Positions 1 to 64,000 of a DNA stretch of 64,000 nt are shown piece after piece. Below the pieces are notes generated by a model. That model made no database searches, had not been told where the DNA came from, and was given only the letters and a program-made list of their open reading frames with translations. Source of the DNA: an uncultured Mollicutes bacterium (lineage in GTDB: Bacteria; Bacillota_I; Bacilli_A; Acholeplasmatales; Anaeroplasmataceae); contig UQGR01000001.1 of NCBI GenBank assembly GCA_900540705.1, positions 90,062 to 154,061 on the forward strand, given 5' to 3'. Position numbers and translations under genes: made by a program. How positions within the stretch are numbered: the first letter of the stretch is position 1; the number at the start of each line of letters is the position of its first letter.

Positions 1-3000
1 GTCTCCACTACCAATAACTTGACCCTTGTCCTCATCATAGTATTGAGTATACATAGGCTGTGGTAGGAAGTTTCCTTGATCATCCTTGCCATAATACTTA
101 TAGGTATATCTATCCTTAATATTTCCTTCTCCTGCTTGATCACGATTTGTCTTGATGATTTCAGGCATTGTTACCTCATTACCATCGTAAACACGATTCA
201 AGCTAGATACATACTCAATTACAGTTTGAGCACGCACGATAGTCATTGGAAGCTCTAATTCAACAGACTTATAGTTAGAAGAACTCAATCTTATCGTAAC
301 CTTGTACTCGCCAACATCACGCTTCTTAATTGGTGTAGTTGTCCATTGTCCTGTAAAGTCATCAAACCATTCTACTGTCACTAAGGACATATCAGAAGGA
401 TTTGAAACTAAGAAAGAGAACTCATGGAATTGATTATCATAGATATGCTCTGGATGATTAATCTTATACTGAATATCAATTGGATCAATCGTAATGGTTG
501 CTCCCTTAATATCCACTAAGTAGTTTACAGATACATCTTCCCCAGTTAAATCTACAACTGTAAATTCATAATTTAATAGTGTTAAGGTATCATCAATACC
601 CTTATAGGTACCAATGTGATTTCCTCTGGTAACTAATGTTGCATTAAAGGTTAAGCCTTGATTTGCTAATAGGTCAAGAGGAGCATCCTTATCCGTTCTT
701 GTACCAATCTGGTATCTAGTTGTATTTTCTGTAACAGGAACGTTCTTTACCCAACCATCATAAGCATAAACTGGACCACCAATAGCGGCATCCTCAATAT
801 AAATCTTCACTTTAGAAATAACGAAATTTTCCTGTACAACAGATTCCTTATAGTACTTCGTCTGAGGAATGCGCATTGTATATACATAGGCACCAGACCT
901 GATACAGCCCTCCTCAGAAGAGATAGCTGTGGTTGAGCCTGCCTGTTTATAGACGATTTCTATTTGATCAATTGTATAATCATCAGGAATATTTTCATCT
1001 GCATGGGTGACTGTAAAATCAGGGAAATACCGGTCAATCGTTCCACCCTTAATCACACCGGCTGGTAAGGTATCATATTCCTTACCCATCGGCTCTGTTG
1101 TGACTGTTCTTTCCAAACGATCAATTTGGATGACATAAGATCCAATATAAGGTTCAAACTTAATATCAGCTACACCAGGACCAACCATAATCTTGTAGTA
1201 GATGGTATAAGAACCTGGATCAGCAAATTTGAAATCGTTAATATCGCTGTAAACATCTATACCATTGTCAATATTCTGCTGACTTCTAGCATACATCTGG
1301 GTTGCGTTAGTTCTAAACCAATCTGCACTAAAGGAATACTTGTTATCAGCACTCGTATAATCACTAAATTCAATCGTACCTGAATGCTCTTCACCATCAT
1401 ATACACCCTCATAGCCTTCAATTTCTACAGGGATATATGGATAGTGAACCTTCATCTTAAAGGTAAGATTAATTAAATAGTTCTTAGACTGATCTACAAC
1501 CATCTGAATGGTTTCATCTCCTGTAGAAGAGTCAGTTGGATTATAATCTGGGTTGATAACCTCATTATAAATGATATTACCCTTATCATCTGTTTGAACA
1601 AAGCGCCAAGCAATGGTAAACTGCTTTCCACTTTCCGTTGTAAAGGTCTTTACAGAAGAACCATTATGCTTATCACTACCCTCAATATACTTTAAGATCT
1701 GAGAAGCTGTAAACTCTCCTCTTTCAAAGGAATCCGTGGTAATCTGATATTGCAATAGGTCACCTGAAGAGATTCCTGGATTCTTACCAGAATTCAACTG
1801 GATAAGACCACTATCCCATGGCTTACCTAAAGATTCATCATTCATTATTTCCTTATCTTCATCAATCACTAGGTTTACCTGCTTAGCTGTAATACTAAAT
1901 TCCTGAGTTACATCTAGTGTTGTATAGTTTAGGTTTGTAGCATCTGGCTCATCCTTACTAGATACGATATGTACCTTATAACGACCAACATCTGTAGGTG
2001 CAGAATCTAACTGTACCTCATTGTAGGTACCATTATCATAAACAAATTCTGTATAAGTGAAAACTAGGTCACTCACTGAACCATTAAATCCAGAAGCACT
2101 AGTAGCAATCAGCTTAGAAACGTCAACTGGAGAACCATCATATACCTTGCCTAAATTTCTATTGAAGGTCATATAGGCTGGGAATTGAGTGATTGTTACA
2201 TTGACATGTCCACGTACTGCTGTATATCCAGGAGCAATGACATCAAAATCAATTTCATATTCTCCTGCCTGTGAAAGGTTAGGGAATTGAGCACCATAGG
2301 ATACACCATTGACCTCAAAGCCACTTACAGTGTAGCCAGATTTAGGATTCTTGACAGTCAAGCACTGAAGCTCGTTGAAGGTATAACCGATAACAGAGCT
2401 ATTCTTAACTTCCTTATATGGAAGTGTTACATCCTTAACTTCAAAATCAATTTCATCTGACTTTACAATGACAGTACCAATAATTTCAAAGTTGATAGAA
2501 TCTGTAATTTCAACGCCATCCTTATTTCGAATGACACAGCTGATATCGAACTGGTCGCCCTTATAAGTACCTGGACGATAATCCTTAGCCACAACATAAG
2601 CTGGCTGAGATTCATCTGCCAAAGAGCTTATTGTAATTGTTGGTATCCAGTTCTTAATGAAATCAGTATCGGATAATATTTCAGCAGCTCCAGCAGTATT
2701 CGTCTTAAATAGATTTGTACGCCATGGAGTTTGTGTATTGTAGTATGTAATGGTATTTGAAGCACCACCATCACCTAACTGGATTCTTAGTTCTAGCATT
2801 AAAATGGTGAACAAAGAATCTGTGTTGGTAAGGGTATAGTTACGATCATAGGTTTGACCAGCAAGAGTCGTTGTATCAAATCCTGCAAGAGTTAAATAGT
2901 TTCCTGCATTGATAACTGTATCTACCCAATCAAAGTTTACATTATCCCAATATTTAGGTAATAAATCAACGCGAGTTGCATTCTCATGATCTGTTTCATT

Positions 3001-6000
3001 ATCTATTATATATGGTTTAATATCTAGCTTACTACCAGTGAAGGTTTGTTCTTCTGCCTCCCACTGTACTTCCACCTCTAGCTTATGGCATAAAATCTTA
3101 GCCTCTAGGAATTCCTTAGAGAAATACCTATTGCCATCTGCATCAAAGGTAGAGTAGGAGTCAAATAGGGAGTGATAGTTTTTACCCTCTCCAACAGAAA
3201 CCTCTAGCAAGTATAAGCCTGCATTCTTTTGATCCCCTAGCAATGGGGTCTTATTACCAGTTTCACCATCATAATCATAATACTTAATGATGAGTTCACC
3301 ATCAGAAATACAAGTATAGTCTGGTTCATGACGATATCCGTCATATACCTTTTCCTTATAATCCTCTACCGTGAAATCGCCATCACGTAAGTAAGCCTTT
3401 AGAATCTCCACATGGAAATTACCTAAAATGACTGGATGATAGTTCTTACTATTTACCATCTTACCAGAAGAGGTTCTAATATCAATAGCACCAAACTCAA
3501 ATTGAGTCTTTAAATCATATACACCAGCATCTGCACTATTCGTTTGAACTGTATAGAACTTCTTTGCATTTGCACTTGTATCTAACGTATGCCCTAAAAC
3601 AAGACCTGAGGTAGCCGTATTTGTAGTATCAATCTCAGCGTTTGTCAATGGAATAGAAATTTTAGTTCCATCGTAGGTCTTAACATAATCATTCGTCTCA
3701 TGGATGGTAATGAAAATGTCTCTTGGCTTAAGCTCTACATTCACAATAGCGTAGGAGGTCTTCCATCTTAAAACGTCTTCTGCATAATAAACAACGCAGA
3801 AATAATTACCAGCTTCAACTAACCGATCTAAGCCATCTGCATAAATTTCACTTTCAGCATCAAAGGCCTGATATAGCTTTAATATCTCATCATAGGTATA
3901 CACAGATGCATCATAATATTTCATATGTGTAGCCTTAGGCATTGGGCTAGAAAGGATATTCTTTAGCTCATAAGGATTGATGTGTGGTGTATCATCATAG
4001 ATATCATGCTTTGTCTTTGTCTCATCGCCAACCTTATACATATCTCCTACTAGAATAGAAAGCTCTGCAGGACGAATCTTTAAGGTTGCAGTACCATAAG
4101 TATCTTCAAAGCCATTTGCACCTACCATATAGTTAATCTTATATTCACCAACGTTGATATATTTAGGAGGAACAGAACCATAATTTCCATTATTCTCATA
4201 ACGAACAAATCCGCCATTCAAATAACCAGGAAGGGAAATCTGAATGGTATGAGCTAATCCATCATAGTCGTATTCATCAAGAATCAACACATCATCTAAA
4301 TCAACATCAGGGTTAACTAAAGTAATCAATAGATCATAATCTACATCATAATATTCTAATACAGATATCTTTTCATCATTATCATCTAAAACGTAGTTGC
4401 CGTTGGCATCCCCCTGGTAAATGTTGAAATCCTTTACCTGTACACGGTTAATATAGAATTCATTACTGATGGTTGAGTAGAAATAAGAACCACGTACACC
4501 CTTATTTGTCTCAAGCTCTGCATATAAAATGTGATTGTTTGCAAGACCTGAATAGGTTACTGTCTTTTCTTCTCCATCAATATAAACCGTTCTTGTACCG
4601 CTTAAATCGCCTAAAAGATGCCACTTATTATCGCCACACTGAGCAGATTTATCATAGTATTCAGAATCAGTTTCTACCCAAGGCTCATAAGCATCCTTTA
4701 ATAGATGTTCTTCTTCTAAGGCAAATAATACATTACGTTTTCTAATTTCCATCTCTATCGTATTAGAAGCTAATACATAGTTAGGATTATTTTCCACCAT
4801 AAATACATCAAAGATATAGGTTCCAACCTCAATTGGCTGACGATTTCCTTGAACAGAGGTGATAACATGAATGATATCACTTGTTCCTGTTTCGACATAT
4901 GCCTCAGGCGTCTTCAATGTACCGTCGTAATATTGTGGGTTCGTATATTGGATTTCTAATACTCTTGGAACAATTTCAATATAGCCTGTTACAGAGCATG
5001 GACCACAGTTCTTAGAAGCTGCAACACGTATCTCAACATAGTATACGCCTAACTCCTGTGGTGGGTTAATTCTGTTCATAGGCTCATCATACTTATACTC
5101 AGCACCTACCTTGTAAGCAGAGTAATAATAGTATGCTCTTGCACCATCAGCAACTGTATCAATTACAATCTTACTTCCATCTAGTGGAGCCTTAGAGTAC
5201 ATAAATAACTGAGGGCTATCCATAGAAATAGCTGGATTTAATAGCTTTGTAATCGTAAGAGTTGTATATTCATCAAAGATTTCTGTTTCGAAATTCTCTG
5301 CTTCTAACATGACATAAACGGCATAGGTACCTACATCCTTAAAGCCACGTACCTGAGCTACTCCATCTACAACAGCAACTGTAGGAAGCCAGCCTGAGGT
5401 ACCATTGGTTAAATTAGGATTTGTAGTATAGGAGAACTTAAGAGCAACCTCGCCAGTTCCACGTCCGTTATCATAATAGTAAATCTTTGCATCTGCATCA
5501 TATCGTAGAGTTCCCGTTTTAGCTCGCAAGCCAACCATATGGTACTCTCCATCAAAAACTCCTTCATAAGGAACTGGTTCAACATCCAGCAGCATACCTG
5601 TAATTTCGATATAGCCCTGAATTACAAGATCCTTATACCCAGCAGCAGCAAATTTGACACTTACTAAGTATTTGCCAAGCTCTGTATAAGAAGGCTTTTC
5701 CTTAGTCCAGGTTTTACGATTATCTACAGAATATAGGATATTTGTCCAATCAAAGGCATCTGGATTAGTGAAGGCTGCCTCTAAGGAGTGTGGTTGACCA
5801 TCATATTCGCCTCTAAAGAAGCTGATAGTATAGTCTGTATCCTCAAATTCCTTACCTGTTCCTTCTGGATCCTCATCGTCTAAGTTTATCTTAATTCTTA
5901 CAATTCGATGAACAGGACCAACTGTCTCATGATATGGAGCTTCAATCCGGTAATAAACATCATACTCACCATAATCAATAAATAATGGTGCTTCTGTAGT

Positions 6001-9000
6001 CCAATTAGAGCCATCTAGACTATAATATACTACAGCGCTAAATTTTGGTGATAGGACATTAATTTCATAGGTATGACTCATACTTGTGTATTGTACAGTC
6101 CAGTAATCATCCTGACCATCTGTATCTAATGTCGCTGGATCTTCGTAAACAATAATTAAAGGATTAATCTTAATGGTAACATAATCTATTACAGTTTTGA
6201 AGTATTCTGCACGAATCATATAGTAGAGCTTATACTCCCCTGGATCTGCAAAAACAGGAGCCTTTTCTAACCAACCTGAAGAATTTGCAGAAAGGGAGGA
6301 GGTACTATAGAATACCTCGTAATCAGGGGTAAAGGCTGGATAATAATCAGCACCAGATGGATATAGAACGTCTACTGTTCCTGTATGGAAGTTTCCATCG
6401 TAATCCCCTTCATAGCCTGTCGCATTATAGCGGAATTCAAGTGGTAATATCTCGTATTCTGCTGTAAATACTAATAAGTAATTATCAGAAACTATAGAAT
6501 TATCCACATCGTAATAAATTGTCCACTTTGGTGACCAAATAAAGCTAAAGGTTCCAGTACGATCAGAAGAATAAATTCCTGGAATGAAATCAGAGGTTTG
6601 AACCATACCAGTAAATTCATCACCCGGCAATAATCCCTCATCTGGATTTTCGTCAGTTCGAACTAAATCTGTGGTCAGAGGTGTAAAGGTATACGGATCA
6701 CGGTCAAAGACCTTACTACCTGAAATCGTAATATTTAATCTTCTCTTACTAATTTCAAAGTAATGTAACTCGTTATACTCATTAAAATACTGACCCTCTG
6801 GGGCATAAATTCTTACAGAATAGTTTCCTACATTGGCAGGAGCCTCTGATAATTCATTACCTCTTGCATCATAGTATGTGAACGTCAAATTCAAAAGTTG
6901 ATCTTGACCAATCTTTAAAATCTTTCCATCCTCTACAGGATTTACAGGTTCACGGTCATAAACCTTAGAAAGGTCACCAACCCTAACATTACTCTTGACA
7001 GTTTTAATTCGAATATTCTTAAGTTCTGTATCAAAGTGGCGTCCAGAGATTTGAACTGCAAATACATACTCATTAATCTCCTGGAAGGTTGGATAGTCAT
7101 CTCCAAAGGAGGAACCATCATCCTTATAATACCTTACCTTATATTCTGGATAGTTGTTCATATAAGCCGTCCAGTCTTCTACGCTCAGCTTATACCACTG
7201 ACCATCAACCTCATACTGTACAAACTCATAATAACGAATATTTCCATCATTTACCTCTTCCATAGTAGTAGGATGAACAATATAATCTGGATTTCTTAAG
7301 GAATCATAATCCTGATCATCTACACCTATAAAGTAGGTTAAATTAAATTTGTTGTATTCAATTTGGATACGTCCATTAACGACAACATCGTAGTATTCTG
7401 TTTCATCGGAAAGCCCTAACGTCGGGTTATAAATACAGAATGGCTTTGCCGCACTAGCTGTATAATTCACTACAAAAGAACCATTTTGGTAATAGAAGGA
7501 TACATCCTTCCAAGTAAGATAGGACTCAGCTGTCTCATTAAAGAGATGCCCACTCGTCTTGGAATCTAAAGTATATGGCAATTTTGCATCTCCTGAGGTA
7601 GCCAATGTACCAACAAATCTTGAGTTAGCACCTAAGCCTACCATATAAGTTCTATCATTATTTGGATGATCTGGATCTGTAGGCTTTGCCTTTGGATCTA
7701 CACCCCAAGTATGTGCCCAGTAATCCTCCTTAGGACCAATGGTATAAGTCGTATCAAATGTAATATTGATACGTCCCTTGGTAACACGATATGCCGCTCT
7801 TACACCCTCAATTACATTGCTTGGGCCTAATACGACAGTTGGTGTATAAAGAGAACCATCCTCATTCCGAGCCTTTAACTTGTAGTTATTAGCTTGGGAT
7901 GGAGAAATATAAGCATAAATCAAGTAGGTTCCATAGGTTCCATTAGCTCCATATGGGTAAGTACCAACCTGGGATGGATCCTGATGAGCTGTTACGATTG
8001 TACAGTTAGGTACATAGGTTCCACCATTTATTTTTTTAGCAACAGCATAAGGCTGAATATTGCCACCAATGTAAGGATAGTACACTAACGGAAGCTTTGT
8101 TCCATTATCATCTGTATATGGATTTGGATCGACATCTACTAGCTGATATACTCCATTGATTGGTTGGTTATATTTCGTCCATACGATTTCTACATCCATT
8201 GGAGTAATCTTAACCATATAGGTTACAACCAATTCAAAGTTATTAGATATGTCTGCTCCACGCAAGGTTACCTTCCATGGGGTTGACCAAATTAAAGTAT
8301 TTGAGGCATAAAGACCTGCGTTTGCAGAAGGGGTACGAAGTGTACCAGTAAATACCGCATTCGTAAAGCCTTCTAAGCCTAAAATCTGAGAAGATAGCCA
8401 TGTATTATAGGAATATACCTCACCATCATATTCTTTTTCTACTAAGAAGCCACTTACAGCATGAACCTCAATCAAGCTCTTGGCAATTGTATAATGTAAT
8501 ACAGTTGTTCCTGTAAATAATAATGGATGCTCCGTATCAAAAGTCTCTTCTGCTAACTGACGATTATATTCACGTAAGGCATCATTATCAACACCAACAT
8601 TGATAGTTGCAGTACCTACATTGACATTATTGCTATAGGCGGTTGTAAATACAGTCGTATAGAAATCCTCAATAAACATGATGTTAGATTCTATACCTAA
8701 GCCTTCATTCTCAAATAATTCACCTGGCAGTTGAACTCTTACAAGGTTCTGAATGATAGGACCACTTGTATAGTGATTGTCATGCTGAGATAATGTGTAC
8801 TTAAAGGTATTAATCTTTAAATATGGAACATTATAGGTTACACCTGTACCATACTGCCAGTAATCCTTATAATATAGTACACCACCAGAAGTCCAATATC
8901 TCTGATCCCAAGAATTTTCACCATCGACTGCATAGCAAACTCCATCTATTGGATTTGCCTCAAATGGCTTCCAGCCCTTGACTTTACTGAAAATATTGAC

Positions 9001-12000
9001 TCTTCTATTTTCTTTTTCAGTATCTGTTGCTAAAGGATTCTTCTTTAGCCATTCAATATATTCAGCCTCTAAAGTAGCTGAGCTATTATTATAAATTGCA
9101 GTCACTTCTGCTCTAGTTAGCTCAGTATAAATATCTACACGTGCTCCAGTAGCAAATGGGTCTCCAACAATCTTTGTAACGGATCTTGGTAAAATAACCT
9201 TAGAGATTCCAACCTGACTCTTAATCGGCTTAGCACCAGCGTCTGCATCCTCTTGGGTTACTCTTGATTCATCAATACCAACAACCTGAATACCATTATG
9301 AGTCGTAGGAATGGTAATAATACCACTTAAATTAGCATTTGGAGTCAAACCAGTAATATAGAATTTTCTTTCTGTCTGATCATATACATAAGTATAAACA
9401 TCATCATCAATAGAGCCCAATACATATACTGGATAATCACAGTTCCAGTTATTTACCCAGCCCTTTGACCAGTTCTCTTCTGGCTCATATACATAGAAGA
9501 AGAAATTATCATTACAGCCAATCCATCCTTCTGGATTGATGGTTGTCGTTTCTCTTGGTATTGTCATATATTCAATACCTGTACAACCTTGGAATGCTCC
9601 CTTATCAATCGTCTTTAAGGTTTGAGTAAACTTAAAGTCCTCTAATGAGCGACAATTTTTAAAGGCATAAGGTCCAATATAGCTTGTAGATTCATCATAG
9701 ACAAAACCATGATTTGCTTCTGTATCCCATAAAAGATTTACGCAACCTGAGAAAATTCCTTCTGGAATAGAGAAAATTCCTGTAAAATCAATTCCCTCTA
9801 GACTAGTACAATTTTGGAACATGTACTTTGTAACGTGCTTGTTCGCTTCAAGATTTACATCACTCAAATATTGACAACCACTAAAGATACCATCGCCAAT
9901 ATTAGAACCCAATCTCGCAGGAAGGGATACCTTTTCAATTTGTAAACAATTTGCAAAGGCATAAGAACCAATACTATCAAAATTTTCTAAGTGAATTTCA
10001 TGCTTTGGATCCTTAAAGCCAATAGAGGTTCCTGCAAAGGAGTAAGCCCCTAGAGTGCGAAGTGTATCTGGTGTAAAATCCTCAATAGCTTGAACCTTCT
10101 GACAATTGTAGAAGGCATAATTTCCAGCATGCGTAAAGCTTGCATTTGGATAATTTACACGTGATAGGTTCACACAGTTTGCAAACGCATTATTACCTAA
10201 AATATTAATATATGCATCGTAGAAGTCTACGGAGGTTAAGCTTGAGCATCCTGCAAAGGCATGATCGAATACCTTATTTGACATGTTTGCTTCTGCTCTT
10301 CCTGGAGCTCCTACCTTCACTGATTTTAAATTATTAGGTATATAGAAAGTTGTATTATATTGATATGCTCCATAAGAACCACCATAGGCGTCATGACCAA
10401 AAATATAGCCTAAAACATGGGAACTTCCAGCATTACCATTTTTATTTAAATCATGGCCAATATAAGGAATCGTCAATTCCTGTAAGCCAGAACAACCATA
10501 GAAGGAATATTCCTCTATACTACTAGGTAGATTTGTAATTGATATACTTTCTAAGCTTCTAAAGTTTCTAAAAGAATATGTACCAATGATTGTTTCATCA
10601 GTAACGGTTAAGCTCTTTAAGGTTTGAGGGATATATCTAATATAGCTATCATAATATCTAAACGTATTATTTTCATAGGTTCCTGTATGAGGGGTACTAG
10701 AGAATAACCATTGTACAGAGTTTCTCCAAGCCTTATCTCTCCACCACCACCATGGACGATAGAACTCTCCACGCTCACATCCCGTAAACGGAATAGTTAA
10801 GCTGGTTAGGTTTTGATTGTTATAGAAGATGGAGGAACCCATATAAAGGGTATTCTTACCAATCTCAACATTCTCTAGCTTAGTACAGTTATGGAATACT
10901 GCACCTGAGACATCAGGCTGGTTTGTAATAGATACCGTCGTCAAAGTTCCAGGAACACGAGCTGATCCACTCGTTGCTAAGCTTCCATCAAACTCTGCAC
11001 CATAGAATAGATTACCTAAATGGGATCCTACAGACGAAATCTGTAAGCTCTGAAGATTAGCCATACCATTCATACAGCCAGTTGCTATATTTGAACCAAC
11101 CTCAGGATTGATAGTCAAGTTCACAACAGATTTTAATCCCTGTAAACAGCCTGTAGATAATACAGTCTCCTTACGAACGGTAACATCTGTTAATGTATTT
11201 GGGATTTGGAAAGTGAAGCTTCCACCACTATAGGATTGTTCTGCTGAGTAGAAATCCTCCTTACCACCCTGCTGGCCAAACAGCCAACCAAATAGACCAT
11301 GATATTCTGTTCTGGCACCCATATTGTCTGTCTGACATTTGTCTGTACAATTTCCACTATGAGCACCAACAAATGGAATAACCATTTTTTTCAATTTTGT
11401 ACATCCACCAAAAGCGGAATACCCAATAGATGTAACACTCTCTGGAATAGATAAATCGTATAAATTCTGACAATTCTCAAAGGCATTCTTACCAATCTTA
11501 GTTAAGGCAGCTGGGAAGTTAAAATCATAAGAGCTTCTTAATACCTGACCTGCAGCTAAATCTGCCTCATAATCGCCTGTTATTCCAGCACTACTATTAC
11601 CACTATATAAAACTATTTTTTCTAAAGACTGACAATCCTTGAAGGCGCCATCATTAATTTCTTTAATACTTGCAGGCATATATAATTCTTTTAAGTTGAT
11701 TGCCTGATATAAGAATGAAGTTGGAATACTCTCTAAAGCTGGAGGTAAAATCAACTTCTCAAGAGACTGACATGTATTAAAGGTTCCTTCTCCGAAAGAA
11801 ACATTCATCTTAGTAGGTAATATAACTTCCTTTAATTCTTGACACTCTGAAAATGCCATCTTACCAAAAGCAAAAGAGGAGCTCTTAAAATCAGGAATCT
11901 CAATATGACGGGCCGTACATCCTGTAAAAGCATTATTTCCTATCTTAGTATCATCTGTTACAATAATCCACTGTAGACTTCTTGGAATCAAATATTGGAA

Positions 12001-12888
12001 GGTAGGAGATTGATTTGATATTTCAGCCCATAATACCTCATACAGCTTGGCATTTGCCTTTTCTGTAGGAGTTAAATCTGAGATATCTCTCTGTTGGTAA
12101 TGATCAAAGGCTTCAATAGAACTTACGTTACCAGCATTATAAGCTCCTACACCATCCCACTTTAACCAGAAGTTGGTTGATTTGTCAGTGCTCCATGCAC
12201 CAGTTAAAGCCACATTAATATCAAATGGCTCACCAAACATAGATGCAAAGCAATCACTGGTTGGCTTTGTTTTTCCGCCATTCTGCATAACCTGAGCAAG
12301 AGAATAATTCATACCTGTTCCTGAGGAACCACGAGAGGTTCCAACAAAAGGCATCTTTAAATATTCAAGGTTCGCGAAACTATTTAAGGAACCTGTCGTC
12401 ACATATTTTACGGAATCAGGAATTACAATCGCTTTAATAAAATGATAGATTGTATAATTCTTCATTGGTTGATTACGTAAATCTACACCAACAACCTTAT
12501 CTCCAGTCGCATAGCTTTCAGGAATAACCAAGGATGGATGCTGGGTTAGATATTGAGCAAAGGAAACACTATTCCAATAAGAACTGGTCATATCAATACC
12601 TGTAAACCAACGTCCTGCAGTTTTCCCATCTGGCGCATCTGCTGCCGTATTATAAACCGTATACTTGAACAAGGTAGTATCGATTTGCTTATTCGTCTCT
12701 AGCAAAGCATCAAAATAAGCCTGGTCATACGTAGTTGTCGTACTATCCAAATTGGATTTGTTATCATCCTTATTTGGACTTACAGTCAAACTTAAAACTG
12801 TAATGACTAAAATCGAAGCCAATGCAATTGACCCAAATATAACCGATAGTAGTCGCCATTTTCCTTTCTGATTTAAATTTTTAAGCAT
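1..12888 (-). CDS. Giant BspA-type LRR cell-surface protein, partial (3' end beyond window; at least 4296 aa in-window). N-terminal signal peptide (MLKNLNQKGKWRLLSVIFGSIALASILVITVLSLTV), LRR region about 9430..12400 with 'PFVG...LFGWLFG' insertions, a 'GW..NNWN' cap near 9430..9600, then Ig-like 'YD[GR]' repeats (e.g. KVYDREPVNPVEDGK at about 6900..6980)
   Basis: I translated the minus strand by hand from ATG 12888 down to about 10680 and sampled at 9420-9690, 6900-7080 and 1-120. I found no stop codons and clear LRR consensus (e.g. LGNNAFANCVNLSRVNYPNA at about 10140..10200). The ORF track lists no complete ORF in this frame, which fits an ORF that runs off the window edge with no internal stop. 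Confidence 0.85.
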   Translation of the reverse strand, partial: MLKNLNQKGKWRLLSVIFGSIALASILVITVLSLTVSPNKDDNKSNLDSTTTTYDQAYFDALLETNKQIDTTLFKYTVYNTAADAPDGKTAGRWFTGIDMTSSYWNSVSFAQYLTQHPSLVIPESYATGDKVVGVDLRNQPMKNYTIYHFIKAIVIPDSVKYVTTGSLNSFANLEYLKMPFVGTSRGSSGTGMNYSLAQVMQNGGKTKPTSDCFASMFGEPFDINVALTGAWSTDKSTNFWLKWDGVGAYNAGNVSSIEAFDHYQQRDISDLTPTEKANAKLYEVLWAEISNQSPTFQYLIPRSLQWIIVTDDTKIGNNAFTGCTARHIEIPDFKSSSFAFGKMAFSECQELKEVILPTKMNVSFGEGTFNTCQSLEKLILPPALESIPTSFLYQAINLKELYMPASIKEINDGAFKDCQSLEKIVLYSGNSSAGITGDYEADLAAGQVLRSSYDFNFPAALTKIGKNAFENCQNLYDLSIPESVTSIGYSAFGGCTKLKKMVIPFVGAHSGNCTDKCQTDNMGARTEYHGLFGWLFGQQGGKEDFYSAEQSYSGGSFTFQIPNTLTDVTVRKETVLSTGCLQGLKSVVNLTINPEVGSNIATGCMNGMANLQSLQISSVGSHLGNLFYGAEFDGSLATSGSARVPGTLTTVSITNQPDVSGAVFHNCTKLENVEIGKNTLYMGSSIFYNNQNLTSLTIPFTGCERGEFYRPWWWWRDKAWRNSVQWLFSSTPHTGTYENNTFRYYDSYIRYIPQTLKSLTVTDETIIGTYSFRNFRSLESISITNLPSSIEEYSFYGCSGLQELTIPYIGHDLNKNGNAGSSHVLGYIFGHDAYGGSYGAYQYNTTFYIPNNLKSVKVGAPGRAEANMSNKVFDHAFAGCSSLTSVDFYDAYINILGNNAFANCVNLSRVNYPNASFTHAGNYAFYNCQKVQAIEDFTPDTLRTLGAYSFAGTSIGFKDPKHEIHLENFDSIGSYAFANCLQIEKVSLPARLGSNIGDGIFSGCQYLSDVNLEANKHVTKYMFQNCTSLEGIDFTGIFSIPEGIFSGCVNLLWDTEANHGFVYDESTSYIGPYAFKNCRSLEDFKFTQTLKTIDKGAFQGCTGIEYMTIPRETTTINPEGWIGCNDNFFFYVYEPEENWSKGWVNNWNCDYPVYVLGSIDDDVYTYVYDQTERKFYITGLTPNANLSGIITIPTTHNGIQVVGIDESRVTQEDADAGAKPIKSQVGISKVILPRSVTKIVGDPFATGARVDIYTELTRAEVTAIYNNSSATLEAEYIEWLKKNPLATDTEKENRRVNIFSKVKGWKPFEANPIDGVCYAVDGENSWDQRYWTSGGVLYYKDYWQYGTGVTYNVPYLKINTFKYTLSQHDNHYTSGPIIQNLVRVQLPGELFENEGLGIESNIMFIEDFYTTVFTTAYSNNVNVGTATINVGVDNDALREYNRQLAEETFDTEHPLLFTGTTVLHYTIAKSLIEVHAVSGFLVEKEYDGEVYSYNTWLSSQILGLEGFTNAVFTGTLRTPSANAGLYASNTLIWSTPWKVTLRGADISNNFELVVTYMVKITPMDVEIVWTKYNQPINGVYQLVDVDPNPYTDDNGTKLPLVYYPYIGGNIQPYAVAKKINGGTYVPNCTIVTAHQDPSQVGTYPYGANGTYGTYLIYAYISPSQANNYKLKARNEDGSLYTPTVVLGPSNVIEGVRAAYRVTKGRINITFDTTYTIGPKEDYWAHTWGVDPKAKPTDPDHPNNDRTYMVGLGANSRFVGTLATSGDAKLPYTLDSKTSGHLFNETAESYLTWKDVSFYYQNGSFVVNYTASAAKPFCIYNPTLGLSDETEYYDVVVNGRIQIEYNKFNLTYFIGVDDQDYDSLRNPDYIVHPTTMEEVNDGNIRYYEFVQYEVDGQWYKLSVEDWTAYMNNYPEYKVRYYKDDGSSFGDDYPTFQEINEYVFAVQISGRHFDTELKNIRIKTVKSNVRVGDLSKVYDREPVNPVEDGKILKIGQDQLLNLTFTYYDARGNELSEAPANVGNYSVRIYAPEGQYFNEYNELHYFEISKRRLNITISGSKVFDRDPYTFTPLTTDLVRTDENPDEGLLPGDEFTGMVQTSDFIPGIYSSDRTGTFSFIWSPKWTIYYDVDNSIVSDNYLLVFTAEYEILPLEFRYNATGYEGDYDGNFHTGTVDVLYPSGADYYPAFTPDYEVFYSTSSLSANSSGWLEKAPVFADPGEYKLYYMIRAEYFKTVIDYVTIKINPLIIVYEDPATLDTDGQDDYWTVQYTSMSHTYEINVLSPKFSAVVYYSLDGSNWTTEAPLFIDYGEYDVYYRIEAPYHETVGPVHRIVRIKINLDDEDPEGTGKEFEDTDYTISFFRGEYDGQPHSLEAAFTNPDAFDWTNILYSVDNRKTWTKEKPSYTELGKYLVSVKFAAAGYKDLVIQGYIEITGMLLDVEPVPYEGVFDGEYHMVGLRAKTGTLRYDADAKIYYYDNGRGTGEVALKFSYTTNPNLTNGTSGWLPTVAVVDGVAQVRGFKDVGTYAVYVMLEAENFETEIFDEYTTLTITKLLNPAISMDSPQLFMYSKAPLDGSKIVIDTVADGARAYYYYSAYKVGAEYKYDEPMNRINPPQELGVYYVEIRVAASKNCGPCSVTGYIEIVPRVLEIQYTNPQYYDGTLKTPEAYVETGTSDIIHVITSVQGNRQPIEVGTYIFDVFMVENNPNYVLASNTIEMEIRKRNVLFALEEEHLLKDAYEPWVETDSEYYDKSAQCGDNKWHLLGDLSGTRTVYIDGEEKTVTYSGLANNHILYAELETNKGVRGSYFYSTISNEFYINRVQVKDFNIYQGDANGNYVLDDNDEKISVLEYYDVDYDLLITLVNPDVDLDDVLILDEYDYDGLAHTIQISLPGYLNGGFVRYENNGNYGSVPPKYINVGEYKINYMVGANGFEDTYGTATLKIRPAELSILVGDMYKVGDETKTKHDIYDDTPHINPYELKNILSSPMPKATHMKYYDASVYTYDEILKLYQAFDAESEIYADGLDRLVEAGNYFCVVYYAEDVLRWKTSYAIVNVELKPRDIFITIHETNDYVKTYDGTKISIPLTNAEIDTTNTATSGLVLGHTLDTSANAKKFYTVQTNSADAGVYDLKTQFEFGAIDIRTSSGKMVNSKNYHPVILGNFHVEILKAYLRDGDFTVEDYKEKVYDGYRHEPDYTCISDGELIIKYYDYDGETGNKTPLLGDQKNAGLYLLEVSVGEGKNYHSLFDSYSTFDADGNRYFSKEFLEAKILCHKLEVEVQWEAEEQTFTGSKLDIKPYIIDNETDHENATRVDLLPKYWDNVNFDWVDTVINAGNYLTLAGFDTTTLAGQTYDRNYTLTNTDSLFTILMLELRIQLGDGGASNTITYYNTQTPWRTNLFKTNTAGAAEILSDTDFIKNWIPTITISSLADESQPAYVVAKDYRPGTYKGDQFDISCVIRNKDGVEITDSINFEIIGTVIVKSDEIDFEVKDVTLPYKEVKNSSVIGYTFNELQCLTVKNPKSGYTVSGFEVNGVSYGAQFPNLSQAGEYEIDFDVIAPGYTAVRGHVNVTITQFPAYMTFNRNLGKVYDGSPVDVSKLIATSASGFNGSVSDLVFTYTEFVYDNGTYNEVQLDSAPTDVGRYKVHIVSSKDEPDATNLNYTTLDVTQEFSITAKQVNLVIDEDKEIMNDESLGKPWDSGLIQLNSGKNPGISSGDLLQYQITTDSFERGEFTASQILKYIEGSDKHNGSSVKTFTTESGKQFTIAWRFVQTDDKGNIIYNEVINPDYNPTDSSTGDETIQMVVDQSKNYLINLTFKMKVHYPYIPVEIEGYEGVYDGEEHSGTIEFSDYTSADNKYSFSADWFRTNATQMYARSQQNIDNGIDVYSDINDFKFADPGSYTIYYKIMVGPGVADIKFEPYIGSYVIQIDRLERTVTTEPMGKEYDTLPAGVIKGGTIDRYFPDFTVTHADENIPDDYTIDQIEIVYKQAGSTTAISSEEGCIRSGAYVYTMRIPQTKYYKESVVQENFVISKVKIYIEDAAIGGPVYAYDGWVKNVPVTENTTRYQIGTRTDKDAPLDLLANQGLTFNATLVTRGNHIGTYKGIDDTLTLLNYEFTVVDLTGEDVSVNYLVDIKGATITIDPIDIQYKINHPEHIYDNQFHEFSFLVSNPSDMSLVTVEWFDDFTGQWTTTPIKKRDVGEYKVTIRLSSSNYKSVELELPMTIVRAQTVIEYVSSLNRVYDGNEVTMPEIIKTNRDQAGEGNIKDRYTYKYYGKDDQGNFLPQPMYTQYYDEDKGQVIGSGD

Positions 12889-12897
12889 AAGAAATCA

Positions 12898-12903
12898 TCC
12901 TTT
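12898..12903 (-). promoter_or_regulatory. Putative RBS (AAAGGA) 9 nt upstream of the gene B ATG
   Basis: Minus-strand sequence ...TAATAAGAAAGGATGATTTCTTATGCTTAAA. Confidence 0.4.
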
Positions 12904-12988
12904 CTTATTATTTTTGTCCGTCAAAAAATATATATAAAATGTTCATTGTTTTTCAAATACTAGATTTTTGGCACACTAGTCCATCGTC

Positions 12989-13017
12989 ATTATACCTCTA
13001 TTTGTAAATAAATTCAA
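12989..13017 (-). promoter_or_regulatory. Sigma-A-type promoter for gene B: -35 TTGAAT (13017..13012), 17-nt spacer, -10 TATAAT (12994..12989)
   Basis: Minus-strand read: TTGTTGAATTTATTTACAAATAGAGGTATAATGACG. Perfect -10 hexamer, 4/6 -35, optimal spacing, about 100 nt upstream of ATG 12888 and downstream of the gene A terminator. Confidence 0.5.
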
Positions 13018-13310
13018 CAAAATAAGTCCTTTTTTTTATACATTTCTTGCTTTTTTCGCCTATTTTTAAGGTTTTTTCTAAAAAATATGATGAAAAAAAT
13101 TTATCTTGTAAAAACGCTTGCAGATAGGGGATATTTTATTAGATTTAGGATTTAAAGAAAAACTCCCTACTTCTTCTGTCGAGGATGCAGGCGATTTAAT
13201 AATTATATCTTTAGAATCAATATTTGGAAATAATTGGGAAATGCATTATCTTTTTTATTGATCAACTTTTTTTATAAGCCTTCTATGCTCAATTAGATAT
13301 TTTGTAGTAT

Positions 13311-13348
13311 ACAAAAAAAACAGCCCTATTCTTTACGAATAGGACTAT
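13311..13348 (-). terminator. Rho-independent terminator of gene A
   Basis: Immediately after stop TAA (13357..13355), the minus strand reads AGUCCUAUUC-GUAAA-GAAUAGGGCU (10-bp stem) followed by GUUUUUUUU. Confidence 0.75.
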
Positions 13349-13354
13349 TTCTTT

Positions 13355-16300
13355 TTAGATACGATTTAGCATTTCAACTAGATCGCTGTTTGTAACAAGA
13401 CCATCATTATCCATATCTGCAGCTGCATAATACTCATAAGATAGGTTACCCATTCCAGAAACGAAGTTCTGTAATTGCATGAAGTCTGGCGTGATTACCA
13501 TACCATCACCATCTAAGTCACCATTTACAGCAACATAGATGATATCCTTCGTTGCAGCACCTTCCTTAAGTAGGATGCGGTAGCCTGTTCCAATATAGGT
13601 TGTAGCAAATGCATTGGCATTAACCTTTGCATTTCTATTGTTGTATACTAGTACAGACTGACCTTCCTGAAGATTGAAATTATTCAAGAAGTCTTGGATT
13701 GTAGTTTGTTCTTCTACATTTCTTACAACAACTCTCTGAGAAGACTTATAAACCTTATGTGGATCCTTAACTAAGGTTGTTGCATTCTTTGCAACTAGGA
13801 ATTCATAATTAGAATCCTCCTTGATTGTGAATACGGTAAGCTTAATCTTGAAGGTAATCTCAAGTTCGCCTGTATAGTTTCCACAACCTGTTACACGAAT
13901 GATGGCATTAGAACTTGCTTCTACGTTATTTTCATAAGTAACAGTGTAGTCCTTACCTAATACAAGTGTCTTTCCAAAGAAGGAAATTGTTGGAGTAGGT
14001 GTAATTGCCTTACCTGTGTAATTTTGATCCTTAATCTCACTAACCTTTGCAGAAGATATATCTGCTGCAGTAACTCTAACTGTAACATGAGCATCCTCTG
14101 TGCTGGTTGTGGTTGAGCCATCCTCTAATACGATTCTCCACTTATAGTTATCCTTGTCATTTAATACAAGAGTTACATCATAAGTACCTACATTTAAGAC
14201 AGTAGACTGACTAGGTGTATAGAAGTCATTGTAATCAAGGGAGATTTCACGACCAGTAAATTCTCTTACGATTTCCTCTGGTACATCTATTACACGATAA
14301 TCAATAGAATAAGCGAAGGTTGGGTTCACAAGTTTATAGTTCGTATTTGTTGTTGTTGCTGTAGCTGTATAAAGACCACGGTTGATAGATTCATCATTTG
14401 CAGTTACGACTACATCGATTGGATCCTTTAAGGATACTAATACATATGCCTTAGGCATTTGAACTAAGCCATTATAGAAGAATAAATTAGAAGACCATGT
14501 TAGAGTGATTTCTCTTACGGATATTTCAAATTCAAATTCCTTAGAAATAGCTAAGTAGTTTGTACCTTCTGCAATCTCTATTAGAACCTTATACTTACCA
14601 ACTGTAATTGCACCTTCTACTTCTTCATATTCACCTGAAGCATTTTGCTTGAACCAGTGATATGCGGCAACACCATCAGTATTAGAACTATATAGAGGCT
14701 CTTTTACTGCGAAACCATCATAATCCTTAGATAAATCTTCAGAAACAACGATTTCATTAGCATCAATCTTATGGATTGTAACCTCAGCTGAACCTTCTAC
14801 CTCTTCAAAGTTAGCAAAGACAACCTTATAGTAAATTGTATATGTTCCACAATCGCTATAGCGAATTGGACTCAATTGATAATTCTTACCATCAGCACTA
14901 TATAGAACCTGATACTGAACAGAAACGCCCTCTTCTAATACAGGTCTTGGATTGATTGTATAGGCCTGACCAGTATAATCAACCTCATAGCTGTTGCAAG
15001 TAACCTCAATCTTAGCTGGCTTAATGTATACATTCATAAATACATCTACGATGTAATTCTTAGTGATATCCTGACCATGTTCATCTCTAACAATCAAATC
15101 AGAAATATCAAAATGATTGTTATTGATATAGGTACCCTGGTTACCAGTAATTGTATGAATCATACCCTCAACTGTTAAGCCTGGTCTTGGATCCTGTACT
15201 AAGCTTACACCATTGACATTGTAGAATGCAAATTCACCTTCGCCAATCCACTCCTTGATGATTTCTGCCTTTAGAATTGAGAAGTTACTTGCATCAATAC
15301 TGAAGCGTTCACCATCATAATTCTTCATGAATTCAGCAGATAAATCACCGAAGAAGATATGCTTCTTTAATACTTGAATTGTATAATGCTTAGAATCATA
15401 TGCTTTGTAATTATCACTTTCAGAAACATGGAATTGAACTGTATACTCACCAGAATCTATGATGGATGAAACTGCACCATCTGCATTATAGAAGGAGTAG
15501 CTTACTGCCCCATTTCCAATTACCTCATAAAGGATGTCGGCAAAGACCTTAGAATCGGTTTGCTTAGCAGCGATGGTCAACGCTGTACCATCATATACCT
15601 TAGTAAAGTCATACTGGGCATCAGCCATATTATTTACCTTGATATCACTTTCAGCCTTTTCTATCTCAAAGTCAAATGTCTTATGAGTTTCTGCATAGTT
15701 TGCAGATTGACATACGACAACCTCTATCTGATATCTACCAGCATTCACTGGTGCATATCCTAAGTAAGAGCCATCCTGATAATAGTTGATAAATACAGTT
15801 AGACCAAGCTCATCAAACTCTGGTGTATTATATTGTGTACCGAAGATGGAAAGCTCTGGGAAGATTTGAACTCCGTCATAGATCTTATCCAGTTCATTTA
15901 TCAACTCAATTTCATAATTCTTTCTCTTGATGGTAATGGTTAAGGTATCCCTTACCGTTTCATGTCCCTCTAGGATAATTTCATAGTCAAGCTTGTATAC
16001 TCCTGCCTCAACATATTCTAACACTTCCATCAAAACAATACAGTTATCAGGATCTGTCAATACAATTAATTCAGGAACTAAAGCCTCACCATCATATTCT
16101 TTTTCATATTGGTAATGGTTATTGACTAAGGTAGCATCCTTAAATTCATACTCAATTCTTGGAAGGTGAACCTCAAGATACATACTATAGTTAATGTTGA
16201 AGCAAGAAGTAACATCCTCACCATCCATAAGGATAGCAAGATTTGTAACAACTACATCACCAATACTATCATAAATCATACCACGAATACGCTTTTCAGC

Positions 16301-19300
16301 TGGCAGATAGAATTCAAATAAAATCGTATGATTTTCAAGTAAATCTTCTACCTCATCTACCACTACCTCATAGTTATGCTCTGTATCAGCTAATACATCA
16401 ACATCAGCATAGCTTAGGTTGAAGGTATAAGGCTTAATTGTATAGGTGTAGGTGTCATTTAAGGTTCCGAAATTTGGATATCCCTCTGGAAGCTTAGCAG
16501 TAGCTGTATAGGTTCCTGCTAAAATAGAACCATCTTCAACCTCAACAATTAATTCAATCCGATTGCCATCTAAATCTGTAGTGAATGCACTTGGCGTTTG
16601 AACAGTACCATTATAGATGTACTGATCTTCTACCTCCCACTCAACATATAATTCAGTAGCTGCAATCTCAAATTCAAATTCTTTTTCTGTCGTTAAATAG
16701 TATTCATTTCCTTCAACACAGATTACAACCAAATATTTACCAACCTCTGATGGATTAGAAATTGGAGTATCTAAATCATCTAGACTATAGAAAGTAAATG
16801 TCGTATTTTCTGCGGTTGAAGCTACAGAAGAAATCACAATTGGATTTAATACTGCATCACCTGTATACTGTTGCTTTAAGTAGCTAGATAGAATCTCAAT
16901 ATTCATATAGTTTCTTTCAATTTCATATTCAAATGTCTCGATGAAGCCATAATAATTTTGAGTATCTTCTACTGTTATTTCAACTGTATAAACACCAATT
17001 TCAAACGTAGATAATGTCTGAACACCATTCTTGTAGAACTTAATCTTAGAAGGTGCAGAAATAGGAGAAATACTATACTCAATCGCAATATCCTTACCAT
17101 CAAACTTCTTACCATGCATTGCATCTGGATTTGTAAACTCAATGGATAATTGAATTGGACGAATCACAAAATGAATGGTTCCGGTAGTCATTTCATAGTT
17201 AGGAGCTGTAATGATATATGTAATCTCTAAATCTACTGCGGAACGATAATCAAATGGAGTTACAGAGGTTGCATTATTTGCACGATAGGATACTTGAGCA
17301 CCAGGAACGTCTGTTAAAACGACTGCCTTATGCATTAATGCATCGTAATCGTAAGAAACCTCCCATACACCATCAACTAACGTACCATCTAAAACCGTAT
17401 GCTCAATTAGTGGGTTGGTAATAACAATATTAAACTGATATGTTAAATCAAAGTTGCTTAATACACTTTGACCTTCTGCATTTAGAATATCAACACCCTC
17501 CGCAACTAGATGTGTACCAAATCTATTGTATACACCAACGGTAGCTGCAGTTGTTGTCACATATCCAACAAAATACATACCCTCTGGTAGAAGCTCGTTA
17601 AAGTCGCTTAACTCCTTGCGGTAGTTTTCGCCTGTTATAGCCATACGCTCAGAATGTGCAAGCTTTATCTTTCTATTGATGATTCTATAGGACTTAGAAG
17701 TAATGTTTAGACTATAGTTGCCAGACTCATCATCTAAGGACAGATTAACCATCTGATTACCTACAGAACTGCCATCATATCCCTCTGCAGGGGTTGTAAT
17801 AATTCGATAGATTCCTTCATTGTCTCCAGTTACAGAGAAGCTTGGAGCTACAAAGGAGCCAGTATACTCAAGAGTAGATGAACCACTTTCCACATTTAAT
17901 ACCTTAGTTTCAATTGTGAATTCAAACATACCCTCAAAGCTTAAGGAATTGCTGTTCTCCTCTAAGAATACACGTACCTTATATTCACCAGCATTGGTAG
18001 GAGCTGTTGGCAGCTCTACGCCAGCCTTAGTAAAGTAAGTAAATTCAGGAAGAGAATCAGAGGTTGTAAGTACCTTTGGATCAGCATAAGGAATACCATC
18101 GTATACCTTATCCTTTGCCTCTACAGTTACCTGAGGAGTCGTCTTTAGAATCTTCACTGTCATATCATAGGTGATATTGAAGTTCGCTAAACTAATTTCC
18201 TTACTCTCTAGGTAGATATGGAAGGCCTCCTTAGACATTACAATATTTCCTGCAGCGTAAGTATAGGTTGCATCTGCAACATTTGGAACTACACCAAACT
18301 TGAATTCTACATCAAGCTGCTGGTCAGCAAACATCGTAGAATATTCACCCTCATAGATATTTACCTTGTTGTAAATTCTTTCCTCATTGAACTCAATCGT
18401 AAAGTCGAATTTAGAAATAGTAAATTCAACATAGGATACAACTTCTCTATAGTTGTCATCACTATCTAATACAACCTTCAATAGCCAATTGCCGGCATTG
18501 ACAGCTGTACTATATCCTAAAATACTATAACGGTCTAGGAATGGTAGCTGTGCTAATTCTTCAGCCGTCAAATCTGTACGTTCAGGATGGAAGCTGATTC
18601 TTGGTTCAGCTGTACTACCTGTAACCGTAACCTCAGGCAGAACTGGTAAAGCATCATAAATCTTGCTTAAGGAATCGCGATTTACAACGGTAATCGTTGA
18701 GGAAGCCTTAGCAATCTTCACAGTCATCGTACCATGAACTGGCTTATAATAATCACAAGTTACAATGTAATATAGCATGTAGGTTCCTGCTTCTGTCCAA
18801 TTGCTTGGAACATTACATAAACCACCATGTACTCCAATCCAGGTTTCACCATCATAGCTATACTGGATGAAGGCATCCGCACGCTTTGCATCAATAACGA
18901 AGTTGTGGATATCGCCTGGAGTATAAACAGCTGTAAACTCACCTTCAAAGTAATTTGTACCCTCAATTAACTCCTTACGAGTCAAGTTGAATTCAGATGG
19001 TGCTGTGTCCTCAATCGTAACATCTAAGTTCGGATAAATTACTTCAATAGCCTCGCTCAATACTAAGCGATAGTTATTTGTAGTATAAATCTTCGTCGTC
19101 TGATTTTGGAACAAGTCCTCACCATCGATTGTACCCACTAGCTTTAATAATGCACTTGTATAGTCATAGAAGCCCTTTACATTAGGTACTGTGAAGAATA
19201 AATCTAAGTAATGTGTTGCATAAACAATATTATTCTTTGTTACATCCACATTACCACGGAAGCGATAGGATAGCTCTGTGATGCCATGCTTGTATTCAAG

Positions 19301-22300
19301 AACGATACTGCTTAAATCAAAGAATATATCCTCATTATCAATAATAATTGGTAATGCAAATACATCTTCTCTATAAAGTGGATTACGATAATCACGCCAC
19401 TGATAGCTATCAGAGTTTCTCAGCTTAGCATAAATCTTATATTCCTGAGCCAAAAGCTTACCATTAGTACATAAGCGTTCATAAATCTGATTTACAAAGG
19501 CTTCAACCATATGGGCAGGATCTGTTCCATAAGGAACATAAGCAATCTTATCGGTACACTCCTTATCAAAGTAATAATCATATAAATCACTGATTGTTAC
19601 ATCGATATATCTTTGATAATTGATCTTATCATACGTTAATTCTCCATAAACGAATGGTGTATCTACGGTAATCTTTTCAATTACAAATACATTAACCTCA
19701 TTCAACAAGATGTAGTTGTTAGAAGTTGTTCTTGCCTGAACAAGAAGTAAGCCTGCCATCTCAATACTTAAGGATCCGATGGTGTAATCCTGATTACATT
19801 CATAGCTTTCAACTAATGTGTTGTCATTGAATACATCCACCCAAATTGGACATGCCGTATATGGATCAAAGCCTTCCTTGACATTTACATAAGCTCTAGG
19901 CAAGATAAATCTCTTATTCTCATTAAATTCTGTCGTCATATTAGACCAGTATACCATGATTTCCTTCTTATTTACCTTAACACTTAAAGTAAATTGAACT
20001 TCATAGTTCTTTGTCAAATCCACAGAACCACGAGTAATCGTATAATTGCTTGCCCAATTGAACTGAGTTGCAAGATCAGTATAAGAGATTACATTTCCAG
20101 CTTCATCTACTAATACATCTGGTGTATTTAATCTTAATGTACCATTGAGCTGTTCACCAGCAGTTGCAAAATTGTTTACGGAAACGATTGGATTAGAAGC
20201 TGACCAATCGCTGTTCTCCCAAATGTCGCCTTCCTCGAAGGTCTTCTCGTCACTCAACTCTACCGTTAAGATACGACGAACAATCTTGAAGGAAATCTTA
20301 CGAGCATCTGGAACAAGACCAACCTCGGTATAGCCCCATCCGTAATCTACAATCTCATCGCACCATAAGGATTCATCTACCTTTAATCCAGAAACTGGAC
20401 GGTTTGTAAAGACTGCAGTATTGTTTGTAAATACATATACCCATGCATCAGAAATTACATTTCCTTCTGCATCATAGGATACATTTTCATTATTCCAGTA
20501 GTTCGCCTGATATTCTCCCTGACCGAACGTATTTGCTAAGTCATATTTTGGAAGCTTAGCATTTCCAACACGTACCGTATTTTCATTGGATTCATCAAAA
20601 CGAATGACTGGCTTAGGTAAGAATTCTTGACCAGAGTAGGTGATATAGTATCCAGTTTCTGGATCATACTCTAAGCCCTCTAAGCTATCTAGGTCAAGGC
20701 TGATATCTGTACCACTCAGCATAATCTGATAGATACTCTGATCAGCAGATAGAGTCCAAGTTACTCCATCGCCATAGTAAACTAAAGCGTCGCCACCTGA
20801 AATCCATTCCTCTTCAGGGATATAGTTTGTTTCACCCTTAACTCTAGAGACAAAGGCTACAAAGTTTTCACCACCAAGGATAATCTCTTGTCCTAAGCGT
20901 TCAATATTCTTAGAGATTGCAATACCACTAATCTCTAGCTGACTTCTATTGGTCAAATGACTATACTGAGGACTAAGCTCTGCAAAGAACTCATCTACCT
21001 TATCCGCATAATCTAATAACGCACGATCAGTGATTTCAACCACGTCATGTAAGCTTCTCTGCTCAGGGATACGTAAGATGTATCTACCAAGGCTATCTCT
21101 ATGGTTCATAATATGAATTGGTAATAATTCAGTATAACCAATAATCTTGAAGGTGCCTGTCTCATAATCATAATCATAAATGAAGATATCTGCATCCTCT
21201 TCATAGATTACAAGATACTTCGTATGCCATCTCTTAGCTACAGGAACATCTAAACCAGTTACCCAGCCATCTGGATAGCCGCCATCTCCTGTTACATCAT
21301 AGCTTGCTGTGATGAAGAATTGTTCATTCTTTTCAGGATTTTCATACATATCCTCAAATACCGCTTCATGCAGAATCTCTGCAGGCTTAGGTACATTGAT
21401 GTATCTTAAATTTGTTTCACCACTGAAGGCAGCAGTTTCTATTTCTTCAATATGATATGGAAGTTTAACGTCATATAGCGTTGTAACACCTGACATCTGA
21501 CCATTAGTAATTCTTGTGAAGACATCTAAGAACTCTACCTTTGCTAAATTACTTGGTACCCAGAAAGCCTCACCAAATACAGAAGGCGTTCCAGAAATTT
21601 CTCCATCTTCATTGATATATTGGCCAAATCCGTTCTTATCATATGCGATAGCGCCTGTTTCATCTCTAAAGGACTTCTTAACCGTTCTTCCTAAGGCTTC
21701 GTTGTAATCCTTCATAAATTGATGGATTAAGGTTGCACCCTCATAGAAGTCACGACCAAAGATAAATCCAAATAGAGACTCTGAACCAGACTGTGTAGCA
21801 TAGGCATCTGTATCTGCCGCATTAGAACCAATGAATGGTAATGTCATCTTCAATAGACCTGAACAGCCATTAAATGCAGAATAGCCAATATGCTTAACAT
21901 TCTCTGGAATATATAATTCTCTAATCTTATCATTATTACGATAAGCATAAGCCCCAATAGAGGTAACCAAAGCAGGAATTGCTAAATCACTTAAATTGGT
22001 TCCATCGAATGCATAATCCTCAATGGTAGTAATGGTTTGTGGAAGGTCAAATTCAGGTAATGCACTTGCATTCTGGAAGGTTCCTTCCTTGATTACAGCA
22101 ATTTCGCTACTTGTAAACTGAGCATCTACTAAAGCCGTACAGGAAGCAAACATATATTTACCTTCTGCAACATCCTTCATAGAAGCATGCATTTGCACCT
22201 CTTGTAGCTTCGTTGCCTCAGCAAATATATAATTTCCAAAGGAAGTTACATAAGCTGGAACAACCAAATTCATCTTATGCTGTGCCTGTTGAGTTGATCT

Positions 22301-25300
22301 GTAGAACATATGATCACTTAAAATGGTATTGTTGATTGCAATACTTTCTAAGGCATAGGTATCAGCAAACGCATAAGCACCAACATAATCCTCAAGTGTA
22401 TTCGGTAATAGGATATTTACCAATGCTTCAGCATGAGCAAATGCGTAATTACCTAAGTAGGTAATCTCTTTTAGATCTACCTTCTTCATATGGTTTGCAT
22501 TATAGAAGGCATAATGGCCAATATGAGTGGTAAGGTCGGCTAAAATCACACTTTCCATACCAACACATTCTGCAAACGCATAATCACCAATACTTGTGAT
22601 ACACTCAGGAATCACAATCGTATATTCTGTGTTCTTATTGAAATCATTTAACACATCACAGCCATAGAAGGTATATTCCTTAATCTCAGAAATTGCATCG
22701 CCAGCATATTCTACCTTAGTTAAGCTGTCATTCTCATAGAATGCATAGCTTCCTAGATAGTCTGTAGGAGTAGGAATAACCATCTCCTCAAGCTTGCGGC
22801 AACCATAGAATGCATAATCATTAATCTGGAAGGTATCCTGAGGATTTTCTCCATATTGTAAATATACATTGGTTAGACCTGCAAAGTTCATGAATGCACC
22901 ATAGCCTACTACATGATCTACATTCGTTACATAAACGGTCTTTAAAGCCTCAGGAATGTAGTATGTTTCGCTCTTGGCAGCATCGGAATACTTCTGTGGT
23001 GCTGCATAGATATTCGGGTTCTTAGAGGAAACCTTACCGAAGATGTATCCGAATAAGGATTCAGAAGAAGCCTCTGTATATTTATGACCACCAACAAATG
23101 GAACTGTAATATTGGTAAGACCTGTACATCCACCGAAGGCTGCATAGCCAATGGTTGTAACCTTATCTGGAACTACTACATTATTTAAGGAAGGATCATT
23201 AAAGAACATGTAGTTACCAATCTTGACATTGTCAATCGTAATCTCTGCTAGCTTCTCACATTCAGCAAATACATAGTCTCCTACGTTTTCACCAACTACA
23301 GAAGGAACATATAGATTCACAATGGCATCACAGTTGTAGAATGCACGATCCATCAGGTGAGTTACCTTTGCTGGTAAGTAAACCATATAGGTATCATTTG
23401 CGTTAAAGTCTGCCATCTTAACACAACCATTGAATGCAGATACACCGATATGACTTAACATGATTTCAGTTTCTGCAGTTGTATTTTCAAAGCCAACTCT
23501 AACAATTTCCTGTGCACCATAGAAGGCACTATCCTCTATCTTATATAAGCAGTAAGGTAAGGTGACATTTACTAAGGTATCACACTCATAGAATGTACCC
23601 GTATGTAGAACCTCCTGTAACCGAACCTTCACATCTGTCAATGAAATAGGGGTATCCACGATTGCCTTAGCACCAGCTAATCTCTGGTCTAACGCAACTA
23701 ATAGAGATGGACTATAGTAAGTATCTGTGCTGTCTTTACCAAAGAAATAGCCAAAGATAACACTTTCCTTATGCTGCTCAGCAGATTCACATTCTGCATA
23801 TTGCTGACGTCCTACGAATGGAACATCTAAGGATACTAAGCTACCACAGCCACCGAATACATGCTCACCAATCTCTTCTACAGCATCTGGTAAGGTTATA
23901 TCTGTCATCGCAACACAGTTGAAGAACACCTTGTCGCCTAAGGTATGGATCTTAGAGCCAAAGTTAACCTTGCCCTCTTCCTGATGATCAACAGCTAAAA
24001 CAGTCTTTAGCTTATAACAATCATAGAATAGACCTGTTGCTAGTTCTTCAATCACATCGCCCTCAAACTCTACCTTCTTCAGTTCATGACAACCCTTGAA
24101 CGCATATTCTCCTATGCTTTCTGTCGTTGCAGGAACAGCGAAGTATTCAAGCTCAATATAGCTGTCATCTAATAGCTTATTACCTAAATTCATACAGCCA
24201 GCGAAAGCGTAAGCACCAATAGAGGTGAATGGTGTTTCTACTCCATCCATCACACGCTTATCACTTAAGGTGATTGTAGTTAAGCCATCACAGTTATGGA
24301 ATGCACCATAACCAACAGCACTATCATTTGTCACATGAACAATTCTTAAAGAGGTTGGAATATAGTAGGTTTCTGCTAGATTCTCTCCATAGCTTTGAGT
24401 TGTTGCCTTGACATATGCATTTTGTGCTAAAACGGCATCACTATATTTAGATGTAGTACCAAAGATATATCCTAGTAAGGAATCTCGGCCATCTGTACTA
24501 TATGCATGACCACCAACAAATGGAATCCAAATTTCAACTAAGCTGATACAGTCTCCAAATGCGCCCTCACCAATCTCTGTTACATCTTGTGGGATTTCAA
24601 TACGATTTAATCTAGGACAGTTATAGAACTGGTGATCTCCTAGAACCTTATTTTGAATATTAACGATTCTTAATTCTGAGTTATTTGCAAAGGCATACTC
24701 ATCAATTCTTGTAACATTTGCAGGAATTGTAACCTCTCTTAACGCAGGAATATCATAATCCTCCTTCGTGATATCAAAATCAACAGGGAAGTTATCTGCA
24801 TTGTCGAACATATGAGCGCCAATCCAATGGTTCAAAATTTGGATATTTGCTAGAACATCACAGCCAGCAAATACATATGCACCTACTAAACCATCTTCTG
24901 TTGTTCCAACAGATTCTGGAATTGTAACTGCTTGAATAGAATTACAGTTTTCAAATGCGGAATCCTGTAATGCTACTACCTTAGAAGGAACAATTACACC
25001 CTCTGCATCACTATTTGAATTGAAGCGTACTAGGCTTACAGCATCCTTAAAGGCGCTGTTTCCAATATGAGTCAATTCACTTGTTGTATTGTCAGTACCA
25101 AAGTATACCGTCTTAAGGTTCTTTGTATTATAGAATGCATAATCCTCAATTACCTGTAAGGCTTCTGGTAAGACTACATTCTCTACAGAAGAAACATTAG
25201 AGAAGGTACCATAATGGATTACAATCGTATCCGTGATAGTAATATCCTTTAAGGCTTTTGGAACATAATAGCTTACAGTCTCAGATTCTAATGCACCATA

Positions 25301-28300
25301 CGTCTGTTTTACAAGCTCAAAGCCACTCTTAGATTCATCTAAATATTTTGTATATTCAGCTTCTGAACCAAAGTAGTATCCATAAACTGTATTCTCACTA
25401 TCATAGGTTGGTTCATAGCCACAAATATCATGACGAGCCTCACCAATGAATGGTGTTGTGAGCTTAGCCACACTGCTAGCACCACCTAAGATAGCCTTGC
25501 CTACAGTCTCAAGACTATCAGGTAAAATTACCTCAGTTGCAGATGCTGCATTAAAGAACACATAATCTCCTAAGGTCTTTACAGACTCTGGAACTGTAAC
25601 GATATTTTCATCCTTCTGAGCAGAAGTAATTACGGTCTTTAGGCTAGTTGCATTGTAGAATGTACCCGTTGCAATCTCCTCAATTTGGATCAAGTCCTCA
25701 AAGGTTACCTTGCTTAAGGATTTACAATCTGCAAATGCGTATTCCCCTATCGTTCCTACACTGTTTGGTATGAATAACTCTGTAAATGCTTCATCTGGAC
25801 AATTGTGGAATGCATACTCTCCAATCGTTGTTGTCGTTGCTGGGAAGCTGATTCCCTCTAGCTCTGTACAATTCTCAAATGCGTATGCTCCTACCTCGGT
25901 GAAGTTCTTCTCTTCATTATAGCCCTCTGGTAGGCTTACTTCCTTAAGCATTGTACTGTTGGCAAAGCCGTATTCCTTTATCTTTGTATCATCTGTTACA
26001 TGTACGGTTGCTAGACTCTTTGGTATGTAGTAGGTATTGCCATTCTGCTCTACCTCTGCTAATCCTTCCTTGTTTTCCTCAAGGATATCCTCTAACGTTG
26101 TACTGAAGATATAACCAAATGTCGTTGTATCCTCTTTGTTCGTTTCATAGCGATGATTTCCGATAAATGGTAAGGTTAACTCCGTTAGACCGCTACAGCC
26201 TCCGAATGCCTTTTCCTCTATCGTTGTTACATGCTTTGATACGACAAAGTCATTTAAGCCTGAACAGTTCAATAGAGCTCCTTCTCCTATCGTGATTACA
26301 CTATCTGGTAAGGTATTCTCTAAGCCTGTTAAGTCTGCACTTAGACTTGCTGCTACCTTCATTGCAGTGATAGACTTGTCATTTGCAAATGTATATGCGG
26401 ACAGCTCCTTCAATACGGTATTGCCTGTCTCAAATACTACGGTTGCTAGACTTGTACAATCTGCAAATGCGTATTCTCCTATCGTTCCTACACTGTTTGG
26501 TATGAACAAATCCTTTAATGCGGAAGCACCCTCAAAGGCACAATCCAGGATTTCAGTTAATTTTTTATTTGTATTTACGAATACAATATGTTCCATATTT
26601 AAAACATTTGTAAACGCATGCTCACCTATAGTTTCTACATTATTTAATGTGACATGGGTAAGCTTCTTTGGAATATAGAAATGGTAGCCAATTTGATGAG
26701 CTATACTATATTCCTCATATCTTTGTTCTGAAGCTAATGGATAAGCTGTGTATAGAGCATCCTCAAATACGCCCTGTTCATAGCCTGGAATTAGCTCGCC
26801 AAAGATATAACCATATAAGGTCTTCTTCTTTGCAATCGTCTTTTCCTCTGTCGTCTTTGTCGTATCCTCAACGATTGCCTTATAAGCATCATATGGAATA
26901 CCACCAACAAATGGAAGCTCAATAGAGGTTAAGCCAACGCAACCACCAAAGGCCGCATAGCCAAGCTCTGCAACATCCTTATGAACTACGGCAGTGGTTA
27001 AAGCGATACAATTGTAGAATGCATAATCCTCAATTGTACGAATGCTTGGAAGAATTTCTGCAGTACTTAAATTGTAGCAGTTATAGAAGGTTCCCTCACT
27101 AATCTTTGTCAGCTTATTGTTAGAGTTGTATTCAACATCACTTAAATGATAGCAATTCTTAAATGCATACTCCTCAATACTTGAAATCGTATTAGGTAAA
27201 GAGATTTCTGTAAAGCTACTTGACTTACAATTCTCAAACGCATGAGACTTAATTGCTGTAAAGTCGGCGTCTAAATTGAAGCTTGCAACCATATGCATAT
27301 CCATAAATGCGCTATAGCCTACAACTGTATCCGTATGGATTGAGATTGTCACTAAACGCTTTGGAACTAAGAAATGGTATCCCTCTGTACCTGGATCAAG
27401 ATCCTTAGAGGTATAAACTGTATCTAAAACAGAAACATTTTGCTTAGCGGTGATATCCTCATGAACAGATTGAATTTCATTCCCCTCATAGGTTTGGATA
27501 ATCTCCTCCATTGCAGCATCACTTTCTGTCTTATGACCAAAGATATAACCGAATAGACCTTCAAACTTTGAAGAAGTTTCTTCAAATTGATGCATACCAA
27601 TGAATGGTAAACTCATAGACGTAATATTTGCACAGGCACCGAATGCACCATAGCCAATTTCTTTTACATTAGCTGGAACACGTACTGTCTTTAATCCTAA
27701 ATCATGGTAGAACATATATTCTCCAATGATACCATTCTCCATCTCAAAGGAGGTTAGGCTAGGGTTGTTTGCAAATACGTGCGTACCAACATACTGAATT
27801 TGAGCAGGTACAGTTACGGAGGCAAGACTTAAACAGCCATCAAACATATGGTCACCCAACTCGTAGTTGTTGAGTACTATATTCGTCAAGGCTCTATTGC
27901 TTGCAAATACATAGTCTCCTAAATAGCCCTCCTGAGCACCTCTAGAAACCTGCTTACCAATCGTATGGTTCACAACGACACTACGAATCTTATCTACTCC
28001 CGCAAATGCATAGGAGCCAATAGATTTCATATTATCATTGAAGCTGATTTCAAAGGTATTTAATGAGGAGGTAGCATTCACATCTATCAAAGACTTGTTG
28101 TTATAAACAGCATAATCTCTGATTTCTTCAATGGTGTCAAATAGGATACTTTCAATCTTAGTATTCATGAAAGCTCCATAAGGTATTACAGTTTCTTCTA
28201 GTAAAGTTACCTTTCTTAGAGAGGTTGGAATATAGAAGCTACTGTCTACCGTGAAGTTTCTTTCCTCATAGCTACCATTGTTATAAATCTTAACCTTTTG

Positions 28301-31300
28301 AGTTTCAAACTCATCGGCATAGGTTTGTTGAGCAGCATAGGTTACATTTTCAACACGAGTATGACCAAAGATATAACCAAATAATGAATCAAATGTATTA
28401 CCATTTTCCTCCTTACGGCTACCAATAAAGGTTAAGGTCATCTGCTGAAGACTTGTACATGCACCAAAGGCTGCATAGCCAATGTTAGATAAAACATCTA
28501 CCTGGTATAGAATTACATTGCTTGTATTTTCATTCAGTCCTTCTGGAGCGAATTCAAATATCTTCGTATTATTGTAGAACATATAATCTCCAATAACACT
28601 ATTCTTTAGTTCTACCTCAGTCAAATTATTGTTGGCAAAGGCATACTCATTCACAGTGGTTACTGTATCTGGAATTGTCACAGTTGTTAGACTCTGACAG
28701 CTTTCAAACATATGAGCACCAAGAATGTGATATCCTGGATCTAAGATGATATCCGTCAAGCTATCACAATCATAGAAGGCATGAGTACCAACCGTTTCAA
28801 TGCTTGCAGGAAGTTTAACATTTACTAATGCATCACAATCTGCAAACGCATAAGCACCAATGGTATCAAAGCTTGAATCAAGGATTAAACCACCCTTGTC
28901 ATTGATTACACCACTTGTATTTTCATACCAGAAGAAGTTCAGCTTTGAACAACCATTAAATGCATAGGCAGAAATGGAATTTAGGTTCGTTGCCGTACAA
29001 TATGGTTTAACATAGGCATCATAGTCTGCATCGCTGATTACATGATATACAAAATCATTCTTGATGGTTCTGTAATACTCAAAGAATGAACCAGTCAAAT
29101 CCTCCTGATAAGTAAATCTTACCTTTTCCATGGCAGAGCAATTCTGGAAAGCATACTCTCCAATGTAGGTAACACTCGCAGGGATTCGCATATAGCGATC
29201 TGTCTTTGTTGTATCATTTAATAATGGGTTATCATAGCGCTCACCCTCATCCGTATATAGCTTATGAGATACGTAATGGGAGCTTTCAATATCGTAATGA
29301 GCACCAATTAAACCACTACAATTCATAAATGCACAATCTGCAATTGTAGTAAACGGAGAAATAGTATCCTCATATTTCCGATATTCTGGTAAAGAGATAC
29401 ACTCCATATATCTACAGTTCATAAATGCACCATAGCTAAACTGGGTATCATTCGTTACTACAATTCTCTTTAAGGACTTAGGTAGATAGTAGGTAACCAT
29501 AGGACTAGTACTGCTACTACGCTGCTGAACAGCATAGCATAGATCTGGTCTTGTCTTACTAATTTCTGTACCGAATAAGTAGCCAATTACCTTTTCATCT
29601 CCATAGAGATCACGCTCTTCCTTGGTAATCTTATCTGTTACCTGCTTATCATTATAGAAACGACCAACATATGGAATAATCAATTCCTCTAAGCTTACGC
29701 AGGCACCAAAGGCAGACTTACCAATCTCAACAACCTCAGAAAGGATAGTAACCTTCTTCAGGTATTCACAGCCATAGAACTGAGAATCACCAACGATACC
29801 ATTCTTTATGATAATTTCAGAAATATCACACTCCTGGAATGCACCTTGTTCAATCTCAATTGTACCCTCAGGAATCGTGGCAGTATCCAAACCAGTATTA
29901 TAGAATGCATACTTACCAATATAAGCTAAGGTATTAGGGAATTCAAAGGTTAATAGATTTTCCATATTCATACAAGCACCATGACCAATAACCACCGCGT
30001 CTGCTTCTTCGCTATCTGCTAAATAGATAGAAACAAGAGATTTTGGTATATAGAAGTCATAGAACTTATTGGTATGTCCATCTACTGAATTTTCGTGTAG
30101 TGGAATAGGAGGTGTATTTTCCTCAACATTTGTTACACTGTTATACGCCTGCTGAACAAGCATTTCTAGTTCTTCTGTATTATACTCATTGTCAGATTCA
30201 CCAAAGATGTATCCAAATAAGAAAATCTTAGCCTGAGCATTCTTAACATCTGGAACCTCTTTGCCCTCACTATTCGTCATCGTAGGATAACGTCTACCAC
30301 CAATAAATGGTACATAGATAGCCGTCATAGATGTACATTCATCGAAAGCTGCATAACCAATTCTTTCGATATAATCTGGAACATACATTACTTCGATTCC
30401 TGTACAGCCTAAGAACATAGATTCTCCAATGTAATTATTATTAAATTGGATGACTTTATGCATTCTTTCATACTGAGCCTTAGCATCAAATACTAGGTCA
30501 TAGCCATCATAAACATCCTGAAGTACATTATAGGTGTAAACCTCTTTATCCTCGCCATCGCCACCAATCTCTTTTGTGATTTGAGTATATTGGAAGACAA
30601 GTGGGTTATTTGCCTCATCCTTTGTACCTAAAGATGTACAGAATTCAAAGGCATTTGTTCCGATACGATCCTCTACAGATGCAGGAATTTCAATCTTATA
30701 AAGACTTGTATTATGACTAAATTGATAATCTCCAATTCTGTTATTTAGAATATTCAAATCCACAAGTGCCGTCAAATATTCAAAGGCATTTGTTCCGATA
30801 AGCACACCTGAAATAGATTCTAGGGTACCAGCGGTTGTTGGAATCTCTAAAGACTGAATTGCAAAATCATGACTGAACGCAAATTCGTCAATGGAGTATA
30901 GATTATCTAAAAGCTGAACTCCATACTCACTATTCATATATTGAAGGTTCTTTGCATAGGCAAAGGCATATTTACCAATACCAGATACTGAGCCCTTCTG
31001 TGTATCCCCTTGTTCTGCTAAAGGAGAATCAAAGGTTACAAGAGTTGAAACATTATAGAAGGCATAGTCAGCAATCAACTGAGCATCCTTATTATTTAAT
31101 ACAACATGTACTAAATTGGTAGGAATTAAGAAATGTGTACCTACATAATGTGGGTTGAATTTCTTATCAAAGCCAACAGATACCCTCGTTAGACCACTAT
31201 TGCTTGTAGGAATCTTCTCTCCATGTGGAGCGACAGTTCCTGCAGCATAGGTTTCATGATCCTCTGCAATATCGGTTCCAAAGATATAACCAAATACCGT

Positions 31301-34300
31301 GATTGGATTATAAGAAGCATCTGCGCTTTCCATTCCTCCAATGAATGGAGCGGTGAACTTTGTTAAACCGATACATCTACCAAAGGCTGCATAGCCAATG
31401 GATACTGTATTTTGATATGGAACTGTAAATTCAGTTAAGCTGCTACAATTGTAGAACGCATAAGCTTCAATCTCTTCTATACTTTCAGAAATTACAAACG
31501 GATTTGTTCCATCACTCGTAAAGGATAGAGAGGTACAGCTTTCAAATGCAGAGCTGCCAATTCTTACAACCGTCTTAGGAAGTAATAAATTATTCAGCTT
31601 ATAGCAGTTTCTGAAGGTTCCCTTATTGATGATTTGAATTAAACCATCCTCTACTTCGACATTCTCAAAGACAGCACGCTCAAGAACATGGTTATCCTGG
31701 AATGCATAAGCACCAATCTCATAAACTGGGAAAGGAATGATGATTTCTCTTAAGGATATACATCCATCGAAGGCATAATCATGAATTTCCTTTAAACCAG
31801 AGTATAAAATGATCTCTTCTAGAGAAGCAACATCCTGGAATGCACCATGACCAATGACATCTCCACCTGTCATTACAATTCTCTTTAAGGAAAGTGGTAG
31901 ATAATACTCCATCACAGTAGTACCATCGTAGGTTTGATGTGTCAATCGTAATGCCTCATCTAGAGTTCCCTTCGTAACAGCCTCCTCCGCTCTTCTTCTT
32001 AGTTCTGCTTCATAGCTTTGAATTAAGGCTACAATCTGAGCAGGAGACAGATTAGGATTTTGTTGTTCTAGATAGATCCATGCTTCATTATAATACTCAT
32101 CATATTTCTTATTTACTGCTTCCTGATACTCTTGTTCAATCTTATCCTTAGAAGTCTTTTCATCACCAAAGATGTAACCAAATAAGGTCTTTTCGCTTTC
32201 CATCTCACCAACAGCTAAGGCCTTTCCTCCTGCAAATGGAATTGTCATTTGCTCTAGAGAGGTACAGCTACCAAAGGAAGCATAGCCGATGGATTCCATA
32301 CCATTGAAATCTACGCCACCCTCCTTATGGGATAGGTCAATAGAAACAAGATTCTTACAGCCATAGAACATATACTCTCCGACAAGCTTATTGTTGAAGA
32401 TAATCCATTCATCATAGGTGATAGAATCATCTGCATTGACAACCTTATTCACTAGGCTTGGAGAATATGCAAAGGCATAGGTATCAATCTTTGTGATAGA
32501 TTCAGGTACTAATAATCTTGATAAAGAATTGGAATAAGCGAACATGTAATCCCCGATTACATTATTTCTAAATTCAATATTTTCAATTCTTTCGTTATCT
32601 GCAAAGATATAATCCCCAACAACAGAATTATTTGCTGAAACCGTATCATAATGTAAAGATTCTGGAATTACAACACTGACAATGTAATCACAATCATAGA
32701 ACGCATAATCCTCAATATTCTTTACACCTTCACCAAGATAGATTACAGTGCTAGAAGCATAGCTCTTACCATTCATATGGAAGATATAGGAGCCATTTTG
32801 ATTCTTAGAAGCGTTAGTATAGGTTTCACCCTGATAGGTCAAGCTATACTCGCTATTATTGATATTGAACAAATTACTGCTTTCAAATGCACGCTTGCTG
32901 ATGGTCTCAATTCTGTCAAAGTTAACATTTCTAATATCCTTTGTATTCATGAAAGCACCATAACCAATTACGGTATCCTCATATATATTTACAGTTAGTA
33001 AAGACATAGGGATATAGAATTGGGTTGCTACCTTGGCATCGCTATAATATTGGCTTGTAGCACGAATTCCATAGGTAGTAAACTCAACGTCTGTTACCTC
33101 TGGATGTGTTGCAAGATAGTGAGCCTTCGCAAGGTTGAACTCTTCGCCAGATTCCTTATTTTCACCAAAGATATAGCCAAATAAGGTTTCCTTAGAGTCA
33201 CCATTCCATGTATGAGCGCCAACATAAGGAATCGTCAATTCCTCTAAGGCAATACATCTACCGAAGGCAGCATAACCAATTTCTGTAGTGCATGGCTTAA
33301 CTACTACGTTTCTTAAGGAATAATCAAAGTAGAACATATGATCAGAAATCTCTGCATTGTTGATGTCTACCTCTACCAATGCATTATCATAAGCGAACGC
33401 ATAAGCACCAACTGTTTGAATAGATTCAGGAATATGAAGTTCATAAATTGAAATACATCTAGCAAATGCATATTCACCGATATTCGTCAATGGAGCCTTC
33501 AAGTCAAGCACTCCAGTAGCGTCAGGATCATTGGTTGGGTTGTTGATATTCTTTAAGGAAATACAGTTATAGAAACCATAATCCTGAACTGTTACAACCT
33601 GCTCAAACTCAACATTCTCAATTTGACGTAAATCCATCATACCACCAAAGCCGATGATATCCTCATTCTTAATTACAACAGTTCTTAAGCTTGCAGGAAC
33701 ATAGAAGGTATAGGTATACTCATCTGTTCCAAGCTCAGAGCTAATGTAATCCTCACTATCAACCTCATCACCAACAATTGGAATACCTTGATATCTTTGA
33801 ACAACTGCGATAGATAAATCATCCTGACTCAAGGTCTGTTCTGTTTCATCTAAAGTATAGAAATCATTCATAAAGGCTGACTTCTTATCCATAGTTTCAC
33901 CGAAGATATATCCAAATAGAGTTTGCTTAGAAGGAGTTTCTCCACTTGCAAAATCATGGTGACCAACAAATGGAACTGTAATCTTTTCTAAGGAATCACA
34001 AGAACCAAAGGCTGCATAGCCAATTGTCTTTAATTGATTAGTATCCTGATTTGTCGTATCCATTTCTACTAGGCTAACACAATCAAAGAACATATAATCC
34101 GTTATGAATTCATTTTCGATAGTAATTGTATCTAATGCATGACAGGAAGCGAAGGCATAGATGCCATTTTCTGTATTTGTCACACAGGAAGGAATCGTTA
34201 CCGCCTTTAGCTTAGAGCATCTTGCAAACATATAATCACCAAGTAAAGAGGATTCAATGGTAATATCCGTTAAGGAGTCACAATCTGCAAACGCATGTGT

Positions 34301-37300
34301 GCGAATCGTCTCTAGGCAACTTGGGATGGTTATATTTTCTAATCCATCACAATTATCAAACTGATGTTCACCTAATAAATTGTTCTTAATTAAAATATTC
34401 TTTAATCCATCAGACCAAGCAAATGCCCAAGGAAGAATTTCCTTTTCCGTTGCTGAAATCTCAAGGTTAACGATAGAATCATTGTTCATAAAGGCCATAT
34501 AACCTATATGCTTTACATTAGAACCAATTAATACCTTATTCTGACCATCTGAGTTCATGCTTGAAAGACCATTTAAGGTCACTGTATGAACAATCTCATC
34601 AGAGCCTGCATCAGAGGAATTCTCTGTCCAAGTCCAGGTTCTTTCATTCATATCATAGAAGGCATAGTCATTGATATATTCAACCGTATCATTTGTAAAG
34701 TTGATTTCCTCTATCATATCAGCATTCATAAAGGCACCATAGCCGATACGAGTCTCTAATGTAATATTTACTTTTCTTAAACGAATAGGAAGATATACTG
34801 AAATGCACTCCTCATCAGATGGGATAGAGTAAGCTGTACTCATCTTGCCATAGCGTTCATCGATTTGTGAAGGCTCTGGCTCATTACCACTTGGCTTAAT
34901 CTTCTGCTGAGCCTTAAAGAAGTTCTTATAGGTATCATAATCAGAAGCTAATGCCCAGTAATATAAATCCGTATCTGGGGTGACAAAATCCGGGTTAGCT
35001 GGAGAGAAGGAACGATGGTATCTTTGAGTGTTTAGTTCATATAACTGCATAGAGGCTAAAGAATCCTCTTCTGCTGTAACACCAAGATAATAGGTTCCTG
35101 TAGGTAAGCTGAATCTAAAGGTTTGCTTATCGCTAGAAAGAACAATTTCTTCTACATTTGTAGTTCCAAGCTTCATGCCCTTTGGCTCAACAACTTCTCC
35201 TTCAGCGTTGTATACCACAAGCTTACCAGAGCCCGTTGCCGTCATAACAAACAACATATTAGAATCTAAAGCAACCTCAACCTTTAAGGTGTTTTCTGTG
35301 ATAGATGCTGGTGAACCAAATTCTACAACAGTTACTTCCTCTGTTCCCTCTGCCACAGAAGTTTTTCCAATGCCAGGTAACGCAGAGAAAATATTATGGA
35401 TTGTGGTTTCTGCTTCATATTCTGGTAATACCTTAGAGATATCTAAGCTGATTTCATCAGAATCAACATATTTAATCTTTGCAAAGTTTTCAATTAATGC
35501 TGACCCAAATAGATAACCAAAGGTTGCCTCACCCTGATAATCCACACCATAGTCAAAGTAATCATTTCCAATTCTTTCTCCAACAAATGGGATTGTCAAT
35601 TCTTCAAGGTTTTGCATACCATTAAAGATTGCATAGCTTATCTCCTGTAAAGAATCAGGAAGGGTAAAGCTTCGAATACCACGGCAATTCTTAAATGCAT
35701 ACGCACCAACCTTAATTAAGGAGCTATCACCATCAAAGATGATTTCCTCCATCTCGAAACAATTTTCAAAGGCATAGCTACCAATCTCTTCTACACTTGC
35801 AGGAATTAAAATGCCTGTTAATCCTGTACAGCCTGAGAACGCATAGGAATCAATTACCTTAAGAGTTTCCTTAGGAAGGTTAATCTCTTGAATGGAGACA
35901 CAGTTGTTGAATGCGCCATAACCAATGACATCCTCAATCGTCAAATTGACAACCGTTAATCCCTTAGGTAAATACTTAGTTATTGTATTGGAGTTTGCAG
36001 AAATCTTTTGTTCAGCACGGTAACTGTTTAAATAACGATTAGAACCAAAGATATAGCCAAATAAAGCCTCTTCTGTATTCGTATTACCAACCTTATTACC
36101 AGCAAATGGTAAGGTTAATTCCTTTAGCATTGATGTACCTGCAAAGGCTGAATTTCCAATGAAGGTAACTGTATCAGGAATCACTAAATTTTCTACACGC
36201 TGTAAATCCTTAAATGCGTTAGAAGCGATGTAGTCTGTTCCATCAGCAATCGTCAAACCATGGTTTCCATCAACCTCATTAACATTGATACATCCTTCAA
36301 ACGCAGAGTTTTCAATCGTTCTAACATTGCTTGGAATATTGATTTCTGTGAAGGATTCACAATGATAGAAGGAGGTTTGTTCAATGGTTGTAAATTGCTC
36401 ACTGATTGGTAACGTGACATTTTCTAGTTCCTTACAGTTATAGAAGGCTGAATATCCAATCTTTGTGATTTCTGGATTTAGGATTGCGGTTACTAAGGAG
36501 GATTCTGTCTCATTGAAATAGAACATTTCAATACCAACAATCTCATTCTTAATTTCAACCTGATGTAGGCCTTGTGTTTCTGCAAATACTCTTGTGCCTA
36601 CCATTCCAGAACCCTTAGCTATAGTTGTTGGAACGACAACCTCATATAAAGTATCATCGTGCTCAAACATACTATTTCCAAGAAGTACTAGACCTTCTTC
36701 TAGGTATAAGTGACCGCTATAGTTATTCTCATATGGATGACCACCTAATGCTGGATCTACTGTCTTATTTGGATTACCCAAATTATCACAGTCTGCAAAT
36801 ACATAGTCACCGATAATTTCCATATCCTTATTGACTTCAACATAAATCAGCTCATCATTATCATAGAACATATAATTACCGAACTTTGTGTTTCTAATAT
36901 CATCTAAGTCAATGTAAATTAAACCATTATAAGCAAATGCATAATCACCAATGATAGAAACATTTTCTGGGATAATGATATGAGGAAGTGTGGACTTTAA
37001 GGTAGGAGCACCAGCAAAGCTGTATTCTCCTAATTCATAAAGCGCCCCCTGAGAAGCTAAATCAATCCACTGAAGCTTTGTGTTCAATTCAAATGCATGA
37101 TTACCAATTCTTGTCAATATAGAAGTAACAGCATCATCCTTAGATAGAGTAGCTCTATCAGAGGTATCTCCTGGTAGATATACATTGACTAGGCTGCTAT
37201 TGTTATAGAAGGCATAATCTGCAATAAACTCTAAATCCTTGGATTCTGATAAATCTAACATCTCTAAAGAAGAAATATTGATACAAGCCTTTTCCTGAAT

Positions 37301-40300
37301 TCGATATGCATTATATACATATAAATTTTTCAAAGATTTAGGAATAGAGTAGCCACGAAGGTTTTCACCCTCTGGAGTGATTACTCCATATTCATCTACT
37401 TTTGCAATATGATGATTTGTTGCATCGTAGAAATAATTGAATTTGTTAAATTCATTATAGGCAGCCTCATCAAATACGAGCTCGCCCTTTGCATTATAGG
37501 TACTAAAATCCTTTACCGTCTTACTGATGAAACCAAAATAGTAGCCCAATTCCTCTATGGATGGATCTCTATAGGTATCACCAATAAATGGAACAGATAA
37601 GGTTTCTAAATGCTTAGCACCCTTCAAAATGAATTCACCAACAGTTGTAACCTTCTTAGGCATATACAATGACTTTATGGTAAACATATTCTTAAATGCA
37701 TAATTACCGATTCTCTCTAAACTAGAAGGTAAGATCATATAAGGTAATGTATAACAATTCTCAAAAGCATAATCATCAATTAAGACAATTGCATCTGGTA
37801 ATCTACCTGTAGATGCTTCTGCATCTGTAATACTGCTGTTGATATTTACATAGTCATTTGCAATGATTTGTCCTGGTAAATCGGTTGTAGCATTTTCAGC
37901 AGCCACAAACTCAGGATTTTCAATTCTATAACCATCTGGGTTATAGTGTGTCTTGAAGGATACAAGTCGAGAACAATTTCTAAATGCACGTTCATAAATA
38001 TAACGAACATTTCCTGTGATCTCTATTCTTTCAATATAGCTACAGTTTTCAAAAGCACCTGCAGGAATATTGTTCATAGTTACAGCGTTAATCTTAACGC
38101 TCTTTAAGCTCTTAGGTAAGTGATACTGAAGAGCAGTCTTCTCTGTATCATAGCGCTGTTCTGCAATGTAATCCTTACCTGTACCATAGTCTACTGTACC
38201 AAAGATTACACCAAATAAGGATTCTGGACCATCCGCACTAGCAGATACACCAACAAATGGAATCTCCAAATACTCTAAGGAAGAGCATAGATTGAAGGTT
38301 TCTGGTAGTAAGGAACGAACCGCTACAGGAATAATCATTTCCTTAAGACTAGCACAATTGTAGAAGGCATAGTTTAGAACTTCCTTGATAGAGCTTTGTG
38401 GAATTGTAATGTGCTCTAAGTCCACACAATTAGAGAATGCACCACGCGCAATTACAGTTTCTTTTTCAATAAATAACTCTTTTAAAGCTCTTGGAATCCA
38501 GTTTGTATCTATAGTTGTATCTAAGCTTGCATAGCTTTGAGCAGATGGGAAGAACCAATCATACTCACCATCTTCATCCTTATGAGCCAAGATTGCCTCT
38601 GTTTCCTTAATGGCAACGGTAGCCTCAGAATCAGTAGCAAGAATCTCATAGCTATAGTTAGGATCTAATAGAGAATCCTGTGTACCAAAAATCCAACCGA
38701 ATACGTCATCCTCATGGAAGAAATCACCTACACCAGATCCAACAAATGGAATAGTAGAGGTTAACAAGTACTGACAACCCTTAATTACGCCTTGACCTAA
38801 GAAGTCAATTGTAGTAGGGAAGATCAACTCACTAATGATGGTTTCCTGGAAGGCAAACGCGCCAATATACTTTAAGGTATTGTCCTCTGGATTAGGAGCG
38901 CATAAATTGATGTCAGAGATACCTGTACATTTTGCAAAGGCACCCTCATAAATGGTTTCATACTTAGCTAAATCTAAGGACTTAATCTTTCTATCCTGAT
39001 AGAACATATATTTAGGTATATATGGTGTATTTACTTCAAATAGCGAAATACCATATTCATTCTTAGTTACGCTATCATCTGCATTTACAACATTTTGATA
39101 GGAGTAACAATATTCAAATATACCAGTCGTATCGCCATCCTCCATATAAACGGTTTGATCACTAACATATATCAAATCATTCAATGTACCAGCAGGCTTA
39201 TTGTAATCTGCAAGCAGCTTATCATGTGAGAACATATAGCTACTTAAAATTAAGGAATCGTTAGTTACCTCAGTCAAGGAGGAATTGTAAGCAAACGCCC
39301 AAGAACCAATACTCTTTACAGAAGCAGGAATATATAGTGGATCTAAGGACTTCCAGTACTTAAAGGCAGCATCCCCAATCGTTTCAACTGACTGTAAATT
39401 TAAGCTTTCTAGCGTATTGATATTCTTCGTTACTCTAGGAGCATCTAAATCAAAGTCATATCCACCATAGTAGGTTGCATCCTCTGGACAGTTCAAGTTG
39501 AATGCATTGTTACCAATCACCCTGATACTTGCAGGCATAGTCGCTACATGCTGGGCAGCAGATGTACCATAAATAGAAATACTGTCAATGGAATAATCAT
39601 TATAGAAGGCATAATCTCTTATCTCTGTAATTTCAGTATTCAAGACTACCTCTTCTAGAGTTGTGATATTCATCATTGCACCAAAACTGATGATTTGTTC
39701 ATCATATACCACTAATTCTCTAATGTTCTTAGGAATCTGATAATCCTTACCAGCCTCATCAGAATGATTTTGACGAACTGTTTTTAAATCAGAGGATGGA
39801 TAGAAGCTATATTGTTCGCTTGCTTTAGAGGCAGACTGAACTGTGTAAATTATTGTACCATCTTCTTGTACCTCAGATGTAAAGCTGTACACTACACCGT
39901 TCACATCGGTTAGACGATTGACATAGTTCGTCATATAAGCATCAATATCCTCAGGAACACAATAGATGAAGCTTGTCTTTTCCTCATTTAAGAAATACTT
40001 ATAATATACCGTAGTACCAAATAACCAGCCAAGAACACCCTCTTCTTCTGTACTTAATCGAGAAGAGCCTAGGAATGGAACATTCAAGGAGGTAATATTT
40101 AAGCAACCAGCATAAGCACTTTCATCTACAAACTCAATCGTAATAGGAAGATCAATTACAGTTAAATTAGGATTCAAGGCAAAGGCATAGGAATCAATCG
40201 TTGTGATAGTTGACTTATAAAGGAAGTCATTTATGCCATCATCGGTTGTATCATTTAATTGTACCATGCTAGAACAGTTATAGAAGGCACCCTTAGAGAT

Positions 40301-43300
40301 TTCGCTCACATCACCAATTAAATTTACAGATATTAGGCTATAGTTTCTAGCAAACATGTATTCTCCTAGAACTGAACCATAGATTTCTGCACTTGTAATC
40401 TTAGTAGCATCAGCGAAGGCATAGGTACCAATAGTCTCTAGACCAGCAGGTGTAATGACATTGCCTGTAATGCTTACACAATACCGGAAGGCATCTGCTC
40501 CAAGGGCAGTTACATTGGTTGGAAGTTCAACTAGACTACCGCTAAAGTCTAAGCCATTTTCATAAATAATTACATTTTCTAAGGCTTGATCATTATAGAA
40601 GGCTCTATCCTGAATTTCAGTAACACCCTTATGCTCATCACTCTTAGTATCCGTATTGTTTAAAGCAACATTCTTTAAGCTTAGGATATTGAGGAATGCA
40701 CCATAGCTTACTAAGGTTTCATCAAAGATAACTACGGTTTCTAAATGCTCTGGCAGTTTATATAACGTCTTATTCGTAGAGGAATAGTAAGACATCACAT
40801 CCGCATAATCAGATGCCAAGTAATAGATGAATTCTTTAGAAGATTCTACATCTGTAAAATCTGCTGTAATATCAGTATTGGTTATCGTCTGATGGTCTTC
40901 TCCTCTTACAGACTTAGTTGCTACAAAGGTAACAGTAATGGTAATAGCACCCGTTGTGACATCTGTTCTTTCCACAATGGTTGCAACAACAGTAACCCAC
41001 TCCTCATAATTGTTTTCCTTATCATAAGTAGTAAGAGTTCTAGTTCTTGTTGCATTTCCTGTTACGTAGTTTGCAGGATTGCTGTAGGTGAAGGTCAACA
41101 AAGACTCACTAGTACCATATACATACTTTCTAGCATTCTCATCAACATATTGGTTGATGGTATCATAAATATCGTTGATCTTATTTGCATCCTTTTGGTT
41201 TACACCATAGAAGATAGTTTCTTCATCAGTCGTCAAACTATTGGTATAGAAGATTGTACCACCAAAAATCCAACCAAATAGACCTTCTTCTCCTGTACTA
41301 CCACGAGAAGAACCGATGAATGGAAGTGTTGCATCCTTCATATTAGAACAACCAGTGAATGCACCCTTACCAATCGTTTCTACTGTCACAGGTAAAACAA
41401 GGTTTGTAAAGCTTCTACTTAAGGCAAACGCATAAGATTCAATGTTTTGAACAGTAGATGGAATGATGATTTCATCTACACCGTCCTCATTGGTATCATT
41501 CATGCTAACCAAATGGAAGCAACGATAGAACGCACCAACTGGAATCGTCTCTACTTCTCCTAGATTGACAGTCGTTAAATCGTAGTCGCTATAGAACATG
41601 TACTCGCCAAGCTGATTACCTAAGATGTTTGCATCTAATAGCGTTTCACAGTTTGCGAAAGCATAGCCACCAACACTTGTTAAAGAGGTTGGCGTAACTA
41701 AATGTTTAATACCACGACAATATCTAAAGGACTCAAAGCCAATCGTTGTTACACTATTAGGTAAGGTAACACGAATATCATTTTCATCCACATTAGTATC
41801 TGGAGCATCTCCAGGGTTTCTCATGGTAGAAAGACTCGTACAATAGTAGAAACAGCCATCTGGAATTACTTCTGTCTCGTTAGAGATTTCAATCGTCTTA
41901 AAGGATGTATCGAAGGCAAACATATATTTACCTAAAATATTACCAAGTACCTCAGCATACTCAAGCTTAGTATTATATGCAAATACGTATTCACCCATAA
42001 TTTGTTCTGGGTCAACACCCTCTTGAGTACTGATGGCCGCTGGAAGCACGACATTGATTAAAGAGCTACAATAGTTGAATGCATAGGATTCTACTCTTGA
42101 AACGGTCTCTGGAATATAAAGATAATTATCCTGATCTACTCTCTTAACCTCTGTCTCACCCTCATATACGCTATAGCTCATCTTGACTAAACTTGAACAA
42201 TGGTCAAAGGCACCCTGATTGATATAAGCTAAGGCACCATTAGAATGAACCTCTACTAATCCAGTATCCTTGAAGAACATATAGTTACCAATGGCAGGAC
42301 CATTGATGATTACCTGTTCAATCTTAGGGTCGTTCGCAAATACATATACACCAACTCTACCAATACCATCCCCATGACGGTCCTCATATCCAGAACCAGC
42401 AGGGAATGCTGTACCTAAATACTTAGGAAGAACTAAAGGTCCGCCTGTACTACCTCTCAAATTAGGACAATCGGCAAACGCATAATCGCCAATCTCACGT
42501 AGCTGAGCAGGTAAATCAACAAGCTCTAAATCTAAACAGCCATAGAATGCTTTCTCATGAATGATATAAATGGAGGAAGCAAAATATGCATCAATCATTT
42601 CATCATTATCTAGGAAAGCATGAGCTCCAATCTCACGAATAGAGTCCGCACTATGATCAGGCTTAATATAGTTATGTAAATCTAAAATATTAAACTTACA
42701 ATTGTAGAACGCATACTCATCGATTACCTCTAGATCCGCACAGCCTTTTACAGAGAAGCCACGGTCATAATAATCAAAATCATCAAAATCTGCTGGATCA
42801 ATTTCAGCATCCACTAGGTCACCAGCCGTATGCTTAGTTGCTAGACCAACACAGTCATAGAACGCACCTACTGGGATAATGGTTGCCTCTAATGGAATTT
42901 GAACACCTAATAAGTTGATACAATCCTTAAACATATATACACCTAAGGATGCACAATTTAAAGAAACACTCTTTAATCCACTTTGATATGCAAATACACT
43001 TTGACCAAATGTATCTGTAAAATCACTTTCAATCACAACTCTAGAAACAGGAGTTGGATTTTCAATCGTTCTAACAAATGGATATGGTGTAAAGGAGAAG
43101 GCATAATCCTGTACTTCTCTTGTCGTAGATTTAATACGAATGATCGTCTTTTCCTTTGCAATTTCTTCTTCTGTTGCGTTAAAGTATTTCAGCTTATAGC
43201 AGTTATAGAACGCATAGGTGTTGATTGTATCAATTGCACTTGGATCCACCTGATCAAAGCGCTCTAATCTAGCACAGCTTCTAAAGATGTAATCATTTAA

Positions 43301-46300
43301 CACACTAGATGCATAGGTTACATTCTTCAGATACTCTGTATCCTCAAACGCAAACTGACCTACGGAAGTAACACTGCTTGGAACAGTTAAATCAGAAATA
43401 TAAGAGCCCTTTGTCAAGTATCTTCCTAAGGTAGTCACTGTGTCTGGAATGATTAGATGACTTTCTCCATTCAACTCCCCATCTGCATCTAAGCCTAAAC
43501 CAAAGGTTGCTCTATAGAATGCAAAATCCTGGATAGTAGTTAAAGACTCAGATGTGTCTAAGGTTATTGTAGGAATATTAGTATATGCAAAGGCACCTGT
43601 ATAAATTGTATCTGCATCCGTAACTGTTACAGAAATTAAACTCTTTGGAATCCAACGAGTTGCTGCCTTAGAAGGCTCCCAGTTTGGATTATTATAGTTC
43701 ATTTCTATTTCATCATAGATATCCTGAGCTACATCCTCGCTATTAAAATGTGTGTATAGCTTAGAATGAACCTTAGCGGTCATAGCGTTATTTGCTAACG
43801 CAATAGGCTGCGCAATTGGATACTCACCACCATGAGATAATACTTCATAATTGCTTGCAGTAGTATAGTAATTGTAAGTGCCAGCAGCATGCTCATGTAC
43901 ATAGAATAAATAAGATAAAATATTATTAGAAGCTGTAGATGCTGCTCTACTATTTCCAACAAATGGAATAGATAGAGTTTGTAGATTATCACAGCCACCA
44001 AATGCATTTACACCAATGGTATCTACAGTATTAGGAACAATGAAGTCAAGCATTGTAAAGCATTCATAGAACGCATCAGCAGCAATTGTCTTCACAGTAG
44101 AAGGAATTATAAACATATAAGAATCCTCTGCTGCGGAAGAAATTAGATTGTAACAAGAATGGAATGCACCCTGTCCAATAAATTCAACGCCCTCATTGAT
44201 TGTAATCTTCTTCACATTATATAAATATAGGAAGGCATAATTTGCAATCAAGGTTTCATTTGTGACATTGATTTCTCTTAAAGAGTATGGAATATAGCAG
44301 GAATGAACATGAGATGTACCAGCATTATAGTAAGTACGCTCATTAGAAGCAGTTCCATAGAAGTTGAATTGTAGAGTTGCATAAGCATAGGAAGTCGTTG
44401 GATATGCACCATTTGAATTAGCGTTGATACTATAAGGTAGAGAAATTCTTGCACTACCTACATTATCGCCTTGCTGATATCCTACATATGGAATCGTCAA
44501 TACCTCAAGACTAAAGCAGTTACCAAAGGTTCCTGCTCCCATTGTCGTTAAGGAATCCTTTTCAATATAGATATTCTTGATAGATTCACAGCCAAAGAAT
44601 GCATAGCTTCCAATAGTTTCAACCGTTGTAGGAACATAAATGGTTTCTAAATACTCATCCTGACCATAGTCATTGATAAGAGCCTTACAATTGTAGAATG
44701 CAAAGTCACCAATAGATGCAACACCTCTGGCCAAAATTGAAGCATTAGGCTTAGAGATATAGACATTTCTTAAGTTTGTACATTCTGCAAACATTTCATT
44801 TGCAATCATTGTTAAATGATGAATGATGATATCCTCACCCTGTGGATTGACTAGGCTTGTATTACCTCTAAACATACCTCTACCAGAAACCTCACCATAC
44901 ATCGTAATCTTCTGGTTATCTGTACAATTCTGGAATACGTAATCTCCTACAGTAGTTAAAGCTGCTGGAGTTGTAATTCCTGTAACATTGGTATCATTTT
45001 GGAAGGCATAGCTACCTACATTTGTCAAAGAAATAGGCAAGGCAATTGGTCCCTGAATTGCAGTATACACTGGATCACCAGTTTCTTCATCCGTAGAGAT
45101 TGTTACACCACCTAAATACTTACAGTTTCTGAAAGCATAGCTTCCAATGGAGGTTGTCTTAGAATTAGCTCCTAATGGAGTTTTAAATGGGTATGTCAAA
45201 ATCGTACAACCATCAAATGCATAATTACCAATTGCAGTAAGCAATGTATCAAATGAGGTCGTATTTGTATCTAATACACCATCAATAAAGGCACCTGGTT
45301 CAAATTCTACTAAAGAAGTATTTCGGTAGAAGGCATAATCGTCAATACGTGTAGCAGACTGAATCGTTGCCTGATTTAAACTAGAACAATTGTAGAAGGC
45401 ATAGTCCTCAATTAGAATTACATAAGGTAAGTAAATAGTCTCAAGGTTAATGTCATTCATACACATTCTTTCCATCATTAATGTACTTAAATTAGATAAG
45501 GAGGTTAGATGTGTAACATTTTCAAACATACCTTTATAAGTCGTTGAGGTTGCAGAATATGCATGTTCATATGGCATTGTTACAATGTCACTATACATAT
45601 AAGCTTCTGAAATATTAGGAGAATTATAGAAAGCTCCTTCTCCTATGCTCTGTAAATGAAGAGGTAAGTGTACAACGATATCATCTTCTCCTCCACCGAT
45701 TTGAGCAATCGTAGAGAATGCGAAATAACCAATGGTATGAATTGGAGAGGTTAAATATTCTTTTCCATCCAATGGATAAATAAATTTTTCACAGCCATAG
45801 AACGCATAGTTACCGATAGACTCAATTTGCTTTTCAAAGATATTTCTATTACCATCTATTGTAGGCTGGAACCGTACTAAAGAATCGTTATTATAGAAGG
45901 CATAATCTGGAATCTCTGTTATGAAATCCATTTGAACAAAGGATAGACTCGTACAGCCATAGAACATATATGTATTTATAGCGGAACTATTAGATACAAC
46001 TTTAGTCAATGTTGTATTGTTTTGGAATACATTGGTTCCTACTGTTTCTAAAGTTGAAGGCAGATAGATTTCCTTTAGACTACAGCCTTCAAAAGCATTA
46101 TTGCCGATAGAAACTATAGAATTTGGTCCCCACTCAATATCATCTGCATACTGTGGTGGAATTCCAAGTGGATTCGCGTCTGCAGGGTCTATACCAAATG
46201 GTAGTACTACAGTTTCAATCATAGACATGTAGCGGAATGCCTGATGCGCGATTGTTTTACAATCCGTTACAATTACCGTCTTTAAATTAACAGGAACATA

Positions 46301-49300
46301 AGCTCTAGAGTCAGCACTATACCAATATTGACTTAAGGTTACATTATTTAATGGACAGCTTACCCAGGTTCCACCCCAACGGTTACTTGCAGCGTCTGCA
46401 TTGTTGTTATCTGAAACGAAATACCAAGCAAGAGTTGCATTTAAGCCATTGCCACCTGTACCTGTTGTACTAGGAGTTCTACTTGCTCCAACAAATGGAA
46501 TGGTAAGCTTTCTTACTCCTGTATTTAGGAAAGCATCAATGCCAATGTAAGTTACACTATTTGGAATTACAAAATCCGTGATGCTTCTTAAATCGGTAAA
46601 GGACATATCAGAAAGAGTTTTTAAATTATTTGAGAATCTTGCCTGGCCAGCCTCAACTGGGTTGATTCGGTGATTTTCAGAATCCCATACACCAATTCTA
46701 CCTAGACCAAACGCTTGAGAGAATGGATGTCCCTCTACGTAAGCTAATTTGTCAGAATAATATAATTCTGTAATTGAACTTTGAACATTACGGAAGGCAC
46801 AATAAGTAATTCTTGTATCTAGGGTAACAACCAGCTTAAAGCTCTTTGGAATATAGCGAGCTGCCGTCCAGCTTCCAGAAGTCGTTGTCGCTGAACCATC
46901 AGCATTATAACTAGAATTTTCCCATGTATAGTTAGAGGTACAATGACTAGATATATAGCTATTATAGTAAGACGTATCACTACCTCTATATAATTCTTGA
47001 CCAGCAAAATGATATCCGATTGTCTGGTAATATCTAATCTTGTTATTATTACTAATAATACTATTTCCATCTCTTCCCAAATAAGGAACCTGGAAGTACT
47101 GAATATTTAGACACCAACGATAAGCTGCTTCACCTAAAACATTTATTGTATCAGGTACAATCACTCGCTCTAATCTCGTACAATATGCAAACATATTATT
47201 TGCCTGTGTACCTGTTGCATTTGGCATATAGCAGTATAGCAATCCAGTACAATCGTTGAAGGCATAATGTGCATCTGCAATATTGGTTACACCTAAATAG
47301 CCTCTTCTAATACCATTTGCATTAGAGAATGCATAGGTATAAATATGCTCAATATTTTCATCTACATATAAGCTGTAGAAGTTCATCATCACTTGAAGTA
47401 ATTCAGTCTCTTCAAGTGGAGTAGTTTGGTCTGGCATCGTATACGTATTATCCTTATATATATACATACCATTTGCTACTGTACTATTCTGTTCAGGAAG
47501 TGTACAACCAGTAACCGTGTCATCTGCGTCATAGGAAATATCGAAAATTTGATCTGCATCATAGAAGGATAAATCCTGAGCAATCACAATATTCGTTAGC
47601 ATTGTACAGTTAGAGAACGCACCATAGCCAATAACTGTTTCATCAGTAATAAATACCTGCTTTAATGTAGAAGGCATATAGACTGTTCTATAAGCATTGC
47701 TTCCATAAATCTGCTGTACGGAAACCGCATTTGTAAAGTTAGAATTAGTTTCACTAGTTAAACCGAAAATCCAACCAAATAAATCAGCTTGAGTGCCAGT
47801 TCCACCACGTTGCTTACCAATGAAAGGTAAAATCAAAATCTCTAAAGAAGCACACTGCTTGAATGCAGCTTCTTGAATTGTTTCTACTGTTTCAGGAATT
47901 GCTACATATCTTAAATTTGTACAGTTTTCAAAGGTTCCTGTCTCAATGATGGCAACACCCTCTGGAACAACAACAGATAGTAAGCTGATACAGTTACTGA
48001 ACATCTTAACACCAAGTGCGTCATTCTCTAGGTTCAATGTATGTAGGCTAGTACAATAAGCAAATACATGAGTACCTATCTGATTTTTATCCACAGAAGA
48101 TGGAACTGTAATTACTGGTAAGGACTCGCAATGGTAGAATGCATAGTTACCTAAGCCAGTTACACCCTGAGGAATTGCTAGGTTAACTACATTCTTACAA
48201 TAAGCAAAGGAATAATTACCAATCGTTTCAATCTGACTTGGAATTAAAGCTGTATCAAGATTTAGACAGTTATAGAATGCATAATCTCCAATGTTAGTCA
48301 GCTGAGAAACATTACTCAAAATGGCATCCTCATCTAACACATCTGGTAATTTAATGTATTCTAATCCACAATTATAGAATGCTCCATAGCTTACTAGGGT
48401 TTCATCTGTAATTGTAATTCTTCGTATCGTTTCAGGAATATAGTTATCCTTGTATAAATCCTTAGCATAGTACTGTCTAGTTGGAGTAATGCCTTCGATA
48501 GGCTCACTACCAAAAATCCAACCAAACAAGCCTTCTTCTTCAGTGCTTCCGCGTTCACTACCAATAAATGGCAGAGTCAACTCTTCAATTCTTATACAGT
48601 TTGCAAAGGCACCCTCGGAAATGTAGAGAACGTCCTTAGGAATAATGACTGTCTCTAATGAAGTACAGTTCATAAATGCATAAGGTCCAATTGAGGTTAC
48701 ACCAGAAGGTAAAATCAATTTTGTTAAGCCTGTACAGTCAATGAACATCTGCTCTCCAAGACCCTCATTTTCAAAGACAATATCCTTTAACTTATCACAA
48801 TGCGCAAATACATTTTTACCAATATTCTTCTGTTCAAGACTTGATGGAATTGTAATGCTTTCAATATCAGTATAAGCGAAGGCTGAATCTCCTAGTTTTG
48901 TCAAAGAATTTGTAAAGATAATCGTATGATATGTATCGGTATATGCACCATTCTTCATACCATTTAATGGACAGTTGTAGAAGGCAAACTGCTCTACCGT
49001 AGATACAGTTGTGGCAAATACATTCTTGGTTAAAGCGGCAACCGTACCACTAGTTACAAGGTTCTTTTTAAAGGTAACCTCGTATACACCCTCATTTGCT
49101 GTTGCAACTACATCCGTTTCATTTTCTGGATAATCATAGAATTGTAATTCAGATAGAGAAGTACAATTCTTAAACATGCTATCTCTAATGATTACAGTAC
49201 CATAATCAAAGGTTGCAAGCTGTAAAGATGTTGCAGATTCAAATACATTCGTTCCTAAATGATCCTCTGTATCAACTCCCGTCAAGGATGCAGGAATCGT

Positions 49301-52300
49301 TATAAACTCTAATCCTGTCTTATAGAAAGCTTCGTTGGCAATATAATCAATATTTTTATTGAAGAAAATCTTCTTTAAGGCAGTAGTTCCTCTAAAGGCT
49401 TGTTCTTCAATTCTCTCAACAGTAGTTGCAAATTCATTTTCACCAAGCTTTACACCATCTTCATAGGTATAAAGAGTTGTCAAGTAAATACAATCGTCAA
49501 AAATACGTTTTGGGAATACACGAATATACTTAAATTCAATCCGCTCTAGTTTAGATTTTGCAAATACGTCATCACCAAAGGTGATTTGTTCTTCTGCCTC
49601 TAGGTTAACCCAAGTTGCATCAGAGCCATAGAATGCCTTATCTCCAATGGTCAATAAATTCTTAGATAGGATGATTTTTCCTATCACAGGATCATTAGCA
49701 TCATCAGATACCCAGGTATTCATAAATGCTTCCTCACGAATTTCTGTTACAGAAGAGGAGAAGACATTCATATCTAGTGCCTCTAAAGAATCATGGAAGT
49801 ATAATCCACTTAGAGAAGTACAGCCCTTGAACATACCCTTTGGAATAAAGGTTGTATGACTTAAGTAAGTCTCATTAAAGGTTGCCGTCTCTAAAGAGGT
49901 ACAATTTTCAAAGATATATTCCCCATATCCAGTTCCATCTGCAGAGGTAAGCTTGTCGCCCTGAAGTGTATATGGAAGGATAATGGATTGTAGACTCGTA
50001 CATCCTGCAAAGGCATAAGAGCCTAACGTTGTTAAATTCTGATAAGTATTAAAATCATCAGGAGAATATAGCTGGAATTCCTCTAAGGATTCACACTCAA
50101 AGAACGCATAATCATCAATCGTTATAAGCTCAAATGGAACCTTGTTATCCACTTCAACAATCGTTTCTGAAGGAACGCTATAGTAATCATCAGCAGTAAA
50201 GAATACATCATCACCATGATACTTCTTCCATTCCTTCACCTCATCAGAATCTCCTGGAGCAAACGGTGTCTGTCCTGGATGAACCTTACGATTGTAATTG
50301 TTATGAGAAATCCAGTAATAATCGTCATAGGTACCAAGCTTTGCATCCTCACCAACAAATACATGCTTGTCATCTGCTGTACCTAAAAGACCGTCAAAGC
50401 TCTTATTCAAATATTCTTTGTTTTCTACTACAGTTAAATACCAATCTCCATTATCTGCAAGAACTAAATTTCCAGAGCTTGCAGTAGTGTCATCTGCATC
50501 ACCAGGTCTGCAGTTTGCACCACCACAGATATAATCTGCATATAGATTTGTGTAAGCAGACGCACTCATGGCATATCTTTGGTAAATATTGTTATATTTA
50601 TGGAAGATATCATCTACCAAAGCATAGTATGCATATAAATCAGCACCAAGGATAGCGTTCAAATCGTCACCACCACCATAATACTTATCAGGTCCAACGA
50701 AGGTGGCCTTATAGCCAACACTATTTGGAAGATAACGAGTCACATTATAGTAGTCATCACTTGTACCAATTTCACCATCAGCACCTACAAACATTTGAAT
50801 ATCGTTATATCCTAAAATGTTTGCTGGAGAGGTGTAATAATTGCCAAATAACGTGTAGTAATAGTGGTTATTCACCTTAATAACAGTATCCACATCGTCT
50901 GAAGTACCAATCGTCCGGTCTGGACCTGCTGTAATCATTAGCTTTTCATTTTCGGCATTTAGTTTATAATTGCCTGTTGCTAAATCAAACTGGAAGTAAA
51001 TATTCTTATCTACTGCAGCATCTGCATAAGCGTATGCACGCTTATCCTCTTGACCTAAGATGGCCGTGATATCATCTGCAGTACCAAGTTCTCCATCTGC
51101 ACCAACAAATAAGGTATCCTTACTAGCCGTTGCATAGTTATAAATGGAGCCTAAGGTAGCCTTAGCACCCGCATCATCTAATCCTAAGTATAATAGGAAT
51201 TGCTTAATAGAGCCTGTTGTATAGGTATAATAGCTATTTGAATCATTAGGTAGATAATAGTGAGTTGCGCCATTCTGCTGTAAAGCTGTCAAAGTGACAT
51301 CCTCACGGTCACCAACTATATTGGAAGAATAAACAGCTACTCTTTGACCATCTACCATTTTTTCAATAAATTTAGTACCATTAAACTCAAATACATAATA
51401 GATATCCTTGACCGTATCATATGCATATGGCATTTCATCTGCACCTGCAACTACATCAGTCAAATCATCAGTTGAACCTAAAAGATGGTCTTCCTGAGCA
51501 AAGGTTGCAACACCATCTACTACCATATAATCATCGGCGGTATAGTATAAATTGTCCATACCCTTATGAACTTCAACATAAGTTGTAGTATCCGTGATAT
51601 CTGTAGTATGTACCATCTGGCTTTCCTCAAGGCTAATAATACCATCTGCAGTGGCCAATAAGTAATTATGATACTTAAATTCCACATAGGTAGAGGTAAT
51701 TGTAACAATATCCCCTTCGCCAGCGACTAAATCATTAGCGCTACCAACTACATAGGAGCCATTAGAATATCCTGCCGCAACATAGCTTGCCAATACTCCA
51801 TTTTCAATTCTACGATAAATATTTCCAGATACATGTTGATAGTAGGATGTCGTAGTAGCACCAGGTACGACATTTATAATATCATCGCTACCTGTGTTAG
51901 TATAATCAATTTGATTGTTTCTACCAAGATGACATAATACATCATCCTCACCATAGCCAAGTAATCCATCTTCTCCGGCAGCAGTATAAACCTCACTGCC
52001 AGCCACATGTAAGAATCTTGTAGCTGTACCAGCAATTTCTACTTCAACTACATTGATATCATCTGTAGAATCCAACTGCTGATTTTCTCCTAGACAGACA
52101 ATATATTCCACAGTATGGGTATTTCCATCTACTGGGCTATCCAATTCAATATATTTGGTATAGGTATTGTCACCATTGATATGATATAGGCCAATGGTTC
52201 CATCTAAATGAATTTCTGTAACATCTACATCTTTACCATTATATATTATATAGGTTGAGTCAGCATCACGATTAGAACCATACAGCATACCATCCTCACC

Positions 52301-55300
52301 ATAGCCACGACGTGCACTAGTAGTATCGATACGATAGTAAGCCTTTAAGGTCTCGCTGTAGAATGCTTCTACATCCTTTACATCACCTGGCTTATTATCT
52401 CTATATGCGGCAATAAAGCCTAAATCCTCATACGTATAGCTGCCATAAGAGCCTAAAATTTGATATTTTCTGAATACATTATGTCCTAATGCCTCATAGT
52501 AGAACGTCTTAGGTGTAGGAGAGCCTTCAACTACATAGGAGCCTGCAACCACCTGTGGGTCGTTTGCATCAGCCTTTTGATTCTCCATTAATAAATGTAG
52601 AGTATCATCAGCCGTATTGAACTTACCATCTTCTCCAAGCATTGTAAAGGTTCCATTATGATGGTCAATATATACAAGGCCATTATCTATGGATACAACA
52701 ATTCTAGGGGTTAAGGTTGGATCAACCTGACCATACTCATTTCCAACAAATCGATCACCAGATAAGGTTGAATTCCAGTATTGACCACTTGCAGCAAAGG
52801 AAATTTGCTGATAGGTGTTATCTCCATAATCTCTATAGAAATCATCTCCATATTTTGCAAGGGTATAATCTGAATCATTACCAATCTGGGTTGCACCTGC
52901 AGTAGCAACTAAAGTATCTGAATCAGTGCCTGTTAGAGTATTTCCTGTAACAGCATAATAGGTACCATCATGATTATTAATATAGAATTTACCATTATTA
53001 CCAATTACAACATTTAGATTGTTGTCCTCTGTAGTGGTTGGGTCACCATCTGGACCAGCACATACATAAGTATAAGAATAGCTTTGTAAATCTAATTTAT
53101 AATAGATATTGTAATTATGATAGTGATAGAATGCTCCATCCTCTTCACGACGAACAAATACTAATCCACCAATACTTTCAGAAGGTCTATCATCAATGAT
53201 ATAGGCATCATCTTCTGTACCTAAAATCTTGTCATCTCCAGGAACCTGATAAATACTATTGCTCAAATAGATAGCATAAGTACTATCACCTCTTAAATAG
53301 GTGGCATTCAGCTCCTGCTCATCCTTAATACAAATCAGGGTAGAAGCAAATTCGCCTGCACTATAGGTCCAACGATTATAGAAGTTTCCAGATAATAGCT
53401 GGTAGAAGGAACCATTTTCGTTAGCTTCTACCTCTATTAGTTCACTATCATGGAACACATAGATTGCTTCCTCTAGGGCACCATCTACAATCTTTTGGAG
53501 ACTATGATCAAGATTGATATAGTAATATACATTTTGAATTACCATAATAGAATCCGTAAAGCCATCTGCTGTACGATAAACTAAGGTCTTCGTCAATGCA
53601 TTCACATCGATGTGATAATATACGCCTGTTTCTAAATAGGAATAATATGCGCCGTCGATTTCCTCAACCACATACTCAACATCATCAATAGTAACCGTCT
53701 TCACATCATCAGCTGTACCTAGCTTACCATCAGCACCATAAGCATAAACGATGTTTCCAATTTGATAAGCATAGTTTCCACCTGCAAGCTCTAATACCTG
53801 AATGACTTGATTTTTATTTGCTAGAGAGAAGCTTCCTGTCTCATCACCTAAGAAATACTTGCCATAGGTAAAGCTATTGGTTGTAGAGTTATAAGTAACC
53901 TCTCTAAATAGGTTGATATCCTTATAGAGACTTCCATAGCCGATAACCTCATAATATGTATTCTCATGAACTAAAACAACGATATCATCAACCGTTTGAG
54001 CAACTAAATCTAAACCAATTAGCTTGAAGTGATTGCCAAAACGATAATAATCATCTGGAGTGCCTTCAATACCGTCTAAACCATTCTGTAATGTAATGGC
54101 ACTACTTTGAGCTCTTTGAACTAAATAGGTTATATATTCGGGGTCTCCGGGCAGAGGGTCCGTGGAACCAGAATCAGTTCCATCGGCAGGTACATCGCCA
54201 CCAGGATAATATCCGTTTGGTAACTCATAATGAATATCCTGAATGTAGTTAGAATGGAAGGTTACAGTTGTCAAATTTGTACACTTATTAAATGCACCCT
54301 TACTGATGACCTTGGTACTATAAGCGATAGAAACCTTCTTGAGCTTCTTATCCTCACTAAACATATATTCACCAAGAACTTCACATTTCAAAACAGCATT
54401 CACTAAATTGTTACTCTTTGCAAAAGAGTATTCACCAATCTCTGTAACAGAGCTTGGTACCACAATCTCAATCAATCCAGAATTATAGAAGGCTCTATCG
54501 CCGATATACTCTAGTTGAGAGGAAAGAGTAAGTTCTTCTAAGCTAACACAATTTAAGAAAGCTTCATGACCAATCCGCTGAACTGTATTAGCCATAACAT
54601 TTGTATTGTATAGGGTATAATCATATTTCACATAGGTATCTGTCTTTACCTGAGGTACAACGGCTTCTTCTTTTGGCTGTTCTACTTCTGCCTTCAAAAC
54701 ATTGAAATCCGTTGTGATTCCTAAAATATCATCTAAAGTACCTAGCTTACCATCTTTACCATATCCAAGATAGGATGGTTCATTGATGAAAGAAGCCAGT
54801 GGTAGGTAAAGATAATGAGTACCATCTTCACCTGTAATGATTTGAATATAGGTGTAAACCTCACCCTTAAGGGTAAGCTTACCATAATTTAATAATTCTT
54901 TATTGGCCTGAATTTGAGAATAGGTCAGCGTTCCATACTTTGCAAGGTCATCCTCTGTACCAATGATTTCATCAGCACCAGCACAGAAAATATCACCTAG
55001 AGTAAATAAGGTAGAACCCTCTTCAGGATCTAGAATTTCCTGATAGGTATTATCATTATAGGATACATAGCATTTGCCATCACTTACAACTACATTCCGA
55101 TAAAGAATAGAATCTGATATAGAGGTGATAGCTGAACTCTTAAAGCCTAGGAATATAATTTGATCATCCGTAGTTCCTAGTACTCCATCATTGCCAACTA
55201 CTTGATATAAATGGTATTTAGCATTGCTGATTGGAAGATATACAATATCCTTTTCATCAACTACTACTTCTTTTAATGTACCATCAATTAAACCATAGCG

Positions 55301-58300
55301 AGTTGGACCAAATGCATAATTCCAGGTGCCATCTATACTAGATTGTATTGTCAAGGTAGAATATGTGTTATTTAAATAGTCTCTATAGAATCTTCCTTGA
55401 ATCTTTGCAATCACAAAATCATCTGAGGTCTCAAAATTATTATCTGCACCGATACCGATTAAGATATCATCCTCTGTACCTAATAATCCATCTGGACCAT
55501 ACGCATAGAAGGTACCATCCTGATTGTCAATATAGAATTTATCACTGCGGATAACTCCAGAGGTAATATCATCTGCTGTACCAGCAGCCAAATCAGGTCC
55601 GCCACAAAGATAGTTTCCAGTCGCAATGAAGGTGCCACTATAGCCTACCTTTCTATATTCTGCAAAGACATTGTTAGATACATATCGATACTCATAGGTT
55701 GTCGTAGTAGCTTCAAAGATGAGTTCTCTTAGGTTTGCACAATCGGCAAACATACCCTCATAAATATCTGCAATACCTTCTCCAAAATAAGCTGTCACCA
55801 GACCAGAATTTTGGAATACATAAACACCGCAATCCTGTAAGGTGGAAGGAATACGAACCGTTTCTAAATTGGTAGTATCAATAAAGGCATAATCGCCAAT
55901 GCTCGTCAATCCTTCAAGCATATAAAGACTAGATAAACTAGATAATCCAGCAAACGCATATGCAGGTAAGGAGGTACCCGTGAAGTACACTTCAATGCTT
56001 GCAGGCAAATACCGAGTAGAGAATGCTGTTTCAGAGGATTGCGCACGATTTTCAATCATAGAATCCTTAGCTACTGTACCAAACAAATAACCAAAGTTAT
56101 TTGAACCAGCAACAAGTCCACTACTGCCATACTGGCCTAGCTTATTGATATATAGAGAATCTAAAGCGGTACAACCAGCAAATACGGCTTCGCCTACACT
56201 GATTACACTTCTTGCAAAATCCATCTGTCTTAAAGATGTACAATTTTCAAATGCGCTAGCCCCAATCGTTATATTTTGACCAAACAATTCAACATCAGAT
56301 AAATTAGGACAATCCTTAAACATAGAATTAGAGATAATAGAACCAAAAATGGTGGCTTTCGTCAATCTTTGATTGCTGGAGAAAGCACCTGTTCCAATCT
56401 CAGAAACAAGGTTAGATACCTCAACAGAGGAAATTCCAGTATTATGGAAGGAATTTGCTCCTAAGCGTGTTACATAGGCATCTAGATTAATATTTTCAAT
56501 GTCAACACAGTTGTAGAAAGCACCTTCTGTAATACCGACAGCTGTATTCTGACGTGTGTTCAAAATATTTACAGTTTTTAAAGTCGAAGGAATTTGATAA
56601 GCAATGCTTCTTCCGTTTGCCACAAAGGTTCTAGAAGGAGAAACTGTATCAAAAGCATTAGATCTAACATAGCGGTAGCTACCATTATGCCAGCCACCCT
56701 CATATTGGAAGAACCATGCACCTAATACACCTGTATGATATGCCGCTCCATTGGTCAATAATAAATGACTGGATGCAACAGAGCTAGCACCATTGCTAGT
56801 ACCAATAAATGGCACCGTCAAGGTTTGTAGATTTCTACAGTTATACATAGTACTTTCACGAATGGTCGTAACTGTACTTCCAATATTAATATCTGTCAAT
56901 GAGGTTGCAGACCAGAAAGCAAGATAAGGAATGATGCTTGCGTTAGTAACAGAAACCTTCTTCAAGGATTTAGGTAAATACCAATACTCAATCTTACATT
57001 CACCATCAACTGTAGAACCACCCCAGCCCATATAACAGTAATAATTTACCTGAACTCGATAGGATTTAGAAGCATCAGAATAGGCCTGACCTGAGGCGAT
57101 TGTTATACTTCTACCATAGCTTGAATAGTTTGGATAGGCATCCGTAGCTCCAAAGAACCAGCCAATGGTATATCTAGAATAGAAATATTGATGATAGTTG
57201 CCATAACCATTATAGTAGGAAGGAGATGCATTGTAGCCAACAAATGGCACTGATAAATCTTCAATATCTACATCCCAGAATATATTTCTACCTATCGTAG
57301 TAACTGTATTTGGTATTACAACAGAGGTTAGGCTAGAACACTTTGCAAAGGCATAGGTTCCAATACTAGTAATGTTAGATGGGAACTCAGGGAATTGCAG
57401 ACTTGAACAGCCATAGAAGGCATAGCTAGGAATACCATATGCAGCTAAACTTGTAGAGGCAGCAAAATATACATTTCGTAAATTCACACAATCCTTAAAC
57501 ATATAGCTTCCCATCACTCTTGTGTAAACTGTTGCGTAAAGAAGACCACTACAAGCCTCAAATGCTCTAGGGGCTATGCTGGTTACACTTTCAGGAATTA
57601 GCAATTCCTCCACACTAGCACAATTATAGAAGGCATATTCTCCTATGGTCTTAAGGGTTTTAGGTAAGATTAAGTTTGTCAAAGAGGTACAGCCATTAAA
57701 TGCATTAGCAGCAATATCAGTAACCTCCTGGAAATCTATAGTTGTAATTGCGGTACAGCCCATAAACATACTTGCACCAACTTTTTTATTGGTAAATAAG
57801 ATGGATTCAAGCTGATCACAGCCTACAAATACCTCACTATCAATCGTAACAAGATTTTCAGGAATAACGATAGAAATCAAGCTATCACAGTTATAGAAGG
57901 CTCTAGAATTTAACGTTGTCAAATTGTTAGGCATCGTTATGAAGGCCAAACTAGAACAATTCTCAAAGGCAGAGGTACCAATTTCTACAATGCTATCTGG
58001 TAAAACGATATCTGATAGATTGTAGCAATTATAGAACGCCTTTTGATTGATGGTTGTACAAATGGTACCCTCGCTACCATTTCCTTGATTTAAATCTACA
58101 GTAACTAATGCAACACATCCCTCAAAGGCAGAGGTTGAAACATACTTTACATTTTTCAAATGTACAATCTCTAAATTCGTACAATTTAGGAACATGTTTC
58201 TTCCCATTTCCTTACATTCTACTGTTGCGGTAGTTAAGCCTGTACAGTTTGCCAAAACATCACTACCGATTTCTGTAATCGTCTTAGGCACAGTGAAATT

Positions 58301-61300
58301 TCTTAAGCCTGTACAACCATAGAATGCATAATTTCCAAGAGTTGTTGCAGTAGTAGGAATATTGATAGATTGTAGCATTGTACAATTATAAAATGAGCCG
58401 TATAAAATATTATTTTCTTGCGTTACAATAACATTATTTAAGCTATTTGGAATGTAAGATACATAAGAACCAGAAGCTGAAAATTTGCTTGTAACTTGCG
58501 TAGAATTATCTGCCTGAGCACGCCCAAAGATATAGCCAAATACAGTTGTAGCAGATGGAGCTTCTGGATTTGTTGTAGGGTCATAAAGCTTATTTCCTAC
58601 AAATGGAATCGTCAGGGTATTCAAGCTAGTACAGCCATTAAATATACCCTCATTCATTAACTTAACTGTATCAGGAACCTTAAAGGAATCCAAGCTAGAA
58701 CAATTTGCAAAGGCATAGGTATCAATTGTCTCTAAATTTACTAGGGCACTCGTATCCACATTAGAAAGACTAGAGCAATTAGAAAAAGCATATTGACCGA
58801 TATAGGTGATAGGACTACCCAAAGTTAAATTTGTCAATCTTGTACAATCTGCAAACATATAATTTCCAACACGTACAAGGTTCAAGGTCACTGTATTTAA
58901 ATAGTCACAGCCCTCAAAGGAATGCTCTCCTATTGTGGTTGGATATTGTGCAGTTCCATCCTCGGCAACCGTTCCGATGGTAAGCTCATGTAGATTCTTG
59001 CAATCCTTGAACATATAATCGCTAATTTCAGAGGAACTAACCTCTACAGAATAAACACCAGTTTTAGAGAAAGCATACTCTCCAACTGAGGTTACATTCG
59101 CACCAACATACAAAGTGCTTGTATTTGTAGATGGACCGCAAAGCAGTTCATCATTGTAGAACATGTAAGGACTAATTTTACTATTATGGATAGTAGCATT
59201 TTGTAACCCAATACAGTTAGCAAAAGCATACTCTCCAACATTATCTCCAACTTCAGCAGGAATTGTTACCTCCTGTAGAACAATACAGTTAAAGAACATA
59301 TATGGAGCAATCTTCTTACATGCATTCAAATCCACTTCTCTTAAAGCAAGAGAATAGGCAAAAGCTAGGTTTCCTACTTCTTCGACACTAGAAGGAATAG
59401 AAATAGATACCAAGCTAGATCTATAGAACGCATGAGTAGGGATTTCTACGGTCGTAGGATTCAATACTAGCTGAGTAAGCTTGCTATCATTGGCAAACAT
59501 AAATTCGCCTAAGGCATTCGTCAAAAGATTTACATTTGTAAGCTCTGTACAGTTAGCAAAAGCATGAGTTTCCACTTTACGAATTGTACTCTTAAGCTCA
59601 ATATTTACTAAGGCTGTACAGCCGTCAAACATATAGGCACCAAGAGTAGGACAATCTAAAGTTATATTCTTCAGCATTACACAATTTGCAAAGGCAGAGT
59701 TCTTCTCTACCGTCTTATTTACAATTTTTTCTGTATTTGCCGTATAGTCAAATTCATAGGTACTAATATTTTCTTCCGTACGCTTTATGACGTTAGAAGC
59801 ATTTGAACCAATATAAATCCCTTCCAAATATGGGCAGTTATAGAACATTCTATAGCTTATATCCTTAGAATTGACACTCGCAAAGGTCAATTCCTGCATA
59901 TTTGCAAAGGCATAATCGCCAACCGTATTAACTGCATTGGTAAGTCTTATCTCTGGGAATGCAGTATTATAGAATGCATAAGAGCCAATAGACTGGACAG
60001 AACTTACAAATTCACCCTCATGGTTTGGCTCATAAGATAGAATTGACAAGGTTGAAAGCTTCACACAATCTCTGAAGTACTCATCTGGAATTTGAGTCAC
60101 AGGATCCTCTGGTGCAAAGTTGATGGTCGTCAAACTACTACAGCCAGCAAAGAAACCAGGAGTTAAGACATTCTTCCTTAAGAAATTAACAGTAGACAAT
60201 AAGGTTGCATCTCTTAAGAAATCAATTCCACAGGATTCAAAAAGGTCACCAGGAATTGTAATCACTTCAATGTTTGAACAGCCCTTTAAAATGCCATCCC
60301 CTAAAGTGATCTGTTCTGTTGCCAAAGAAAAATCAAAGGATACCATACCTCTACAATCGTTAAAGGCATAGGAATCAATGGTTGTTACATTTTTCGGAAG
60401 AATAAACGTAGCAAGGTTTGTATTACTAAATGCACGTTCTCCGATTCTCGTAATTGTCAAGCTAGTAGAAATATCTTCATAGCTTGGATATAAGGTTACA
60501 AAGCTTAATGCGTTACAGCTTTGGAAAGCAAAATCAGGGATTTCAGGAGTATTATCACTGATTCTTGCAGAAACCAAAGAGGCACAATCTTTGAAGATTC
60601 CAACACTTAAATTGTCAGCACGTACCGTAGCTGTAATTAAATTCTGACAGCTTAGGAAGGTGTACTCTCCAATCGTTGCACAGGTCTTAGGTACATCTAC
60701 TGATTCAAGACCATCACAATTGTAGAAAGCATATCTACCTAAAGATTCTAGGCTATCTCCTAAAGACACACCTCTTAAAGCTGTATAAGAGTATCCATTC
60801 GCTAAGGTTACATCATTTGCAAAAGCATAATCACCAATTGTTTTTACATTCTGCATACGTAGATTATCATTGGTATCATAATCCACGCGGAAAGCATTTC
60901 TAAAGGCATTCGCTCCTACATAGGTTAAATCATTCATATATTCAGCTATTTGAACAATTTGTCTGCCATTATTTGCTGAACTAGTATAGAACGCATTTGC
61001 TCCTATGTACTGAAGATTTGAACATAAGGATAAGTCAAACTTTGTATACTCAAAAGCGGAATATGTCCGGTTTGCATTCCATGCCCAAAAGGTTGTAATA
61101 CCTTGTGAAAAAGCATTCGCTTCTATTCTCAATAATGTTTTTGGAAGTTTTATTACAGATGGAGAGATGATGTTATAATGACGGCATCCATCAGAATAAA
61201 GCTGTGGAGAATAATGAGATGCAATACTACTTCCGATTCTCGTTACTGTATAACCTGCATAAGTTGATGGGATTTCAATTGCTGGAGAACCATTATCGGT

Positions 61301-61630: not shown

Positions 61631-61636
61631 AAACAT

Positions 61637-61643
61637 ACCTCCT
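61637..61643 (-). promoter_or_regulatory. Shine-Dalgarno AGGAGGT for gene A
   Basis: Minus strand: TTAACAGGAGGTATGTTTATGAAAAAG. GGAGG lies 7 nt before ATG 61630 and directly abuts ATG 61636. Confidence 0.7.
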
Positions 61644-61726
61644 GTTAAAGAATCAATTTTATTCTTCTGATGAGAAAGCTTTTCCCTTCCCAACAAGTAT
61701 ATTTTCTTTTTCTTTTTTGTCTCTCC

Positions 61727-61752
61727 CACATACGCGCGTATACACGCGCACA
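61727..61752. promoter_or_regulatory. 26-nt strictly alternating pyrimidine-purine, GC-rich tract (cacatacgcgcgtatacacgcgcaca) containing the palindrome TACGCGCGTA. It lies in the gene A 5' leader just downstream of the -10. Z-DNA-prone, and would form a strong RNA hairpin.
   Basis: Read directly: plus 61727..61752 alternates Y-R without interruption. The surrounding intergenic DNA is about 20% GC. Confidence 0.5.
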
Positions 61753-61770
61753 ACGCACTCACGTATGATA

Positions 61771-61799
61771 ATTATATCATATTTTGATTTATGGTTCAA
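61771..61799 (-). promoter_or_regulatory. Sigma-A-type promoter for gene A: -35 TTGAAC (61799..61794), 17-nt spacer, extended -10 TGaTATAAT (61779..61771)
   Basis: Minus strand: GTTGAACCATAAATCAAAATATGATATAATTATCATACG. Near-consensus, and sits about 140 nt upstream of the start codon. Confidence 0.6.
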
Positions 61800-61842
61800 C
61801 AAAATATATATAAAAATATATATATTTTAACCTTTTTCGACC

Positions 61843-61863
61843 TATTTTTCGACAAAAAAATAA
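61843..61863. promoter_or_regulatory. Direct repeat TTTTTCGAC-cta-TTTTTCGAC (minus strand GTCGAAAAA x2, 12 bp centre to centre) about 45-65 bp upstream of the -35
   Basis: Plus strand 'cctttttcgacctatttttcgacaaaaaaa'. The position and helical spacing fit a direct-repeat transcription-factor site or UP-like element. Confidence 0.3.
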
Positions 61864-61944
61864 CATTTCACTGTCATTATATGTTTTTTCTAGAATATTT
61901 TTTGAAAATCAGTAATCCTTTAAATTTGTTATTTTTGTGATAAT

Positions 61945-61978
61945 TTTTCCAAAAATTTCACAAAGAAAAACCCTTATG
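61945..61978 (-). terminator. Rho-independent terminator of gene C
   Basis: Plus stem aaaccctt (61958..61965) / aagggttt (61971..61978), loop atgaa. On the minus strand this is followed by UUUCUUUGUGAAAUUUUU. It lies 33 nt after the TAA stop at 62013..62011. Confidence 0.75.
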
Positions 61979-62010
61979 AAAAGGGTTTCATCAATTGATT
62001 TTTTAAGGGA

Positions 62011-64000
62011 TTAATTCCAAATTTCTATAGAATTATCCGCTCCATAATGCCAATAATTTCCTTCCTTTTTTGTCTCGCTATACCAGAATACATTGTCCCC
62101 TCCAGGATACCAATTATTGTTCCAGCCAGTCGGCTTTTCGGTTGCTTCTGCATAAATGATTAGATTAGAATTATTGATAAATGCGTTAGAATCAATCTTA
62201 GTAACACTAGCAGGAATAATCAAAGATGTAAGCTTTGTACAGCCCATAAAGGCAGCATATCGAATCTGAGAAATCGGTCCAGAAAGAGTAACTTTTTCTA
62301 ATCCATAGCAATTGGCAAAGGTGCTTTGTTCTAAGACTTTTAAGTTGTTTAGTTGAATCTCAACTAGCAATCTGCACCCTGAAAAAGCATTAGATCCTAG
62401 CTTAGTAATCGCTGATAAATCGATCTCAGATAACCCACTACAGCCAGCAAAGGCATAGGATTCTATGGTTTTAACCTTAGGAATAGAAATCGTCCTTAAG
62501 GCACTGCAGCCCCTAAAACAGGAGGATGGAATGGTTACAACAGCGGTTAAAACAATAGTTTCTAGGCTGCTATCCTCTTCAAAACAGCTGGCTCCCAAGG
62601 AGGAAATAGTAGAGGAAATCGCCACCTCAGCAAGCGCCTTACATTTGGCAAACGCATATTTTTCTATGCTTGATACATTCTCCGTGAACTGGACTTTTTT
62701 CAAATTTTTAATTCCATAGAACTGATATGCCTGCGGATTTTGATCTATGGTTGCCTCTTCTATTAGGACATCATCCACCCATAGTTCTCCTGTTGCATTT
62801 AAAGGGGTGGAGCTAAGGGAGGCAAATCTAAGATCAAGCCAATTCTCTAAGCCACCAAAATAATGAACCTGTTTTAAGGATGAACAGCCAAAGAACGCAC
62901 TATCCCCAATTCCAATGCTTCCTAAAGAGCCAAAGGCCAATTGCTCAAGCTCCTTACACTTGGCAAACGCATAGCCACCAATTTCCTGCAAGGTATTTGA
63001 AAGCGTAACAGATTGAATGGTTTTAAAGCCGTAGAACTGATAATTTCCGATAGAGGAGCTTGTAGTTAAATCAAGGTTCAAAAGGCTGATAGTCTCATCT
63101 GTAAAATGTATGTCAGCGTCATTTTGAACTGGTGTAGAATATTGGTCCTTAAACTCTATATTCATCCAATCCTCCAAGGTTCCCGAATAGGATACCATTG
63201 TTATTCCTAAGGAAGAAAATGCACCTTCTTCTACTACCCTTAATTGGCTAGATAGCTCTATGCCCTGAAGTGCATCACAGCCCGAAAAGGCAGAAACGCC
63301 AATCCTTTCAACACTGGCAAGCTTTAAATTTTTTAGCTGTTTAAAGCCATAAAATTGATAATTTCCAATCTCAGGGGTATTGCTCAAAGAAAGCATAATA
63401 GGCTGCTCCCAAGCCCCTTCTAGCGTTTTAGAGCTAAAGGTAGCCCCAGACCACATAGGTGTAGCATATTGATTGGAGAAATTAATCGTTGCCCAGTCCT
63501 CCATAGAACCATCAAAATAAATTTCATTTAAGGCTATACACCTTGCAAACGCGTCAGCAAAGACAGTTTGAAGCTTGCCACCTATATCTAACCTGCTAAG
63601 CCCTGTACAGTCCGTAAATGCCTGATTTCCAATTTCTTTAGCATTGGGAAGAGATAATCTTTCCATCTGACTGAAGCCATAGAACTGATAATCCCCAATT
63701 TCCTCTAGATCTATGGTAAAATCTGTCAAGCGGATATAGCCATCATTTAGAACATAGAAGCCCTCTGCATAACTCATTGGAGTAGAATATTCATTTTCAA
63801 AGGAAATCGCTGTCCAAGCAGCAAGAGAATCACAATAGACCTCATTCAATGATGTACAGCCAGTAAAGGCATTCTCACTAATAGATTGAACTTCCCCAGT
63901 AAGCCAAAGCTTTTCTAAGCCTGTACAGCTATGGAAGGCCCCACCCTCAATCAGTGGAACATTATTCAAGTGGATTTCCTTCAGCATGGTACAATTATAG
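62011..64000 (-). CDS. BspA-type LRR surface protein, partial (5' end beyond window; at least 663 aa). Four ~130-aa super-repeats, each with a 'W..I.F...Y[SA]TP' motif; C-terminal 'PTGWNNNWYPGGDNVFWY...' cap
   Basis: ORF-track translation shows LRR consensus (IGNYQFYGFK.L..L.L, IGxxAFxxCxxL). Repeated motifs AWTAISFENEYSTP, DWATINFSNQYATP, DWMNIEFKDQYSTP, NWLDLRFASLSSTP. The first Met (63987) is internal and the ORF is open to the window edge. Confidence 0.8.
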   Translation of the reverse strand, partial: YNCTMLKEIHLNNVPLIEGGAFHSCTGLEKLWLTGEVQSISENAFTGCTSLNEVYCDSLAAWTAISFENEYSTPMSYAEGFYVLNDGYIRLTDFTIDLEEIGDYQFYGFSQMERLSLPNAKEIGNQAFTDCTGLSRLDIGGKLQTVFADAFARCIALNEIYFDGSMEDWATINFSNQYATPMWSGATFSSKTLEGAWEQPIMLSLSNTPEIGNYQFYGFKQLKNLKLASVERIGVSAFSGCDALQGIELSSQLRVVEEGAFSSLGITMVSYSGTLEDWMNIEFKDQYSTPVQNDADIHFTDETISLLNLDLTTSSSIGNYQFYGFKTIQSVTLSNTLQEIGGYAFAKCKELEQLAFGSLGSIGIGDSAFFGCSSLKQVHYFGGLENWLDLRFASLSSTPLNATGELWVDDVLIEEATIDQNPQAYQFYGIKNLKKVQFTENVSSIEKYAFAKCKALAEVAISSTISSLGASCFEEDSSLETIVLTAVVTIPSSCFRGCSALRTISIPKVKTIESYAFAGCSGLSEIDLSAITKLGSNAFSGCRLLVEIQLNNLKVLEQSTFANCYGLEKVTLSGPISQIRYAAFMGCTKLTSLIIPASVTKIDSNAFINNSNLIIYAEATEKPTGWNNNWYPGGDNVFWYSETKKEGNYWHYGADNSIEIWN

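What the first reader, a model, noticed from the sequence alone, without database searches (positions are those of the whole stretch)
13355..61762. Single uninterrupted 48.4-kb ORF encoding a protein of about 16,100 aa
An open frame of 16,135 codons in a roughly 36% GC sequence cannot be chance, since stop-codon triplets are frequent in AT-rich DNA. The gene has a signal peptide, a consensus promoter, an RBS and a terminator. That places it among the largest bacterial proteins known. It is a composite of four repeat types in series: LRR, Asp/Gly-rich repeats, LRR, then Ig-like repeats. The product would be a filament-length surface adhesin.
Basis: seen in the sequence. Interest (0 to 1): 0.8.

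Follow-up and report, generated by a model that had tools for sequence, protein, structure and literature searches.

The report
Giant LRR–dockerin surface protein gene
A wall-less gut bacterium of the Anaeroplasma family carries a genuine, conserved 48-kb gene for a single 1.8-megadalton secreted protein built from hundreds of leucine-rich repeats, a new Asp/Gly-loop module, Ig-like modules and a docking domain; it is most likely a giant cell-surface adhesin, but its function is inferred and not shown.

Summary
Confirmed. Window 13355..61762 (minus strand) is one stop-free frame of 16,135 codons (chance about 1e-517; the other frames open for at most 173 codons). The real start is most likely ATG 61630, because AGGAGG lies 7 nt upstream and the promoter -10 ends at 61771. 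That gives 16,091 aa, 1.79 MDa, pI 4.4. It is not an assembly artefact. The DNA has no repeat longer than 29 nt. Orthologues in independent Anaeroplasmataceae assemblies are collinear and open over residues 1-14,862 (53-63% identity, dN/dS 0.13-0.18), and another assembly reproduces the 3' end.

Architecture, N to C:
- signal/anchor;
- about 9,600 aa of BspA-type LRR_5 arrays in two zones;
- a 1,800-aa lineage-restricted Asp/Gly-loop beta-module zone with no Pfam or PDB match;
- about 790 aa unassigned;
- 15 Ig-like MBG/LAR_0958-type modules;
- one type-I dockerin.

No catalytic domain was found.

Best reading: a Sec-exported giant surface adhesin of a wall-less gut Mollicute, in a conserved tandem cluster of large LRR genes. 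Function and anchoring are inferred. Larger bacterial proteins (up to 85,804 aa) and signal-LRR-dockerin proteins are already known, so this is a new member of a known kind. It is notable for its size, its lineage, its non-repetitive DNA and the new module.

The parts
61771..61799 (-). Sigma-70-type promoter TTGAAC-17 nt-(TG)TATAAT
   Evidence: 10 of 12 consensus matches plus an extended -10 TG. It places the transcription start near 61763.
61631..61763 (-). Inferred 5' UTR of about 130 nt; it contains the GTG that the ORF listing took as the ORF start
   Evidence: Follows from the promoter position and the start-codon analysis. A GC hairpin near its 5' end is not significant (z -1.3). No Rfam family matches.
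61638..61643 (-). Ribosome-binding site AGGAGG, 7 nt before ATG 61630
   Evidence: Read directly from the sequence. Orthologues have GAGG/AGGAGG at the same place.
13355..61630 (-). Coding sequence, 16,091 codons plus TAA stop; 1,791 kDa, pI 4.4
   Evidence: There is no in-frame TGA, so the genetic code is table 11.
61523..61630 (-). N-terminal signal peptide or signal anchor (residues 1-~36: MKKIFMNTIKKG + an 18-residue hydrophobic core + SPGS)
   Evidence: It is the only strongly hydrophobic 19-mer in the protein. The same layout occurs in three orthologues and in P0019. No Cys is present, so it is not a lipoprotein. Cleavage was not tested.
55646..61075 (-). LRR zone 1, BspA-type LRR_5 repeats (residues 186-1995)
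   Evidence: Pfam PF13306, E = 0, 27 stretches in the first 5000 aa. Mapped with my own iterative HMM.
50165..55645 (-). Asp/Gly-loop beta-module zone (residues 1996-3822), with about 17 copies of the G-x-D-G-x-x-G-T-x-D-D motif
   Evidence: - D+G content is 16-21% here against about 12% elsewhere.
- The motif is confined to this zone.
- The motif positions are the invariant columns across relatives.
- AF2 models residues 1985-2225 with pLDDT about 80-92, all beta, with each motif forming an 11-12-residue loop between strands.
- Only 10 hits in 1.84e9 representative proteins.
54224..54649 (-). Small LRR_5 island inside the Asp/Gly zone (residues 2328-2469)
   Evidence: it dominated that homology search. 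It is also present in P0019.
21326..50164 (-). LRR zone 2, BspA-type LRR_5 arrays (residues 3823-13435), interrupted by loop or domain insertions that begin PF[ILV]G...FG[YW]xF
   Evidence: Pfam LRR_5: 31 and 25 stretches in the two middle chunks. HMM map. Insertions. Units are only about 30% identical to one another.
18950..21325 (-). Unassigned region of about 790 aa between the LRR end-cap and the Ig-like modules (residues 13436-14227)
   Evidence: No Pfam or NCBIfam hit. Conserved in the L004 orthologue.
13817..18949 (-). Fifteen Ig-like MBG/YDG/LAR_0958-type modules of about 65-90 aa (residues 14228-15938)
   Evidence: - Module alignment A3.
- Its profile matches PDB 4ng0 (L. reuteri LAR_0958 adhesin repeat) at E 5.8e-4 over its full length, then the PKD domains of collagenases.
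- A local HMM finds 15 modules and hits MBG/YDG-annotated proteins with 8-11 domains each.
- Pfam MBG scores 23.0 against a cutoff of 23.3.
- The AF2 model of this part failed.
13523..13816 (-). Pre-dockerin segment of about 98 aa (residues 15939-16036), not assigned
   Evidence: Conserved in P0002 at 44% overall identity. No family hit.
13358..13522 (-). Type-I dockerin (residues 16037-16091) with two intact 12-residue Ca-binding loops, DLDGDGMVITPD and DMDNDGLVTNSD
   Evidence: Pfam PF00404 scores 27.4-29.7 bits against a cutoff of 22.9. The only PDB sequence matches for the last 2656 aa are dockerins (8x39, 2y3n_B, 4uyp_B, 3ul4_B, 1ohz_B).
13313..13353 (-). Intrinsic terminator: 17-bp stem, 5-nt loop, U8
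   Evidence: Sequence. Fold -22.1 kcal/mol, z = -7.5, 0 of 200 shuffles as stable.
1..12888 (-). Downstream paralogous giant gene (at least 4,296 aa; runs off the window) with its own promoter and signal anchor; LRR_5 at residues 293-1127 and at least 10 of the same Ig-like modules
62011..63999 (-). 3' end of the upstream large LRR_5 gene (at least 662 aa visible), with its own terminator at 61967-61989
   Evidence: It is syntenic with upstream genes of at least 1,515 and 2,018 aa in L001 and L003.

Best explanation
This is one real, expressed-looking gene of an Anaeroplasmataceae bacterium, a wall-less anaerobic gut or rumen Mollicute. It encodes a 16,091-aa (1.79 MDa), acidic, non-enzymatic extracellular protein.

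Proposed mechanism:
1. Transcription starts from its own sigma-70 promoter and ends at its own terminator (consensus matches only; no expression data).
2. The N-terminal signal sequence sends the chain through Sec (inferred).
3. Outside the cell, about 9,600 residues fold into long BspA-type LRR solenoids with inserted loops. These give a very large, diversified protein- or glycan-binding surface. This step is inferred from what BspA and LrrA do.
4. The 1,800-aa Asp/Gly-loop zone folds into beta-meander modules. Its conserved acidic loops may bind Ca2+ (speculative).
5. The 15 Ig-like MBG-type modules act as a stalk (inferred).
6. The C-terminal type-I dockerin plugs into a cohesin on a membrane-bound partner. 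In a cell with no wall, no sortase signal and no lipobox, this would be the retention device. The alternative is that the uncleaved N-terminal anchor holds the protein and the dockerin is the distal tip.

The protein would form a fibril a few hundred nm long, as a rough estimate. It would mediate adhesion to host mucosa or to other microbes, alongside the paralogous giant LRR proteins encoded immediately upstream and downstream.
For: Shown:
- The open frame cannot be chance.
- Promoter, RBS and terminator are present.
- No DNA repeats that could mislead an assembler.
- Orthologues:
  - L001-L003 (three Anaeroplasmataceae MAGs) are open for at least 7,157-7,687 codons and align as single HSPs at 61-63% identity to residues 1-7,643.
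  - L004 is open over all 28,091 bp and collinear with residues 5,846-14,862.
  - L067, a Logan assembly, aligns at 94% nucleotide identity across the 3' end, the stop, the intergenic region and the next gene.
- Purifying selection: dN/dS 0.13-0.18 over 7,000 codons.
- Domains:
  - LRR_5, E = 0, about 80 stretches.
  - Dockerin_1 above threshold, plus PDB dockerin matches.
  - The Ig-like module profile matches the solved LAR_0958 adhesin repeat, which is Ig-like (PMC7677277).
- The only hydrophobic span is at the N-terminus, and orthologues share it.
- No catalytic family was found in any segment.

From the literature:
- BspA and LrrA are surface-exposed. BspA binds fibronectin and fibrinogen. 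Both promote co-aggregation and epithelial adhesion and invasion (PMC2843621).
- Signal-LRR-dockerin proteins exist in R. flavefaciens (PMC2930009).
- Tandem giant extracellular protein genes occur in another small genome, A. kunkeei Giant1-5 (PMC12863079).
Against: - Nothing here shows transcription, translation, export, localisation or binding.
- No cohesin partner was found or could be searched for.
- Dockerin conservation is shown only in a 98%-identical strain (P0001). The 44% relative P0002 is cut off just before that point.
- In a rumen survey, no cohesins or dockerins were assigned to Tenericutes (PMC6487960).
- Signal-peptide cleavage was not predicted with a dedicated tool.
- The AF2 model of the Ig-like/dockerin end failed (pLDDT 33.5), so the 'Ig-like' label rests on sequence profiles with modest E-values.
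- In one distant relative (L066) the orthologous frame is interrupted once, so an intact single chain is not universal.
- The ligand is unknown.
Confidence: 0.7

Rival explanations
1. Assembly artefact: the long frame comes from collapsed, expanded or chimerically joined repeats and does not exist as one gene in the organism.
For: The gene is made of repeats at the protein level. The window's provenance and read support are unknown. Public protein sets hold only fragments of this family, none longer than about 7,076 aa.
Against: - At the DNA level there is nothing to collapse: longest exact repeat 29 nt, no tandem repeats, 9 weak self-hits of 90 nt or less.
- LRR units are only about 30% identical to one another.
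- Independent assemblies give the same collinear open frame over residues 1-14,862 and over the 3' end.
Confidence: 0.03
2. The gene is one ORF but the product is not one protein. The chain is cleaved after export into several shorter LRR, Asp/Gly and Ig-dockerin proteins. In some lineages it may be encoded as two or more genes.
For: In the distant relative L066 the orthologue is called as 2,578 aa plus 11,619 aa, with the break inside the Asp/Gly zone. Distinct zones separated by unassigned linkers would allow processing.
Against: - The L066 break is an 8-nt overlap of two frames in an A-rich stretch, typical of a 1-nt indel.
- Four other orthologues are uninterrupted at that position.
- No protease domain or recognisable cleavage motif was found.
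Confidence: 0.12
3. Its role is substrate or complex assembly, not host adhesion. It would be a dockerin-bearing structural subunit of a cellulosome- or amylosome-like multiprotein complex that binds plant fibre or other particles.
For: It carries a type-I dockerin. Signal-LRR-Doc proteins are part of the R. flavefaciens dockerin repertoire. Relatives come from gut and rumen settings.
Against: - No CBM, glycoside hydrolase or cohesin was found in this protein or its two neighbours.
- No scaffoldin is known in this lineage.
- The R. flavefaciens authors themselves suggest some dockerins serve cell-surface structuring.
Confidence: 0.12
4. It is a device for capturing other bacteria. The LRR arrays bind cell surfaces of other microbes, feeding the bacteriolytic and proteolytic lifestyle described for rumen anaeroplasmas.
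For: One orthologue is from a MAG labelled Anaeroplasma bactoclasticum. Rumen mycoplasmas are reported as bacteriolytic (PMC8941964). BspA and LrrA mediate bacterium-bacterium co-aggregation. Giant proteins elsewhere have been linked to attachment to prey.
Against: No lytic or peptidoglycan-binding domain was found. Two orthologues come from assemblies whose isolate names (MGBC107741, MGG03682) suggest gut-genome catalogues; the host was not checked, so host-directed adhesion is equally plausible. This rival differs from the main explanation only in the target.
Confidence: 0.15

Closest known systems
BspA-type (TpLRR / Pfam LRR_5) surface proteins: Tannerella forsythia BspA, Treponema denticola LrrA, Trichomonas TvBspA
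   Same: The repeat type is the same (PF13306, E = 0, about 80 stretches). Like them it has a signal sequence and is predicted to be extracellular. Those proteins are surface-exposed adhesins and co-aggregation factors (PMC2843621).
   Different: This protein is 10-30 times longer; TvBspA proteins range from 58 to 1,865 aa. It has about 9,600 aa of LRR in two zones, plus an Asp/Gly zone, Ig-like modules and a dockerin. The host is wall-less. No binding data exist.
Signal-LRR-dockerin proteins of Ruminococcus flavefaciens FD-1, and similar LRR_5+Dockerin(+Big_3) proteins in gut metagenomes
   Same: The order is the same: signal, LRR, C-terminal dockerin (PMC2930009). Proteins with PF13306+PF00404(+PF07523) of about 1,900-2,250 aa appear among the homologues (P0026, P0037, P0058).
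   Different: Those are ordinary-sized and belong to organisms with known cohesin scaffoldins. Here the protein is 16,091 aa, and no cohesin is known in the lineage.
Giant predicted proteins of gut Clostridia (10,000-30,000 aa) and of Omnitrophota (up to 85,804 aa) (West-Roberts et al. 2023, bioRxiv 10.1101/2023.11.21.568195)
   Same: The size class matches the 10-30k aa Clostridia group. So do the gut origin, the LRR and dockerin content, and the proposed role in adhesion to other cells.
   Different: - The lineage differs (Mollicutes/Anaeroplasmataceae), and that paper does not mention it.
- There is a single dockerin, not many.
- There are no multiple TM segments and no SecA-DEAD domain.
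- The size is below that paper's 30,000-aa 'giant' cut-off.
- The DNA is non-repetitive, so the gene assembles completely.
Apilactobacillus kunkeei Giant1-5 (PMC12863079)
   Same: Both have consecutive genes for very large extracellular proteins in a small-genome, host-associated bacterium, with a solenoid binding region plus an elongated remainder. Here at least three consecutive large LRR genes fill the 64-kb window, and at least the gene pair formed with the upstream neighbour is syntenic in relatives.
   Different: There is no sequence relationship. Giant1-4 have an SRRP-like beta-solenoid and are 3,000-8,000 aa. Here the solenoid is LRR_5, and the protein is two to five times longer and ends in a dockerin.
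Lactobacillus reuteri CmbA / LAR_0958 mucus adhesin (PDB 4ng0); Pfam MBG/YDG modules
   Same: The profile of the 15 C-terminal modules matches the solved LAR_0958 repeat over its full length (E 5.8e-4). That repeat is Ig-like, and the protein mediates binding to mucus and Caco-2 cells (PMC7677277).
   Different: The similarity is remote: single modules fall just below Pfam's cutoffs. LAR_0958 is LPXTG-anchored with six repeats. Here the modules are a minor C-terminal part of the protein, and there is no LPXTG.

Membership tests
BspA-type LRR proteins (Pfam LRR_5, PF13306) | Repeated 22-25-residue TpLRR units recognised by the LRR_5 model above its gathering score | tested here: met
   Bit scores of 1264, 1323 and 1258 against a cutoff of 27.7, with 27+31+25 stretches. 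The modal spacing of the core motif is 23 aa.
BspA-type LRR proteins (Pfam LRR_5, PF13306) | Exported or surface-located (signal sequence) | tested here: inconclusive
   The N-terminal K-rich segment plus an 18-residue hydrophobic core is conserved in orthologues. No dedicated signal-peptide predictor or experiment was available.
BspA-type LRR proteins (Pfam LRR_5, PF13306) | Adhesive function (binding to ECM, host cells or other bacteria) | not testable with these tools
   Known only for BspA and LrrA (PMC2843621).
Type-I dockerin (Pfam Dockerin_1, PF00404) | About 55-60-aa module with two F-hand segments, each a 12-residue D-x-D/N-x-D-G-x-x-x-x-x-D Ca loop followed by a helix | tested here: met
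   27.4-29.7 bits against a cutoff of 22.9, covering profile positions 2-56 of 57. The loops DLDGDGMVITPD and DMDNDGLVTNSD were read directly. The PDB matches are all dockerins.
Type-I dockerin (Pfam Dockerin_1, PF00404) | A cognate cohesin encoded by the same organism | not tested
   No cohesin is present in the window's three proteins or in the flanks of the related loci.
Cellulosome/amylosome component | Dockerin-bearing subunit with a carbohydrate-active or carbohydrate-binding module, in an organism with scaffoldins | tested here: not met
   No GH, CE, PL or CBM family was found in any segment. No scaffoldin is known. It is therefore not filed as cellulosomal.
MBG / YDG Ig-like adhesin modules (Pfam PF17883, PF18887, PF18657; PDB 4ng0) | Module recognised by the family model above threshold | tested here: inconclusive
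   Single chunks score 23.0 against a cutoff of 23.3 (MBG), 17.0 against 25 (MBG_3) and 15.5 against 25 (YDG). A profile of 14 modules hits 4ng0 at E 5.8e-4 and hits MBG/YDG-annotated proteins many times each. The structure model failed.
'Giant proteins' as defined by West-Roberts et al. 2023 | At least 30,000 aa; for Omnitrophota types also many TM segments and SecA-DEAD domains | tested here: not met
   The protein has 16,091 aa, one hydrophobic span and no SecA domain. It fits that paper's '10,000-30,000 aa large genes of gut Clostridia' description instead.
Mollicute surface lipoproteins / Gram-positive LPXTG proteins (usual anchoring classes) | A lipobox Cys after the signal peptide, or a C-terminal LPXTG plus hydrophobic tail | tested here: not met
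   There is no Cys in the first 40 residues. The C-terminus is the dockerin, with no LPXTG and no hydrophobic tail.

The most novel reading that the evidence does not exclude
In wall-less Anaeroplasmataceae, dockerin-cohesin pairing would replace cell-wall anchoring. A conserved cluster of tandem giant LRR proteins would form a fibrillar surface coat used to seize other cells, either host cells or bacterial prey of this bacteriolytic group. The lineage-restricted G-x-D-G-x-x-G-T-x-D-D beta-module would be a new Ca2+-stabilised fold that gives the fibril its rigidity.
Probability: 0.12. Interest if true: 0.75.

Novelty: new member of a known kind. Interest (0 to 1): 0.5.

Why it matters
- It is a well-supported 16,091-aa protein, complete in this window from start codon to stop. 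Its DNA is non-repetitive, so it assembles cleanly and its evolution can be followed residue by residue across species. Most giant adhesins are hard to assemble.
- A gene of this size is a large investment for a bacterium of a group generally described as having small genomes (genome size not measured here). This one gene is 48 kb, and the window's 64 kb is almost entirely three such genes. The purifying selection measured over its first 7,000 codons (dN/dS 0.13-0.18) argues for an important role at the cell surface.
- It raises a testable question: how does a cell without a wall retain a 1.8-MDa extracellular protein? The dockerin points to a cohesin partner not yet described in Mollicutes.
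- It also contains an 1,800-aa module type with no counterpart in Pfam or among solved structures.

Tried and rejected
- The homology search with the whole Asp/Gly zone was swamped by its 140-aa LRR island. Only P0018 and P0019 were useful.
It was re-run on residues 2490-3680.
- The AF2 model of the last 772 aa failed (pLDDT 33.5).
- The afdb50 fold library was unavailable.
- A self-BLAST of the Asp/Gly zone and an iterative HMM seeded on one Ig-like module did not spread, because the copies are too divergent. Motif-anchored alignment was used instead.
- A whole-protein self-BLAST returned nothing usable. A tiled version showed only diffuse 23-30% similarity and no super-repeat or recent duplication.
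- I considered that the gaps in the LRR map mark fusion points of ancestral genes. I rejected this because each gap starts with the same intra-array insertion motif, PF[ILV]G...FG[YW]xF.
- NCBIfam gave nothing for the non-LRR zones.
- Rfam found nothing in the window, and the 5' UTR hairpin is not significant.
- Genetic code 4 was considered and rejected. There is no in-frame TGA in 16,091 codons, and Trp is always TGG.

Full report
OBSERVATION

The ORF is real. The ORF listing gives 13355..61762 on the minus strand, 16,135 aa from a GTG. A six-frame scan gives 16,138 stop-free codons. With the local base composition a stop is expected in 7.1% of codons, so the chance of such a frame is about 1e-517. 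Over the same span the other five frames hold 880-1,899 stops and open for at most 173 codons. Codon-position GC is periodic at 0.45/0.37/0.30. There is no in-frame TGA, so the standard bacterial code applies.

GENE BOUNDARIES

A strong promoter match (TTGAAC, 17 nt, TG-TATAAT; 10 of 12) lies at 61799..61771. Transcription should therefore start near 61763, and the GTG at 61762 cannot be a start codon. Forty-four codons downstream, AGGAGG (61643..61638) precedes ATG 61630 by 7 nt. Translation from this ATG opens MKKIFMNTIKKG, followed by an 18-residue hydrophobic core. Three orthologues start the same way, directly after GAGG/AGGAGG.

The CDS is therefore 13355..61630: 16,091 aa, 1,791 kDa, pI 4.4. 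The TAA stop is followed by a 17-bp hairpin and U8 (-22.1 kcal/mol, z = -7.5). The upstream gene has its own terminator at 61989..61967, so the giant gene looks like a separate transcription unit. No Rfam family matches anywhere in the window.

IS IT AN ARTEFACT?

No. The gene is repetitive only at the protein level.
- The longest exact DNA repeat in the 64-kb window is 29 nt. TRF finds no tandem array. BLASTN against itself gives 9 weak hits of 90 nt or less.
- LRR_5-sized segments are about 30% identical to one another (95th percentile 39%). Tiled self-BLASTP shows only diffuse 23-30% similarity.

Independent assemblies agree.
- Three Anaeroplasmataceae MAGs (L001 MGBC107741, L002 'Anaeroplasma bactoclasticum' NALB_7863_1, L003 MGG03682) carry orthologues. 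These are open to the end of the fetched DNA, at least 7,157-7,687 codons. Each aligns as one HSP to residues 1-7,643 at 61-63% identity.
- A 338-kb metagenome contig (L004) is one open frame over all 28,091 bp fetched. It is collinear with residues 5,846-14,862 at 53-58% identity.
- A Logan contig (L067) from a close strain aligns end to end at 94% nucleotide identity with window 18793..8801. This covers the 3' end, the dockerin, the stop, the intergenic region and the next gene.
- dN/dS is 0.13-0.18 over 7,000 codons in all six pairwise comparisons, with dS near saturation.

The one exception is a distant relative (L066, 34% identity). There the frame is broken once, and the two open frames overlap by 8 nt in an A-rich stretch. 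This is the signature of a 1-nt indel, whether real or a sequencing error.

ORIGIN

All close relatives are labelled Anaeroplasmataceae. The lineage is Mycoplasmatota; Mollicutes; Anaeroplasmatales. The window's own species was not in the collections searched; the best matches are 98% protein identity and 94% DNA identity.

ARCHITECTURE (residues counted from ATG 61630)

- Residues 1-~36: signal peptide or signal anchor. This is the only strongly hydrophobic span in the protein. It contains no Cys, so the protein is not a lipoprotein.
- Residues 186-1995 and 3823-13435: BspA-type LRR_5 arrays. Pfam gives E = 0 with about 80 stretches. My own HMM finds 107 domains covering 9,583 aa. The modal unit spacing is 23 aa.
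- The apparent gaps in the array all begin with PF[ILV]G...FG[YW]xF. They are loop or domain insertions, not gene-fusion seams.
- Residues 1996-3822: an Asp/Gly-enriched zone enclosing a 140-aa LRR island. It holds about 17 copies of G-x-D-G-x-x-G-T-x-D-D, which occurs essentially nowhere else in the protein. The motif positions are the invariant columns across relatives.
  - AF2 models residues 1985-2225 confidently (pLDDT about 80-92) as all-beta. Each motif forms an 11-12-residue loop between strands.
  - Pfam and NCBIfam give nothing above threshold.
  - An exhaustive HMMER search of 1.84 billion representatives finds only 10 proteins. They all look like fragments of the same family (not individually checked).
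  - At single-sequence sensitivity, this module is lineage-restricted.
- Residues 13436-14227: unassigned.
- Residues 14228-15938: fifteen modules of about 65-90 aa sharing K-x-Y-D/T-G ... G-x-Y-x-V ... N-Y ... F-x-F-x-I-x-K.
  - A profile of these modules matches the solved repeat of the L. reuteri adhesin LAR_0958 (4ng0) over its full length (E 5.8e-4). The next matches are collagenase PKD domains.
  - The profile also hits MBG/YDG/Big_3-annotated proteins 8-11 times each.
  - Single chunks fall just under Pfam's MBG cutoff, 23.0 against 23.3.
  - The LAR_0958 repeat is described as Ig-like (PMC7677277).
  - The AF2 model of this end failed, so the Ig-like assignment rests on sequence only.
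- Residues 16037-16091: a type-I dockerin above threshold, with both Ca loops intact. The only PDB relatives of the last 2,656 aa are dockerins.
- No enzyme family was found anywhere in the protein.

CONTEXT

The giant gene lies between two paralogues on the same strand.
- Downstream (12888..1) is another giant gene of at least 4,296 aa that runs off the window. It has its own promoter, its own signal anchor, LRR_5 repeats and at least 10 of the same Ig-like modules.
- Upstream (63999..62011) is the 3' end of a large LRR_5 gene. It is syntenic with genes of at least 1,515 and 2,018 aa in L001 and L003.
- The whole 64-kb window is essentially three such genes.

MECHANISM

Shown: a conserved, selected, signal-bearing, non-enzymatic multi-domain protein made of LRR_5 arrays, Ig-like modules and a dockerin.

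Inferred:
- Sec export.
- LRR solenoids acting as a very large diversified binding surface. This rests on BspA and LrrA, which are surface-exposed; BspA binds fibronectin and fibrinogen, and both drive co-aggregation and epithelial adhesion (PMC2843621).
- The Ig-like modules acting as a stalk.
- Retention on a wall-less cell through dockerin-cohesin docking, or alternatively through an uncleaved N-terminal anchor.
- As a rough estimate of my own, about 400 LRR units at about 0.5 nm each, plus 15 Ig-like modules at about 4 nm each, would give a few hundred nm if extended.

Speculative: the acidic loops of the Asp/Gly module bind Ca2+.

The rivals are listed separately: post-export processing into pieces, a cellulosome-like structural role, and capture of prey bacteria. 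The last two change the target and not the mechanism.

COMPARISON WITH WHAT IS KNOWN

- Signal-LRR-dockerin proteins are known in R. flavefaciens (PMC2930009). LRR_5+dockerin proteins of about 2,000 aa are common in gut metagenomes.
- Predicted bacterial proteins reach 36,805 and 85,804 aa. Gut Clostridia proteins of 10,000-30,000 aa with LRR and dockerin repeats have been mentioned (bioRxiv 10.1101/2023.11.21.568195).
- Tandem giant extracellular protein genes occupy 6% of the A. kunkeei genome (PMC12863079).
- I found no paper linking Anaeroplasma to giant genes or to dockerin-bearing proteins. A rumen survey assigned no cohesins or dockerins to Tenericutes (PMC6487960).

VERDICT

The finding is a genuine and well-supported giant surface-protein gene. 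It is a new member of a known kind. It is notable for its size, its Mollicute host, its non-repetitive DNA with full-length conservation, the unanswered anchoring question and a new module type. It is not a record holder, and its function is untested. Interest 0.5.

Noticed in passing
window 1..12888 (minus strand): A second giant gene of at least 4,296 aa runs off the left edge of the window. It has its own promoter (13017..12989) and its own signal anchor. It carries LRR_5 at residues 293-1127 and at least 10 MBG-like Ig modules at 1973-4219. About 840 aa between them, and further stretches, are unassigned. Its C-terminus, and whether it also ends in a dockerin, lie outside the window.
   Followed up: partly
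window 62011..63999 (minus strand): This is the 3' end of an upstream large LRR_5 gene that runs off the right edge. It ends in a Trp/Tyr-rich cap (…GWNNNWYPGGDNVFWYSE…GNYWHYG…) and has no dockerin. The cap and the synteny are conserved in L001 and L003, where the gene is at least 1,515 and at least 2,018 aa.
   Followed up: partly
L066:17727-17913 (ENA ERZ28633530 scaffold_140): In a distant relative the orthologue is called as 2,578 aa plus 11,619 aa. The two open frames overlap by 8 nt in an A-rich stretch (GAAAATAAATGAAC), which suggests a 1-nt frameshift. This could be a sequencing error, a pseudogene or a genuine split. In this relative the gene lies downstream of an Rnf operon and a transglutaminase-like gene, not another LRR gene.
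   Followed up: partly
window 50165..55645 (residues 1996-3822): The motif G-x-D-G-x-x-G-T-x-D-D gives weak, sub-threshold hits to domain IV of the quinohemoprotein amine dehydrogenase alpha subunit (Pfam PF09100, 22.8 against a cutoff of 25; NCBIfam TIGR03908). Foldseek's local hits are to beta-propellers. Whether the zone forms closed propellers when longer pieces are modelled is unknown.
   Followed up: partly
window 39872..41767 (residues 6621-6842 and 7034-7253): This is the most similar internal pair in the protein: 42% identity over 225 aa, against 23-30% elsewhere. It spans two of the non-LRR insertions, so it is a locally duplicated insertion domain of unknown type.
   Followed up: no
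window 34781..35563 (residues 8690-8950): This is the largest insertion in the LRR array, about 240 aa. It gives only noise-level hits to small beta-sandwich families (FlgD_ig, DUF6383). It may be an embedded accessory domain.
   Followed up: no
window 61725..61765 (minus strand): A GC-rich near-palindrome (GCGCGTGTATACGCGCG) lies at the predicted 5' end of the transcript, in otherwise AT-rich DNA. Its fold is no better than shuffled sequence (z -1.3). It could be an operator or a stabilising 5' hairpin.
   Followed up: partly
public protein collections: No full-length member of this family is present in the protein databases searched. The longest hit was 7,076 aa, and most are contig-end fragments. 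Yet at least four contigs of 100-338 kb carry open frames of more than 7,000 codons. These giant genes appear to be systematically missing or fragmented in protein catalogues.
   Followed up: no

What the first reader, a model, noticed from the sequence alone, without database searches (positions are those of the whole stretch)
13358..13531. Dockerin module at the C-terminus of a giant LRR adhesin, with no cell-wall anchor
The last 58 aa have the duplicated Ca-binding loop plus helix signature of type-I dockerins (DLDGDGMVITPD...DMDNDGLVTNSD). The tail has no LPXTG, SLH, choline-binding or other anchor. This implies the 16-kaa LRR protein is displayed by docking to a cohesin-bearing scaffoldin, the way cellulosome and amylosome components are, rather than by covalent wall attachment. 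That would be a cohesin-dockerin 'adhesosome' carrying BspA-type host or ligand-binding repeats instead of glycoside hydrolases. Gene B's C-terminus lies outside the window and may share this module.
Basis: partly seen in the sequence, partly recalled or inferred. Interest (0 to 1): 0.7.

Follow-up and report, generated by a model that had tools for sequence, protein, structure and literature searches.

The report
Dockerin tail on giant LRR adhesin
The last 56-58 residues of a 16,000-residue leucine-rich-repeat surface protein really are a dockerin, fused to a small conserved beta module, so the protein is probably tethered by a cohesin partner. Dockerin-tagged LRR proteins are already known from gut Ruminococcus, and no cohesin could be looked for in this uncultured organism.

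Summary
Window 13358-13531 (minus strand) encodes the C-terminal 58 aa of a 16,135-aa ORF.

- The tail scores above Pfam's Dockerin_1 threshold (32.9 bits against 22.9).
- With an alignment, the model has pLDDT 97.7.
- Against related strains the 58 codons show 13 synonymous and 0 non-synonymous changes.
- The whole protein has no LPXTG, SLH or other wall anchor. Its only hydrophobic segment is N-terminal.

New here: the dockerin is the second half of a conserved cassette of about 126 aa, a beta module plus the dockerin. This cassette sits at the extreme C-terminus of many large Clostridia proteins, several of them LRR_5 proteins. In one distant relative the cassette lies in the same polypeptide as a Pfam-significant cohesin.

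Gene B's full-length orthologue (5,522 aa) ends in the same beta module, but its dockerin is half degenerate.

Anchoring through a cohesin is plausible, because the order binding region, stalk, tail mirrors LPXTG adhesins. However, there is no cohesin in the window, and the organism's genome could not be reached.

Dockerin-bearing LRR proteins are already documented in R. flavefaciens and R. bromii, so this is a new member of a known kind.

The parts
13358..13525 (-). Dockerin module, residues about 16080-16135 of gene A. Ca loop 1 (DLDGDGMVITPD) is at 13484-13519 and Ca loop 2 (DMDNDGLVTNSD) at 13382-13417. The model shows three helices. The protein ends 8 residues after loop 2.
13526..13735 (-). 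Pre-dockerin beta module of about 70 aa (RVVVRNVEEQTTIQDFLNNF...GTGYRILLKEG...IIYVAV). Its last strand runs straight into Ca loop 1. Together with the dockerin it forms a cassette of about 126 aa.
13736..21265 (-). Stalk: about 2,500 aa of repeated Ig-like or MBG-like units without LRRs (boundary approximate).
   Evidence: No LRR motifs after about residue 13,500. Only sub-threshold MBG_3 and Ig-like_KY hits. Relatives with the same stalk score MBG_3. tblastn relatives lie in Clostridia MAGs.
21413..61465 (-). BspA-type leucine-rich-repeat region, about 77 LRR_5 stretches (boundaries approximate). It is interrupted at 50663-55498 by a non-LRR insert with G-x-D-G-x-G-T-x-D-D motifs.
   Evidence: Pfam LRR_5 with 26, 30 and 21 stretches in three 5,000-aa pieces, each at E = 0. 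Motif profile.
61532..61630 (-). Likely true start (ATG at 61630, with AGGAGG 7 nt upstream) and the N-terminal hydrophobic segment MKKIFMNTIKKGTIILSISLLVAMIGLLLG. This is a signal peptide or a signal anchor.
   Evidence: Sequence read. It is the only Kyte-Doolittle window above 2.0 in the protein.
13355..13357 (-). Stop codon (TAA) of gene A, directly after the dockerin.
13313..13343 (-). Terminator-like hairpin (CCTATTC-GTAAA-GAATAGG) followed by GCTG and T8 on the minus strand, 12 nt after the stop. Gene A therefore probably ends its own transcript.
   Evidence: Read.
1..12888 (-). Gene B: N-terminal TM-like segment, LRR_5 arrays, then stalk. It is cut by the window edge after 4,296 aa. Full-length orthologues are 5,522-5,536 aa. 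They end in the same beta module plus a half-degenerate dockerin.
   Evidence: Orthologue P0179 is 92.4% identical over 4,296 aa. For the tail, hhalign against the cassette profile gives prob 96.9%, E 1.8e-10, with no Pfam hit.
62014..63999 (-). Gene C (N-terminus off window): an LRR_5 protein that ends without a dockerin or any recognised anchor.

Best explanation
Gene A encodes a secreted giant BspA-type LRR adhesin. Its C-terminus is a two-part cassette: a beta module of about 70 aa fused to a Ca-binding dockerin.

**Shown**
- The last 56-58 residues are a real dockerin by family score and by predicted fold.
- The dockerin is co-conserved with the beta module as one unit.
- The dockerin's amino-acid sequence is under strong purifying selection.
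- The protein has no other recognisable wall anchor.

**Inferred**
- After export, with the N-terminal hydrophobic segment acting as a signal peptide, the cassette binds a cohesin module on a cell-envelope protein in a Ca-dependent way.
- The C-terminal end is thereby tethered non-covalently. The Ig-like stalk of about 2,500 aa holds about 13,000 aa of LRR arrays away from the cell.
- The beta module would play the stabilising role that X modules play for the cell-surface-attaching type II and type III dockerins.
- This works like the attachment arm of a cellulosome or amylosome, with an adhesin as cargo.
For: **Dockerin identity**
- Pfam 32.9 bits against a gathering score of 22.9, covering the full model.
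- PDB phmmer places dockerins above EF-hand proteins.
- AF2 with a 40-sequence alignment gives pLDDT 97.7 and pTM 0.89.

**Selection**
- 13 synonymous and 0 non-synonymous differences in 58 codons against strains that are 85-97% identical overall.

**Cassette**
- At least 41 of the top 150 HMMER hits match the whole 121-aa query.
- 37 of those 41 carry it within 24 aa of their C-terminus.
- 40 of 41 score Dockerin_1, and none shows SLH or LPXTG-anchor families among the 25 most frequent of the 28 Pfam families matched.
- The same architecture (LRR_5, stalk, cassette) recurs in P0046 (5,893 aa, architecture read by eye, not scanned) and P0064 (4,198 aa); P0037, P0043 and P0140 also scored LRR_5 with the cassette (five members of the set). 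P0014 (3,092 aa) has stalk plus cassette.

**Link to cohesins**
- In a Ruminococcaceae/Oscillospiraceae-type MAG, a protein of the form signal, cohesin (26.9 bits against a gathering score of 24.1), beta module, dockerin lies directly upstream of a small cassette protein.
- A second lineage shows the same gene pair with a weaker cohesin score (18.9 bits).

**Anchor-like position**
- The only hydrophobic segment is N-terminal and there is no LPXTG anywhere.

**Established knowledge**
- X-Doc dyads tether cellulosomes to cell-envelope cohesins (PMC5141474).
- An R. bromii LRR protein's dockerin binds that organism's cohesins (PMC4611034).
Against: - No cohesin was found in genes A, B or C, or in the off-window part of gene B's orthologue.
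- The rest of the genome could not be examined.
- Loop 1 has Ile at position 9, where relatives mostly have N, D, S or T. Helix 3 ends after only 8 residues.
- In four assemblies from one study, a 1-nt deletion puts a stop codon two codons before the dockerin. The dockerin is therefore dispensable in at least one population, unless the deletion is an assembly error.
- Gene B's dockerin has lost its second Ca loop.
- Whether the N-terminal segment is cleaved is unknown.
- The cohesin links come from relatives only 25-30% identical to this tail.
Confidence: 0.5

Rival explanations
1. Orphan dockerin. The cassette is a Ca-dependent folding or stability module, or it binds something other than a cohesin, such as wall polysaccharide, host ligand or another copy of itself. 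The genome has no cohesin partner, and the protein is released or held in some other way.
For: No cohesin in 64 kb or in gene B's orthologue. None of 41 cassette-bearing relatives scores a Pfam cohesin. One population carries a stop codon before the dockerin, and gene B's copy is half degenerate. From my own knowledge: Peer et al. 2009, cited in PMC2930009 but not held in the library, catalogued dockerin-like modules in organisms without cellulosomes.
Against: Strict amino-acid conservation of the exact dockerin surface, with 0 non-synonymous against 13 synonymous changes, fits a specific protein partner. The cassette occurs in one polypeptide with a cohesin in a relative. Pfam misses many ruminococcal cohesins (PMC13463774), so negative Pfam results are weak evidence.
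Confidence: 0.27
2. Distal-tip dockerin. The N-terminal hydrophobic segment is an uncleaved membrane anchor. The dockerin then sits at the far end of the fibre and captures cohesin-bearing proteins or cells, for aggregation or cargo recruitment, rather than anchoring the adhesin.
For: The hydrophobic segments are long, about 18 residues in gene A and about 24 in gene B, and lack a clear AXA cleavage motif. Some relatives carry the cassette near the N-terminus as well as at the C-terminus (P0037, P0043).
Against: This would place 13,000 aa of ligand-binding LRRs next to the membrane and the inert stalk outside. That is the reverse of every characterised Gram-positive adhesin layout (established knowledge). 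The cassette is C-terminal in 37 of 41 relatives, and those relatives lack other anchors.
Confidence: 0.18
3. Chance EF-hand-like pair: two Asp-rich loops that merely resemble a dockerin.
For: EF-hand Pfam models give weak sub-threshold hits on the same residues, and calmodulin and calcineurin B appear in the PDB list at E of about 0.005-0.05.
Against: The Dockerin_1 score is above its curated cut-off over the full model. The predicted three-helix fold superposes on solved dockerins at 0.7-0.8 Å. The loop motif occurs only at these two places in 16,135 aa, at the canonical spacing. There are hundreds of homologous tails.
Confidence: 0.02

Closest known systems
Dockerin-bearing LRR proteins of Ruminococcus flavefaciens FD-1 and R. 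bromii L2-63 (PMC2930009; PMC4611034)
   Same: Signal peptide, LRR and C-terminal dockerin, with no glycoside hydrolase. In R. bromii, the dockerin of the '2x LRR' protein CBL14720.1 binds all four of that organism's cohesins on a microarray.
   Different: Those proteins are of ordinary size. Here the LRR region is about 13,000 aa, followed by a stalk of about 2,500 aa. A conserved beta module precedes the dockerin. No cohesin is known for this organism.
X-Doc dyads of cell-surface-attaching dockerins: C. thermocellum CipA/ScaA type II X-Doc, and R. flavefaciens CttA and ScaB X-Doc binding ScaE (PMC5141474; PDB 4iu2)
   Same: A non-catalytic module immediately N-terminal to the dockerin, predicted to pack against it as one unit (pTM 0.89). 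It sits at the C-terminus of a long surface protein where attachment to the cell is expected.
Type I dockerin of C. thermocellum Xyn10B/XynY (PDB 1ohz, 2ccl)
   Same: Duplicated 12-residue Ca loop plus helix. The predicted backbone matches at 0.7-0.8 Å over 54-58 residues with 26-28% identity.
   Different: The cargo is an adhesin, not an enzyme. The two helices are not symmetric at the recognition positions (T-P/Q-N against N-S/L-N, read from the sequence). Helix 3 is cut short by the protein's end.
LPXTG/sortase-anchored giant Gram-positive adhesins (established knowledge)
   Same: The order of parts: N-terminal signal, ligand-binding region, repetitive Ig-like stalk, C-terminal attachment device.
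   Different: No LPXTG motif, no C-terminal hydrophobic stretch and no charged tail. The attachment device would be non-covalent.
R. difficilis-type 'cellulosome' with adhesion domains (PMC13463774)
   Same: A cohesin-dockerin system in a gut Firmicute whose components carry LRR, Ig-like and mucin-binding domains instead of fibre-degrading enzymes.
   Different: There the adhesion domains are reported on the scaffoldins. Here they are on the dockerin-bearing protein. Whether the two organisms are related is unknown.

Membership tests
Dockerin (Pfam PF00404 Dockerin_1) | Score above the curated gathering threshold over most of the model | tested here: met
   32.9 bits against 22.9, profile positions 2-56 of 57, E 7.5e-8. 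Still 26.6-29 bits inside longer queries.
Dockerin (Pfam PF00404 Dockerin_1) | Two tandem segments, each a 12-residue EF-hand-like Ca loop (D/N at positions 1, 3, 5 and D at 12) followed by a helix, about 34 residues apart | tested here: met
   DLDGDGMVITPD at residue 16082 and DMDNDGLVTNSD at 16116. These are the only two matches in 16,135 aa. Position 9 of loop 1 is Ile, which is atypical.
Dockerin (Pfam PF00404 Dockerin_1) | Three-helix dockerin fold | tested here: met
Dockerin (Pfam PF00404 Dockerin_1) | Ca-dependent binding to a cohesin | not testable with these tools
   Needs recombinant protein and a candidate cohesin.
Cohesin-dockerin assembly (cellulosome/amylosome-like) | Cohesin-bearing scaffoldin encoded in the same genome | tested here: inconclusive
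   None in the 64-kb window or in gene B's orthologue. The rest of the genome was unreachable. Pfam is known to miss divergent cohesins (PMC13463774).
Cohesin-dockerin assembly (cellulosome/amylosome-like) | Anchoring scaffoldin with an SLH domain, a sortase signal or a TM segment | not tested
   No genome available.
Cohesin-dockerin assembly (cellulosome/amylosome-like) | Several dockerin-bearing proteins in one genome | tested here: inconclusive
   Gene A has a full dockerin, gene B's orthologue a half-degenerate one, and gene C none.
X-Doc modular dyad (type II / type III dockerins) | An X module immediately upstream that packs against the dockerin and is homologous to known X modules | tested here: inconclusive
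BspA-type LRR surface protein (Pfam PF13306 LRR_5) | LRR_5 repeats above threshold | tested here: met
   77 stretches in gene A, E = 0 in each 5,000-aa piece.
LPXTG sortase-anchored adhesin | C-terminal LPXTG motif, hydrophobic stretch and charged tail | tested here: not met
   No LPXTG, NPXTG or SPXTG anywhere. No C-terminal hydrophobic window.

The most novel reading that the evidence does not exclude
The beta-module-plus-dockerin cassette is an undescribed, widespread C-terminal attachment device of uncultured gut Clostridia. It would be a non-covalent counterpart of LPXTG or SLH anchoring. It would plug giant LRR/Ig adhesins, and some proteases and glycosidases, into envelope cohesins that are too divergent for sequence models to detect. 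That would make a true 'adhesosome', whose loss by frameshift (as in the ERR109067xx population) would switch the adhesin from cell-bound to shed.
Probability: 0.3. Interest if true: 0.6.

Novelty: new member of a known kind. Interest (0 to 1): 0.35.

Why it matters
If the cassette does dock onto a cohesin, then cohesin-dockerin wiring is used to mount very large host- or ligand-binding fibres, not only enzymes. It would be doing so in gut Firmicutes that have no cellulolytic lifestyle.

That would extend recent structure-based findings that cohesin-dockerin systems are much more common in gut ruminococci than sequence searches suggest (PMC13463774).

Practically, the 126-aa cassette profile (alignment A1) is a handle for finding such proteins. 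Pfam currently labels only the last 55 residues of it.

Tried and rejected
- **Single-sequence AF2 of the 171-aa tail.** It failed (pLDDT 36.6). Only the run with an alignment worked.
- **GTDB representative genomes, searched with the tail.** Only distant stalk relatives in Clostridia, Lachnospiraceae and Anaerovoracaceae MAGs were found. The organism itself was not identified.
- **Word-indexed protein searches.** The tail, the window end of gene B and the cassette profile returned almost nothing beyond P0001 and short fragments.
- **Walking along the 52-kb contig that starts inside the dockerin (L006).** The exact protein is not in the collection, because the scaffold contains Ns.
- **Gene B orthologues on contigs up to 557 kb.** These were found, but at 5,522-5,536 aa they exceed the 5,000-aa look-up limit, so their neighbourhoods could not be read.
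- **Both JGI metagenome scans.** The organism is absent.
- **afdb50 fold library.** Not available.
- **Cohesin-like stretches I thought I saw by eye in P0037, P0043, P0061 and P0075.** Pfam does not support them, so I dropped the idea.
- **Peer et al. 2009 on non-cellulosomal dockerins.** Not held in the library.
- **NCBIfam.** It adds nothing for the tail or the N-termini.

Full report
**What is at the coordinates**

Window 13358-13531 on the minus strand is the last 58 codons of a single open frame, 13355-61762. The frame is 16,135 codons from the first GTG. The likely start is the ATG at 61630, which has an AGGAGG 7 nt upstream and gives about 16,091 aa. The window holds only three genes, all on the minus strand:
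- Gene C (62014-63999) lacks its N-terminus.
- Gene A is the giant ORF.
- Gene B (1-12888) lacks its C-terminus.

The G+C content is 37%.

**Is the tail a dockerin?**

Yes. Several independent lines agree.
- Pfam Dockerin_1 matches profile positions 2-56 of 57. The score is 32.9 bits (E 7.5e-8) against a gathering score of 22.9. It stays above threshold when the tail is embedded in 500-1,135 aa.
- EF-hand models hit the same residues, but below their own cut-offs.
- The Ca-loop pattern occurs exactly twice in 16,135 aa. Both copies are in the tail and lie 34 residues apart.
- The best PDB sequence matches are dockerins: 8x39, 2y3n, 5lxv, 4uyp, 3ul4, 6kg9 and 1ohz. Calmodulin-type proteins rank below them.
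- A single-sequence AlphaFold run failed. With a 40-sequence alignment the 126-aa tail reaches pLDDT 97.7 and pTM 0.89.

**Is it maintained by selection?**

The same locus occurs in two MAGs and six metagenome contigs that are 85-97% identical in DNA. Across the 58 dockerin codons there are 13 synonymous and no non-synonymous differences. In the 309 codons upstream, pS is 0.09 and pN is 0.013.

The tail lies at the edge of a diverged patch:

| Region (window coordinates) | DNA identity to relatives |
|---|---|
| Intergenic, 13050-13350 | 70-79% |
| Cassette, 13350-13650 | 93% |
| Stalk | 97-100% |

The protein sequence of the dockerin has therefore been held constant while the DNA drifted.

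One counter-observation: four assemblies from one study (ERR10906705-8) share a 1-nt deletion. It creates a TAA stop two codons before the first Ca loop.

**Other anchors**

None were found. There is no LPXTG-like motif in genes A, B or C. Pfam finds only LRR_5, LRR_8 and Dockerin_1 in A, and NCBIfam finds nothing in the tail. The only hydrophobic segment is N-terminal.

The order of parts in gene A is as follows:
- an N-terminal signal or anchor segment;
- about 13,000 aa of LRR_5 arrays, with a non-LRR insert at residues about 2,089-3,700;
- about 2,500 aa of Ig-like or MBG-like stalk;
- the tail.

**What the tail belongs to**

An exhaustive HMMER search with the last 121 aa gave 897 hits at E ≤ 1e-3. 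In at least 41 of the top 150, the match covers the whole query, not just the dockerin. These share a conserved beta module of about 70 aa (consensus V..TT...F...F....I.VY......GTG..I.L....D..YV.V.GD) that runs directly into Ca loop 1.

- In 37 of the 41 the cassette ends within 24 residues of the C-terminus.
- AlphaFold models the two halves as one compact body.
- Pfam has no model for the beta half.

Cargo in the 41 cassette proteins, by Pfam:

| Pfam family | Proteins |
|---|---|
| MBG_3 | 6 |
| LRR_5 | 5 (plus P0046, 5,893 aa, which I read as LRR by eye but did not scan) |
| Big_2 | 5 |
| Cadherin-like | 4 |
| Peptidase C1, Peptidase S8, GH5, CBM4_9 | 1 each |

Among the 25 most frequent of the 28 families matched, there is no SLH, no LPXTG anchor and no cohesin.

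**Link to cohesins**

The link is indirect. Two small cassette proteins from distant lineages each lie immediately downstream of a gene that encodes a signal peptide, a cohesin and a dockerin.
- In L014 the cohesin scores 26.9 bits against a gathering score of 24.1. That protein's own dockerin is preceded by the same beta module.
- In L017 the cohesin scores 18.9 bits, below threshold.

So the cassette does take part in cohesin-dockerin systems in relatives. For the organism of this window, no cohesin could be sought:
- It is not among the GTDB representative genomes.
- It is absent from JGI metagenomes.
- The long contigs that carry the locus are indexed only through proteins too long to look up.

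Negative Pfam results are also weak evidence. Many ruminococcal cohesins are invisible to sequence methods (PMC13463774).

**Gene B**

A cluster of 88 proteins includes full-length orthologues of 5,522-5,536 aa. P0179 is 92.4% identical to the window's 4,296 aa. About 1,230 aa of gene B therefore lie outside the window.

Its tail has three parts:
- the beta module;
- an intact first loop (GDLNCDGMINSAD);
- a second repeat that is degenerate (VDRKTPKFNATT), followed by a 45-aa extension.

Pfam does not score this tail. Profile-profile comparison with the cassette alignment gives probability 96.9% and E 1.8e-10 over 86 columns.

**Mechanism**

The best-supported reading is that the cassette is the cell-proximal attachment device. 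The arrangement binding region, stalk, C-terminal tail is that of wall-anchored Gram-positive adhesins. The cassette sits where the anchor would be, and cassette proteins lack other anchors.

Adjacent modules that stabilise dockerins are a known feature of the dockerins that fix cellulosomes to the envelope (PMC5141474). I put this reading at about 0.5.

The rivals are:
- an orphan dockerin with no cohesin partner (about 0.27);
- a distal-tip dockerin on an N-terminally membrane-anchored fibre (about 0.18);
- a chance EF-hand pair (excluded).

**Comparison with what is known**

Dockerins on LRR proteins are not new.
- R. flavefaciens FD-1 has 28 LRR modules among its dockerin proteins. The authors already suggested roles in structuring the cell surface (PMC2930009).
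- An R. bromii '2x LRR' dockerin binds that organism's cohesins on a microarray (PMC4611034).
- R. difficilis scaffoldins carry LRR, Ig-like and mucin-binding domains (PMC13463774).

What is unusual here is the scale of the protein (16 kaa) and the conserved, unannotated beta module.

**Verdict**

- Observation: confirmed.
- Interpretation: partly supported.
- Novelty: a new member of a known kind.
- Interest: moderate to low (0.35).

Noticed in passing
window 13526-13735 (-): A conserved beta module of about 70 aa is fused directly to the dockerin. It is co-conserved with it in at least 41 of the top 150 HMMER hits and is predicted to form one compact unit (pTM 0.89). No Pfam model covers it. 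It is weakly beta-grasp-like.
   Followed up: yes
window about 13528; L007:8488-8500, L008, L010, L011: Four Logan assemblies (ERR10906705-8) share a 1-nt deletion (GTAAATGG to GTAATGG). It creates a TAA stop two codons before the first Ca loop and cuts the dockerin off the giant protein. This could be a real variant or a shared assembly error.
   Followed up: partly
window 13050-13650: A patch of low DNA identity to all related strains: intergenic 70-79% and cassette 93%, against 97-100% in the stalk and 95% at the start of gene B. Within the dockerin every difference is synonymous. This looks like a recombined or fast-evolving segment.
   Followed up: partly
window 50663-55498 (-), gene A residues about 2089-3700: A non-LRR insert inside the LRR region with 10 copies of a G-x-D-G-x(1-3)-G-T-x-D-D motif, embedded in Tyr-rich beta-like sequence. 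No Pfam match. Possibly another Ca-binding repeat.
   Followed up: no
window 1-12888 (-) and P0179 residues 5310-5522: Gene B is about 5,525 aa in full. Its orthologues end in the same beta module with an intact first Ca loop, a degenerate second loop and a 45-aa acidic/Ser-Thr tail. The cluster has 88 members, on contigs up to 557 kb.
   Followed up: yes
P0005, P0008, P0011, P0019 and others: Proteins of 350-1,200 aa made largely of 5-11 tandem dockerin modules. For example, P0005 has 8 Dockerin_1 stretches at 261.7 bits. The purpose of such poly-dockerins is unclear.
   Followed up: no
L014:8934-10612; L017:7272-8727: A conserved gene pair occurs in two distant lineages: a signal-cohesin-dockerin protein followed by a cassette-only protein of about 200 aa. 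In L014 the first protein's dockerin also carries the beta module. The small proteins (P0166, P0157, P0158) end in a shared W-T-S-G-W motif at or near the C-terminus.
   Followed up: partly
window 13355-61762 (-): A 48.4-kb uninterrupted ORF (16,135 codons) is among the largest bacterial genes. Its 3' end, from about window 22000 to the stop, is also present in the related assemblies. Those copies are broken only by scaffold Ns, by frameshifts or by the 1-nt deletion noted above.
   Followed up: partly
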